Shown here piece by piece: positions 1-64,000 of a stretch of DNA of 64,000 nucleotides. Origin of the DNA: Geosiphon pyriformis uo1 (taxonomy: Eukaryota > Fungi > Glomeromycota). The stretch is taken from positions 186,001-250,000 of the forward strand of contig JAAOMT010000525.1 of assembly GCA_016748015.1 (NCBI GenBank), written 5' to 3'. A program made the translations under genes and the position numbers. Numbering within the stretch: the stretch's first letter is position 1; the number at the start of each line of letters is the position of its first letter. The notes beneath the pieces were generated by a model. The model ran no database searches, was not told the origin of the DNA, and saw only the letters and a list, made by a program, of their open reading frames with translations.

Positions 1-96
1 TAATTAGTATATCTCCCCAATTGCATTGTTTAAGCTTTTCAGTATAATTAGGAGTTCTTGACATTTGTGGAGTTGATGTGAATGATGATGCAGCTC

Positions 97-1250
97 CTAA
101 TGAAAGTTGAATCTTATTATCTGGAGAAAATTGTAAGATCTTTTTTCTGGCAAATGAAGGCGTTGCTTCTTTACTGATTGTGTAACGTTTTTTTGGGTAT
201 TTAGACGGGTGTTTCTAATTTTTGCTGATTTCTTTGCGATTAATTTCTGAGTTGTGAATGCATTCTTTGGTGTTCTTTGTGAATATTGAGTAATTTTTGT
301 TGGCATATTGCTCAATTTTGCGATGAATTTGAACAATAGTTGCAGCTACTGCTGTTGTTTCTTTTGTAGTAAATTGAGATAATTCTCTATATAATTGATG
401 TTTCGCGTTGTGTGATTCTTCTTCCCTTCCTATGTGATAATTTATTCTGGCATTAATGTAATAGGTAAGGGCGTTTTCAGCTGGACAACACTCTTCTGGT
501 AGTATAAAATTACTTTGATGTTGTAAATAAAAGGCACAGCAGAATTCAAAAACAGTGAGATTAAGAGTTTTTGTTACCACCTTGGTTTTCCTTCTTTTTA
601 GCAGTGAATTATTGCTAATTATTAGTTTTCTTTAATTTCTTTTCCTCGTAGGGTTCACCAAATATTATGGAATAGTTTTCTTGGTATATTTAAATGTTAA
701 TATCCCGTTTTAATTGCAATCAGTCTCTCATGAGTTTCTCAATTCTATTTGTGTAATAATGTTGATATTTATACTAAAAGCTTTCTTTTGATGTTGTAAT
801 GTAAGTTATTTCTCAATTCTGATTGTTGTGTATGTTTATATATTCCTTCCCAGAAACTAATCCAAAAATCTATTCACAGTAGTGGAGTCTTCTCTGAGAC
901 TATTTTTGCAATTGCCTAGAGTGTTTTTCTAATCTAGAAACATAGAATGTTAATGGCTTTTAGTGCTTTTCTTAATTCTCACAATAAAGCTTTTATCAAT
1001 TAATAACAACATAAATAATCTTGATCAGAGATTATTCTTTCAAGAGATTCAGCTAATGAATAATAATTTCATTCAATAAATGACACAAGTAAGTTTTTTA
1101 ACACTCTGAAATAATTCAGTTTTCAATATATTTTTTTATTTCTTTTTGATTAAAGATTTCTTTGGATATTTATTTCAAAAGTAAAGACTAAAAGATAATT
1201 AATGTGGAAACTATTGAATAAATTGTTAGATAAATTGTTGAATGACTTGT
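97..1250 (-). mobile_element. Degenerate, probably retroelement-derived coding remnant
   Basis: Overlapping broken ORFs 215..580 and 97..336 (ENALTYYINARINYHIGREEESHNAK...) with protein-like composition, interrupted by stops/frameshift and embedded in TE-decayed DNA. The family assignment is inference. Confidence 0.35.
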
Positions 1251-1276
1251 TGTTTTTCTTAATATTAAAGCTACTA

Positions 1277-1882
1277 CAGAGGGTGTCCAAAAGTGTCCGA
1301 ACAAACTTTGGAGTAACATTCCACATGCTTGAATAATTAGAAAAGCACGAGTTTATTACTAAATTAAGTTAGTTAATTATTTAATTACGAGTTTTTTATT
1401 TTTTAAACACGCGTGTATAATGTTTTTTCGCGACGCGCATAATCGATTTTATTCATACTCGTTTTTTTATAAAAATGAAATGTAACGCGCATATAAGATT
1501 TTTTCGTCGTTTTTATTAAAACGAAATGGGAGTAAAAAAAGAATTAACGATTGCTCAACGTAATACTATATGCTTATTACAACAGCATGGCAAGAAATAT
1601 CGTGATATTGCCAACATAGTCAATCGCAGCTTGACAACAGTTTCGGATACAATAAAACGATTTAAAGAAACTGGTTAAATTGATTCAAGACCTCTTTCAG
1701 GACGTCCACGTTTATTTACTCACCAAAAATATCGCCGACTTAAACGTTTAGTAACACTTAATGGAAAAATTTAGAAAATTACTATAAAATTATAAATATG
1801 TTGTTTATTTTGTTTTATTTTATAAAAAAATAAATATTATTGTTAAATAAAATCTTGTTCGGAAACTTTTGGACACCCTCTG
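1277..1882 (+). mobile_element. Internally deleted (non-autonomous) Tc1/mariner DNA transposon
   Basis: 27-bp TIRs with one mismatch (cagagggtgtccaaaagtgtccgaaca from 1277; reverse complement ending 1882), flanked by TA at 1275-76 and 1883-84. The frame from ATG 1526 reads MGVKKELTIAQRNTICLLQQHGKKYRDIANIVNRSLTTVSDTIKRFKETG*IDSRPLSGRPRL, a Tc1 N-terminal HTH plus GRPR motif. The DDE domain is missing. Confidence 0.92.
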
Positions 1883-4719
1883 TATATATATATATGTTTG
1901 CAGCTCTATGAAAAAACACATTGTAATACTTTCTTTTTGATATCTCAACCTGATGTTTGCTGTTATTACCAGTTGGTATTGGCCACTATTATGAGATGGT
2001 AACGACTATATTAATCATTATCTTTCTAAGATTATTACTGTACTATATTATGATTGGATAATTTATATTATTATTATAATTTTTTTGCTAAATTCTTAAA
2101 CTGTAATAGTGGTTTGATTGAATAATTACAAAATAGTAAACAATACAATCATATTTTAGTATATGTAAAAGTTTTTTTAGAAGTGTTTGAAGTTAGAATT
2201 ATTATAAAACACATAAATATAAGTTTTTCAAATCTTTTATTTTTTTTTCTGCTAATAAAACTTACTAAAAAACTTTTTTTATAATAAAATTTCTTAAAAC
2301 TCACTTCAAACTTATTATTGTACATGCTTTTTTCTGCTCTTATATTGTTAAAACTATGCTTTATTATTATGTATTTCTTTGTTGTTATTATTCTTGTTTT
2401 TTTTGTTACTAAAACTAAACTTATAACTATATTATGTTTTTTTTTGTTATTTTTACTTAAAACACTTTTATTATTATATTGAACTTTCATAAATATTATT
2501 TTAATATTACCAAATTATTTAAACTTTTTATTAAAGATTTAATTATAATTAGATACTTGTTAACAACTTTTGAATCAGATTTAATAAAAATAAGCAATTA
2601 AATAATAATGAATAGAAAATATATGTTTATTAATTTTTTAAACTTCAAAAATCAAGTAGACATAAAAATAATATTCTTTTTGAAAATCTTTACATAACTT
2701 AAAAGTAACTTTTTATTAATTACAAAGCTAGAATAAAAATAACTTGGTTTGTTATAATAATAAAAATTCGAATTAAAAGAGTAGAAAACATTCCTAATTA
2801 TAATCATGCCTTTGATAAATGTTATATGTAAAAATAATCAAAATTTGTTAAAAAAATTGTTGTCAAAAAAGCATTCAAATCACAAATAATTGCCAATATT
2901 GTTTAAAAAAAAATTGAATAATTATATAAAAACTCGAGTATTAAGTATCTAAAAACTAACGAAATTTTTAATATTAAACACAATTTTATTGGTAAATTTA
3001 ATTTAAAAATTAATATTCTTAGTATTAATAAGTTTCTAATTGAAAAAAATTATCAAGTAAAATAATTTATTATTTAAAAATCTTGTCAAGATTTTTGTTT
3101 TACAACTTTAAAACAATCTGTAAATTTAATATATTATGGATAGCTAACTCTAATTAATTCTATTCATAATATTAATAAATATAATTAGTACTTGTTTACT
3201 ATATATATTAATAATAACAGTAAATATTAAAATGTTGATAATATTTTTTTGTTAATAAAAAAACAGTAAAACAGTTACAACAAGATTAAATATTTTTTTT
3301 TATTGAATTTTATAATATATGCTCCTTAATTAAAATAGTATTAAAGCAAACAGTATTACAACTACTTTTCTGGTTTTTATAAAAAAAAACAAAAGTGTAA
3401 TGTTATTTTTTGTATAGTATATGTTGTTTAAACATAGATTAAAAACATTTATTATAATTCAATTTTTAATAAGATAATATAAACAATACACAAAACAGCT
3501 TAAATTGGCTATATAAATACTATTCAAAATATTATAACTAACTGCAATTTAAGTAAATACAAAATATATTTTAAAAAAGTACTTAAATAATTCTAATAAA
3601 CAGACACTTTGAATTTAACAATATTTATCTTATCTTTTTTAAGTAATTTTAACAAACTCTTTTAAGTTTTATTATAGTAAACTTAAAATAAAAACTTTTC
3701 ATATATATAGTTTTATTAATAAAATTTATATTGCTGTTTTTTATAATCAATTTTTTGAATTCAGAATTTTCATTAAATATTATATTTTTTTAATTGTTTT
3801 TATTACTTTTTTATTTATATTTTAATTATTTTATTAATTATTACGTTTATTAATTGCTATTATTTTTTTTATTGTAAGTACATATCATATAATTTTGGAA
3901 GTTAATACCAAGAAAAAGACTATTACAAAAAAAGTTGTTTTTAATTTTTACACTAAAACAATCTCTATTGCCAATTTAAGTTCAAAGATTCTTATTAAAA
4001 TTTACAAGTTTTTTTTTGTTTAAAAACTTATTTTAAAAGAGATACATGCTGTTTTAAAAAGATTGCAAAAAGAAAAAAAGTGGCAAACTTTTATTTGCAA
4101 AATGTAATTACAAGTTTTTTTTACTAATATATGCCTTTTTGTTATTATGTTTTTTATAAATAACTTTATAGTAATATTAATATTTTGATATTTAAGATAT
4201 AAAAGAGTTTTTAAAAACTTTTAAGAAAAGCATTTTGGTGATATATCAGATTTGTGGCTTAATAAAAGTATTTTAACATCAAAAAATTAATTGAAAATGA
4301 ATAAATTATTTAAAAAAACTAGAGATTATTATTATAATTTAGCAAATAAATAAAATACAGATAAAGTAAAAAAAAAACAATTAATAAGTTTTTTGACTAA
4401 TTTGTAATAATAAAATTAAATGTTTTTTTCGCCTATTTTTATATATTATTAATGTTAATTAGTAAGTTAATTTTGTTAACCAAAATTTATTATGTAAAAA
4501 TTAAAACTAATTTTACTAGTTTATGTTATGTGTTGTTAATTAAAAATAACTAATTATATAACTAATTTGTCTTGCTTTAAAAATCTCTTAAACTAAGCAT
4601 AAATTATGCTTTTTTTTACATATAATTAGCTACTTAAATTAGTTAAGATTATATTATATATTTATATTAACTGAAATTATATTATTTATGTTTAAAAAAA
4701 AATGAATATTTGTTATATA

Positions 4720-6800
4720 TTTTAAAACAAACTCCAAAAGTCTTATTAACTTCAAGCAATTTTATCACATTATCAGAAAAAAATAAGAATAAATTATTAA
4801 TAACAAATAATATAGAGTTATTATAGAATAACAAACTATTTTTTTTTTATAATTGTTTTATATTTTGTTTAAATCAACCAAATTTTATTCTAGTAAGCTA
4901 TTATAAGACTATAAACAAAATCTATAATTTTGCTAGCAATTAATTTAGAATTTTTAAAAACAGAAAATAACTCTTGAAATTAATCATTAAAAACAAAAAA
5001 CTTGTTAAAAACTTTATATAAAACATTATTAAAAATACATAAAAACAACAAATGTAATACATATAATATAAATTTTACAAATCAAATACTAATTTTTACA
5101 GCACAATATAAGATTTAAATACAAACTACAAAATTTATCTTATAAAAAAAAAATCAAAAAACTTAATATTATTACAAAAAAGACATAAAATATTAAAATA
5201 AAATTTTTTATACAATTGTTTACAAATAACAATAAGTAAATAATAATATAAAATCTTCATAAAATAGAGGTATAAACTAACAGTAAACTTGTTTATAAAA
5301 CTAGATAACATATAAGAATTTAAATACAAATTAAAAATAATTTAACCTAATTTTTATATCAAAATTAACTTTTTAATATATTTAATTTCCTGTTCTAAAA
5401 ACATTACAAATAAAATATTAAGCATTTTTAAAAACTATTATATTGCCAGTTTTTATAAATTTTTTTTAAACTTTAATTGGCAGCATTAATTTTAAAAAAA
5501 GCAGTGCTTGTCATTTTGCTAACTATTTTATTGCTTAATATACTTAAATATGGCTTGATTTTTAACTAAATAACACAAAGTTTTTAATCTTAATTAATAT
5601 TTAAAATATAATACTTTTTTAGTTAATAATATTGTAAAAATCTGGTAAAATTAAATCAAATTTAGAAATACAAATATCTAAAGTGATTTAACTATCTAAA
5701 TTAATTACATTACTAAAAAAAGTATATATTTTAAAGACAAAACAATAACTTGTAAATTGGCTAATATAGAAAAAATTATGTTATATATTCTAATATTAAT
5801 TATTAAGTTTAAATTATTAAAAAACACATTAATATTATTTTTCATATTTAAAAAACCCAAATTATACAAAAATCTATTAGTATAAATATTAACAATATTC
5901 AACTTAATTATATGTAAATCAGTTTTAACTAAAAAAAAATTCACTTAAATTAAAAATATTTAAAGACTGATTATTTATAATTAATAGTAATATAAAACAA
6001 TTATTCAACAAATTTTTTAAAAAATTGACTGTTAAACTAAACTAATTCAGCACTAAGCTTTTATAATTTAATTTTTTTAATTACACATATTTTTTTTTAT
6101 TATAAAACTGCTTAGCAAAAGTAATATCAAATTTCTTAAATAAGCAAAACATATTAACAAAGCTCAATTCACTTAAAACTAAAGACATTAAAATTTTATC
6201 TAATATACAAAAAACAGAAAACAAATTATTTGTAAAAAAAATATTATATTCTTTAAAAATTTTTATTATTTTAGCTAAAAAATTGTTTATTAATCTAATA
6301 TTTAAATAAACTGAAAATTGCAAAAAGTAATTTGAAAATTAACAAAAACTTATAAATTCAAAAATTTGTAATTGAAAAATTAACTAAAAATATTTTTTAT
6401 ATTTAAAAAATATATTATTAATACTATTTTATTCTTTGCTTGTATTTATTTAAAAGTCTTTAAACTATATAGTGAAGAATAGTAACTATATTATTTGGAA
6501 AATTTAATAGCAGACTAGTTTTTAACTTTAAGTTTTTCTAATCATAATATCTTATTTATTATATATATTCAAAAAACAAGACTAAATTATGTTTTATAAT
6601 TGACAATAAGTTGTAATATAGCAAAAACCAAATAAAATAATTGCTTATTTGAAACAGTTTTTTTAAAATTATATTGGCAAAAAACTTAATATTAAAGTGT
6701 GTTTTGGCCAGACTAAGTTTAAATAAATTATATAAAGATAAAAAAATATTTAAGTATTTATAAAATTCTTTTTTTGGTAATTAAAATAAATTAGTTATTA
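4720..6800 (-). mobile_element. AT-decayed copy of the LINE family (3' part of ORF2)
   Basis: ORF 5135..5329 ICKQLYKKFYFNILCLFCNNIKFFDFFF matches RKHLYDRRYPSVVCLFCGDVKTLDHVF of the intact copy. Around 4725-4780 the minus strand reads FSDNVIKLLEVNKTFGVCF versus FSAGVVKLLGVAEAFGVGF. Ends are approximate. Confidence 0.8.
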
Positions 6801-7132
6801 ATCAACAATAAAAAACATTAATTCTGTAATTATTAAAAATAGTTACTGTTTTGTTATTATTAATTAGAATATTATTAATCTGAAAAATCTTTGATAATTT
6901 TTAATTTTTTAAATTATTTATTTAAGTTATTATTATTAAATAATAACTAAAATTTTTTAAATATAAAAAATTTAATATAATTTATATTAAATTAATATAA
7001 ATGTTTTAATTAACAAATAAATTAATATTAATAATAATTTAAAAATAATTAATTTTTGATTTTATTAAAATTATGTGTAATTAATTTAATTGTGGTTTTT
7101 TATTATAAATAATAAATTTTATAATATATATA

Positions 7133-10100
7133 TAATGATTCAGGCTCAATTATATTTCTAATTTTATAATATTTCGGATTTTAAGTATAGTCGTAAATTC
7201 AGATTCTTAATTTTATAAATAGTCTGTAATTTTGTAAATAGTTCTTAATTTTAATTTTAATATATAAAGGCTTAAAACTCCAATACTTAAAACTTTTTTA
7301 ACAATATTAATACTATTGTAATCAAAAAAATTCTAGTATAATTTACTCATAAACAAATATTTGTACATAATTATTAGGATAAAAAAGTATATTATTGCAA
7401 AAAAAAATTTCAAAAAAAAACTAAAATTTTAACATGTCTAATTAGAAACAAGTATCAAAACAAGTATCAGAACAAATATCAAGTTTTTCTATATAACTTA
7501 ATAAAAAAAATAAAAAAAAAAGTGTCAGACCAAAGTTTATAGTCTGAAAAACATATATTAAACAAAGACAACAAATATTAAAAGAGTATTATAATACTAC
7601 TTACAACTTTTGTGACAAGTTTTGGTATAAAAAATTACTAGAAAAATGTGAAAATTATTTAGCAAATTTTTGTCAAAAAGTTTTAATTAATACTCGAGAT
7701 TTTTTTTTTAATTGTCTAACTATTCAAACTATTGACAATAATTCACAAAAATTTCCTAAAACCAAATGTAAATTCAATAATTATTCTGTCTAATCCCAAA
7801 CTTCCAAAAATCAAGCCAAGTCATAGATTTTATTGAAAGTACAAAATTGACTGAAAGAAGAACTAACAAAATAAATTATGTGCTTATTAAAGCTTTTGTG
7901 GTTTGTGGAATCCTATAGCAGACTATTGAAAATTCATTTTTTATTATTTTTCTTAAAACACTCTGATCAGAATATATACTACTCTTAAAAAATACTTTAT
8001 CTGAACAGTTTTTGGCTCAAAAATTGGCAGTAGTAAATTAACAAGTTATTAAAAAACTAGAAAGTTAAAAAAATTTAATATTATATAAGTTATTTATTTA
8101 GAAGCTTGAACAATAATAAATTGATATTAATATTACTAGTTTTTATGAATTTTTTTGGTTATTTTTATTTAAGCTTGTGATAAATAGACTAATTCTTTGA
8201 ACAAATCAATTTAGAATTTTGTAATTCATACTTCAAACTATCATAAATATTTTTGGAGTCTTAAGAACTTAATCAAAAAAAGTCATACTCAAAATTTATT
8301 AGCCCAAAAACTAAAGCATATAATTGAAACCATTGGACTAAGTAAGTTTTCTGCTATAGTTACTGATATAAAAGCTAATATACAAATTGCATAATATATA
8401 GTAACTATAAAATACAAACACATAATTAACACAAAATGTATTGCATATGTAATAAATTTTATTTTCAAAGACATATATAAGCACAGTAGTTAATTATTTC
8501 AAAAATAGTCATCAACCTGGTAAGAATACATTCTTATTTATTTTTCAAATTAATAATACTTACTATTATATAATAGATTAAAAATTGAGAGATTTGGCCA
8601 AGAAAATTTAAGTTAAAGAGAGTGGTTTGAAATGATAAGTTAAAATTTAATGGCATACTATATATGACTGTGCAAATTTAGTTTTGTGCTATAAAATTTC
8701 TTTGGATATCATAAATATTAATACTTAATATGATTTTTAAAGTAAGTTTATTTTTTAATACTTACTTTCTATTTTAGATGTGTTATAATTTCTCAGACTT
8801 ACTTTTATTCTCTTTCTTGGATGCTTTAAAAAGTCATGCTTTTTTTAATGACTTGCATACACTATTCTTTACCTTATATTCTCTCAAAAAAGCAATTGCT
8901 AATCTGAAATCCCATAATTGTTTACTCTTAAACTGTTTTATAAGACTGGTTCAATTAAATGCCACTATTAAGAAATTATCTGTTACAAATTATTGTATAT
9001 TTCAGCAGCAATTAATTGTTATATTTAACAAATAATTTGAAGAGTTTAATAATAAAGTCTATTTTTTATGTTTTTTTTTACATCTGAATTATAAAGATAA
9101 GGTTTTTTTATTTACATTTTTTTCTATTATATATTATCATTCTAATATATTATTTTATTTTACAGAAATAGTTTTTGCTCAGAGCATTTTTCATAATATT
9201 GTACTTGCTGCCAACAATTTTTTTAAAAAAATGAGCAAACAATATTATTTTATAAAGAATTAATGATTCAAATATGTGTTTATTGTAAAAAACTCTTACT
9301 GTTTGATGTTTGTTTTTAAGATAATAAATTTTCATAACTTTGGTGGTCATTTATTAAAGATTGTTTTGCCAAAGATAAGAATCATATATGTTAGCTTACA
9401 ATAAACTTTTTGCAATCATTTCCAATATAGCAGCACATAAAAAAATTTGGTTAATGTTTAGATAGTATTATAAAAAATGTTAAGTTTAATTTACTCTAAA
9501 CAAAATTAAAAGTATGCAAAAATTAGCTGTGTTTTATATCTCTAATATTAAAAAAGAACTATATTATTATAGCATTGACAAAACCACTAGTGAACTGTGA
9601 AAAATAATTAATAAAGCCAAAATATTCAATAATAATAATGACAAAGATATCATATCTGAACCCAGAAATCCTAATATTGATTAAAGTCACATTAGTAAGA
9701 AGAAAATATAAGAGAAGAAAAATTTTACATTAGAAAGATAGATAAATTTGAATGCAAAAGAATTTACATCAGATTTTGGTGAATTTATTGAAAAAAATAG
9801 TAAAAATGAGAGAAAAATGATGGTTCAAATGGTGATTGATAACACAAATTTAGATGATGAGAAATGGAATCCAAAAAAGACTGTAAATTAATATATAAAG
9901 AAGTAATTAAAAACAATTAAAGAACAATTTAGTAGAAATAATAATAAAGTGTCTTTTACTATAAATTCTTAACAATTTTTATCACAATATACTATTTAAA
10001 CTTAATAGGAATGGAATTAACATTATCTAATAACTTTGCAATATTACAGATATTATTTAGACTTATCAAATTGTCTAATAAAAAAAACATTTTTTTGCTA

Positions 10101-10829
10101 CAATGGCTTTTTAACTTTACAATTTACATTATAAACACCTAGATTTAGATTGGTATTGTCCAATAGCTTTCCGACTTTACTACTAATATAGTATTATAAA
10201 ATTAGTTTTAATCAAGAATAAAATAATGTTATTCAATAAAAAACTCTTTTTGTCGCAATGATGATCTGGCAAGCAAATTTTTTGCCAAGTTTCGACTAAA
10301 GAAAATAATGTTAGTATAATCATAAAATTGTTTTAATTGCAAGTAACATCTAGACTTACCAAGAATAGGTAATGTTGTCCAATAAAAACTTCTCTCATTT
10401 TTTACTATCATTAATATAATTTAACACTATAAAATTAGTAAAGTAGATTTAATAACTTTCCAATTTTATAAGTTTTATTGGAAGTGAATTAATATTATCT
10501 GATAAAAATATTTTTTTGTCACAATGACTTTTTGACTTTATTACTTATATTACAAGTACTAGTAATAAAAAACTTTTTTTGCCATAATGGCTTTTTGACT
10601 TATACTAGCATTATAAAATTGGTTTTTGATAGGTAGTATCATTTAATAAAAATTTTTTTTTCACAATAATAATTTGACATACTGAGTTTTAATTATAAAA
10701 ATAATTTTAAATATTTCGGCAATTGAAAATTTATAGAATTATGGTTTTTTGTCTTGTTGTTCTAAATTTATTTAGGACTATTTTAATTTGGATTTCAGGC
10801 TAAATATTTCGGTTTAGCCCAAATTACTA
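7133..10829 (+). mobile_element. Decayed hAT-superfamily DNA transposon
   Basis: Left end taatgattcaggctcaatt and reverse-complemented right end tagtaatttgggctaaacc can both be derived from TAGTGATTCGGGCT.AACC by transitions. The 8-bp flanks are tatatata/tataaata. Transposase remnants include KAFVVCGI..IENSFF (~7890), IETIGLSKFSAIVTD..ANIQIA (~8320), KCIAYVINFIFKDI (~8430) and AFFNDL (~8840). Confidence 0.75.
10075..10680. repeat. Subterminal imperfect direct repeats of the hAT element
   Basis: An approximately 40-bp unit resembling aataaaaa..tttttttg(t/c)c(a/g)caatg(g/a)ctttttgactt recurs near 10078, 10235, 10502, 10564 and 10645. Confidence 0.65.
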
Positions 10830-11129
10830 TATAAATATATATATTAATAATAATAAACTTAATTATTATATAGTTTTTAATATTGTTATAATTTTAATTA
10901 TAATAAAATAACTTTTTTTTCATATTTTTATAATAACAACTAGAGCAAAAAGTAAAAAATTTGCAACTTTTTTATTTTTTAAAACAACTAATAATATTTT
11001 TATTAATAAAATATTTACAACTATAGAAACTGTTTAATAATATTCTATAAGAACACTTTTTTTAAATAAAATAATAATTAATTATTTATTAATTTAAGAA
11101 TATTTTTTATCTTTAAATAAAAGTTTTTT

Positions 11130-12688
11130 TTGTCTTAAATTTCTTTAAAAAAGTTCATTTGAAATAGTTTTATGTGATTTTTGTCTTTTTTAGAGCTTTA
11201 AAAGTATTTAATAAGAAGCTAGCAATTAAGTTATATTTTTTTTTATTGTTGCTTAAATAGCCAAAAAAACCAAAATAGTTAAAAACAACTTTTTAAATTT
11301 TCTGTTATATTAAATAGCAATCTTTTTAAAATATTTAAAAATTTTTTTTCTGGTATTTTTGGTATTAGTTTTTTGTCTTAAAGCCAATTTTTTTATTTAT
11401 TTTTGTTATTTTGCCAATTTTGTATTATTTGTATCAATTATAATACTTAATTATATTATAGCTGAAAATAAAAATATGTTTGCTAATTTTAATTTGAATT
11501 AGCTTTTGATTATATTATTTAATATATTAATCTTTAACCAATTTTTTGCATATGTTTTTAATTAATAAATTTAATAAAAAACAAAAATTTTCTTAATTGA
11601 ATTAAGATTAAAAACCATTTAAAATGTTTTAAGCAATATTAAAATAGATTAAATAAAAAGTGAAACTGTATACTCTTCCTTTTTTTTGCCAAGTAAAATT
11701 TTTAAACAGTTTATTATAACTGAAAATACAGTTGTTTCTGGCAATACTTATTACTTTATCTACAATTTATATAAATTTATATATTGTGTTTAATAAAAAA
11801 ATGGTTTTGGTTGAAATGTGTTACCAAATAATTTAATTTAAAAAATGAATTGGCTGTTTACTACAAAGATATAATATTTTAATTTACATATGTTTTCTGA
11901 TTTTATTAGCATAAAGTCTGCTAATTTACACATATATTTAATAAAAGTTGTATATTGCTGTTTGCTAATAGCTATCAAAAAAAAACTATATAATAAGAGA
12001 TATTTTAGGGTATTGTGTTTGTTATATAATAAAATAGAGCTCTTGAATTATGTTTTTATTTGCTCTAAAAATATTAAAATTAATGAAAAGATACTGACAG
12101 AGTTCTTTAATATTTAGATATTTTTAATAAAAATTTGTACTTCTATTTTATCTGTTGTACTAAAAACTCTTTCCAGATATTTATTTAATATAAATTTACA
12201 TACTATAATTTGTAAAAAATTTGTGCTAAAAAAAAAAGTTTTAAAGATTATAATGGTTTTTAAAGACAAAAAAAAATTTTGATAACTATAATTACATTTT
12301 TAGAATGATTAATAGAAAATTATCACTTAAAAATACAACTTAATAAGTCTAAATATAGTATAAATATAGGGAAAACCAGTCTAGTAGATAATAGTAATAT
12401 AATATTTGATTTAACTATTAATATAATGAATAATTTGTTAGATAATATAATTTATTTTCTTAAGTCAACTAATCTTTTTACAGTTAGTTTTAATAAGCAC
12501 AAGCCATACTTGTTTTTTTTTGGTTTAAATAATAATATAAAAATATATATAAATATATAATATTGTGTTATTTAGTCTAAATAGCTGGCTATATGTAGTA
12601 AATACATAAATCATGTTTAATTTAAATTACTTAATTTGATTTTGTATATTAGATAATAATTGGGTTTTACTTGTTAAAATAAAAAAAA
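11130..12688 (+). mobile_element. AT-decayed LINE copy (RNase H to 3' UTR and A-tail)
   Basis: ORF 11890..12117 KKKLYNKRYFRVLCLLYNKIELLNYVFIC matches the zinc-finger region. 12560-12688 aligns to the 3' UTR of the intact copy and ends tgggttttacttgttaaaataaaaaaa. The 5' end is approximate. Confidence 0.8.
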
Positions 12689-12763
12689 CTGTTTATTATA
12701 AATTGTATTATTTATTAAATAAACTTAAATATAAATTAATAAAAATAATATAAGTAAATTTAG

Positions 12764-12804
<41 letters not shown>

Positions 12805-14764
12805 CTAAAAAAACTTGATAAAAATAATTAATAATATAAAAGCAAAATTTATTTATCTAAAATAAAATATTATTAAAATAACAACTCAAAATAAAAAATT
12901 ATTTTAATTAAAATTATAATAATAATAAAAAAATTCTTTAATAAATATTCAAAAAAACCAAAAACTTTAAAAAACAGTAATAGTTATTTGTATTTGCTAT
13001 TATTATGCTAAATCTATTTATAGTTTTAAATAAAATCTTGAATAAAATTTTTTTAGCTATAATTAAATATAAATAGTAATAATAATAATATATTTTTTAA
13101 GATAAACCAAGATTAATTATTGGTTGTATTATTAAATATTGTGTTTTTTAATAAATTATTGTTAACTTTAAAAACAAAACAACCTATTAAGTTATTTAAT
13201 TTTAAGAATTAGATTAATTAAATAAAAACTGAATTAATCTTTCTTTATTTGTTTTTTAGTATTGTTTCTAATAATATTTAAAAAACAATTTTTAGTTATT
13301 AAAAATTTTTTAGATAAGTGGTTTTTACTCTAGTGTTTAGTATTATATTTAAAATAAAATTGGTTTTAGTTAATTTTTTGTTTTATTTACTATTTGATTT
13401 TATTAGACTCAAATTTATTTCAAAAAATAATATTAAATTATTTTATATAGACTTTGGTTCTAAGTTTTTTTTAGTTATTTTTATTAAAGTTGCTGTTAGT
13501 AATTTTTTTTGATTACATTAAAATTTAAAAAAAAATTTATAGTAGTTTCTGGGTTTTTTTTCTATTTTTGTTGTATTTTATAATATTTTTTTAGCATATT
13601 TTTTGATAATATTAAAAATGTTTTTAATAATTTTAGTGTTATTACTTTAGTTAAATTAAAGTTTATTAACTTGTAACTATATGTTATTATTTTAAAAACT
13701 TTTTTTTGCTGCTTTTGTTCTTAATAACTAATTTATATTAATTAAAAAAAATAATATTTGAATTTTTTTTTGTTTAATTAAAAAAATTTATTATTTTAAG
13801 AGAAAATTTCAAGACCAATTGGTTAATTTTTTCTTAATTATATTGTTTTTAAAATTTGTAATTTAAATTGGTAATTATATTTGTTTTATTTTTTATTTTT
13901 TTTATTTTTATTATTATTTATACTTTTTATTATTATTTTTAAATATTTAAAAATCTTAAATCTTTTTATTTTAAAAACTGATATTTTGTATAAAAATTGT
14001 ATTTAATAGAAAACTTTTAGTTATTATTATTATTACAATTATTAGAATTTGAATTATTTGGTTTTAAATTATAAAATATTTTTGATTTTTCTATTTAAAT
14101 CTATTGTTAAGTTTATTAGTAATTCTATTATTTTTGTTTATTTTTTTTGGCAAAAAATTTTATTCTAAAGCTATTGTTTTTGTGACTTTTTTTATGTTGT
14201 TTTTTTGGCTGTTTTTGTTGTTATTCTGAATTTAAATTTAGATTAAACTTTTTAAAATTTCAAATTATAGACTTGGCTAATTTGGTTAAATTTATTGTTA
14301 AATTAATTAGTTTTTTAATTATTTTAATTATTTTTTTTTATCTAAAAATATGCATAAAAATTACAAATTTAAAAAAAACTTGTTTTTTATATTAAATACT
14401 TTTAAAAATTTTGTTAATTTTTGGCTAATATGTTTAAAAAAATTTTTAATTTTAAAGCTTAAGTAAAATTTAATAATATAAATAAAAATAAAATTAGTGC
14501 TATTAAAATACATTTTTTAAATAAAAATATTTATAACTATATAATTACTTTATAATAATTAATTAATTTTAATATTAGATTTTATTTTTGATTTTTAAAA
14601 CTTGAATAATATTATAGAAAAACTTAATAAACTAAATTTATTTTTTGTATTTTTTAGTTCAGTTTAATAGAATCTTAACACAAATCCAAATAGCTAATTA
14701 TATACAAAAAACATATAATTCATACTTAATATAACTATATATGTTTTATAAATTGAATAATAAA

Positions 14765-17260
14765 AAAAATATTTTTATTTAATAAGTACAATTTAATTAC
14801 TATCTAATACAAAGAAACAAATTACAAGTTCCTAATTAAATATAACTTATACTTTTTTATATGTGACCAATTATTCAAACCAATCAAAATTACACTATAT
14901 ATTTATTTGAATTACAATATTATTATTCAAGCCAAAATAGAACAAACAAGATTTATAAAAATCAAAACTAACTGCAAATGCCTTATTAATCTTAAGCATA
15001 TAAATAATATCATTTAATAATTAAAAAAACATAGAATATAATAGCTCTAAAATCACTTCCATATTATTTATAAAGCTACTATTTTCTATATTTATCTTGA
15101 ATTTAAAACTAAAAACTTATATTATTTTTCTATATTGTTCAATTAATTTGACAAACAAATTTTATTACTATTAAAACAACTTTTTTCTTATTCTTGAATA
15201 TTAATAATGTCTCTTTAAACTAGTTTTTTATAACAAAACTTTTGTTAATAATTTTATATAAACATATATTTAACAAATTTATTAAAAAATTTTGTCCAAT
15301 TATTAATATTAAAAAAACATCAAAATTAACTAAAAATTTCCAATTAAAAATCATTTTTTGCATTATATTTTCACATAAACTAATATTATTTGAATATATA
15401 AATACATAATCAGAAAATTTTATTTTATTATATATTAAACACAAAACATTAGAATAACATCTGTTATAAAGCTTTTTTTTAATAGTAACTGACAATCTTT
15501 TATAAACAGTTTTCATAGATATATATACAAATTTAAAGACATTTTATTAATAAAACCAGTACACATATAAAAGTCAAAATGTCAAACTAACACTATATAT
15601 ATCCAATTAATATAATAAACAAATAAACCAGTCACAATTCTAATACCAGAATCTGTTTTCTATTTGGCACAATTAACTGATCTATAAATATTATGCACAA
15701 AATAGTAAATATTACTTAATATTGCTTGGCTATTAGCCAAAATAAATTTCTTATAAATACAATATTCAAAAAACAAATATAAATAAGCAGTATTATCAAC
15801 AATTATATCTGCTTAATTATTGTTAATATTACTTAGATGGTTCTTAATCTTTATCTACTTACTTAAAATATTCTTATTTTTGATTATATTAACAACATGG
15901 CTCTGTTTTAATCAACAAATATTATAAAAATTTGGTTATTACAATCTTATATTTAAGATACACATATTAATTACTGCTTAACTGTTTAAATATATAACTA
16001 CATAGCAAGATAAAAAAACATATTCCAAAGTTAATATAGCTGCTTGTAATTCTACTATTATTAATAATACCAAATTCTAAATTTTTACTTCAATACTCAT
16101 AATAATATCTAAAAAGTAAGCTATTGTTCTGCAAGCCATAAATAAAGAGTTTTTATTCTTTAAAAATTCATCAATATAAATAGCAAAACTACTAGATTAA
16201 ATCTAATACAAATAATTTTCAACAGCCAAAAATTTTACAGAATTCAAAACATTAAAGAGACTATAGACAGAAAGTATATTTAAAGAACCAAAACCAGAGT
16301 TGATTATAAATTTATAGATAATATTAAATTAGTAAGGCACTAAACTCCTTAAATTCAATCTTTTTTAATAATAAAACATTTTTAAATTTATAATTACTTT
16401 GTATTTATCTAAAAGTTTATTATCAAAAATCATGTCAAAGTATTTTAAAAAAATGATCACATTATAATAACAAAATACTCTCAAAATTTTTAACATTAAA
16501 AATTTTTTATGTTATAAAAAGCATTAAAAAAATTATTATTCAAAGAGAATCTATTGTTTAAAAAAATTCTTATTATATTTACAAGAAAATTGTTTATTGA
16601 ATTAATTTTCAACTTTATAAAAAATTGTAAAAGATCTAAAAATATTTATCTTAAAACCTGCAGATTTAAAAATTAATGATCAAATAAATATCCAAAAATA
16701 CTAATAGTATTAAAGAATATAATCACCAAGGCTGTTTTGTTTTTTCTCTGTATTTGTTTAAATAACTTTAACTAATACAAAGAAAAATAATGTAAAAATT
16801 CAATAAAAAAGTTATTTAACAAATTAATTTTGGTCTTAAGTCTTTTTTTATTAAGGTATTTTATTTGTAACATATATTTTTAAAAAAAAATTAAATTGTG
16901 TTCTATAATTAATAATTGGTTGTAGTACAACCAAAATTAAGTAAAAAGTTTTTTTAAAACTATATTAGCAAAAAACTTGACTTAAATATATTTTTAATCA
17001 ACAAAAAAATTTCCAAATATTTGTGTAACTTACTTTTATATACTATTATAATTAACAACCTGTTAATAAACAAAATAACAATCTTAATCTTCTAATTAAT
17101 AGAAATAATTACTATTTTCTTATTATTAATCAAAATATTATTGACAGAAAAAAATTTATTAATAATATCCAAAATATACTACATAAATATATGGCTACTT
17201 TTTATTCAAATTGTATTATTAACAAAAACATCAGCTGTCAAAAAAGAGTAATAGAAAAAT
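14765..17260 (-). mobile_element. AT-decayed LINE copy (RT C-terminal half to 3' UTR)
   Basis: Near 17200-17250 the minus strand reads SFLTADVFVNNTI*I versus SFLAAGAFVNDTIWV. ORF 15220..15516 KKKLYNRCYSNVLCLIYNKIKFSDYVFI matches the zinc finger. A decayed 3' UTR lies at 14770-14900. Confidence 0.8.
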
Positions 17261-18440
17261 TTTACTTAATTATAATATATTAAATAAAAATAAATATATT
17301 ATTGTTTAATAAATAATAATTAATTAATTAAATACAAGAAATTAATAAAAATTTACAAAATTTAATATTTTTAATAACTTAAATTAAAACCAAATTGAAT
17401 ATTAAAATAAAAATAGTTTATTATAAAAACTAATTTATAATTAGTTAAATATAAAAAAATAAACCAATAAAATAATACAAAAAATATAATTTTATTATTA
17501 TTATTATTTAATGAGTACAGTCCAGTCACTATTTAATATACAGATTTAAACATATATCAAACAATAATCTAATTTTTATATTAAATATTAATATAATTAT
17601 TATTATAAAATATAAAATTTTTAAGTTTACTATAATATTTTTTGAATTAATAGATATTTTATTTATTTTTTAGAAATAAATAAATAAAGTATTTAAACCA
17701 ATTAATACCAAAAAATCAATAGTTAAAAAATCAAAAAAAATTATTTATAATTTAAATTTAAGTTTTATTATTAAAAAACATAAAATAGACAATAAAAATT
17801 TATTTTTAATACAAATATATATTAATTATTATTGTTTAACAGTCATAAAAACACTTATTTTAACATAATTAAAAACATTTAAATTAAGATTATATTTAAT
17901 AAAACATATCTACTTTGTTTAGATATTTTTAAATATTTATTAATATTGATTTTATTATATATATATTTTTTTTTAATTATAATAAATTAATTAAAAAAAC
18001 TATTTTAACAATAATATTATTAATAAGTTTTATTACAATTTTATTACAAACTAATAGACTAAATTTTAATTAATATTATTATATTAAACTTAATAAAAGC
18101 TAATTTTATAGCTAATTTGAAAAAATTTATTAAAATTTATTTAATAATTATTTTTTAATTTATATATATGTTTATATATTTTAAATAAATATTTATAATT
18201 TGTGGTACTAATAACTTTTTTATAGTATAACAATGTTTTTCTGATGCTAATTTAAATATTATTAATGTTTATATAAATAAGTTTTTAAAAAACTTGAATA
18301 TATATAAGATAAGATATAGTACTCTTTCTTTTATTGATTCCTTGATCATAATGAGAGCATAGAGTAGTCAAAGAAATATCTTCCTTTTTCCTTATTCTCT
18401 TCTGTTCCCTTCAGTTATTTCTTTACATACACTTCTGTTC

Positions 18441-20404
18441 ATGACAATAGATCCAGTAGGCTCTTCTGCTGGTGGGTCAGCATCTGGTTTGGCTGGTGTG
18501 GGGACCCGTTCTGGCACTAAAAAGAAGGTGCGTGTTGAGAGTGTTTATGCTCGTGGTCCATCTTACAAGAAAGTGAAAAAACCTGATGATTCTGGTGTTG
18601 TTGTGGATTTGTTAGCTGGTTCTCTGCCTGTGGACATGCTACATGGTGGTGTTGACGACCAGAAGAAATCTTGGGGTAGTGAAATGAACAGCGAGGAATC
18701 AAGTGTTGGCGGGATTTCTGACATTGAGAACATGAAGAACACGATTGTGGAAGAAATGAGCTACGTCGATTCCGATGCTTCCGAGGATGATGAACTAATG
18801 GATAATGCTATACCAAAGGATTTGAGAATGAGAACGTACGTATTTGAACACCCGTCTAAGCAGCCTTCTTTCATTGATGTGGGTGGTGCTGGCGACGTTT
18901 TGGAGCTCCTTTCTTACATGTTCAATAGATCCAATCAGTTGCTGCCAGTCGCGTCACATGATTGGGAGATTCGGAGTTTTATTTCAGTGAAATTTTTTGC
19001 ATTGGATATTGAACTTTCTGCTGTTCCTGAGAAAACTGTTAGTGATAAGTTGATTTGTGTGAAAAAAATTTTTTATCAAGTTGATGGTTTTGGGGGGGCT
19101 TCAACTCCCTCAAAATTTCCAGGAATAATAAGGTCATCATTTACATCTGAAAAAAGTTTGATTAAGACAAAGGAAATAGCAATCAGTGAAAAAATTTTGG
19201 TAAATGATAATCTAAGAAAGTAAACAGCCATTCAGATCGGAAGGTGATCGTCAAAGAAATCCCAGTGGATCTTCTCAAATCGGCGATTGAGGCAGTGTTC
19301 TCCAAGTTTGGCAAGATTATTTCAATCAAAGTGCAGCTTATTGGTCTTTGACAAAAGGCCCTAGTGGAATATAAATCATCTGAGATAGCTGATTTGGTCG
19401 TGGCTAGATGGTCTGTGCTCATGGGAAAAGATTCCGTTCGCGTAGCAAAGGCAAGTGTTGATAAACAAACGTGAGTATCTAGAGATCAGCATCGGGCGTT
19501 GCTTTATACTCTTCCAGTTGGCACCACTGCCCATGATTTGTCTGTATTGGTGGAGGCCTATGGTGGGAAAACTTGTTTTATTGGCCATAATTCATCTTCA
19601 TATATTCGTAATCGGTGTGCTGTAATCTGTTTTGAGAGTGAGACATCTAAGTTGGCTGCTATTGGTTCGGTTCTGGTTTTCAAGAGTGTGAATTTGCATT
19701 GGGCTGATCTATCTTTGGCCTGTTGTGCAGTATGTAAACAATTCGGTCATGTTTCTGATGTTTGTTCTATGGGTGAGAATTCTGGTGCTCACAGTAAGCA
19801 GGTGGTAACTTCTCAGGATTGGGTTCGTCTGGCTAATGTATATAGGAGGAAACAGGCTTCTATCACTCACCCAGTTTTCTTTGGTGGCAAAACATGGGCC
19901 CAAGTTGCTAGTGGCACTTCTTTTTATGTGGTTTCTTCAGGTCTTTTTTCTGTTGGTGTTAGTTTCGGTGCAGGTTCTGCCTCGATAGAATCCTCCCCTT
20001 CTGATATCTTTGGTTTGTGCAGTTGGTTGGCAATTTTGGAATGCTCTTTGGAGCTTTTGGCAGACCGAGTTTCTGCCATTGCAAAGAAGCTGAGTTGTGT
20101 TAAGGTGGTATCTTCGAAGTCTTCTTCTCTAGCCTCTCATCCCATTGCGTCTACTTCTCTAGCCTCATGCATGGATTTGGATATAGTACTGGACGTTCTG
20201 TTGGTGGCTTCTCCTTCTTTTTGCCCTACCATTGATAATGCCAATCCTGATTTTGGTTCCAGTAGTTTGAAAGTTCTAACTGCCAAGGTTGGTGGTTTAA
20301 AGTCAAAGTTAATGGCTTTGGATGCATCAGTCGGCTCAGTGTTGGCAAGACTGAATATGTTGTGTTCTGGTTTGGGTTCTTTGGTTCTCTCGTCTTCTCA
20401 ATGA
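18441..20404 (+). pseudogene. LINE ORF1 (gag-like; RRM-like domains + CCHC zinc knuckle), disrupted
   Basis: RRM-like VIVKEIPVD...VFSKFGKIISIKVQL and LLYTLPVGTTAHDL...CAVICFES; CX2CX4HX4C knuckle CAVCKQFGHVSDVC. One frameshift near 19220 and in-frame TGA at 19349 and 19472. Confidence 0.88.
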
Positions 20405-23400
20405 CCGGTTTGATTTGAAAAGTTGCTACATGTAATGTTCGAGGCATAAACATTCCTGTGAAACAAGAAGATATAGTTTGTTGGCACAAGGACATTGGAA
20501 ATTTGGTTTCTATTTTTACTAAGACAAAGTTGAAGGATAAGGTTTGTCCCTAGATCACCAACAAGTTTGATGGTGTTCGGGTGTTTTCCTCTGGTTTGGA
20601 TTCTGGTTATCTGGGTGCTGGTATGGTGGTTGTTATGGACTCTTCTTTGGCAAGACATGTGTGTAGAGTTTCTGAAGTGCCTGGCCAGCTCTTGTCTGTT
20701 AGATTGCTTTTCAAGAATAAGCTCTCGGTGTTAATTCTAGGACTCTACGCTGGTGCTTCTTTGGTGGTGCGGTTTTCCCAGGCTGATGAGATTAACTCTC
20801 TTATTGCAAAGACTGTTAATAAATCTTCTTTTGTCATTCTCGGGGGTGATTTTAATGAAGACGGTTCTCATAAAAGTGCAAGTTTCAAAAGATGCTTTGA
20901 TTTGGGTCTGGTCAATTCTTTAGTTGGTAGCCCGGCTGCAAAAATGTTCACTTGAGAAAATTCTAGGAGTGTTACAAAAGTAATTAATTACATGTTTGTC
21001 TCCTCATGTTTTGTCAATGCAATAGTGCATCATAAGGTTTTGAATATCAGTGAGCATTTTGACACAGACCATCGAGCTGTTTCAGTGGATTTGGGTTTGG
21101 ATGGGCTTTTGAATACGCACTTGATTTCTCTTCGCAAGCAGGCGAATAGGGATTGTTGGAAGTTTGACATCAAAAATGCCAATGATGCTAGGTGGTTGGA
21201 GTTCAAGGATGCTTCAGCTGCTAATGTCTCTATGTTCTCAGATGTTTTTGAAGTGGCAGTGAGGTTTTCAGATGTGGACATTATGTGGGACATTGTTCGC
21301 AAGATCATGGTTCTTTCAGCGGGTGGTACATTCAAGAAAAAATGGTTCAAAGGTTTTGACGGCGTGTTTACCAGGACTTCTTCTAGGTTTCACAAACTGG
21401 AGCTGCTGGTTTCTAAGTTGGTTAAGGCCTCACATTTGGCTTCAAGTGATGGTTTTGCTTCTTTGTTAGAGATGTGGCACAGACTCAACTCTCCTGGTGC
21501 ATCAGAGGTTAAGTCTCTGTTTCTTTTAGGTTCTAATTTTGATATTATTTGTTCTGCACTAGCCAAAGCGAGAAAATTGTACCGCTCTTTGAAATTTTTG
21601 GAATCCAAGCATGCTGAAAAATCTTCAATCAAGCAGGCTATTAATAAAAGAATAGAGAGTTTTGAGCTAAACAAAGGTCACACCATTAGAAGTGTTTTGG
21701 AGTGTCTTTTTCACAAGGTGGTCCTAGATTATCTGGTTGTAGAAGAAGAGTTGATTTTGGAGCCCGATTTGGTTAAGTCCAAGGTGGACGAAATTATGGA
21801 GGGATGGACCAGAAAACATGAGGTGGTGTCTGACTTCTCTGAGGATTGGGTTCATCAATTTTGGCCTCTGGATTACGTGTTCGATAGTGCTTTCTCTGAT
21901 GTCATGTGCTCAATTAGTTTTAATGAGTTGTCAGCTGTTGTTAAAGATCTTCCTGATGGAAAAGCGGCTGGTCTTTCTGGTATCTCCAACGAATTGTGGA
22001 AACATTGTGACAAATCTATTTTGGATATGCTTTTGGTGCTCTTGAATTTCTGTCTGGTTGGCAAGTTGGTTCCTGGGCCTTGGAAGAAAGCTTGGGTTTC
22101 GATGATTCCTAAACCATATGAATGGGAGAGAGTTCTCACGAACACCCATCCTATAGCTTTAATTGAAATGGCCTGCAAGATTCTTTCCAAGATCCTTTCA
22201 GATAGGATCTCTTTGGCTTGCAGCACTTTTGATGTTCTTTGTAGAGACAATTTTTCAGTTTTGAAAGGTACGATGATGCAGTCTTCCATTTTTGCTGTTG
22301 GTTCTGTAGTTGAGAATGCCTTGGAGAAGAACCGTGAACTTTGGCTGGTTTTACAGGACATGTACAAGGCTTATGACTCAGTTAGTTGGGAACATCTTAG
22401 GAGGAGTTTGATTAGGATCAAAATATGTGACAGGTTTATTAGATTTTTTGGCAGCATTCACAATGGTCATGTCAACAGAGTGATGACTGACTTTGGTTTA
22501 ACTGATGGGTATTGTGTCTATGATGGGCTGGATCAGGGTGAAGTTTTCTTGTCTTTTCTCTAGCGTATTTTTTATGATTCACTTTTGTGCGAGGTCAAGA
22601 GGCAGGAGAGTGTGTGGGGCTATAGGTTGAATTCTCATTATGTTTCTAAAATAGGCCGAGTAGATCCTCATGCTGGATTGACTTCGTTTCTTGCTGCTGG
22701 TGCTTTCGTCAATGATACTATTTGGGTTGGTAGCAGCCAGACTGCTACACAACATATTCTGAATATTGCTAGTAAGTTTTTTAGGTTCAATAACATTTCT
22801 GTAAATAATGACAAGACAGTGGCCATTCCTATCAACTGTCAGGTGTTGGACTTTCGTTTAACTATCAGTGGCACGCCTATTTCCATTGCCAGGAAAGGAG
22901 AATCTCATTGCTATTTGGGTATTTTTTTGTCTTTTGGGGGTCTTTTGAAGCCTAGCTTGGCTAAAGTTCAGGCTGATGTACGGTTTTTTGTGAATCTTGT
23001 TTTGAGAAAGGCGATTTTAGACAAACAGTATACATATTTAGTGTCTGCAGTTCTTTTCCCTATTATCAGCTACAGGACTCAGTTCAGTTTTGTTTCTTTG
23101 AGTGTTTGTAGTAAATAGGACACTTTGGTATACAAGATCTTTAAGTTCAAGTCTGGGTTGCCATGTGATTTCCCCAGTGATGCTCTTCATTATCCCTTTC
23201 TGTACAATCTAAAGACTTTCGAACAAATCCAGGCTAAGAATAAATCGGCCTCCATTATTGCTTTTGCAAATTCCACTGGTGTCTTGGGTCGCTTGTTTTC
23301 ACATAGGTCTCATGACCTCCAGGTTCTCAGCTGGCATCCTTGTCATTCCTTAATGTTTCTGGTTTGTGTTGGTGTTAGTCTCTCAAATAATTTTTTGGCT

Positions 23401-25089
23401 GGTGTGGTCCGTATTTTTTCCGGGTGTGATTTGTCTTTGGGGGGCCCTCTGGCTTGTGCTTTTCATCGTTGGTATGGTACTTCTATGTCTTTGGTTCTAG
23501 GTGATTCCTGTTTTTTCAAGTGTGTTTCTTTGCTCAAGCGTTATGGGATTGCTTTTGTGGAACAGCTTCGTGACCGTAATGGTGATGTTTTTAGTTGGAA
23601 AACCTTCAAGTGTTGGAAGAGGCTGGACCCTCGTGGCCCAGTCCCTTTCTGGTTTGATCTCTCCGTTCGCTTTCTTGGTGGTGTTGTATCTCTCTTCTCA
23701 AGTTTCTTTTTGGTGGATGGTCATGCTGTGTCTAACATTTGTCTTTCTCATGATTTTGGTGTAGTTCATGATGCTTTGCCGACCGTTGGAACTGCCCGCC
23801 TTTTTGTGTATACAGATGGATCTCTTTTTGGTCTGGGCTCTGTTGACGTGAGGATGGGTGCTGCTGTTTTTTTTAAGGACATTAACTTGGGTTTGGGTGT
23901 TGGGATGTCTGGTTTGGTTTCTTCTACTCTAATGGAGCTGCAAGTCATAGCTTTGGCTCTTGAGTGTGTTCCTTTTTCTCGTTTGGTTGACTTGTTCTCA
24001 GATAGCCAAACTGCTTTAGATACGTATAGGTCGGAATTGTCACTGGCTCATCCGGATTTCAGGAACCACTATTGGATTGAATGTTGTCACATTACTATTG
24101 TCATTTGTCAGAAGAATTTGGATGTGAATTGGGTCAAGGTGAAGGGTCACTCAGGTGTCTCAGGCAATGATCGTGCTAATGCACTTGCTAAAAATGCTAT
24201 TCTCTCTGCTTGGCGCCTACCTTATTTAATCAGTGAACATTTTTTATGTGCTGGTGGTGTGGCAGTTTCTGGTAATTCTAGACACTTTGTTCGTAATGTT
24301 TTCCAGTCAGTTCATCAAGCTCGTTGGGAGGTTGGAGTGGGTTCTCGTGTCGTGAATAATAGGTTGCGTGCTGATATCAATTGGTCTAAGTCTTCTATGG
24401 TGTGGCACCCCGATTCTCACTTGGCATCCGGTTTTACCAGCATGCGCATGGCTAGCTGTCATACTTACTTTATGAAGGCTTTCCATCATCGGCTTTCTGT
24501 TGCTGTGCGCAAGCATTTGTATGATAGGAGATACCCCAGTGTGGTCTGTCTGTTCTGTGGTGATGTTAAGACCTTGGATCATGTCTTTTCGTGTCCTCAG
24601 GATGCCGTTGGTCATGCTCATATGTTGGGCACTCATGCTTCAGCTTGGAAGGCTCTTTCTGGCCTGTCTTGTTCTTCTTTTTGTGTCTTACAGACTTTGG
24701 CTTCTTGTGTTTCTGAAGTTAGAATTGGTGTTGCTCTGTATAAAGGCTTTGTTTTCGATGAGTGGTTTTGTGAATCTGTCTTGGTTTTTAATGATTCTGA
24801 TGAGGGTACTAAAAGGATTGTGAGCTTTGTGCATGGGTTCTGTCTTGCATTTCGGGATGACATTTGGTTGGTCTACGCCAGACACTGAGCATTTATGGAA
24901 AAGTGCGGTCTGATTCTGCATAACGGCTCCACTTTTGTTTCAGTTTCTGGTTTGTTTAAGGTGTTTTCGGCTGGTGTAGTTAAATTGCTGGGAGTGGCTG
25001 AGGCTTTTGGAGTTGGTTTCGGGTTTCATAGATTTTGTCCATTTTTTTCAGGTATTGGAGATTTGGTTTCTGTGCATATAGATGTATAG
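20401..25089 (+). pseudogene. LINE ORF2 polyprotein (APE endonuclease, reverse transcriptase, RNase H, C-terminal zinc finger), ~1560 codons with 6 in-frame stops
   Basis: APE motifs ATCNVRG, ILGGDFN, FDTDH; RT motifs KAAGLSG, PIALIE, QDMYKAYDSV, GLDQG, AFVND (DD mutated); RNase H motifs YTDGS, ELQVI, FSDS, VKGHSGVSGNDRA; zinc finger CLFC...HVFSC. All six-frame fragments from 20581 to 25089 lie in one frame. Confidence 0.95.
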
Positions 25090-28000
25090 TGTAGTCCTGA
25101 CTGGCCCAAGTGACTGGTCATGTGTAGAAAGCACATGATTTGCACCTAGTTTAGATCATTTGTATAATGTATAGCACTAGGTCGCATTTGGATCTCACTT
25201 GTTAAATAAAAAATAAAAAAATAAGATATAGTGTAACTGTATTTTTTGCCAACCTAAATCTAAGTATCAGTGTCAAAGTTGGTGGTTTAATGTTTTTTAT
25301 AATAACAAAATTACAGATAATTGCTTTGGCCTTAAAGTATGTTCTAGTTTCCAGTAATATTATAATATATTTAGATAGCTAAGCTGTTTTAAATGCTTGT
25401 ATTACAGAATTAGATATGACTTTATCAAACTTTTGCAATTATTATTGGCTTAAAAAACATTGTGTTATAAATTTTATTAAATATAAGAAGCTTACTATTT
25501 TCTGGGCCAAAATTAAAATCCATTTAAATATCTTGAATAATAAGTGTACTAATGTACTAGCTAATTTAGCATTGTGTTTAAATTTATTGTTTCCTTTTTT
25601 GTTAAGACAAAATATATCAAAACTAGTAAAATAACAATATTTAAAAATATTTATCATTTTATTTACAATATATTTAAAGTTATTTACTATATTTATTAAA
25701 AAATTGAATCTGAATCTAGTATTATTAATAAAAACATAATTAGAAATATAGATTGAGTTTAGATTTTATCAGTTTGGCATTTTAATTCATATATGACTTT
25801 CAGTTTTATAAATAGACTCATTGTTAGTTTGTATTCTTATTTTATAAAGGCTTTATATTATTGTTTGTCAATTATTATTTAAAAATACTTATATAATAGA
25901 AAATATCTCAATGTGTTGTATTTATATTGTAGAAAGATAAATTTTTTTAAATATTCTTTTATATATATTAAGAACTTTATTATTCATTTACATATGATTT
26001 AATAGAAATTTATATTGGGCTTGAACTTATTATTATTTTGTATTTTACAATTGTTTTTCTTATATGCTTTTAATAATACTGTCTATATTGCTTTGTGTAA
26101 AAGTTTTATGTTTAGAGAATATATATAGAAATTATTTTTGTTTTTAATTGCTTTAAAACTGCCAAAAAAAAATTGTCAAATTGGTATAAAGGTTGAAAAT
26201 AATTTATTGAACTAAGATGTAGTTGGTAAGAGTTAAATACAGAATAATTATAGAAAAAAAAAGTATGATTATATATAATAGTTTTGTGCCTCCAAAAATC
26301 TGTGAGTTTCCGACTTTGCTTTTTAATAGTGTTGTTAAGTTGCTTAGAATTGTAAAAATATATAGTGTTAGTTTTGGTTTTTATAAGCTTTACAGTTTTT
26401 TTTTTAGTACTAAGTATATGGTTTTTGTTATGATAGATTTATAATATTGTTCTAATTGGTCCAAGTAACTGGTTATATATAAAAAATACATGATTTGTGC
26501 TTAGTTTAGATTATTTAGTTTGATGTATTATGCTAGGTAATATTTGGGTTTTACTTATAAAATATTAATAAAAAAAATATTTATTACAAAATTTTTAGTT
26601 TTGTTTAAATTTAATTTAAATATAAACATAAATTTGATAATTTTATAAAATTATTTATTTAATAAAATAATTTTTTTTAAGAATTGTTAATAAATTAATA
26701 TTTAATATAAAAAACTTCATAAAATTAAGCACTATTTTTTTTAAGAAAAATAAAAGCAAAAAATTTCAAATTTTTATTAAACAAAAAAAATTAAGAATCT
26801 TATTATTATTACTTAAAGTATTAAAATTAGACTGTTTTACAAGTTTTTTTAACTTATAATATTAAGTATAAATTTTTTATAAAGTTATATTATATTTAAA
26901 TTTAAAATTACCCATTTTTTTATTAATAATAAAACTGGTTTTTTTATGTAAATATTTTTCATATTTAATGTTTATATCTTTATTAACACTATTATAATAA
27001 TTATTAACTTTATTATTTTAAAATAATAGTTTAAAACTTTTACTAATCTTAATTTTTATATTCAAAAATTTAGCAAAAAAACCCATAATTAATGTTTTAG
27101 TATTTAGTTTTCTAGTTTTTTTTTGCTTTGCCAAAAACATATACAAGAATATTTTTTTAATATTTAAATAAATTCCTATTTTATCTTTTTTTTAATTAAA
27201 GCAGTAAGAATAATATTTAATAAATTTAGCTTTACAAACAAAAATAATTTAAAAAAATAGTTTTACAAAAAAACTGAGTAGAAAAAAAAAGCAATAAATT
27301 ATTTCTTTAATAACTTTTTGTTCTCTTTATAAATAAAAAATTTATAAAAAAAAAAGTTTTAATATTTAAAAATAAAATAATAAATAAATAAAATTAAAAT
27401 AATTATTAATAAACAAAAAAAATAAAATTCATAAAATTTAAAACAGTAAATATTAATTTTAAAAAAAACATATAAAAAAATTTCAAAATTTTTTATAATA
27501 AAATATTGATTGCTATTTTTATTATAAAAAGAGCTTTAAAAATAATTCTGTTAAAAAAAACTAGAATTTGTTTTTTTTAGTTGTGGTTATAAAAATATGA
27601 GAAAAAAAAGTTAATAAGAACAATTATTAAAAAAATTTAGTTATTTAATTATTATTATTATTTTTTTAAAATAATATTTGGAAATTGTAAAATTCAATTT
27701 TTTTATCTTAATTATAGTATTTTAAAAAATTGATTTGTTTTTTTTTTTAAATTATTTTTAGCATTTTTTTCTAATTTTAAAGTATTTTTAAAAAAATTAA
27801 AGCTAAAACTTCTGACAAAAAATTGTAAATTTACCACAAAAAATTTAAAACTAAATTTAAACAATTAATTTGTAATTTATTTTGAAATAAAAAATTCATA
27901 ATCTTTATTTTAATTAATAATTTTGCAAATAATATTTACCATTTTTTTACTTGTTTAATTTGAAAATTTTGCTTAATTAAAATTTGGATAAATAGTTAAA

Positions 28001-30728
28001 TTACAAAGTGATATTTTTGAAATAAATTAATAAAAAAAAATATTTAAATATTATTTGTTGATTTTAAAGATTATTAAAAATAAACAATTTAGACAAATTA
28101 ATTAAGCATAAAACATAACATGTTAAAAAACAAAAGCAATAATTAGTCTTAAAATCCAAACGCAAATTAAATATGTTAAAACAAAAATTTTCAAAGAAAC
28201 AACAATTAAAATCTTTAAAATTAAGTATAACAAAAAGATTAAAATTTTTGATTTTTAGTAACAGCCAGTCTATTATACAAAATAAAAAATAAAATAAATT
28301 TTTAAGGCTCATAAGCAATTTTTATATGTTTTTATAAATTTAAATATTAGTATATTATCTAAAATACGATTTAATAACACTAATTGTTAATAAGTTTCTA
28401 AATGCAAACAGCATATAAGATATTGAATTTTGTCATGAAAAGCCTTTAAAGTGAAAAATAACATTAAAGGTAAAAAAAATAGGTAATTTTCCAATACATG
28501 GTAACATGAATGATAATTCATAACCTGAGTAAAAGATTTTTTAGAATAGCTTATTTATATGTCGGATATTCTGTTTTTTCATACACTAAATAAAAAATAC
28601 TATTATATTGCTAATTAAGTTAAAATGTTGGATTCTATGCTTCCTTTGGGAAATTGTTTTCGCAAATATTTGCCAAGCCTTTTCACAAGACGCAAAGCCA
28701 TCTTAAAAAAACCAATCATCCGATTCACTCTAAAATCATATTAAGGAAAAAACTTGATTTACCTTTATTGAATTCAATTTTCTGATTGGGTTGCAGCAAT
28801 CGAAATTTCTTCGTAGAAAAGAATTTAAAAAGTGTGATTTGTTTAACCTTTTATTTTTTTATTAACAATGAGCAAAGAGCCAAAAAAATTTTTAAGCATC
28901 TTTCATTTTGATTTTCTGTTTTATATTGAGGGATATACAATTTTTTAATTTTAAATTAGTTCTTATACTTCAGTTAGAACTGGATGGAAACATTGTAATG
29001 AATGTATTAAAAGGTTTTTTGAAAGTTAAATATTTGGCAAGCTGCAAAAACATGAGTAGAAATCGTTCGATTCAAATAGCTTAAGGATATCCCGTAAAAT
29101 CAAGTTTTAGTTTTTATTAGTTGTTCTTTATTTTTTACTTTTCTAAGCTTCCCTCCTACTCGGTATAATTTTCAAGTTAAAAACCACGATTTCAGATCAT
29201 CTAATAAATGTCTGATATTAAAACTTTTTTGAATTAAGATTTTGTACTTGCAAATCTGTTTAATTGAAAAGGACCGAAAATCTTGTGGTTGAGAATTTAA
29301 ACTTTACAAGGAGCCGTAGAAAGCAAGGGGAGTACCTTCTCATTTTCATGAAAATACCCATTATTGATTCTATTATAGGATAAGGTCCTTCTTCAGCCCA
29401 ATGTTTTATTTTTGGATCAGCTCATTTTTGCTTTAGCGACTCAATTTAGGCATTCCAACGCCATGTTCCAAGACACATATGATAACTCGACTCTTTGAGT
29501 TAACTTTATATGCTAAATGCTTGGGTGCACTCAAAAAATAGGAGGGTATCACTAAATTTTTTTGCACACAATTGATTTCCCTGGTATCCTTTTAAATATC
29601 CAATCTTCTTAAACTTACCATGACGTTAACGCTGCCATATTAGGGAAATAAAATAGGTCTAAATTTTACGATCGATGGACAAAACGAAATACATTTTTTC
29701 CGAGCTTTTTAATGGATTTTTTGTTTACATTTGGGAAATTATTTTTCATGGTCTCATTCATAACTTTGTTCTAGACTCACTCCAAACACTGAGATATTCA
29801 TTAAAATCTTTTTTCATGGGCGAAACGCGGCCATCAAACATTGAAAATGAAGCACAAATCTGTATTTTGATCAGAGATGATAGCATTGAGTTTCATTTAT
29901 TACTGATCATCCAAGGATTTTATTGTGGGCAAAAGCCTCATTGTATCACCTGTTTGATTCACAGCTTCTTATGACGTTATGTAATTTCAATAACCATGAT
30001 CAACAATGAAAAGGATTATGTCATACCTCGTACAAACGTATCATTGTGATAACAGGAAAATAAATCAGTAATTGTTGAAAGCCCATATATCTTCTGATAA
30101 TAGATTGAGCGAAGTATCAATTTCAGTAACAATTACCCGCTATTCGAAATTCCAAGAAATAGATTGTCATAGGATTTAGACGAAATGACATCAGTGAAGT
30201 TTTTCACTTTTGACTGTATTTCTATGATCGACCGCATGCAGAAAAAGGATTCATTTCGCGGTTGCCTATGTCGTCGATGATGATGATTATGATGTATGAC
30301 CAGTACCACCGAATTCCCTTAAAAAGGAGGATAAAGTGGACTCACTTTGATTCGCCCCAATGAATGAGCTTTTTTTTTGTAGTGTGTGTAGCATAGGACA
30401 AAGCACATGTGTTTGGACAAATTATGTTTAGGGTCAAAGTTGATAATTTAGGGGATGAATCTCAATTGTTTGTCTAAGAAAACTCGTTGTTTCAATGTTT
30501 CAATCGCATTTTGATTGAGTGATGGGAATGTGGGCTTATTTACCTAACATAATTTTTTTTTAATCGAAAAGGTATAAATACAAGTCATTCGTAAAAACTG
30601 GTCAGCAATAAAATCTTATTTTTGAATATCCAGTAATCCTTCTATAAGTCAGCTTTGAAAGCTTAACTATCATTCAAAATCCTTAAAAGTTTAAAACATC
30701 TACCTAACCAAAATTGGCTCATCTAACA

Positions 30729-31052
30729 ATGGCAACAATTCAATACTCCCGAAGTCAAAAAACAACCGCTAGTTCAACAACTTCCAAACCAATTTCTCAA
30801 CCTCTCACATACATTTACTGCTCTCAAGTTACTGAAGAAATGATTGAATATGCACGTCGAGATTATGCTGCACGACTCTCAAGTTATACACAAAAACAAT
30901 TACGACGTGTAAAAGCAAGTAATCGAATCAACGAAAACTTAAAAAAAAATCGCCAAAATCTCAAGGATGGTTCAAATGGAAAAGAGAATAGATTAATCAA
31001 TCAGATGCACCAGAAGACTTTATCTAAGAATGACTTAAAGACGATTAATTAA
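30729..31052 (+). CDS. Small hypothetical protein (107 aa from the ATG at 30729)
   Basis: ATG in an acaATGg context, TATA-like tataaata at ~30573, CpG retained, and a helical-looking core EEMIEYARRDYAARLSSYTQKQLRRV. Function not recognised. Confidence 0.6.
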   Translation: MATIQYSRSQKTTASSTTSKPISQPLTYIYCSQVTEEMIEYARRDYAARLSSYTQKQLRRVKASNRINENLKKNRQNLKDGSNGKENRLINQMHQKTLSKNDLKTIN

Positions 31053-32479
31053 GTTGCTCTATGATAAAGGTATCTGAGATGATGATAAGAAAGAGATTAA
31101 ATTTTGGTGGGATATTGATTCGTAAGATGAAAGGTTGTAGAAATAATTCGTTTAAAACTTCGAATCTCAAACACTTTCACAAGAACTCAAATCAATTCAC
31201 CGCTTTCATTTGACAAAAAAACTTTTTTAAAATCTTTGGTAGGCTCAAATATAGTTTACCATCAAACGCTATGTTAAAGATTAGATTTGTAAATATAATT
31301 TGACACTATTAATTATTCTTTCTTTAATTGCTCTTGAGTTGATTGGAGAATTTCTTGGAATTTGTCATGTTTCTTGAATTATTTTGATCGTTTGTACAAA
31401 GAGTTAATTAAATAGAGTTTTAATAAATTTTTAATAGAGAATCTTGAATTTTAATAATGAACAAAAAATTATCGAATGTGTTTTTTTAATGAGACTGAAT
31501 TTTCAATTTTAATTGCAAATTAAAATTGAGTAACATTTTACTGCATAAAGTGTTTAAAAATATATAAACTTGACTTTTTAATCTACAGGATGAGGTTAAA
31601 AAGCCTTCAAATAATAGGATGTCCTATATATTCACATATGAATAAACTAATCTTTATATATATTCAAATTATGATAATGATACCACATAAGAATAAACAT
31701 AAAAATTATTCATAATAAATTATATTATATATATACGTATTTAAAAAAATATATTACGAAATAATGCTTGTTTTCTAATAATAGGCAATTTTTAATTCCA
31801 CAAAATCTGATAAAGTAAACATTAGGATGACTCTTCGTTACTATTATTCCCGCGGTTGTCAAGATTGCTGGGATTAGTAATATAGGTTTTTGAATTGCTG
31901 TCTTGTTCTTTCCCAGTTCTTCTCTTCTTTTTTCCTTTCCTCACCTACTTACTTTATTCTCCTGTTAAATTTCGAAGTACATGTTCACAACCTTCTTTAG
32001 GTTTTTCTCAAATTCTAGTCAAGTCCCGAATGTATTCCAGCAGGGAGAGCATTTGGTTTTTGAAGACTTTGATTCAGAAATCAAAAGCTTCAACCATATT
32101 ATTGCCTCCCAGTTCAGTAGTTTGTGCCAAAAGTCTTGGTAACTTTGGGGGAAGATTATCAAAGTAATTATTGTGGATGTATTCTTGGGTTCTTAAAGGC
32201 GGCCAACTATTGAGATTGGTCAACAAAGGATTTGGTCGACTTTTTTTTGCCGAAAATCCCTCAGGAAGCCCAATTTCTTTCGCACTTGAGCTCTTTCCCC
32301 TTTATTTCTCTGTATCAGGGATTTGTTTACATTCTTCATTAATCGTAGGTCATTGTTTGCGTGGACATGAAATTTAAAACTGCCACATCTCTTAGCTCCT
32401 TATGTTGTAAAGCCTGGCCGCCCCCAATTACATAGGGGTGACACGACATTATAAAGTCAAAATCATATTTGTTTTGATC

Positions 32480-33400
32480 AAAATGCGTCGTTTTTTGCAC
32501 ATTGACAATTCAAACTTTGTTATCAAAATCATTCTTTTTGAAATTTACCGTAAAATAGGTCATGCTAAAGATCTCACAGATTTACAAATAAACTTGGTTA
32601 CAAGGATGTGGATATGGCTAAAGCAATTGGATGTTGCAAGTCATCCATAAAAAATGCTTTAAAAGCATATAATACAGGCAAGTTAACAAAAAACGTCTGG
32701 AATCTCAACACATTCTCAATACACTAAAACGCTAAGCTACCTATCTAAATAGTACGATGAAATGTCAAAAAACTAAAGAAAAATTATGAGCAAAGGTAGT
32801 ACTGGTCATCGTAAGATAATTACAGAACATATACCAAAATTGCTACTTAACTAGACACAGAGGGAGTAGACTTTCATATTGCACAATTGACAGACATTTA
32901 AAATTACTTGGATATATGAATTATTACGCCAAATGCTCCTGCAAGTTCAAAAGCAGAACGTGTTAAATGGACCAAATCTTAACTGGAAAACAACAACTTT
33001 ATTTTTCGATGAAACACCATTTCAACTGTTCCTATACACAATTGAGCATTGGTCAAAGAGAAAACAACCAATCTGTCCACGACCAAAAGATTTTACAAAT
33101 TTTTGTAAAAGAAAAACCAGCTTATTTTGTTTCCGGCATATCATATATGCTAAGTTTTATATTGAAATTTTCTAACAACATGTTGGAAAAATTAGTGGAA
33201 TATTTAGGAAGTAGCGCTTTCAACAAGTCAACGATTCCAAGCATACAAGTCGAGTAGCTAAAGTGTTTCTTGCAAAAAATTTACCCAAAGTTATTGACTG
33301 GCTGCCGTGTTGTCGGGATCTAAACTATTGAAAATCTGTGGACAATTGTTGAACATGAAGTAGAAAAACAAACCAATCAATTTAGATTATAAAGAATAAT
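32480..33400 (+). mobile_element. Tc1-type DDE transposase pseudogene
   Basis: NWKTTTLFFDETPFQLF (first catalytic D region, ~32980-33030) and KVIDWLPCCRDLN/IENLWTIVEHEV (~33288-33362, decayed WPxxSPDLNPIENLW). Multiple frameshifts; TIRs not clearly resolved. Confidence 0.8.
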
Positions 33401-34828
33401 CGCATAGTAAAATTTTATATTAATAACATCAGTGGCTTTGGCCTTTTTTAACAATACAATTCTGTATAATCTTTATTGTCACACACCGTACTATTAATAT
33501 ATTTATTATAATTTATTATATTATTAAAAGCAAAACACTATAATAAAATTAAAATATTATAACATTAAATAATAAAACTAGGTTTTTTTTGATTTTTTAG
33601 ATGTTTTATTATTTTTAGAAAATATTATTTCGATTGTAATCATAATAAAGTTTTCAATCAATATTTTTTTATTTAATGGCGATTTCTAATTATATACATA
33701 TTTTTACTAAATAAACATAAAACAATTAATAATATTACATGAATAATTATTTATTATTAAATTAATTTTGGAAATTTCGATCTGTTTAATTTTTATTGTA
33801 AAATTATTCAATTATTGTAACATATATTGTTCATTAATTAATATTTGCTCTAGAAAAATTTTAATATGCTAGTACATTTAAAAAAAATTGTTTTATTGTT
33901 TTATATGTTCTATGACTAATCTCCAAAAAAATCTTGTTTTTGTATAAATTCACAACTAATATAATACATAATCATTATAAAATTGCACCTTTAAATTATA
34001 TCTAAGAAACAAAAAGCTCGCTTTTATAATTTATTAAACAAAAACATAATTAAAAAACACAATGATATTTGTAATTAATTTTAAAAATTGCTAAGTGATA
34101 TTGCTTTAATTTATTAATATTTATTTTTTTATATTAATTTTAATAATATTTTACAGGTTTTTTATTAAGTTCAAATTAGAATTTTTTAATAATTATTCAA
34201 TAATTTCAACCTGGTTTGCGAAAAATATTATAGCAAAATAATTATATATTTTAATTATTGTTTTATTGAAAGAAATATTTATTTTTAATTATATTATAAT
34301 TTTCACAATATATTTGTAAAACATTTATAATTTATTAAAAGCAAAAAAGACTGATCTTAATTTGTGTATAAAATTTGTTTTATGCAAAAATTTTTGAAAA
34401 TAAAACAGAGACTTCTTGTTCGTAATAATGTTTTATTGTGTTCTTAAATAAATTAATAATTATTTATTTTGGATATTTGTTTTTGAAATTCATGTAAAAC
34501 AGTATTTCACAATTTTTCAATAAAATTTAAATCCAAATTACATAATAACTTTTAAAAAACATTTGAATTATTTAACTTGTATGCTTGAAATTATTACTAT
34601 ATTAAAGTGTTATTTTTAAGTGTTTCATTAACTTTTCCAATATGTTGTAAAATCTTAATATTAAACTTGGGATTTATAATATGCAGAAAATCAATGAAGT
34701 TATTTTATCTAAGAATATTTGAATATTTTTTTGGTTTTAATACTTAAGTGTGTTTAAAAATAGTTGAAATAATAGCTTTGATTTGTTATTTCAAATGTGA
34801 ATTATTTACATTTGATCGATTCTATAAT

Positions 34829-35500
34829 CTAAAATGGTAATAATGTAGAGAACTCATTTTTTAGATTGAATTCACCTAGCTGGCTACATAATTCGACTTT
34901 ACTGTTGCTACCTCCGTTATTGCTTCCTCGATTGTTCTTGTTTTTACCTAAATTATTGTTGCCATTGAGATTGCCGTTACCAGAGCCAACGTTATTGTTA
35001 CCATTTTTATTGGAACCAAGGTTATTGTTACCATTCGAATTGCCATTATTGGCGTCAAGGTTATTGTTACCTTTGTATTTCCATTATTGGATCCAAGATT
35101 GTTGTTGCCGTTTCCATTGCCATTGTTGGGGCCTACATTGTTGTTACCATTAGCATTGCCATTGTTGCTGCCGACATTTCCATTTCCATTGCAGTTTCCA
35201 CTTCTATCACGTTTAATATGCTTAATAGCTTTTTCCAGAATATTAATAACTCTCCAGCCGTTATATGGTCTTGTTACCATTGTTATTGCCGTTAAATCCG
35301 CCTCCTACATTGTTGTTTCCGTTATTTTTACCATTCTGGCTGCCAATATTTCCGTTACCGTTATTGTTTCCGTTTCCTCCGAAAGCACGTTTATCCAAAC
35401 CAGGCGACCAAGTCCTTGGATCACCACCAATCAAACCATGATCTGCGAGCACCAGTGTGTTGGCAAACAAAATGCCAAGGCAAATGCTAGTTTTTGACAT
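34829..35500 (-). pseudogene. Secreted Asn/Gly 13-mer repeat protein, paralogue A (frameshifted)
   Basis: Signal peptide MSKTSICLGILFANTLVLA, then LDKR and NG repeats. Relative to paralogue B there are frameshifts near 35270 and 35072, and NG repeats continue in other frames to TAG at ~34829. Could be an assembly error or a real pseudogene. Confidence 0.75.
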
Positions 35501-35800
35501 TTTTAATTCTTTGAGTGTAAAAGATTTAGAATGTTTAATTTTAGAGCTAGAAACTTTTAGTTTCTGAATTGATTGTAGAAGAAAGAGAAGCTTTTCTTCT
35601 TGATGAGATGGGCGAAAATTTAACGGGAAAGCTTTACTTTTATAAGAAATCGTTATGTTAGTTTATGATATGTTTTTTTAGAGAAGCAGTTTTGAAAACT
35701 GTGGCTTCCTTTCTTCAAAATTCATTTTCGTTAAATTTGACTTTTCATCACTTATTTGGGTAATTTTGTGAGAACTCATATAATAAGCCCACCTGTTTTT

Positions 35801-36640
35801 NNNNNNNNNNNNNNNNNNNNNNNNNNNNNNNNNNNNNNNNNNNNNNNNNNNNNNNNNNNNNNNNNNNNNNNNNNNNNNNNNNNNNNNNNNNNNNNNNNNN
35901 NNNNNNNNNNNNNNNNNNNNNNNNNNNNNNNNNNNNNNNNNNNNNNNNNNNNNNNNNNNNNNNNNNNNNNNNNNNNNNNNNNNNNNNNNNNNNNNNNNNN
36001 NNNNNNNNNNNNNNNNNNNNNNNNNNNNNNNNNNNNNNNNNNNNNNNNNNNNNNNNNNNNNNNNNNNNNNNNNNNNNNNNNNNNNNNNNNNNNNNNNNNN
36101 NNNNNNNNNNNNNNNNNNNNNNNNNNNNNNNNNNNNNNNNNNNNNNNNNNNNNNNNNNNNNNNNNNNNNNNNNNNNNNNNNNNNNNNNNNNNNNNNNNNN
36201 NNNNNNNNNNNNNNNNNNNNNNNNNNNNNNNNNNNNNNNNNNNNNNNNNNNNNNNNNNNNNNNNNNNNNNNNNNNNNNNNNNNNNNNNNNNNNNNNNNNN
36301 NNNNNNNNNNNNNNNNNNNNNNNNNNNNNNNNNNNNNNNNNNNNNNNNNNNNNNNNNNNNNNNNNNNNNNNNNNNNNNNNNNNNNNNNNNNNNNNNNNNN
36401 NNNNNNNNNNNNNNNNNNNNNNNNNNNNNNNNNNNNNNNNNNNNNNNNNNNNNNNNNNNNNNNNNNNNNNNNNNNNNNNNNNNNNNNNNNNNNNNNNNNN
36501 NNNNNNNNNNNNNNNNNNNNNNNNNNNNNNNNNNNNNNNNNNNNNNNNNNNNNNNNNNNNNNNNNNNNNNNNNNNNNNNNNNNNNNNNNNNNNNNNNNNN
36601 NNNNNNNNNNNNNNNNNNNNNNNNNNNNNNNNNNNNNNNN
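35801..36640. other. Assembly gap (840 N)
   Basis: Run of n characters. Confidence 1.
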
Positions 36641-37669
36641 GGAGCCAAGGTTATTGTTACCATTAGCATTGCCATTATTGGCGCCAAGGTTATTGTTACC
36701 ATTTTTATTTCCATTATTGGATCCAAGATTGTTGTTGCCGTTTCCATTGCCATTGTTGGCGCCTACATTGTTGTTACCATTAGCATTGCCATTGTTGCTA
36801 CCGACATTTCCATTTCCATTGCCGTTACCACTTCCATCACGTTTATACAAATCACGTTTATACCAGTAAGATGGTCTATTGTTGTTACCATTGCTATTGC
36901 CATTAGATGAGCCGCGATTGTTGTTACCATTGTTATTGCCGTTAAATCCTCCTCCTAGATTGTTGTTTCCGTTATTGTTTCCATTGTTGCCGCCAATGTT
37001 TCCGTTACCGTTATTGTTTCCGTTACCTCCACGTTTATACTCATCACGTTTATACAAATCACGTTTTTCCTCCTCATCACGTTTATACAAACCACGTTTA
37101 TATTTACCCCAACGTTTTTCCTCCTCATCACGTTTATACCAGTAAGATGGTCTATTGTTGTTACCATTGCTATTGCCATTATATGAGCCAAGATTGTTGT
37201 TACCATTGCTATTGCCGTTAAATCCTCCTCCTAGATTGTTGTTTCCGTTATTGTTTCCATTGTTGCCGCCAATGTTTCCGTTACCATTATTGTTTCCGTT
37301 ACCTCCACGTTTATACTCATCACGTTTATATTTACCCCAACGTTTTTCTTCCTCATCACGTTTATACAAACCACGTTTATATTTACCCCAACGTTTTTCC
37401 TCCTCATCACGTTTATACCAGTAAGATGGTCTATTGTTGTTACCATTGCTATTGCCATTATATGAGCCAAGATTGTTGTTACCATTGCTATTGCCGTTAA
37501 ATCCTCCTCCTAAATTGTTGTTTCCGTTATTGTTTCCATTCTGGCTGCCAATGTTTCCGTTACCGTTATTGTTTCCGTTACCTCCGCGTTTATCCCAACG
37601 AGGAAATGGCTCTCCGAGCACCAGGGTGCTGACAAATAAAATGCTAAGGCAAATGCCAGTTTTTGACAT
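36641..37669 (-). CDS. Secreted Kex2-type-processed repeat polyprotein (paralogue B), 3' end lost in the gap
   Basis: Signal peptide MSKTGICLSILFVSTLVLG; 17 KR sites in 343 sequenced codons; three 57-aa Asn/Gly modules ending RPSYWY-KR (DNA period 276-279 bp); short spacers DEEE, WGKY, GLY, DEY, DLY; a fourth longer NG module runs into the gap. Confidence 0.92.
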
Positions 37670-37718
37670 TTTTAATTCTTTGAGTGTAAAAGATTTAGAA
37701 AGAGAAGCTTTTCTTCTT

Positions 37719-37761
37719 GATGAGATGGGTAAAAATTTAACGGGAAAGCTTTACTTTTATA
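37719..37761 (-). promoter_or_regulatory. Core promoter: TATAAAAG plus downstream TCATC (Inr-like)
   Basis: TATAAAAG on the minus strand at 37754-37761 and TCATC at 37719-37723. The same arrangement precedes the other three paralogues. Confidence 0.65.
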
Positions 37762-40639
37762 AGAAATTGTTTTGCTAGTAAATTATATGTTTTTTTAGAG
37801 AAACAGTTTTGAAAACTGTGGCTTCCTTTCTTCAAAATTCATTTTCGTTAAATTTGACTTTTCATCACTTATTTGAGTAATTTTGTGAGAACTCATATAA
37901 TAAGCCCACCTGTTTTTCCTCTAATAATAATAATGGAACAAAATGATTGATTATCTAAAATTTGAGATCCAAGCCCAGTTACTTGGCAAAAATCAACATG
38001 ACTGATAATCAATTCTCTCACAATAGTTTAGCCTGAAATTTATTTCTTCTTGATAATTTAAACCTACAAAAATTAAAGGTGGGCAAAGTCCATGATAATT
38101 AAGTTCTAGTTACAAAAAAGGATTCAGCGGTTAATACTTTAAAGGGAACCAAGCCATTTGATGACTTATTTTATTGATGATGATGATGACGGTTAATGGG
38201 CAAATCTTTTGATAATCCGCAGATCTTTTGATCTGATAAAAAAATTATTTAATTATTTACAGGCTTTTTGGTTGGGGAAGTTTTAACCCGAGAACATTTG
38301 GTTATTGACCCTATTTATTCTTCCAAATATATCTAATTTTGAGAAATTCAATCTTTTTTACTGCAGTTTTGAAAGCTAATTTTTGAGATATCCAATCGTT
38401 TTACGGCAGTTTTGATATATCGGCTGTAAAGCTTGAAAATAGGTTTAAAAGAAATTTTTCAGCGCGGCGAAACGAATCAAAAACTCCATATTGAAACTCA
38501 TCAAAATTAAAATTTAAAGGTGGCTTTTTCAAAATAATTGGCTTAGGCTTTTGAATAAAATTTAAGATGTTTTGATCTCGATGGATTGGATATCTTTAAA
38601 TATGAAAAATTTATTTTATTCCTAAAAGAAATTTTCTTTCATTCCACCATCTTTGATTTGGGGGATTGAAAAAAGAAAAGAGAGAACAATTCTTGAAAGA
38701 TAAAATTATTTCTCTTCCTTTCATAATTCGATTAATCTTCTTGGACAAAACCAGTTGATTAAATTTTTCACTGTTATAAAATTATCTTTTCTTGCAAAAT
38801 TGGGTTCATTTTCTTTCGAACAAAATTAATTAAATTACTAAAAAATATTGAACCAAGAAATTTTTTAATGAATTTTATGATCAGTCTCGTTTGACAATAT
38901 ATTATGCAAATATTTTTTAAAGAAATGTGGTTAGAACATTCCTATTCACATCTTTTGTTTCCCATTAAGAAGTCAGGGAAATAGTGAATACTTGATTTAT
39001 CAATTTGAGATTGTGAAAACTATAATTTTTTTTTCATTTTTTTTAGATCTCACATGTTCTTTGACTCATTAAAACCTCTCGCCAAATGTCTATACATACA
39101 AAAGTTAAGTCAAAATTAAATGAGATAATAATTAGTAAAGATGAGACAATGTAAATTTTCTTCTTGTGACAAGAAGTAGCCATGTCGTTCATTCAATTAA
39201 ATATTTCATTTAGTAGAAAATTAGGATTACATAATAAAAAATAGTCTTTGAATTATGACTTAAAAATACAAAGATTAGAAAAAATAGATTTTGTTTCGAA
39301 AAAAAGTAACTCCCTAAATGATCAAAGAATCAACTGGAAATGAACTGTAACATATAATTATTGCCAAAAAACATAGGTTTTCCATACATTTTAAACATAA
39401 TTTAAATGAAAGCGTTTCTTAAGGAGAGATTTCAGGTAATATATTAAATTTTTACCATGACGTTTCTTTATTTGTGAATTTTCGTTGATAGATACGTGTT
39501 TCTTATCATAAATCATTTAGACAAACATCATTAATTATAAAAATTTGGCATATATTAAATATATTTTATGACATTGATGAAGAGGCAATATATCACACTA
39601 TTTCAGCTATTTAATAATCTGTGTATTACTTCGTTTCATTTTTTTTAATCTAATAAAATATTTCTTTGAAAAAATTTTGAATTATGTGTTTTATCCTTTT
39701 TGAACATTTTAAATATAATTAAATATAATTAAATATAAATAATAAAAGTAAGTGAGATAATATTACATTTATTTTCATGATAATAAATGACTTTATAATA
39801 TATTTTTTTTTCTATTAATATAACTGAACTATTACTTTGAAGTATCCATTTTTATTAGAAATTTAAAATTTTTAGAGTGTCTATATATAATTTTTTCAAG
39901 GGGAAAAAACAAGAAGATATTTGAAACATTTAAAATCACCGAAATGACCTTTTTTTATACTTTTTTATACGGGAAATGGTCTTGAAAATAACATCATCAA
40001 CAATTTAAAAAATTATAGATTATACACAAAAGAGAATCCCATTTCTTTAAAAACCAAAGTATTCTTGTTCCCAAACCTAGGATCAAAATATAAACAATAG
40101 TCTGAACGGTTTGCAAAATTTCTTTATGGTGATAGCATGTTAAACTTTTTTGTTTACGAATCTTTATTTTAAAAAACGATAAATTAAATCGAAATTGAAT
40201 TTTGCATTTTACATTTTTTTGAAATTAAAACCAGTATAAAAAAAATATAACTATCTTTATTTAGATATATAATTTGAAAAGCTTGATTTTTTTTCTTTGA
40301 ATATCCAAAAATAAATGTTTTTTATTTGAAAAGAGAAAAGGCTTAATTTATTAACATTCTTACCATTTTTAAATTCGGTCTTTTTACCTTTACCTTTATT
40401 CAAACAAATCATACCTTATTTAACAATATTTAGATTAAATTTTTAGGGTGATGTGGTAAGTATGATTAGAAATCAAACATATTTTTTTATTTTTTTTGTT
40501 TAAATAATAAAATATCTTTATACCTTAATTATATAATTATTAGAAAGTTAGGGTGCATTTATTTTCAATTATAAGTAATAGAATCTAAAAATTTCGCCTT
40601 CCTAACTGCAAATTAATTTAATTAAAAATGTTTTATATT

Positions 40640-42500
40640 TGGTAATTCAATTTTTGAAAACAATATGTTTATTACAAAATACAACTTTTATTACATATAT
40701 GCAACACATAATTTGCCATTTAAGCCAATTAATATTACTTTAAATCAAATAAAAAACAGATTTTGTGTTTTTATTTTGTTAATACAACTGTTTAAAACAC
40801 TGTTTTCTACTATAAAGTTGTTGATTAAATTCTTTATAGCTTTTTTACTAACTTTAACTTGTGTTTTTTAATGGTTTCAAAGAATTATTAGATTAAAAAA
40901 ACATTATTATTTACAGTAAAATTTCATTCTTTAACTATTTTATTATTATTACATAATAAAGCAGCACTAAATAATTTTAAATTTAAGAAAATTTCTAATC
41001 TGTCTTTTTTATAACTAAATTTAAAAATTCAGTTTTGCATTAATTTTTTATTAATCAATAATAACATAACCAAAACAAGCAAAAAATCTATAAATTTAAC
41101 TACAAATTTTACTAAACTAAACAAATTTTGAAGTTAATTTTCTAAAAAAACCAATTTAAAATTATTAAAAACATTAAAAACAGCAGAGCTATTTAATTTA
41201 AACAAGCTTTTATTTATAGTCAAAAAAAAACTTAATATTAATATAAGTGTTAAAAATATAATTTGTAATAAAACAAAAAAAAGAAAAAACAAGCTTTAAA
41301 ATAATAAAAATGTTTTAAAAAACCAAAAAACTGAATTTTTCGACATTTTAAAAGAGTTTGCTTTAAATATTATAAAAAAAAGTGGTTTTCTGGTTGTTTT
41401 GGTTTTATTATTTAAATAATAATCAGAAAAGTTATCTTAAAAAACAGTTGCTTGGCTACTAATTTTTACAAAAGTTTTGGGTTTTAATAATAATAATAAC
41501 AACATTAAAACTATTCTTAAATATAATAATTTTAGTTTTAATATTAAAACAATACAAAGTATTTACAAAAAAAACTAATTTAATTTGGTTATTTTAATGA
41601 TAATATTAACAAAAATATTTTATTTTAAAACCAAACTGTTTATTTACTTAACTGTTATATTTATATCAAACTTAATATTAAAAACTTAAAACTTTTACAA
41701 AACCATTATTTTAACAAATATTTTTTTATTAACAGAAAAGTTTTTCTTATTAGTATTTATACAATTAAAAAATAAATTATTTAAATTATAATTTATCTTA
41801 AAATTAATCATTTTTTCACAACTTACCAAAAATACCATATTGTTTATTTATTTTTAAACATTATTTTACTAACGTTAACAAATAAAACATTCGTCAATAT
41901 TATAACTAAAACAGCCAAAAAATTACTAAACTTAACAACAAATTATTTCAGCAAAGATAATTTTGCCAACTTAAATTCCAAAGAAGTTAACTTAAAATCA
42001 ATTAAAAAATTAATAACAATAATAGATTAAAAAATAAAAAGCAGCAATTTTAAAAAATAATTTTAAACCAAAAAATTAATTTTTAAAAATCTTAAAATTT
42101 ACTATAAATCTAAATATAAGTTTTAATAAGTAAAATAAAAACACTTTTTATTTAGAAACTTAATAATATATATTAATAACCAAAATTGTTTTATTAAATA
42201 TAGCTTTTTTAAGATATTGGTTTTAATATTATTATCATTTAAATTTTTAAAAAATTTTTTAAATAAAATTAAAACTAAAAAATAAAACATAAATAACTAT
42301 TTATATAAAAAAATAACTTATTGATTTTAAAAGCAGTATAACCAAAACAAATTAATTAACTTATTACTAAAAGTTTTATCAAAAAATATTTATAACATTA
42401 ATATTATTTACAAAAATCTTTAAAAACATTTTATATAAAAGATACAATATTAATTTAAATAAAATAAAAAACTTTGTAATCTTAAAAGTAGTAAAAAAAA
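40640..42500 (-). mobile_element. Heavily AT-decayed retroelement coding remnant (possibly LINE ORF1-like)
   Basis: CpG-poor decayed coding-like sequence with the same strand bias as the minus-strand LINE copies. Near 41955-41995 the minus strand reads LTSLEFKLAKLS. The assignment is weak. Confidence 0.35.
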
Positions 42501-43719
42501 GTAATTTAACAAACTTTTAATACAATTTTATATTAAATTAATATAAATTTTAAAACAAATAAATTCATATTAACAATTATTTAAAAATAATTAATTACTA
42601 ATATATTTTTATTAAAATTATGTGTAATTAATTTAATTGTGGTTTTATATTATATATATATATATTTTTTAAATAATAAAAACTTGATTATTATATAGTT
42701 TTTAATATTGTTATTTTAAATATATAATTATAATTTTAATAAACTTTTTTGTTAATTTTTTGCTATATAATACAATAAAACCAAAAAATAGATATTTTAT
42801 TATTAATCTAAATAAAAATTATATATATAATTTTATTTTTATTTAATAATATATTGTCTAAAATAATTCTATCAAATATTTTGCTAAAAAGCTTTTTAGT
42901 ATTGAAAAATAAAGAATAATAACTAAAAAAATACAAAAAATTGCTATAAAAAACTCTCAAGTAATAAAGCTAATAAGATAAAAGATGTATTTAAAATTAA
43001 TGCTAATAGAAAAAATTAAAAGCTTAATATAATATTGTCTTTAACTTTTTTCAACAAAGCATCAAAAATATAAAAAAGAATATAAAAATATTAAAAGCAA
43101 CTAAAAAAAAATATAATTCTAAAAAGAATTGTTAATGTAAAAACAAAAAAATTTTCATGTTAAAATATCAATTATTTAGTTATTAATACAACAGTTTTAA
43201 AAATAACAGAAATAAAGAAATTATTTAATAAAATAAATAGATTTGGAAAAACAACTACTTAATAAAAGTTAGAAATGTTATTAATTATTTGTTTAATAAT
43301 ACAATACTACATAATTTGCAAAATTTGTATAATTTGTAAAAATATAATTACATATATTAAAGATTAATATACACTTATTATTTTTAAGCATAAAAAAACT
43401 CGGAAAAACTATGGTTAAAAAAATTGGGGTTTTTCGTTTTTTACTTTTATAAACCAAATTACTTAATAGTTTAAAAATAAATGATGCTTTTTTTAGCAAT
43501 ACTATAAAAAAAAATTGTTATTTGAAAGTTAATAAAAAACCCAAAATATTCAAAAGTGAAAAAATAAATTCAATTTTACAAAGCTTTATGTCACAAAAGA
43601 GCTATTTATTATAAATCTGTATTATTTACTAAAAAAAACTTGAGTACAAATTGTTAAAGATAAAATGACCAAATTTAACATTAATAATAATAATAATAAT
43701 ACAGCAACTTAATAATTGC

Positions 43720-44230
43720 TGTTACAAAGTGTAGCCCAATCGTTAACTTAAATTAGCCACAACTCACGCGTTTTTTATATGTGACTAGTCACAAAATTAA
43801 TAAAGATAATTAATAACATAAAAGTAAGTAAAGCAAAGTATTGTTAAAATAACAACTCAAGTAAAAAATTAATAAATAAAATAAAAATTTTATACAATAA
43901 AAAATTGAAAAACACACATAACACATTAATTTAAAAAAAAATTATTTTAATTAAAGCTATGATACTAATGTATTATTGTTTAATAAGTTTACTAACAGTA
44001 AAAATAAGGAAAAGATAAATAACTAGATACAAGAAATTTAAAAAATTTAAAAAATTTAACAGCTTTAATAACTTGGATTAAAACCAAATTGAATATTAAA
44101 AAAAGCAGTTTATTAATAAAAGTTAAATTATAATTAATCAAATATAAAAATAGCTACTTATAACATAAAAAAAATAAATAAGTCAACAAAACAAACAAAT
44201 TTAATAAAATAATACAGAAAAAAATATAGT
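43720..44230 (+). repeat. Dispersed repeat, possibly an LTR remnant
   Basis: Begins TGTTAC. 43805-43960 aligns with 12825-12920, and 44025-44150 aligns with 17330-17460. Confidence 0.5.
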
Positions 44231-45305
44231 TAGAATAATTATAAAAAAAATATAAGACTATAAATAATAATAAAATTTTTGGATGTAAAAATTTTTATAT
44301 TAGGATTAAATAAAAGTTTTACAAAAGTGAAAAAAACAATAATACTTATTATTGGTTTGATTAAACATATATGTTAAGTAAAATAAATATCTAATAAACT
44401 TTTGAGTATTTAATTTTTGTTTAAAAACAAAATAAGTGTATTAATTATAAATTTGTACAAAAAGCATTAATAAAAACCAAATAAAATTAAATATTACTTA
44501 TTAAATTTATTTTAAAGCTATTAATAAATATTTCAATAAAAAATACAAATAAAAAATAAGTAAGTATTAATTACATTAAAAATATAAACATATTTAATTG
44601 CTTATAAAACAAAAATTAAGCACAAGATTAAACTTAAAAATTTTAATAAGATTATAAATTATTTTATTTAGTATTATATACATGTATTATTAATATATTA
44701 AAGTTATGTAAAAACTAGAATGTATAATTTTGTAAATTATAAATTACTAATAGAACATAATTATGCAAATAAAAATTTAATCGTAGAAAAGCTAATTAAT
44801 TCTTGTAGAATAGTTTAAAAAAAAATAAAGCACAAATTAAATTATGCAAATTAATATTTAATTAAACTAAAAACTCAATGTTTTGAATGATATATAAATA
44901 ATACTGAGTATTATTAACCAAAAAAAAACATCAAAAAAATATGGGTTTAGAAATTAAATGTTAAATTATACAAAAAATCTTTCAAATTATATAAATATAT
45001 TAAATTTCTTAAAAAATTTAAAAGCTAATAAAAATAGATATCTAAATATTTTAAGAAAATAGAAAAAATTAGATTTGAAAACCATAAAAAATTGATTACA
45101 TATAAAAACTACATAATAAAGACCATTTTAGAAAATTATTTACGAAAGTTATACTAAATTATTTGATTTACAATAGAAAATTAATAGTTAAATCTAAAAA
45201 AGTTATAATAAAATTATAGTATATTGAATTAAACAAAAAAAAAATTTGGAATTATTTTTTTAAAATAAACTCAACAATACCAACTATTCAAATATATATA
45301 TAAAT

Positions 45306-45616
45306 TCTGCGGATGACACAATGTTCATTGATTTTGGCGGCCTGTCGTTTCGTGGCTCTGATGAGGACATTCGCAAGCTGGGCTTTAATCGCTGTATTTC
45401 AATCAATTTTGGCGTCGATGTTCCTTTATCTTTAGTGTCCTTTGAATTTTGCGATGGCGCCTGTGCCTCCCGCATTACTAGTGTGTAGTGTCGCCTTGAT
45501 CGGCTCGAGTGGCTGCTCACGTGTGGAAAATGCATGAGCCACGCTTATTTTAGAATCTTATATGATTGTATTGTAATAGGTAGTGGTTGGGCTGCACTCG
45601 TTAAATAAATAAAAAT
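45306..45616 (+). mobile_element. 5'-truncated LINE insertion (related subfamily; ORF2 C-terminus + 3' UTR)
   Basis: Open frame SADDTMFIDFGGLSFRGSDEDIRKLGFNRCISINFGVDV...ITSV* resembles the ORF2 C-terminus. The 3' UTR is similar to 25089-25220 and has an A-rich tail. A 14-bp TSD atatatatataaat lies at 45292-45305 and 45617-45630. Confidence 0.85.
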
Positions 45617-48600
45617 ATATATATATAAATATATATTTAGCAATTAAAAAATTAAATTAAATTAAACAAATTGCTAAAGATAATCAAAAATTTATTAAAT
45701 AATAAAACTATAAAACTTTAAATAAGATATAAGATAACAGCATTCAGATTATATGCTTTGTTAAATACATGTTTGTTTTTGAATAACATGCTATTGACTT
45801 AAAAAAAACATAGGTGTTGATAATTTTAAAGTTATATAAATTAACACAAAATTAATAACTTTAATTAAAACAGCCATAAAACATTTATTTAAAATCTTGT
45901 TAAATTACATATTAATTGTTTGTAACAAAAAAAGAGTACTTAAAAGAAATAACTTTTTGTGCTGAAAGATACATTAATAAAAACACCAATTTACATAATA
46001 TGTTTATTAATAAAAAATATTTTAAAAAAACAAAAGTTGTAATTAATTTTTTAGAATATACAAAAAGCATTTAACTTTATAAAATAAACATATTTAATTT
46101 TTTTTTACTATATACAATAATAAAATAATAATTTTTTTTGATTTGATTAATAAATACAAAGTATTTAATAATCTGAATTATAGTAGTATTTTTATTTTTA
46201 TTATATTATATATCTTTTTTTATGTAAAATTAAGCATAAGTTAAAATTTTTTAAATACACATAAAACATAAATAAAAGTATTAATCTTATATAATAATAA
46301 GTATATATTTATAATATTTATAATATAATCAAATATTTGCAATAAAAAATATATTAAGCAAAAAGTAAATTAAACATAATTAAAACAAAAAAAATTAATT
46401 AAAATAGTATAATTAAAGTATAATACCAAAACTTTCATATAAAATTTAAAAAAATAATAAAAAAACAGTTAAATTTTATATATATGTTTATAAAAAAATT
46501 TTAATTATAAAATATAAAAAATTTATATAATATTTATTATTTAAATACTAAATTTTTAAAGTATAAGAAAATTAAAAACTCTGATTATATAAAATTGTTA
46601 AAAGTTATAAGTCTTATTATTTATTAAATATTAATTAAATACTAATATTTATTATAATTTATATTTCTTAATAAATTCTATTTTAATAAAAAAATATAAA
46701 AAATTCTTGAATATTTAATTAATTTTAACTAAAAACTTTATTTTTAAAAGTTATTAAATAAAATTATTAACAACCAAAAATCGATTAAATCTGAAATAGC
46801 AAAATTAAACTATTTTAATATTTTTTATTTATATTTTGAATGTTAAACTTATTTATTATTGTTAATTATTATATTAATTAATTTATTGTAAATAAATTAA
46901 TCAAAAATTTGAAATTTAGATTTTTAATTTTTATTAATAATTTAAATTTGGCAAATAATTAGTAAAAAATTTAGTATTTGTTTTGTTTTGTTGTTGTTTA
47001 AAAATAATATATATTATTTTGAAGCATATTAATAAAAATTTTATTTTAATTATTCTATTTATTTAAAACAAAAATCAATACAATAATATTAACTATATAT
47101 TTTTTTTCTATTTTTTCTTGATTGTATAATTGTTAGTTTTTGTAAAGTATATTAAATAAATATTTAATATTAAATTTTAAGAGTATTAACATAAGACATA
47201 GAATTATACTAGTATGTTATTTTTTGTTATTAGTACAAACTATTTATTTATCTTCAAATTTTTTTGTTACTTTTTAAAAAAAATAACAACTAAGATATTT
47301 ATGAAACTGATTTTACAAATTAAATTCTTACTTATTCAATTTACTTATTAAAGTTAAATTACTCTTTAATTATTTTTGTTATTTATTAAAATATTATATT
47401 TGATTATTAATATTGCAAAAATATTTTAAAAAAGCTTTTTTAATTTTTGCAAATGTGTTTAATTTGAAATCTAAATTTAGTTATTATATTATAGAAATAT
47501 TATTAATTTTTGATTGTATAATTAAAAAATGTAATTTAAAGTTTTTATCATAGTAAAAATACATAAAATCTTTGTTATCATCTTTTAATTATGTATTTTT
47601 TACTATTCAAAATATTTTAAAAAATGGGTTTAAATAAACTTATTGACTTACTATTAAAAATGAATATTCAATTTCACCAATTATTTATTAAATAGGAATA
47701 AAAATAATGATTTAAAAATATTCGTATGTTAAAATTATATTAATTTTAATTGATGCTTTAACAATATTTTTAATATAAATAACTTATTAATTTTTTTTAA
47801 AAAAATAAATTGTTATTTATATATTTTTAAATATTTTTAATAATAAATTTAATAAAATTAAGTATTTATAACTTATTAATGTTAAAATAAGAAAAATAGA
47901 TTGTTAATAAAACTATGCGCAATTTCAAGATAAAAAGATATCTATATCTTCTAAATATGAAACTTTTTATTTTTACATTATTTTATGTTTCAAAGCAAAA
48001 TTTAATTATAATTTATTTATAAAAATACTATTAATTCTTTAAATGGTTGATATTTACAGCTTATTTCTCCAGACTTTTTTATTATTTGAGATTCATTTTT
48101 TTTGCCTTATCTTTTGTAATTACCCAATACATGTTTGTAGCTAATTATTTAGACTTGTAACCATATATTAAATATTACTCATTCACATTTTTAGTTTGAA
48201 CTTGTAAAATTTCTTATTTAGCAAGCATTAATTGGTTTTGGGTTTATTTTGCCAAGTTTCTTGTTTAAGATTGAATTCATGTTATTTAATTTTTTAAGAA
48301 AATTAGTTTTGAACAAGTTTTGTTATTTGTAACTCTTGAGTAAATTTTAACCTTTTTATATTTGAATAATAATAAGTAATATTTTTCAAATTTTAATAAG
48401 TTTAGCTAAACGAAAGTTTCTCGGTAAATTTAGTAAAATTGCTACAATTTTACTGAAAATATCAAAACTTTTTACAGTCTATCATATTTAAATGCAATGA
48501 ATGTGCAAAACCAAATAAATATCTATGATTTTGTCAAATATACATAAAAGTAACATGCATTTAATAAAGTTTTTAAAGTTTTTTTTATATAAATGCTTTA

Positions 48601-50017
48601 ACTAAGTGTAATCAAGCTGCTATCTACGCACATACAACAAGGAATATTATATAGTACAAGTTCACGCGGTTACAACGTGTGACCAGTCATAATTTCTTAA
48701 ATAAAATTAATAATATTTACAGTCCAATGTATTAGTTAAGAAAGAAGTAATATTTTATTCCGAATTAAATTGAGAAATATCAATAGAAATAAAAGATTGA
48801 AAAACTAATTTAACCTATGCATTTAAATTCTATTTAAATAAAAGCTTTTTAAATTCAAAATTCATTAATTTAGTTCCAAATTAATTTATGTCGAATAAAA
48901 AATATTTTTTTTCCAATTTTATTAATTTCGTTGAACAAATTAGAACATTTATTTGCTATTTAAACTTCTTGAATTTTTGTTGTTTAAAAGTTAACTTTTG
49001 AAAATTTTATATATAACGTGAAATTCAATACCTAATTTATTAACAATAGATGACTAAGTTAACCATTTTTTGATTAGTGTTTGTTCAATAAAATTAACTT
49101 TAACAATTATATATAAATATTGAACAAAGAACAAAATGTGTACCATTATAATCCTTAAAATTCTGGCCAAACGAAAAATGACAAAATTTACCAAAAAAGA
49201 TAAGGTCTTAAGTACGATAACCCAAAAACAATGTTTAATTTTAACTTATTGATTTATTTGCTATTTGTTTATTTTATCTTTGTTTTTTTTTAAGAATTGT
49301 ATTAAACGTAATAACTTATTTTAATTAAAAAATCTTTAAGTTTATTTACCTAAATTAAAATTTATATTGGTTTTAAGTTAGAATCATTTGAATAATAAAA
49401 GCCTAAAGCAGATTATCTGAATTACAATTAAAATTTTGTGATCAATCAAATCTATTCTCATTCAAAATCTTTATTTACAAATGTAACTAGTTTCTATTTT
49501 CTATAGCTGTTATAAACAAAGCCATTAATTTTGGTTAAAACAGATAATATAACAATTATTGCAGCATTTATGTAACATCTTTTTCTGTTTTGCGATTCTT
49601 GTTTCTCATTTTACAATGACAATCACTGATGACATATAACATAGGGAGTCTAGACTGGTGATACACAATTTTTGTTATCGCTAGGAAAGGGTTATTTCCG
49701 CAAGTTCGTAACACACATATATATTTTTGAATCTTTGTTTCCAAATAAAAATGTGCCCTTCATTATCGTGGATCTAAAAGTCAAGGATAAATCAATTTAA
49801 GGATAGCCGAAAAAAAAAATGGTAACTTTTTGGAAACTTCTTTAGATATTATTCTGAGTGGCACCGACTTCGATTTGAAAACTAAAATCTTGTACTCAGA
49901 TGGTTGCCAATTCAATATATAAGGGCGGTGCGTCTTTAACAGGCAAAAACGCCTTACTCAATATAATAAAAATTGTGTATAGTAATACATTTATTCCAAT
50001 CGTGAAGTGAAATAAAA

Positions 50018-51308
50018 ATGACCATAAAGGGTTTTATAGCTATTACAGCGTCTCTAATTCCTTTAATTATCTTAATTTTAATCTTTCCCAAACCCAAGAA
50101 TGATTCTTTTCCGGAACCAGACCCTTCGACAAGCACTGGATTTCCAACCTGGCATTCGAAAGTGAAAGGTACGCTCGCATATAATGGAAATTTAGATATT
50201 TTATTTGAAATAATCATGGAAAATTTTTTTAAAGAAATTTACCTAATATTCATTCAAAATCTCAGATTACGACCCTGAAAGGAAATATGCCAGCTATGCA
50301 TTCGCAATAATAATTGAATTATTTGGTGGTATCCTGGCTTTTAAATGGGCATTTAACAAGAACCAATCTCGACGAGTGAATTCCTACTTTTACAACGGCG
50401 TCACAGGGACGACAACAACTTCACTCTTCAATCAAGTTCTCGCTATCTACATATTGTTCACCGGATTGACCGCAATTTTTGCTTTGTTATTCGATATCGG
50501 GAAATTGTGGGAGAGTTCGGGCGTCTGGCATAACCTTTGGGAAGCGGCAATCTTGCTACTGCTTAAGGAAGGAGGCCGAATCAACAGGATTACAAAATAT
50601 ATTCTCACTCTTGGAATCTATCTATTTACCGTGCACAACATAACTCTTTTTATAGATTGGCCTCTAGATGCAGTCTTCTTCAAATTTCAAGGTAAGAACA
50701 CTAATAACTTTTTGAATTAAATCACTAAAAGAATCTCTCATTCACCTATTACGTCATCATATACAGGTCTCATATTCGATTTTGGCCAAGCGATTGTCTA
50801 CCCCATTATTTACTTTAACACAAGGAAACATGTGAGAGAAGAAGCAGAGACTCAACTTCCCTTCGAAAACGATGATGGTTTGCAAGAAGACCAGGAATAC
50901 GAACCAAAGCTCTATTCAGTTGATCATCCTAAACAACTTCTTTTATTAGTGGCTGCTTCATGGATTCATGTGCTTGGTAATTTAAGCGGTGCTGTTCTTG
51001 CTAATAATGGGACTGCGTAAGTGAAAAGAATTTTCTTTTGAATTTTATTTTCATTATGATATCTCATAGCTCAAAATATAACATTTTCCAATAGTGATCT
51101 CTTATTCCACGGGAGCTATGCCGTTACTTTTGCAATATATCCATTATATATTTTCTTGGATACGCATGGTGTTAGTGTTCTTCCGCAAAAAAGAATTTAT
51201 CTTTCAGAACCTGCAGCCTGGAAAACTGCCGTCATAATTATTTGGTCCACTTTCCTATCACTATTAACTATTAGATCTTTGGTCGTTGCTCCGGAACAAG
51301 GGGCCTAA
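50018..51308 (+). CDS. Multi-pass membrane protein of unknown function, 346 aa, 4 exons
   Basis: Exons 50018-50168, 50266-50691, 50767-51016 and 51095-51308 joined by GT-AG introns give an uninterrupted 1041-nt frame with about 8-9 hydrophobic segments. TATA-like tatataag at ~49916. Confidence 0.88.
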
Positions 51309-53594
51309 TAAAGAGGATTTCAATATTAGGCTTATAACCCAATAGTGAATTCCATTAAGTCTTGTCGTTCATTTTTGTATAAATATCCTTTTCAGTTAAA
51401 ATACAGACGGATGAATATGTTTGTTTTTACAAATTTATTTATTTTGTATTATCTAATAATTTAATACGCTTGTACAAAAAAAAACTTTTATTAAAAAATG
51501 GGACATATAAATAGTAAAAATATTCATACATAATGTGGTGCACAAAATTTGTATTTCTTTATTTTGACTATTTGTTATTTTTATTCATTAAATAATTATT
51601 CAAATAAAGTGAGAATTTAAATATATAGTCTTTAATAGTGAGTAAATAAGTTTACTTAAGAGCATTTTAAAAGAAACTTGATATTTTTTCTTAGAATCTT
51701 ACATTAAAAGTTTAAAAAAGTATGAAAAAAAAGCTATAAATAAATTTTATTAAGTTGATTTATAAAATAGGTTTAAGTAAAGCTTAATTATTATAAAAAA
51801 TGTACCATTAAATTTTTATTAAATTTCAATAATTTTAATTGAATATTAAGAAAATCTAATTTAAGAATTTCAAATTGTGACTTAGTTTTAAAAATATTTA
51901 TAGTATAAGAAAAGAATTTTAATTTTTAAAAAATTGCTTTTTAAGTAAATTTATTTATTGTTTGAATTTAATGATTACAAATTATTTTAGAATTTACCGT
52001 TTTTTTACATTCAAGATTGAAATTACTTTTTTTTAAATAAATAACTTGTGATATTCAATTAGTTTTTTATTTTTATTTTTTTTATTTTAATTCCTAATAA
52101 TAATAATAATAATAAAATCTATTGAATAAAATTACAAGAAATATGTCTTAAAATTTAATTTTAATATTGGTTCAAAAAATTATTATTATTATTAAAAAGA
52201 AATATTCTTTTATGCAACCATTTTTTGATAAAATACTTTTGTGTACTTATAATAGTATGTAAAAATTCATGCAAGACTTTAAAGTAAATAAGTTTTTTAA
52301 CTCATTTTACAAAAAAATATTCTGCTGGAATGGTAATTATTATAAACCGAGACCTTTCATTATAACGGGGAATGAAATTTCAAATATTCATCTTTACTTG
52401 TGAAATAAAATATTGATACGAAAAAATAAAAAATAAACAGTTGGTTACTTTTTTTTCTCTGATTTGTATATTTTTTGAATAAGAAGCAATCAGAAACATA
52501 TTTTAAATAATATTTTAGTAGCCTACCACAATTAATAACCAAAGAATTAAATATTAGGGCATTTGAACAAAATATTTTGTTGTTTAAAATTAATGACAAT
52601 TGCTTAAAATTTCACTAACCGTTACTTCTATAATTTAAAAAAAAATTGGTAAAGAAAATTTTAACAATCAAAAGTTTTTTTAAAAAATAAAATTTTCTGA
52701 AATATACATCTACTCAATGCAATGCAATGCAATGTTATTTTTTTTTTTAAATTTTCAAGTATCTTGTCACATTTATTATTTCACAATCCCAAATAGTAAA
52801 ATTGATTTTAAAAATGACAACTCTTTATATTTTAATCAATTGCAAATTGAAGAACATGAGAATAAAGAAAATTTTCCAACTTTTTCGAATAATCATAATT
52901 TTATTTTACTGAATAAATTTTAAGAATAAAATATTAGAGTTAATACTTTAATTGCAACAAAATATTTTGAAACTAAGTTGAATTCTTGTGAAATACATTT
53001 AAATTTTTAAGCAAAAATTTTTAAGGAAAATTTTTTTTGATTGTAAAAAATTCCAAAAATTTTATGTTAAAAAGATTTTAGTTTATTTGAATTAAAAGAG
53101 TCACACAAGCCATATTATGTAAAAAAAAAAAATTTTTTTTCTTAAGAAACCCGAGTCTTGCATTTTAATTCTAAATGTCAATTTATCGAAAAATCCTGTT
53201 TATTTAAAAATAAGTATCAGAATTTTAATGATAAAAAATTTTTAATCATATAAATCGCCTTTCATTCCGTTCTATTTCTTTTAGCTTTTATTAAAGTCTC
53301 AACATTTATTAGAGAAAGAAATTTTTTTTTCCCCAAATTGAAATATAGAAATCACAAATACAAACCAATCATATTTATTTTACAATAATAAGATTGAAAT
53401 CTATTAATCTGCTTTTTCCTAGAAGTTGATTGTTATCTGATTTCAAATACTACTTAAAAAATTGATGAATTAAATAATCCTATAGATACAGTTATTGCTT
53501 ACAATTTATATTTATATAAATAAAATAGATAAAGTAATAAATAAAAATTTTAGGCCAGGCTATACTACTGAAATTTTTGAGATAACAGGGAATT

Positions 53595-54170
53595 TTAGTG
53601 GACATATTTCTTTCCACTTTTCTTTCCACTTTTCTTTCCTTTATTACTGCCGTGATTAAAGTTTCCATTATTGTTACCATTATAGTATCCAACATTTTTG
53701 TTCCCGTTATTACTTCCATTATCATTCCCGACGTTAAAAAGTCCGTTGTTATTACCATTATACGATCCTGTATTTTTGTTTCCATTGTAATTACCATTAC
53801 TACTACCCTTATTTAAATCACCATTATTATTGCCGTTGAATGAACCTGCATTCTCATTTCCATTATAATTGCCATTGTTATTACCATAATTTAAATCACC
53901 ATTGTTATTTCCGTTATAATCTCCCTCATTACTATTCCCATTTTGATTTCCATTATTACTGCCAACATTTCCATCACCATTGTTATTTCCATTATAGTTG
54001 CCAGAATTGTTATTCCCATTTCCATTTCCATTGTTGTTGCCAACATTTCCATTACCGTTACCGTTACCATTACCGCTGCTTCCGTCACGTTTTTCGATGA
54101 ATACGATCGGCTGAGCCAGAACTAATGAGGAAGTGAGGAGTAAAAAGATGAGGCAGATAATTTTTTCCAT
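53595..54170 (-). CDS. Secreted Asn/Gly 13-mer repeat protein, paralogue C (191 aa)
   Basis: Signal peptide MEKIICLIFLLLTSSLVLA, propeptide ending EKR, 11 NGxxNGxxNxGxx repeats and a basic tail KGKKSGKKSGKKYVH. TATAAAAG at 54269-54276. Confidence 0.92.
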   Translation of the reverse strand: MEKIICLIFLLLTSSLVLAQPIVFIEKRDGSSGNGNGNGNGNVGNNNGNGNGNNNSGNYNGNNNGDGNVGSNNGNQNGNSNEGDYNGNNNGDLNYGNNNGNYNGNENAGSFNGNNNGDLNKGSSNGNYNGNKNTGSYNGNNNGLFNVGNDNGSNNGNKNVGYYNGNNNGNFNHGSNKGKKSGKKSGKKYVH

Positions 54171-55429
54171 TCTGATAATTTTAATTTTGAAATTGATAAA
54201 GTTTGTTACTTGTATTTAATAAATATTTTTTTTATTTATGGATGAAAAAGTATTTGCAACTTTGACTTCTTTTATACTTGAACATGTCTTAAATCGCAAT
54301 TAAGCTCTTTTAGACTAATTAATCATCTGATGTAAAATTTTTAACAATATCTTTGTTCTTCTCATGCTAATTTTTTTTTTCTTCTTATAGAAATAGAATT
54401 AATATTCCTTGAATGCTTTAGGAAAAAGGGATAGAAATATTAATTTAACGGTATTGATAAAGCTTTAAATAAACTAGATTTGAAAACAAGATGAACAAGT
54501 TCACCCAATACGATTCACAAAATTGTTTGATGAGAATGTTTTTCATCCAATTAAAAGGTCAAAAATAGATCCGAAATGAACGAACGAATGAATGAATGAA
54601 TCAATCAATAATTCAATCAATCAATAAATAAATAAATATTTGGTTCTTTTAGTTTTCAATTTAGGGAACTTTTCAAGAAAATCATCATGTCATAAATTAT
54701 CCAAATCTTACCTAAATAATATAAAAACAATGATGTTGAATGAAATTTCTTATTTATTATTAATGAATTTTATTAAAATCATCATTTTACCTCAAAATAG
54801 CCCAAAAACTTGGTTAAAGACAAGTTTATAAAAATCTTTTACCACACTCTGAAGCATCAAAAAAGTTTTTTGGGATAAACTCTTTGAAAAAGCGTTTTTT
54901 TCATCTAATCTATTAATTATTTAAAAATCCAGTTTTTTGACAAATCGAATATAGTATAATTTTAAAATTTTCCTATTTAAGAAACATTAAAGAAAAATTT
55001 TAATTAATTTTAACTAAATTTGAATAATATTACCAAATATTATAATTCTTTTTAAAATAAGATTTCTGGGAAATTTTTTTTTTGGAGTTTCTCAATATGG
55101 TAAAGAATTTTTTTAAAAAATGTTAAGAGAGTCAATAATCAAATAAACATTTACAACAGATAATTGAATAATTAATTATGATATATATAACTAAATAAAA
55201 ACTTTTTCATTAAAATACTTCTTTTTCTTTACTCTTTCTTTTTAAATCATTATGAAAATTTTTTTTAAAGATTACAAATCTTTTTAAACAATTACCTCGA
55301 TATGGATCCTTAAAACTCTATATTCATCATCAGATCAGCATTTTAATTGAATTACGTGTATACATCATTCGTACTACTTGGGTCGATCAAAAAAAAATTC
55401 CTGAGGAAAATGGTTTGGAAATAGAATTT

Positions 55430-55452
55430 TGTGTGTGTGTGTGTGTGTGTGT
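55430..55452. repeat. (GT)n microsatellite
   Basis: Direct read. Confidence 0.95.
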
Positions 55453-55972
55453 ATATATTGAGTAGCTTCTTTTTATCAAGATTATTTGTTCATTTTTAAA
55501 CAAAGAAATTGGAAATATTTTCTTTAACAGATTACATATTTATTTATTATTATCTGTTCCCAATAATATGTGAAAGAAGAAAAGAAGAGAAGTAACATAA
55601 ATTGAGAATTTGATAGATTCTATTAGAAAAAAAGAGCAAACTATCTCTATACTTTTCATTCTCAAATATAAATCTTCTATAGTATAATAATAATCATCTA
55701 TTAATACCTTTTAAAATATTTAAATGTCATGAAAAATTAAAAATCATGAGTGAGAAACGTTTTGCTTGTAAAAATGATTTAAAAAAAAAGGGCTTTCATT
55801 AGAGTTGTGAAAAATTTAAAAGATATTCATGATAAAAGTACACAGATCAAATGTTAAGTGGGTGGGTGAGTGGGTGAGTGAGTGAGTGAGTGGGTGAAGA
55901 TGTATACTAATCTCTGAGGAAAAAATTTACATCGTCTATTCTACTACTATTATAATTACCCATTCTTTATAA

Positions 55973-56644
55973 TCAATAATTACCATTACCATTACCACTA
56001 CCATTATTATCTCCTTTATTAGCATTTCCATTATAGCCTCCATTGTCACTACCTACGTTCTTGATTCCATTAGTATTACCATTATAACTTCCCTTATTAC
56101 CGTTTCCATTTACAATTCCATTACGATCTCCGACATTATATATACCATTGATGTTGCCGTTATAACTTCCTTGATTGTAGTTTCCATTTAGAACTCCATT
56201 ATAATTTCCCTTATTATATATGCCATTGTCGTTGCCGTTATAACTTCCGACATTGTAGTTTCCATTTAGAATTCCATTATAATTTCCCTTATTATATATG
56301 CCATTGTTGTTGCCGTTAAAATCTCCCTTATTGACGTTTCCGTTTCCAACTCCATTATAATTTCCCCAATTAGCAATGCCATTGTTGTTGCCGTTATAAT
56401 CTCCCTTATTGGCGTTTCCATTAACGTTACCATTACCATTGCCATAATTTTCCACGCCATTACTGTTGCCATTGTGACTTCCTGTGTTTTCGTTTCCGTT
56501 TACGTTTCCATTACCACTGCCAACATTGCCATTGCCATTGCCATTTCCGTTATCATTGCTTCCTGAGGTGCTTCCTGAGGTTGGGTATCCGAAAACGAAG
56601 GAGGAACTGAGAAACAAGGTGATGAGAGTGATAAATTTCAACAT
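55973..56644 (-). CDS. Secreted Asn/Gly 13-mer repeat protein, paralogue D (223 aa)
   Basis: Signal peptide MLKFITLITLFLSSSFVFG, 14 full plus one partial NGxxNGxxNxGxx repeats, no KR site. TATAAAAG at 56798-56805. Confidence 0.92.
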   Translation of the reverse strand: MLKFITLITLFLSSSFVFGYPTSGSTSGSNDNGNGNGNGNVGSGNGNVNGNENTGSHNGNSNGVENYGNGNGNVNGNANKGDYNGNNNGIANWGNYNGVGNGNVNKGDFNGNNNGIYNKGNYNGILNGNYNVGSYNGNDNGIYNKGNYNGVLNGNYNQGSYNGNINGIYNVGDRNGIVNGNGNKGSYNGNTNGIKNVGSDNGGYNGNANKGDNNGSGNGNGNY

Positions 56645-57377
56645 TTTGATTAATTTTTTGATGAGGTTTTTTCGAATTTTTTTAAATGGGATAGATAGAT
56701 TTTTTGGTGCTTTGATTGATTGATTGATTGATTGATTGGATTAAAAACCTCGTTTAGTTGATTGATGAAAGAAAATTTCAAGGGTGAAAGGGTGAGCCTT
56801 TTATAGTGAAACGTATCTCAAATTTTTCAAATTTAAACTTTAGTTTTTTATTTCAAAAACTAATATTATTTGTTGATTTCTCCCTCGTCAGTAAACATTT
56901 GATCAATATCTTTCTCTTCATTTGAGAAACAATTAATTTTTAAAATTCCATAAACCTCAATCCAAAGAATTTTCGACCTTTTTTTGAAAATCGCTGCCAA
57001 ATTAAAAAGTAATTCAGGGTCGTATCGGTCACAATTTCTTTTCCAAGAATGCTTGTGAATAATCGAATTACCTTATCACCATCTAATAATAATGATGATG
57101 ATATTAGAGTTTTTTGACTACATGAATATTCTATTAAATAGTGAGATCAGCTCTAAACAATTTAATAGAACGTGCTTCTTCTTTTTTTTTTTTTTTTTTT
57201 GGAGGGAAGAGCTTTGCCTAAAAAAGAGTAGATTTTTAATGATGACATGACTAAATATAAATATAATTTAAAAGATATTTTAGATTTCAAGGGATTAGAT
57301 TAAAAAGCCAAACTATTCGATGGAATTCTATGATTAATTTCCTGATTTATGATTTAATTTTAGTGTAAGAAGATGAC

Positions 57378-57447
57378 AATGATAATGATGATGATGATGA
57401 TGATGATAATGATGATGATAATGATGATGATTATTATTATTATTATT
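57378..57447. repeat. (GAT)n then (TAT)n microsatellite
   Basis: Direct read. Confidence 0.9.
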
Positions 57448-57902
57448 AATTAGTGTAGAAATTTACAACTTCGTATATTTTTTCGGGAGATCATATTGAG
57501 GTTTTATTATATTTTTTGTCGGACACACACATTGAAGTTGATTTCCTTGTGGGGTTCTCAAAATTAACGTTTTAAATATATGCAGTTTCATTTTTAAAAC
57601 GAAATTTCAAAAAAAAACAATTAACCGACTAAAGAGATTTCTCTTGCTGAACTTCTTTGGGTTCCAGGCTTTTTTTATTTTACAAAAAGCTTTGTAATCA
57701 TGCCCCAAAATTCAGTTTATTGTCAACAAATCCACACATAGAATAGATGTCAATTTTGAAATGGCATCATATTTAATTCTTTGTTTAAGATTCATCATAC
57801 CTTCTGAACAAGGTCATTTTTCATTAGAAAATACATTTTAAAAAATAAAAGACCTAATGCTACTGCAAACTATTGATGAAAAAGGATATCAAAAGTGAGA
57901 TT

Positions 57903-57936
<34 letters not shown>

Positions 57937-58577
57937 TTGAAATTGATGTGGAATTCGGCGCTTGGCTCGCTTTGTTTTCAATCAATTTTCTAATTATTGA
58001 AGGCTTTCTAGAATATTCTTTAATATAAATCCAGTTAATTATTATAGAACATCAAATAGAAATAGATTGAGGTGGTCAAGTTTGCAAATATTTAAAAATC
58101 GATCAATGAGGTTGAGCTTGATAGAAAATAAGGCTTTAGATGCATGGTAAATAAAGAAGTGACTTTTGTCAATCTGTTCTGAGTTTCTTTGGATGGAAGC
58201 TCTATCAAAATTTTGATTAAGTTTTATAAATATATAACAAGATATTAATATTAACGAAGCTCTTTTACGGGTTCACTTTATTTATTCATGAATATATTAT
58301 TTATTTATTTATTTATTTTTAAATATAACCTTGCGATTTGAAATATAAATTTGAAAAGAAAAAATATATTTTTACACATTGGTCAGAAATTGTATCATCA
58401 TCATGTGTTACATTTTTAGAAATATTATGAATATAGCTAGACTTGAGGTACATCTTATGCAAAAGAATTAAAAGATACAAAAATGTCAAGAACTAACAAA
58501 GAGAATTAATTTTTCGAACAATAACAAATAATCAAAGGAAAATTCTTTTGTTTCCTTTTTTTATTTTTGTTTTTATT

Positions 58578-58645
58578 TTTTCTATTTTTCTATTTTCTAT
58601 TTTCTATTTTCTATTTTCTATTTTCTATTTTCTATTTTCTATTTT
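58578..58645. repeat. (TTTTCTA)n tandem repeat
   Basis: About 9 copies, direct read. Confidence 0.9.
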
Positions 58646-59507
58646 AACTAATTTTCTGAATTTCTGAATTTCATCTAATAAACTTGGCGTTTGCAAGGTA
58701 TGATGATTTGAACGTAAGAAAAAAATAATAATTTAATCAGGAATAAAACTTTTATATTTTTTTAAAAAAAAGAGGATTTTTTGCTCAATTTATCTAGATA
58801 ACTTGAATAAAAAATTATCAAAAGTAAAAAGTTTATTCTATGTTATTTATTTAAAATATTTTTGAATCAAAGAGCTATTGAATGTTTGATTATTTGCGGT
58901 TCAAACATTTTTTTGGAATATCAAGTTTGGGAATGTTTCGATCAAACTATCTTTATTTTGGTAGGATACTTCATCAAAAGTGGGTTTTTTTTGTTTCTTT
59001 ATTTGTTTATTTATTTATTTATTTATTTATTTATTTGTTTGTTTGCTTGTTTGTTTTAATAAACAAAGGTTTTTAACCAATTCAGAATTTCGCTAACCTT
59101 TTTAAGACATTTTCGATTTTTTTAATAGTTTCACAGGGGAAAGTTCTCTTTGATAGGATTGGACAATATTAAAAAAGGTGGTCAAATATTTTTAAAAAAA
59201 CGAAATTTATTTTCGATTGATTTCCTACCAAAATTGGGTTCGTCATTTAGTTTTTTAATTAAAAAAAAAGAGTTTTTTATATTTTCTCATTTCTGTTCCA
59301 TAATTATGTTTTTATTATATCCCTGATTTAGTTAGGGTATCAGTAATATTCTAAATTGTCTTTCCTGGTTTTTATTTAAATTTTCCAAAAAATGAAAATT
59401 TTTATGGTCCCCTCCCGCCAAACCAATCACTGGATTTAATTTAATTTAATTTATTAAAACAATCAAAAAAGTAAAAAGAGAAACAATTTGTGATATAGTT
59501 TTGAAAT

Positions 59508-59548
<41 letters not shown>

Positions 59549-59696
59549 GACTTTCCTTAAAAGATTGGAAACGTACAAGAGGAAGTTCTAAAAACGCTTG
59601 TTAATCTATTTAAGATATTTCAAAAACGCGGTTAAAGAATAATCTTTTTTTCTTGAATCATTGTCAAAAAATTAAAGAGAAAAAAAAATCGTAAAT

Positions 59697-59698
<2 letters not shown>

Positions 59699-59726
<28 letters not shown>
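59699..59726. repeat. (CT)n microsatellite
   Basis: Direct read. Confidence 0.95.
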
Positions 59727-59728
<2 letters not shown>

Positions 59729-60364
59729 TATTTATTATTTTCTATAAGGAATTTCCTTTTGAAACGAAAAACTTGAAAAAAATCTTTATTGTTGTTTTTA
59801 TTAATTGAATACAAACTTTTAATCTCTTTTGATGACGAATATTCTTTCTTCAAGTTTTCATATCTTTTAATATTTTTACCAAATTAAACTTTTTCGTCTA
59901 GCACAACATTTAAACTTTTACGTTAGATTCTAAATTTCAATTGTACATATGTATTTTATAGTTTTTATCTCGAGAACTTTCATAGAATTCTTAGAAACCT
60001 TGTATGGCTTATCATTTAAAGATCGTTTGTCTTTAATGTTTCATTTCATATCGCTCGTCTTTTGTAATCATTCACCTTTACTAGTCGTCAATGATTTCTT
60101 TATAAATTCTTTAGAATATTCCATGTAAAACCAACTTAAGAAGATAAGATAATTAGTTGTCACGTAATTATTTTTCTTACTTTCCTTTCCAATTTAAAAA
60201 TCAAGACTTTCTGGGACTTTTTCAGCTTTTAAAGCGTGAAAAAATAAATAAAGAGAGTGATATTTTTGCTAAAATTTGGCTCTAGTTTAAAACCGCACAA
60301 ATCTCTTGTCAAGTTTAAACGATCAAAATTTTTGTTTTGTCTCTCAAATTTATAAATTCTTTAC

Positions 60365-60420
60365 TCATTTCGTTTCATTTCGTTTCATTTCATTTCGTTT
60401 CGTTTCATTTCATTTCGTTC
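60365..60420. repeat. (TTTCR)n pentamer repeat
   Basis: Mixed tttca/tttcg units, direct read. Confidence 0.9.
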
Positions 60421-62478
60421 AAACAAAAGGTCGTATTGAAAAATATTACCGATCTGATCAAAGCTTTATTTATGATTAATATTTCAAAAATTCATAAAGT
60501 TGAAAAGGAATTTTGACAATCCTAAAGTATTTGATTTTTTCAAGTTTTAGTTGTCTCAAACGACGTATCAAAATATCTTTTCTTTGAATTTATCCTTCTA
60601 GGAATGGAGTAAGCAGATATTGAAAATGTTTTTAGAAAATTTCTTTCTTTGACAAAAACCAAAAAGAGGTGAACGGCTTCTCTTGTGAATATGGATAAAT
60701 TATAACAGTGATCGTATAATAAGAAAATTGCTACATAGCGCATATTCCAATTCTGTCCTACTTACAAGTATCTTTGAAAAATTAGTAACAAAATTTAAAT
60801 CCTAATTCTAATCAACACTCTTATAGAACAGTGATCAAAAGGGAAAGTGAAAGTAATATTTTTTAAAATGAACAAACACAACTTGAGGGTATTTTATCAA
60901 TAGAAAACAATTCATAAACTTAAAAAACCCATTTTTAATTATAACGCGATCAACTTTTGATTGATGAATTCGGTGACTTTCAAAGTTTGTCCCTTCTGAT
61001 TATAAAATTTCAAGTTGGTCATAATCTTTACAAACTAATTTGTATTTTCATAATATATTTTCCAGATTTATGATTGATTTATGTATTTATAATAATTTAA
61101 ATATTCTCACTTAAAGATTTTATACATCTTTAATATTTTTTTTTAGTGGAATCTCAATTACTGAATTGATTATAATAATTGGTCAAGTTAAATAATCTTT
61201 AGATTGTTTATATATAGTGAGTGGATGCAAAATTACATAAAATCAATCATAAACAATTTTTTAATTGATTTATTGATTATTATTATTATTATTATTTATA
61301 ATTGAAATCTTTAACAAAACTGAAAATTTTCTAATTTTAATCATTAATGAATTAGTTTAAAGAAAAATTTATATATACTTTCAACAAATATAATTTTAGT
61401 ATTTTTAATAATAATATTTAAAAAATATGAAAATAATAATTGATTTTTTTCTTTTTAATAACATCAAATAAGCTATTAATATAAAGACATGAAAATTTTC
61501 AGAAATCAATATAAAAAACTTTTTTTTATTTGTTTAGATTTTCATGTGATCTAAAAGAAAAATTTTTAATAATCATAAATACAAGCTTAAATCATTTTTT
61601 TTTTATATTTTATTTAAAACCAAAAATACTATAAATATTTAATATTGAATATTCTAAAGATTTTCTTTGAAATTTTTTATGCATTAATTCTTTGTGTTAC
61701 TTTAAATTTTGAACTAAAAAAAGTCGATATCCGTCCAAAAATCTATCGTTATTTGCTTTTCAAGTGATGGTTACTTTTTGAAAATAAACAGAGTTAATTT
61801 TTTGAGAAACTGATCAATTGCGTGAAACATTTGAAAAAAAAAAAAGAGAAAAGAAAAGAAAAGAAAAGCAAAGCACATGATGATTTTAATACTTTTGAGC
61901 CCTATCTGCAGGAGATTAAGCCCCGAATTTACTTTTGTCTCATTCATGCATGTAGATGATTGATATTAAAATTGATGGTTACAGAGTCTATAAGAATCGT
62001 TCTATTGATCTTGAATCAATGATTGTAAGGAGTTCTCTATTTTTGCTTTGGCGTTTTTACTCAAAACAAGTAAAATAATAACTTTTTAAACGGTTTAAGA
62101 AAATCTCATTAGTAGTCTTAAACTGTTAATTTTAATGGTTAATGTTAATGTTGATGTTGGTTTTTTTGTTTTTGTTATGTTGCTCTTGTTGTTGTTGATT
62201 GAAAAATTGATAAAATTTTCAAGTATAAAAATCTTTTAAAAGGCTTACTATTAAATTCAGATCCCCTTCACACATAAAACTCTATTTATCCCTTTTATAA
62301 CGCGATATCTGAAAACCAGTTTTTTTTCAAAGGTTTTTTTATAGTGTCTTCAAATAAGTTGTTTTCATTCAATTTTATTTTTCGTAAAAAAAAAAACTCC
62401 CGTATTACGAAATCTTAAGAGTTTGAAATTTGATTGTTAAAATACTAATATTTTTTAAAATAAATTCATAGCTTCATA

Positions 62479-63592
62479 ATGACACCAACCTTAGACATGA
62501 ACGTAGTTCCTATAATAATGAAATACCTACGTCCAAAAGATCTTTACGCTTGTACTCTAGCCAGCAGACAACTTTGCAAAATAGCAATACCAGTACTTTG
62601 GGAGTCACCATTTGGGAAATCATTTTCCAGAAATATTGACGTATTTCTTTGCTATCTGGGTTTCTTAAAAGATCAAGAATTACAAGATATACTTCGAAAA
62701 TTTAATATACCAGAATTAAAAGCCAAGCACATGTTTACCTCCAATCGACCATTATTCGATTACCCATCATTTATCAGGGAGCTTCATTTCAATGCATTTT
62801 TCTTGGTCGGAAGTTTTTTAGAGGATAGAGGGTACCGATGCGATTCTGATATTGACATTTATCCAAACGAGTTGATTCATTTGGTTCTAAAGATTTTTAA
62901 AAGACGACGTGTAAGGTTCAATTCTTTCTTAATTAGCGAGAACTCGCAAAAGTTTTATTCGGAGGATTTTCAAATTTTAGAGGATTATCGGTATGCGAAA
63001 TTATTTGCTTCGGTTAAATCGGTTGTTATCGAACGAGTTTTTTATCCAAATCCTTTGATTGAGGTCAAGAGAGTATTCAGTAATTTGGTAAATAAAATGA
63101 AAAAAGAAAAATTTATTTTTTTCTTCAATTTTTGTTGATTGATTTTATGTTAATTTTATAAATTTTTTTTTCTAGGAACATATCGAAATCTGGTTTCGTC
63201 CATTATACACGATTGACCTTATCGATTCTGGGGTAGAACAAATTTGTAACTTTATTGAATCTCAAAAACAATTAATCAGTTTTCGAATTTTCGGTTTAGT
63301 GGATTGGACCTGGGAAATTTTCGAAGCGATCTCGAAACATTCGAATTCTTTGAGATATTTAGAGTTTGATTTAGTTAATTTTCGTGATTGTACACCCGAG
63401 GATTGGCGTGTTATTGTTAAATGTCAGAAATTACGTAAATTAGTGATTACAGATTATGAAAATATTGACGAGGATTGTGCGCGAGAATTACATTCGGGAG
63501 AATTTTTATCCTTGGAAAAGATTAATATTACCAATAAATTATTCAACCGATGTCGAACTTTGGAAGATTGGGTTGAATCGAGAAAGAGGTGA
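62479..63592 (+). CDS. F-box-like / RNI-like leucine-rich-repeat protein (~341 aa, 2 exons)
   Basis: N-terminal F-box-like IMKYLRPKDLYACTLASRQLCKIAIPVLWESPF plus PLFDYPSFIRELHF. Intron 63088-63175 (gt...ag) keeps the frame. LRR-like SLRYLEF, KLRKLVI, SLEKINI. The stop overlaps a possible AG/GTGAGT donor, so a further exon is possible. Confidence 0.85.
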
Positions 63593-64000
63593 GTATGAAG
63601 ATCCAAATATTGTTGGATGGGTTCTTTTTTGTTTTGTTGTTTTTTTTTTTGTATTTTTGTATTTTTTTTTTAAGAAAAAATTGTTTTTATCAAATCCATT
63701 ATATCCAAAAGTAATATTAATAGATTTAAAATAATTCTAAATTAAATAATTAATTTAAAACAATAGGGTTTAAAGGTAAAAAGGCCGAATTTAAATATGG
63801 TAAGAAATTAAGCCTTTTCTCTTTTCAAATAAAACTATTTATTTTTGGATAACTCATATCTAAATAAATACCAAGTTTATTTTCAAAATATGTAAAATTC
63901 AATAATATTACCATAGAAATATTTCGTAAACCATTCAGACTATTGTTTATATTTTGATCCTAGGCTTGGGAATAAGAATATTTCCAAAAATATGTATATT

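What the first reader, a model, noticed from the sequence alone, without database searches (positions are those of the whole stretch)
34829..56644. Cluster of four secreted proteins built from a strict 13-residue NGxxNGxxNxGxx repeat: candidate beta-solenoid/functional amyloid surface system
Seen: four co-oriented genes within 22 kb, each with a signal peptide followed by 13-aa repeats. In C and D, N1, G2, N5, G6, N9 and G11 are invariant (e.g. NGNNNGIYNKGNY, NGILNGNYNVGSY) while the other positions vary, and the DNA is diverged between B, C and D, so this looks selected rather than slippage. Established: short periodic Asn/Gly repeats form beta-solenoids or cross-beta fibres with Asn ladders (curli CsgA, ryegrass ice-binding protein; proposed for mycobacterial PPE-MPTR repeats). 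Inference: a 4+4+5 three-sided coil, with uncapped solenoids from different paralogues stacking into extracellular fibres (wall coat, adhesion, symbiont interface or ice/water binding). I do not recognise a named family.
Basis: partly seen in the sequence, partly recalled or inferred. Interest (0 to 1): 0.9.

Follow-up and report, generated by a model that had tools for sequence, protein, structure and literature searches.

The report
Secreted 13-residue Asn/Gly repeat proteins
This stretch of the Geosiphon pyriformis genome holds several members of a large, mostly unannotated family of secreted proteins built almost entirely of a strictly conserved 13-residue Asn/Gly repeat; the family is already in the literature as "GN-rich disordered proteins", but here it is predicted, at moderate confidence, to form an unusually narrow beta-solenoid.

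Summary
The repeat is real and under selection. C (53595-54170) and D (55973-56644) are intact minus-strand genes: a signal peptide, then 11 and 14 in-register units of NGxxNGxxNxGxx. B is only a 5' fragment, cut by the assembly gap, and is a Kex2-type polyprotein. A is a broken tandem copy of B with at least two frameshifts. The ORF read through the gap is an artefact. The cluster continues past the window with two more B-like genes, and the genome has about 40 such loci.

The organism is Geosiphon pyriformis. The family is not unnamed. Schultz et al. 2022 (PMC8786786) describe "GN-rich IDPs" in Paraglomus, Ambispora and Geosiphon (GpRIC1-3, with KR sites), but not the 13-residue period.

There is no Pfam, NCBIfam or PDB sequence match. 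The same repeat occurs in an ascomycete hydrophobin-like fusion and in scattered bacterial secreted proteins.

Two AlphaFold2 runs give a beta-solenoid with 13 residues per coil (pLDDT about 65). ESMFold2 folds C and D at pLDDT 85-88. AF2 is known to over-predict solenoids for repeats. Support for C-D association is weak.

The scan's first readers noted this family on other pieces of this genome (s1-491500, s1-491478, s1-491559).

Verdict: new members of a known but barely characterised family; the structural reading is plausible and untested.

The parts
55973..56644 (-). Gene D. Intact 223-aa ORF: signal peptide (about residues 1-19), then 14 in-register 13-residue units from residue 32 to the C-terminus. 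No KR site, no Cys.
   Evidence: Exact contigs of public run X1 lie on 56113-56588 only. AF2 models.
53595..54170 (-). Gene C. Intact 191-aa ORF: signal peptide, short pro-region ending EKR (a Kex2-type site), 11 in-register units, and a Lys-rich tail KGKKSGKKSGKKYVH.
36641..37669 (-). Gene B, 5' part only (343 codons). Signal peptide, pro-region ending DKR, three 93-aa units each holding a ~57-aa Asn/Gly module plus KR-flanked short peptides, then plain 13-residue units running into the gap.
   Evidence: 5' part near-identical to the intact 496-aa paralogue at L021:2721-4211; alignment poor beyond B's extra module.
35801..36640 (.). Assembly gap. It hides the 3' end of B and the B-A spacer. 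The sequence is not continuous or in frame across it in any meaningful sense.
   Evidence: the flank at 35501-35800 is homologous to B's upstream region, not to B's coding sequence.
35501..35800 (-). 5' flank of A. A near-identical duplicate of the region upstream of B's start codon, showing that A and B are tandem duplicates including the promoter region.
   Evidence: alignment A2.
34829..35500 (-). Gene A, a broken B-like copy. The first frame gives 79 aa (35261-35500) with a signal peptide, DKR and 2-3 units, then a stop. The repeats continue in two other frames to 34829, and the KR cassette is degenerate.

Best explanation
These are paralogues of the secreted Gly/Asn-rich repeat family of Geosiphon pyriformis (the GpRIC / 'GN-rich IDP' family of early-diverging Glomeromycotina).

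Each gene encodes a pre(pro)protein. A signal peptide takes it into the ER. Where a KR site is present (A, B, C), a kexin-type protease probably removes a short propeptide, or in B-type genes cuts the chain into ~57-aa modules plus a long repeat tail. The mature product is an almost pure array of N-G-N-x-N-G-N-x-N-x-G-S-x units.

The most likely physical state is a very narrow, disulfide-free parallel beta-solenoid with one 13-residue, three-sided coil per unit. The invariant Asn would stack in ladders and the invariant Gly would allow the tight corners. The variable positions 4, 8, 10 and 13 would give each paralogue its own surface.

Such rods, which have no evident capping domains, would serve as extracellular surface, wall or matrix proteins that may associate end-to-end or side-by-side.

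Shown: the gene structures, the strict period, purifying selection, family size, taxonomic spread and the presence of a kexin gene. Predicted only: the fold. Inferred: cleavage, self-association and the extracellular matrix role.
For: Period and invariance:
- 292 units from 16 paralogues were analysed. Spacings are almost all 13 or multiples of 13. Positions 3 and 7 are mostly N, position 12 is S/D/N, and position 10 is I/V/K/T.
- The invariant columns are visible in alignments A1 and A3.
- Synonymous sites are saturated, with zero non-synonymous change at the six invariant positions. The closer pair L006/L018 gives dN/dS 0.24.
- Non-Glomeromycotina hits keep the same period: 156 of 172 spacings are multiples of 13.

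Fold prediction:
- The first AF2 model of D has pLDDT 64.9 (74-79 in the centre) and pTM 0.52. Strands repeat every 13 residues.
- Its neighbours are all beta-solenoids: MpAFP 3p4g (Z 14.0, rmsd 3.1, 194 residues aligned), Ag43 (Z 13.9), UspA1 head (Z 14.3), curli CsgA 8c50 (Z 11.7), LpIBP 3ult (Z 8.8).
- The second AF2 model (41 sequences) has pLDDT 65.5 and the DSSP pattern E--EE--EE---- per unit.
- Its neighbours are again solenoids, including TmAFP 1ezg, where all 82 residues align at rmsd 2.5 over 87 model residues.
- ESMFold2, a different predictor run without an alignment, gave chain pLDDT 85-88 for mature C and D.

Extracellular and self-assembly context:
- Every intact paralogue has a signal peptide.
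- Microdochium bolleyi KXJ90418.1 joins the repeats to a hydrophobin-like Cys-rich C-terminus (Pfam Hydrophobin_2 E 0.005, below the cut-off).
- The bacterial members have signal peptides.
- The genome has a kexin P-domain gene.

Expression:
- GpRIC cDNAs and transcriptome hits are reported in PMC8786786.
- Run X1 holds exact contigs over D's coding region only.
Against: AF2 confidence is only moderate, and three of the five models in the first run scored 45-52.

The Z-scores (8-14) are in the range that repeats can reach by general arrangement alone (notes). Foldseek found nothing significant.

I could not inspect coordinates, so which residues face inward, and the handedness, are unknown. 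The fold that ESMFold2 produced was not shown.

The composition (35-40% Asn, 26-27% Gly, 12-19% hydrophobic, no Cys) is what the published work classed as intrinsically disordered.

A strict period can also exist in disordered proteins (for example the Pol II CTD; my own knowledge).

C has Asp where D has Ile at position 7 of alternate units, which is awkward if that position is buried.

There is no experimental evidence for fold, fibres or localisation.
Confidence: 0.5

Rival explanations
1. The proteins are intrinsically disordered, hydrophilic Gly/Asn-rich wall or matrix proteins, as published ('GN-rich IDPs'). They would act as extended, hydrated or gel-like surface polymers. Any amyloid tendency would follow from composition only, and the 13-residue period would be kept for spacing or interaction motifs rather than for a fold.
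For: Schultz et al. 2022 classify the Paraglomus, Ambispora and Geosiphon relatives as IDPs. The composition is polar and Gly-rich, with no Cys and few hydrophobic residues. AF2 pLDDT is only about 65, and AF2 has a known solenoid bias.
Against: There are essentially no indels across hundreds of units in fungi and bacteria. Six positions are absolutely conserved while synonymous sites are saturated. Beta-branched residues are enriched at position 10. ESMFold2 gave pLDDT 85-88 without an alignment.
Confidence: 0.3
2. The genes are mainly precursors of diffusible peptides or effectors, in the manner of Kex2-processed repeat proteins. The Asn/Gly modules released by kexin would be the active agents (signalling, antimicrobial, or acting on the cyanobacterial partner), not a structural material.
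For: B and its neighbours have three (B) or two ~57-aa modules and short peptides, all flanked by KR. A and C have KR just before the repeats. [quoted passage not shown] KEPs are abundant in Glomeromycotina (PMC6339444). A kexin gene is present.
Against: D and many paralogues have no internal KR and would be released as single arrays of 6-60 units. Even B-type proteins keep an uncut tail of about 25 units. Processing has not been shown.
Confidence: 0.12
3. The proteins are ice-binding or antifreeze beta-solenoids that protect a soil-surface fungus from frost.
For: The predicted narrow solenoid superposes on TmAFP (rmsd 2.5 over 82 residues), spruce budworm AFP, LpIBP and MpAFP.
Against: No regular Thr/Ser/Val ice-binding face is evident; the outward candidate positions are highly variable. 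Fold similarity among solenoids says nothing about function. The bacterial members come from varied, not obviously cold, sources.
Confidence: 0.05
4. The loci are not functional genes, only replication-slippage low-complexity DNA that happens to be open.
For: The genome is AT-rich and repeat-rich. A is decayed. None of the eight intact ORFs looked up (C and D among them) is in the protein collection as an exact sequence.
Against: The units are diverged at the DNA level while amino-acid invariance is perfect. Signal peptides are conserved. Relatives are expressed as cDNAs. Exact contigs over D's coding region exist in a public run. Homologues exist in other phyla.
Confidence: 0.02

Closest known systems
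GN-rich IDPs of early-diverging Glomeromycotina: Pabra_AGL1/2/4, Amlep_AGLs and Geosiphon GpRIC1-3 (MH580277-9). Sources: Schultz, Wu & Baumann 2022, PMC8786786; Hoffrichter 2018 thesis as cited there
   Same: Same organism and relatives. ER signal peptide, 33-39% Asn and high Gly, and KR sites. The published Pabra_AGL1/2 sequences visibly carry the same NGxxNGxxNxGxx register. The GpRIC ORFs of 456-470 aa resemble the 496-aa B-type gene.
   Different: The paper found no tandem repeat at strict settings and reports only 4-5-residue imperfect repeats. It treats the proteins as disordered and lists three Geosiphon members. Here the period is exactly 13, there are about 40 loci, a solenoid is predicted, and bacterial and ascomycete relatives exist. 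I could not align C, D or B to MH580277-9 directly.
Kex2-processed repeat proteins (KEPs; Le Marquer et al. 2019, PMC6339444)
   Same: B-type genes have a signal peptide and near-identical units separated by KR dibasic sites.
   Different: The released units are long (~57 aa) Asn/Gly modules, plus a ~300-aa uncut repeat tail. C has a single KR (propeptide type) and D has none.
Beetle antifreeze beta-helices (Tenebrio molitor AFP, PDB 1ezg; 12-residue coils)
   Same: This is the narrowest known solenoid class. The whole 82-residue chain superposes on the AF2 model at rmsd 2.5. The core has few hydrophobic residues.
   Different: TmAFP is held by a disulfide in every coil and shows a TCT ice-binding face (my own knowledge). 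The proteins here have no Cys, no sequence similarity and no regular Thr face.
Curli CsgA and other functional-amyloid beta-solenoids (PDB 8c50)
   Same: Secreted, Asn/Gly/Ser-rich imperfect repeats predicted to stack as a cross-beta solenoid. Structural match Z 11.7 and Z 6.0.
   Different: Curli repeats are about 19-23 residues with two strands per coil and depend on a dedicated CsgB/E/F/G machinery (my own knowledge). There is no Curlin_rep Pfam hit.
Lolium perenne ice-binding protein (PDB 3ult) and Marinomonas MpAFP (PDB 3p4g)
   Same: Asn- and Gly-rich short-period beta-solenoids. Z 8.8 and Z 14.0.
   Different: Their periods are 14-15 and 19 residues, and MpAFP needs Ca2+. There is no sequence relationship and no evident ice-binding face.
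Mycobacterial PPE-MPTR repeats (NxGxGNxG)
   Same: Asn/Gly-rich short tandem repeats in exported proteins.
   Different: The motif and period differ (my own knowledge of the motif). There is no PPE domain and no Pfam hit.

Membership tests
GN-rich IDP / GpRIC family of Glomeromycotina (PMC8786786) | N-terminal ER signal peptide | tested here: met
   Hydrophobic leaders in A, B, C, D and in all 15 intact paralogues examined. Judged by eye and from the AF2 helix at residues 2-15. No SignalP run.
GN-rich IDP / GpRIC family of Glomeromycotina (PMC8786786) | High Gly and Asn (published: Asn 33-39% in P. brasilianum), low Pro | tested here: met
   Mature D: Asn 34.8%, Gly 27.0%. Mature C: Asn 39.9%, Gly 25.8%. 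Pro 0-1 residues.
GN-rich IDP / GpRIC family of Glomeromycotina (PMC8786786) | Occurs in Geosiphon / Archaeosporales / Paraglomerales | tested here: met
   The contig belongs to Geosiphon pyriformis: KAG9292817.1 lies on a 319,635-nt contig, the length of C580. An Ambispora leptoticha homologue, CAG8643519.1, was found.
GN-rich IDP / GpRIC family of Glomeromycotina (PMC8786786) | Sequence similarity to Pabra_AGL1/2 or GpRIC1-3 | tested here: inconclusive
   The same 13-residue register is visible in the supplement's Pabra_AGL1/2 sequences. No formal alignment to MH580277-9 was possible with these tools.
GN-rich IDP / GpRIC family of Glomeromycotina (PMC8786786) | Intrinsic disorder | tested here: inconclusive
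   AF2 gives an ordered solenoid at pLDDT about 65. ESMFold2 gives pLDDT 85-88. No disorder predictor or experiment was used.
Kex2-processed repeat proteins (KEPs) | Signal peptide plus repeated near-identical units, each bounded by KR/RR | tested here: met
   Met for B (three 93-aa units, 95% nucleotide matches, KR-bounded) and for the neighbours in L021. Not met for D (no KR) or C (one KR only).
Kex2-processed repeat proteins (KEPs) | Actual cleavage by kexin | not testable with these tools
   Only the presence of a kexin P-domain gene in the genome was shown.
Beta-solenoid proteins (fold class) | Parallel beta coils stacked with one repeat per turn | tested here: inconclusive
   Predicted by two AF2 runs, and all structural neighbours are solenoids. 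Confidence is moderate and AF2 has a known bias.
Curli-type functional amyloid | Curlin repeat sequence family | tested here: not met
   No Pfam hit at E <= 1. No PDB sequence hit.
Curli-type functional amyloid | Fibril formation | not testable with these tools
   The C+D co-fold gave weak support only: score 0.50, best control 0.00.
Ice-binding beta-solenoids (TmAFP, LpIBP, MpAFP) | Flat, regular ice-binding face (e.g. TxT ladders) | tested here: not met
   Positions 4, 8, 10 and 13 are highly variable (entropy 3.2 bits each), with no Thr ladder.
Ice-binding beta-solenoids (TmAFP, LpIBP, MpAFP) | Thermal hysteresis or recrystallisation inhibition | not testable with these tools
   Needs an experiment.

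The most novel reading that the evidence does not exclude
The NGNxNGNxNxGSx unit is a previously unrecognised, portable extracellular fold module: a disulfide-free Asn-ladder beta-solenoid with 13 residues per turn, narrower than any solved disulfide-free solenoid I know of. It is shared by early-diverging Glomeromycotina (expanded to about 40 loci in Geosiphon), an ascomycete hydrophobin-like fusion and scattered bacteria. It may have spread by horizontal transfer, and it may self-assemble into fibres at the fungal surface or the symbiotic interface.
Probability: 0.3. Interest if true: 0.75.

Novelty: new member of a known kind. Interest (0 to 1): 0.45.

Why it matters
If the prediction holds, this would be a new class of minimal beta-solenoid with no Pfam or PDB representative. 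That would interest work on protein design, functional amyloids and ice- or surface-binding scaffolds.

For mycorrhizal biology, it would turn a family written off as "disordered" into a structured family of about 40 loci in the only fungus with an intracellular cyanobacterial symbiont. Testable paralogue-specific surfaces could then be studied.

The work also shows that the public Geosiphon annotation misses or mis-models these genes. None of the eight intact ORFs looked up is in the protein collection, and one model fuses an F-box-like gene to a B-type gene.

If the proteins are simply disordered wall polymers, the finding is an ordinary extension of a published family.

Tried and rejected
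Searches that gave nothing:
- Pfam and NCBIfam gave no family for the fungal or the bacterial members.
- A PDB sequence search with the family profile gave 0 hits at E <= 10.
- Foldseek against the PDB gave nothing at E <= 0.001.

Searches of limited use:
- The search for homologous proteins with D returned only 12 bacterial or metagenomic hits, because only the 8000 candidates sharing most words were scored. The full HMM search was more useful.
- The ESM Atlas by features gave only unnamed bacterial clusters at 0.83-0.85, which is lead level. By shape the best was TM 0.69 to an unnamed cluster.

Expression. Only one coded public run (X1, kind uncertain, 'probably DNA') held part of the stretch. 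Its exact contigs cover D's coding region 56113-56588, but not the flanks or C. This is suggestive of transcription, not proof.

Paralogue stacking (complex prediction, mature D + mature C, ESMFold2). The verdict was 'weak support'.
- Score 0.50, best of 3 controls 0.00.
- The mark was reached by 51 of 78 solved complexes and 2 of 108 mismatched pairs.
- At 0.60 or under it was reached by only 5 of those 78 solved complexes and by all 4 mismatches that passed (of 180).
- The runs agree in at least 94% of contacts, and the partner's pLDDT is at least 85.
- I do not count this as evidence for fibres.

Readings rejected:
- One continuous B gene across the gap.
- A as an intact gene.
- Slippage-only low-complexity DNA.
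- PPE-MPTR or curli family membership.

The Ca2+-binding beta-roll idea (prompted by the MpAFP match and by Asp at position 7 in C) was considered and left open. Acidic residues are too few for RTX-like sites.

Full report
WHAT IS IN THE SEQUENCE

The window is G000:C580:186001-250000 of a 128.3-Mb, 792-contig, very AT-rich assembly. The organism is Geosiphon pyriformis. A profile hit, KAG9292817.1 'hypothetical protein G9A89_006378 [Geosiphon pyriformis]', lies on a contig of 319,635 nt, which is the length of C580. Its N-terminus is the window's ORF 62479-63138.

A six-frame scan for NG..NG..N.G finds 44 matches. All are on the minus strand and all fall in four loci. Twenty shuffles gave none. 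TRF reports 39-nt and 78-nt periods at all four loci.

THE FOUR GENES

- D (55973-56644) is an intact 223-aa ORF. It has a signal peptide and 14 units, every spacing exactly 13 residues, running to the C-terminus.
- C (53595-54170) is an intact 191-aa ORF. It has a signal peptide, a short pro-region ending EKR, 11 units and a Lys-rich tail.
- B starts at 37669. It has a signal peptide and a pro-region ending DKR. Three 93-aa units follow (279 nt, 95% matches), each made of a ~57-aa Asn/Gly module plus short KR-flanked peptides. Plain 13-mers then run into the gap at 36640.
- A (35500 down to 34829) begins like B. It stops after 79 codons because of an 8-nt deletion relative to B. It can be followed only through two frame changes, and its KR cassette is degenerate. 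I read A as a decaying copy. Assembly indel errors cannot be excluded.

THE GAP

The bases just below the gap (35501-35800, minus strand) align almost identically to the region upstream of B's start codon. They are therefore A's 5' flank. A and B are tandem duplicates that include the promoter region.

The gap hides B's 3' end and the spacer. The 663-aa ORF '35678-37669' is an artefact of translating N.

An intact B-type paralogue 2.7 kb beyond the window's end (L021:2721-4211, 496 aa, plus strand) shows what a complete gene looks like: two modules followed by about 25 plain units. A second copy beside it is again interrupted by a gap.

THE FAMILY

A search of the whole genome with D gave at least 59 matches. 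By my count these fall in about 40 separate loci on 23 contigs, with open frames up to 1412 aa.

Fifteen intact paralogues taken from the fetched loci all have a hydrophobic leader. Many have a pro-region ending KR or RR. They carry 6 to 60 units.

Across the 292 units that match the motif (which fixes N1, G2, N5, G6, N9 and G11):
- Position 3 is N in 177 and position 7 is N in 265.
- Position 12 is S, D or N.
- Position 10 is mostly I, V, K or T.
- Positions 4, 8, 10 and 13 are highly variable.
- Spacings are 13, or multiples of 13, almost without exception.
- The six motif positions are also invariant columns of alignment A1.

The consensus is N-G-N-x-N-G-N-x-N-x-G-S-x.

SELECTION

- Codon use at the invariant positions is mixed (AAT/AAC; GGA/GGT/GGC/GGG).
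- Units within C and within D average 64% nucleotide identity.
- Between C, D and other paralogues, synonymous differences at the invariant codons are saturated (pS 0.75-1.0), with no non-synonymous change at all.
- The closer pair L006/L018 gives dN/dS 0.24.

This is strong purifying selection on the motif, not recent slippage.

D also shows a 26-residue super-period. Ile sits at position 7 in one unit and Ile or Val at position 3 in the next. I could not interpret this without coordinates.

WHAT IS KNOWN

There is no Pfam or NCBIfam family and no PDB sequence relative. The literature, however, does hold this family.

Schultz, Wu and Baumann 2022 (PMC8786786) describe 'GN-rich IDPs' in Paraglomus brasilianum, Ambispora leptoticha and Geosiphon pyriformis. 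[quoted passage not shown] They have ORFs of 456-470 aa and all carry KR sites. [quoted passage not shown]

Its supplement prints Pabra_AGL1 and Pabra_AGL2, which visibly carry the same 13-residue register. Even so, the authors report no tandem repeat at strict settings and only 4-5-residue imperfect repeats. The strict period was therefore not recognised.

B-type genes also fit the Kex2-processed repeat protein class of Le Marquer et al. 2019 (PMC6339444). The genome has a kexin P-domain gene.

C, D and six other intact ORFs are not in the 15-billion-protein collection as exact sequences. KAG9292817.1 fuses an F-box-like ORF to a B-type gene. The deposited annotation therefore misses or mis-models these genes, as Schultz et al. 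warned for such genes.

SPREAD BEYOND GLOMEROMYCOTINA

A profile of 12 paralogues, searched against 1.84 billion representative proteins, gave only 243 hits at E <= 0.001 and 49 at E <= 1e-10. Of the 151 proteins held, 63 have three or more strict units.

Named hits include:
- other Geosiphon proteins;
- Ambispora leptoticha CAG8643519.1;
- Microdochium bolleyi KXJ90418.1, an ascomycete protein with the repeats followed by a hydrophobin-like Cys-rich C-terminus;
- unnamed bacterial proteins from Mesorhizobium, Rhodopila, Streptomyces, a Flavobacteriales MAG and many metagenomes, usually with a signal peptide.

One bacterial hit has a C-terminal hydrophobic, Arg-rich tail that looks like a sorting signal. 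This is by eye only; Pfam found nothing.

In the non-Glomeromycotina hits, 156 of 172 spacings are multiples of 13. Whether the shared repeat reflects common descent, horizontal transfer or convergence was not tested.

STRUCTURE

First AF2 run (D, 12-sequence alignment):
- Mean pLDDT 64.9 (74-79 for residues 100-170) and pTM 0.52.
- Strand segments repeat every 13 residues.
- An exhaustive structural comparison returned only beta-solenoids: UspA1 head (Z 14.3), MpAFP 3p4g (Z 14.0, rmsd 3.1, 194 aligned), Ag43 (Z 13.9), TibA, curli CsgA 8c50 (Z 11.7) and LpIBP 3ult (Z 8.8).
- The ratio of aligned model residues to target range fits one 13-residue coil per target coil. This is my inference.

Second AF2 run (41-sequence alignment including the bacterial and other fungal members):
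- pLDDT 65.5.
- Its neighbours are again solenoids: LpxD and GlmU left-handed helices, Ag43 and spruce budworm AFP. TmAFP 1ezg aligns over all 82 of its residues at rmsd 2.5.

ESMFold2, used by the complex tool without alignments, gave chain pLDDT 85-88 for mature C and D. The fold it produced was not shown.

Caveats:
- AF2 is documented to produce confident but unrealistic solenoids for repeat sequences (PMC11795689).
- The Z values are within the range that repeats reach by general arrangement.
- Foldseek found nothing significant.
- I could not inspect coordinates.

I therefore put the solenoid at about even odds.

ASSOCIATION AND EXPRESSION

The co-fold of C and D gave 'weak support': score 0.50 against a best control of 0.00. 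Passes at 0.60 or under were reached by only 5 of 78 solved complexes and by all 4 of the mismatches that passed. I do not build on it.

One public run held exact contigs over D's coding region (56113-56588) and none over the flanks or over C. Its kind is uncertain. Together with the published GpRIC cDNAs, this shows that the family is expressed. Expression of C is untested.

VERDICT

There are two intact genes, one gap-truncated Kex2 polyprotein and one broken copy, inside a larger cluster and a family of about 40 loci.

The family is already published, so these are new members of a known but barely characterised kind. New here are:
- the exact 13-residue architecture and its conservation under saturated synonymous change;
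- the family's size;
- the mis-annotation in the public genome;
- the relatives outside Glomeromycotina;
- a consistent, though only moderately confident, prediction of a very narrow beta-solenoid.

First readers of this scan flagged the same family on other pieces of this genome (s1-491500, s1-491478, s1-491559) and flagged B's polyprotein nature on this window (s1-491346, s1-491818).

Noticed in passing
window 18441-24888 (+): A LINE-like retroelement. It has ORFs with reverse transcriptase (PF00078, E 1.3e-7) and RNase H (PF00075, E 6e-11), split over several frames. GC is 33-41% against 11-30% around it.
   Followed up: partly
window 62479-63138 (+) and L021 (C580:250001-258000): The deposited protein KAG9292817.1 (697 aa) joins this F-box-like ORF (PF12937, E 9.6e-5, just below the cut-off) to a B-type Asn/Gly polyprotein lying beyond the window. 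This is probably a gene-model fusion across an assembly gap.
   Followed up: partly
L021:2721-4211 (+) and L021:~875-2501 (+): Two more B-type genes lie just past the window's end, in the opposite orientation to A and B. One is intact (496 aa, two KR-bounded modules plus about 25 plain units). The other is interrupted by another run of N. Module number differs between copies (3 in B, 2 here).
   Followed up: partly
P0017 (Microdochium bolleyi KXJ90418.1): An ascomycete protein with a signal peptide, about 7-9 of the same 13-residue units and a Cys-rich C-terminus. UniRef names it hydrophobin (Pfam Hydrophobin_2 E 0.005, below the cut-off). This is a natural fusion of the repeat to a surface self-assembly domain.
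   Followed up: partly
P0019 (metagenomic, bacterial): Signal peptide, about 10 units, a 170-aa non-repeat domain with no Pfam hit, and a C-terminal hydrophobic stretch followed by RLRRRG, which resembles a cell-surface sorting signal.
   Followed up: no
window 53595-53640 (-): C ends in a Lys-rich tail (KGKKSGKKSGKKYVH), encoded by a perfect 12-nt tandem repeat (TRF 53607-53639). Several paralogues end in His or an aromatic plus His (…GNH, …EYH, …KHH, …WH).
   Followed up: no
window 56044-56551 (-): In D, Ile at repeat position 7 alternates unit by unit with Ile/Val at position 3, giving the 26-residue (78-nt) super-period. C has Asp at position 7 in the same alternation.
   Followed up: partly
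G000:C608:604583-604753 (-), L024: A single kexin-type P-domain match (PF01483, 53 bits) within a 468-aa open frame. This is the likely Kex2 protease of this fungus.
   Followed up: no

Follow-up and report, generated by a model that had tools for sequence, protein, structure and literature searches.

Gene B of Geosiphon pyriformis, a probable secreted Kex2-type precursor of Asn/Gly-rich repeat peptides

Described RIC proteins, KEPs and Rep1

Three proteins of Geosiphon pyriformis, GpRIC1, GpRIC2 and GpRIC3 (Schultz et al. 2022, PMC8786786; proteins from Hoffrichter 2018), are the described system closest to the gene considered here. They are secreted, Gly/Asn-rich proteins with an ER signal and with KR motifs proposed as Kex2 sites; Gly/Asn-rich proteins are linked there with amyloid behaviour, and the GpRIC-type proteins are classed as disordered. 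In the cDNA library they made up 22.3% (GpRIC1), 5.0% (GpRIC2) and 3.0% (GpRIC3) of the reads, an abundance that suits a structural product, and the lengths given are 456 aa for GpRIC2 and 470 aa for GpRIC3. The same source reports GpRIC3 and GpRIC2 as the best matches of Amlep_AGL4 and pabra_AGL2, respectively.

Two other systems are relevant for the way the protein would be processed. The KEPs are defined by an N-terminal signal peptide and by three or more repeats, each 8-100 aa long and placed between Kex2 sites (KR, KK, RK or RR) (Umemura 2020, PMC7329392), and they are common in Mucoromycota, with 9.15 per strain (PMC6339444, PMC7329392). Rep1 of Ustilago maydis is cut by Kex2 into ten peptides of 34-53 aa and one of 229 aa, which form a wall amyloid (PMC3133707).

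Gene B lies in a 64,000-nucleotide stretch of contig JAAOMT010000525.1 of the G. pyriformis assembly GCA_016748015.1, hereafter the window, to which all coordinates refer unless a locus is named. It fits the RIC description, i.e., a G. pyriformis secreted Gly/Asn-rich repeat protein with KR motifs, and very probably belongs to that family. It shares with GpRIC1-3 the organism, the ER signal, the Gly/Asn richness, the KR/Kex2 sites and a suggested amyloid character, and its copy G (see below) fits the 470 aa of GpRIC3 modulo the 13-mer; it differs from them, as far as the available part of PMC8786786 describes them, in its 57-aa module tagged with RPSYWY, its multi-KR spacer cassette and its 13-residue coil. 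The signal-KR-13-mer layout of the gene B family is also that of Amlep_AGL4 and pabra_AGL2 (PMC8786786 supplement, by eye). A signal peptide, KR and the same 13-mer register were likewise recognized by eye in Amlep_AGL4/5 (Ambispora leptoticha) and Pabra_AGL1/2 (Paraglomus brasilianum); unlike gene B, these proteins have a single block or bare-KR joins, with the aromatic tag and the charged spacer cassette absent.

As in the KEPs (Le Marquer 2019, PMC6339444; Umemura 2020, PMC7329392), a signal peptide precedes repeats placed between dibasic sites: gene B has a hydrophobic N-terminus and three 57-aa modules, each flanked by KR, and so falls under the definition above. The KEPs have mostly short signal- or toxin-like cores, whereas gene B has low-complexity internal repeats and a long uncut block. 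The original prediction, a Kex2-type secreted precursor, is supported as to class; its presentation as something undescribed is not, since the KR/Kex2 sites and amyloid-like character of GpRIC1-3 appear in PMC8786786. The gene class, the RIC family and the proposals of Kex2 cutting and of amyloid are already in print, and what is new from this locus is the module anatomy, the copy structure and the corrected gene models. The analogy with Rep1, proposed at the same time, holds for architecture only, several short peptides plus one long piece in both: gene B resembles Rep1 in having 57-aa modules and a terminal block (181-311 aa in its sister copies). The Rep1 repellents are amphipathic and make hyphae hydrophobic, whereas the gene B modules are polar (72-77% Asn+Gly) and include no amphipathic or hydrophobic peptides of the Rep1 kind; amyloid has been demonstrated for Rep1 and is a prediction for gene B. 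Sequence searches with gene B gave no Rep1-like match; they overlook relatives of low complexity, and missed even copy G at 97% identity.

Anatomy of gene B and of its copies

The translation of gene B (37669..36641, minus strand) was 343 aa long without a stop and ran into an assembly gap. Its parts are the following:

36641..37669, minus strand: gene B, ORF of 343 aa or more, cut short at its 3' side by the assembly gap
37613..37669, minus strand: signal peptide as predicted, aa 1-19, with the cleavage point placed by hydropathy
37586..37612, minus strand: pro-piece, aa 20-28, with the first KR at its end
37415..37585, minus strand: module 1, 57 aa, 72% Asn+Gly, 5.8 kDa, C-terminal RPSYWY
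37307..37414, minus strand: spacer 1, 36 aa, KR-delimited DEEE, WGKY, GLY, DEEE, WGKY, DEY; 16 basic and 10 acidic residues
37136..37306, minus strand: module 2, 57 aa
37031..37135, minus strand: spacer 2, 35 aa, KR-delimited DEEE, WGKY, GLY, DEEE, DLY, DEY
36860..37030, minus strand: module 3, 57 aa
36839..36859, minus strand: spacer 3, only 7 aa, KR-DLY-KR
36641..36838, minus strand: first 66 aa of the terminal block, 13-mers in perfect register
35801..36640, no strand: assembly gap, 840 N, containing the 3' end of gene B and part of the upstream region of copy A

The N-terminus was hydrophobic (best 10-aa Kyte-Doolittle mean 2.5), at the same position in all paralogues. KR pairs numbered 17, against 1.4 expected and a maximum of 7 among 10,000 shuffles, and splitting at KR leaves a 28-aa signal-plus-pro piece, the three modules, two spacers (36 and 35 aa), the short linker of 7 aa and the first 66 aa of block 4. 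As predicted, the KR sites after the signal peptide delimit three near-identical 57-aa modules (aa 29-85, 122-178 and 214-270), all ending in RPSYWY. Their pairwise identities were 55/57, 52/57 and 54/57, and the pairs differed by 5-8 nt each, with substitutions distinct for every module. A module consists of GG, three 13-mers, a 9-aa partial 13-mer and RPSYWY, with one extra Phe between 13-mers 2 and 3, of which the earlier wording, about four coils plus an aromatic C-terminal tag, gives a fair account. Gly makes up about 30% of the module and, besides the tag, there are 3-4 aliphatic or Phe residues. Block 4 begins with DGSGNGNG at aa 278, and the match that had been noted with paralogue C, which begins with DGSSGNGNG after its KR, was also found. 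Spacers 1 and 2 carry 26 charged residues within 35-36 aa, and Tyr stands directly before 12 of the 17 KR sites. Pro is absent from P1' at all of these sites; at P4, some of them have Leu or Trp and those before modules 2 and 3 have Glu, as against the reported aliphatic preference. No N-glycosylation sequon was present in B, F or G, though Asn accounts for about a third or more of the residues; paralogues C, D and E have one or two each.

The family around the window has seven members, A to G. Two of the loci named below overlap the window, L001 at its start (100% over 10,064 bases) and L002 at its end (100% over 11,522 bases). The copies and related features are:

34860..35500, minus strand: copy A, broken tandem paralogue downstream of B, in which the frame changes and reading from the start codon first meets a stop at codon 80
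53598..54170, minus strand: paralogue C, 190 aa, with signal peptide, one KR, eleven 13-mers and no spacers
55973..56644, minus strand: paralogue D, 223 aa, with signal peptide, fourteen 13-mers and zero KR
Locus L001, about 11625-12119: copy E, lying some 1.6 kb ahead of the window start; frame interrupted by a stop at codon 43
Locus L002, 12950-14023 and 14243-15733, plus strand: copies F and G, immediately beyond the window end, 97-98% identical to B
39241..39890, no strand: upstream block, found inverted before F/G, 96%; wider match 39241-40029 versus L002 11605-12407, 81-96%
Locus L004, 13711-15113, minus strand: family gene on another contig, with a 23-aa leader, identical 143-aa (11 x 13) modules on both sides of a gap, and bare KR joins

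Copy G is complete at 496 aa; it has two 57-aa modules and ends in a terminal block of 311 aa without KR. The terminal block of copy F has 181 aa, also without KR, and the 5' end of F falls in a 542-N gap. Residues 255-343 of gene B are identical to residues 163-251 of copy G, and therefore a terminal block of that kind very probably closes B as well. The spacer cassette of gene B is kept in F and G. The upstream block of copy A (35580-35800) is 95% like that of gene B (37697-37917). From the sequence comparison, B and F/G would represent either a recent inverted segmental duplication or a partial mis-assembly.

The copies also allowed a comparison of lengths with the published proteins. The layout of copy G minus two 13-mers gives 470 aa and that of gene B 458 or 471 aa, where the chance of a 470-aa match is about 1 in 13 per layout. 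By this length arithmetic, not by alignment to the cDNAs MH580277-MH580279, the B/F/G group may be the GpRIC3 group. With three 143-aa modules the L004 gene would have exactly 456 aa, the length of GpRIC2, and by the same arithmetic it is probably GpRIC2.

In the word-index search with the full protein, the closest match to gene B was Geosiphon G9A89_006371, on L001. In this public model, which corresponds to copy E, an intron sidesteps the codon-43 stop and unrelated upstream exons are added; model G9A89_006378 wrongly fuses copy F, by splicing, to an unrelated F-box gene (62476-63589). Other features were seen in the surroundings. A broken copy of protein P0004 lies at about L004 5700-6130 (minus strand), and a related pair of small genes with weak Ig-like (Big_7) matches is located 2-4 kb downstream of G (L002 17621-18059, minus strand, and 19432-20446, plus strand). 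In the window, positions 50006-51305 (plus strand) hold a multi-exon gene with several hydrophobic, probably membrane-spanning segments, the tested pieces of which had no significant Pfam match. Positions 18363-25220 form a GC-richer block of long ORF pieces broken by many stops, the tested pieces again without a Pfam match; we take this block to resemble the abundant LINE-type retroelement of the Geosiphon genome.

The 13-residue repeat and its predicted fold

The repeat unit is a 13-mer, N-G-N-x-N-G-N-x-N-[L/V/I]-G-x-x, whose register is unbroken through the 23 repeats of copy G and the 11-14 repeats of the divergent C and D. A profile search detected it in further proteins of Geosiphon and in numerous small proteins from elsewhere, the named ones being mostly bacterial (Mesorhizobium, Rhodopila, Bradyrhizobium). 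The fixed Asn/Gly columns were kept in 177 non-Geosiphon repeats, positions 2, 5, 6, 9 and 11 being imposed by the search pattern. Proteins P0002, P0005, P0018 and P0020-P0077 have the 13-mer in 2-9 copies; many of them are small, apparently secreted bacterial proteins and some are possibly of algal origin, with no Pfam family listed. Many of the 13-mer proteins from outside Geosiphon have signal-like N-termini, and the likeness of their repeat to that of Geosiphon may reflect homology or convergence.

Database searches returned little. Pfam gave no family for B, C, D, a single module or the terminal block, and a sequence search of the PDB with the family profile gave no match. In the ESM Atlas there was no usable match for the module, and C alone led to bacterial hypothetical clusters (score 0.78). 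The word-index search with the full gene B protein yielded a single Geosiphon paralogue plus one weak match, and that with the tag-plus-spacer region found nothing; searches of this type also missed the 97% identical copy G. Exact look-ups showed the B, C, D and G proteins to be absent from the collection searched.

A single-sequence AlphaFold2 model was unstructured (pLDDT 35). The second AlphaFold2 model, which had a 30-row in-register alignment as input, showed one beta-bridge per 13 residues, with a mean pLDDT of 57 (63-70 over residues 31-90) and a pTM of 0.39. Its leading structural neighbours were beta-helices and solenoids; the best Z, 7.0, was reached equally by an antifreeze protein, a fragment of an autotransporter and an acetyltransferase, and is too low to indicate anything beyond a common arrangement. 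Foldseek found no match for the model in the PDB, and the Atlas shape search found weak YadA and hexapeptide solenoids only. According to this model, which is of moderate confidence, the 13-mer is likely to be one coil of a narrow Asn-ladder beta-solenoid. AlphaFold2 over-predicts beta-solenoids for repeat sequences (PMC11795689), and this bias counts against the solenoid reading together with the low model scores given above; so does the Gly content of the module, which a disordered chain would suit as well. Gene B is like known beta-solenoid proteins (insect and ryegrass ice-binding proteins, YadA-type heads) in its predicted one coil per repeat, but it differs from them in a Z of 7 at most, no Pfam or PDB sequence match and no Thr ladder, and the likeness is generic. 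The curli and Fap amyloids are further comparisons of beta-solenoid type. Judging from the model, a solenoid or amyloid-like assembly of the gene B modules is plausible.

Processing, assembly and alternative readings

Kex2 cutting after Lys-Arg followed by Kex1 trimming is an established fungal route. Gene B is a genuine gene of G. pyriformis, the secreted precursor it encodes is probably cut into Asn/Gly-rich repeat peptides, and we give a probability of about 0.5 to a whole mechanism in which these are self-stacking solenoid peptides for a surface matrix. The precursor would enter the ER, Kex2 would cut it after Lys-Arg and Kex1 would trim the ends, leaving three modules of about 5.7 kDa and the long terminal block of repeats, along with a number of peptides of 3-4 residues. 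Each module would form four coils of the modelled Asn-ladder solenoid, and the short modules would stack by their ends, both on one another and on the long block, to build fibres or a film. We infer that the assembly would take place at the hyphal or bladder surface. The spacers would most simply be runs of duplicated cleavage sites, not solubility chaperones. A more specific proposal is doubtful, namely that the 13-mer is an undescribed Asn-ladder coil shared with secreted bacterial proteins, that the Kex2-released aromatic-capped modules and the long blocks co-assemble into a functional amyloid of the Nostoc-housing bladder or symbiosome wall, and that the Tyr/Trp tags cap or cross-link the fibre.

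The products could instead be soluble, disordered, water-binding, nitrogen-rich polypeptides, a hydrogel or nitrogen reserve of the wall, bladder or spore, and not ordered fibres. The Asn+Gly content of the modules and their near lack of hydrophobic residues agree with this, as do the unstructured single-sequence model, the great abundance of RIC-family transcripts and the disordered class assigned to GpRIC-type proteins in PMC8786786. A disordered store, however, has no need of a strict 13-residue register with an aliphatic position 10 recurring across divergent genes and phyla, and the same repeat is found in relatives lacking a nitrogen-fixing partner. We consider this alternative unlikely.

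A different question is whether the three-module layout of gene B is a partial assembly mosaic of near-identical copies, with a real module number other than three. The contigs of run X1 covered gene B and its upstream region, and those of runs X2 and X3 covered the coding region and a short leader only, with essentially nothing upstream of 37705; the latter coverage is suggestive of RNA, with run types guessed and copies that cross-map. No contig in the read sets examined spanned the whole gene, and the near-identical copies nearby and the gapped assembly make the count of three provisional. Moreover, the gaps remove the 3' end of B and the 5' end of F, and the inverted upstream block needs far more room than the 542-N gap of F offers. 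The distinct substitutions in each module speak against a mosaic, and so do the 5' letters specific to B (unlike G, A and E), which occurred in X2 contigs with zero differences. A mosaic is unlikely, and it would change the module count alone, leaving the nature of gene B unaffected. Run X2 includes G-type letters as well as these B-type 5' contigs without differences. The 5' end of F, lost in its gap, could be the source of the B-type X2 contigs.

The original prediction held that the charged spacers act as intramolecular solubility tags, parting aggregation-prone modules until Golgi cleavage. This part of it did not survive the comparison with the other family members and is now improbable. 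The charge density of spacers 1 and 2 is as such a function would have it, modules tagged with RPSYWY may aggregate more readily than untagged blocks, and some Kex2 pro-domains have been proposed as chaperones (PMC8528282). The longest blocks (181 and 311 aa), however, have no spacer, just the 7-aa linker ahead of them; C and D are without spacers; and bare KR joins the identical 143-aa modules of the L004 gene, as it does in pabra_AGL2. For a pure shield, furthermore, five or six internal KR sites would be superfluous. The idea could hold for the aromatic-tagged modules alone.

It is likewise improbable that the active parts are those bearing Tyr and Trp, i.e., the YWY tag and the tiny peptides WGKY, GLY, DEY and DLY, serving as oxidative cross-link sites or as signal or RiPP-type peptides. 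This reading would explain the Tyr preceding most KR sites and the spacer cassette retained in F and G, and the Rhizophagus KEP peptides are Tyr-rich and possibly cyclised (PMC6339444). But peptides of 3-4 residues are below the 8-aa KEP minimum, and the retention of the cassette reflects recent duplication, not selection, because the copies are 97-98% identical. No DUF3328 (UstYa) or tyrosinase match was found among the neighbouring ORF pieces scanned, an incomplete scan in which exons were taken apart and short ones could escape. Ice-binding or ice-nucleating beta-solenoids are very improbable: budworm and beetle antifreeze proteins and the ryegrass IBP are among the leading structural matches (Z 6.5-7.0; 29% identity to 3ult), but acyltransferase and adhesin beta-helices match equally well and the likeness is generic, the ryegrass identity is an effect of Asn/Gly composition, and zero Thr in any 57-aa module leaves no Thr-x-Thr ladder.

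For the self-stacking precursor, as the preferred reading, the significance lies in the RIC family. Its transcripts are reported to make up about 30% of the reads of a Geosiphon cDNA library. The defined 57-aa modules are easy to synthesise, so that the solenoid-amyloid question is directly testable for RIC products. If these products do form a solenoid amyloid, it would be a main structural material both of early-branching mycorrhizal fungi and of the fungus-cyanobacterium endosymbiosis, the only one known.
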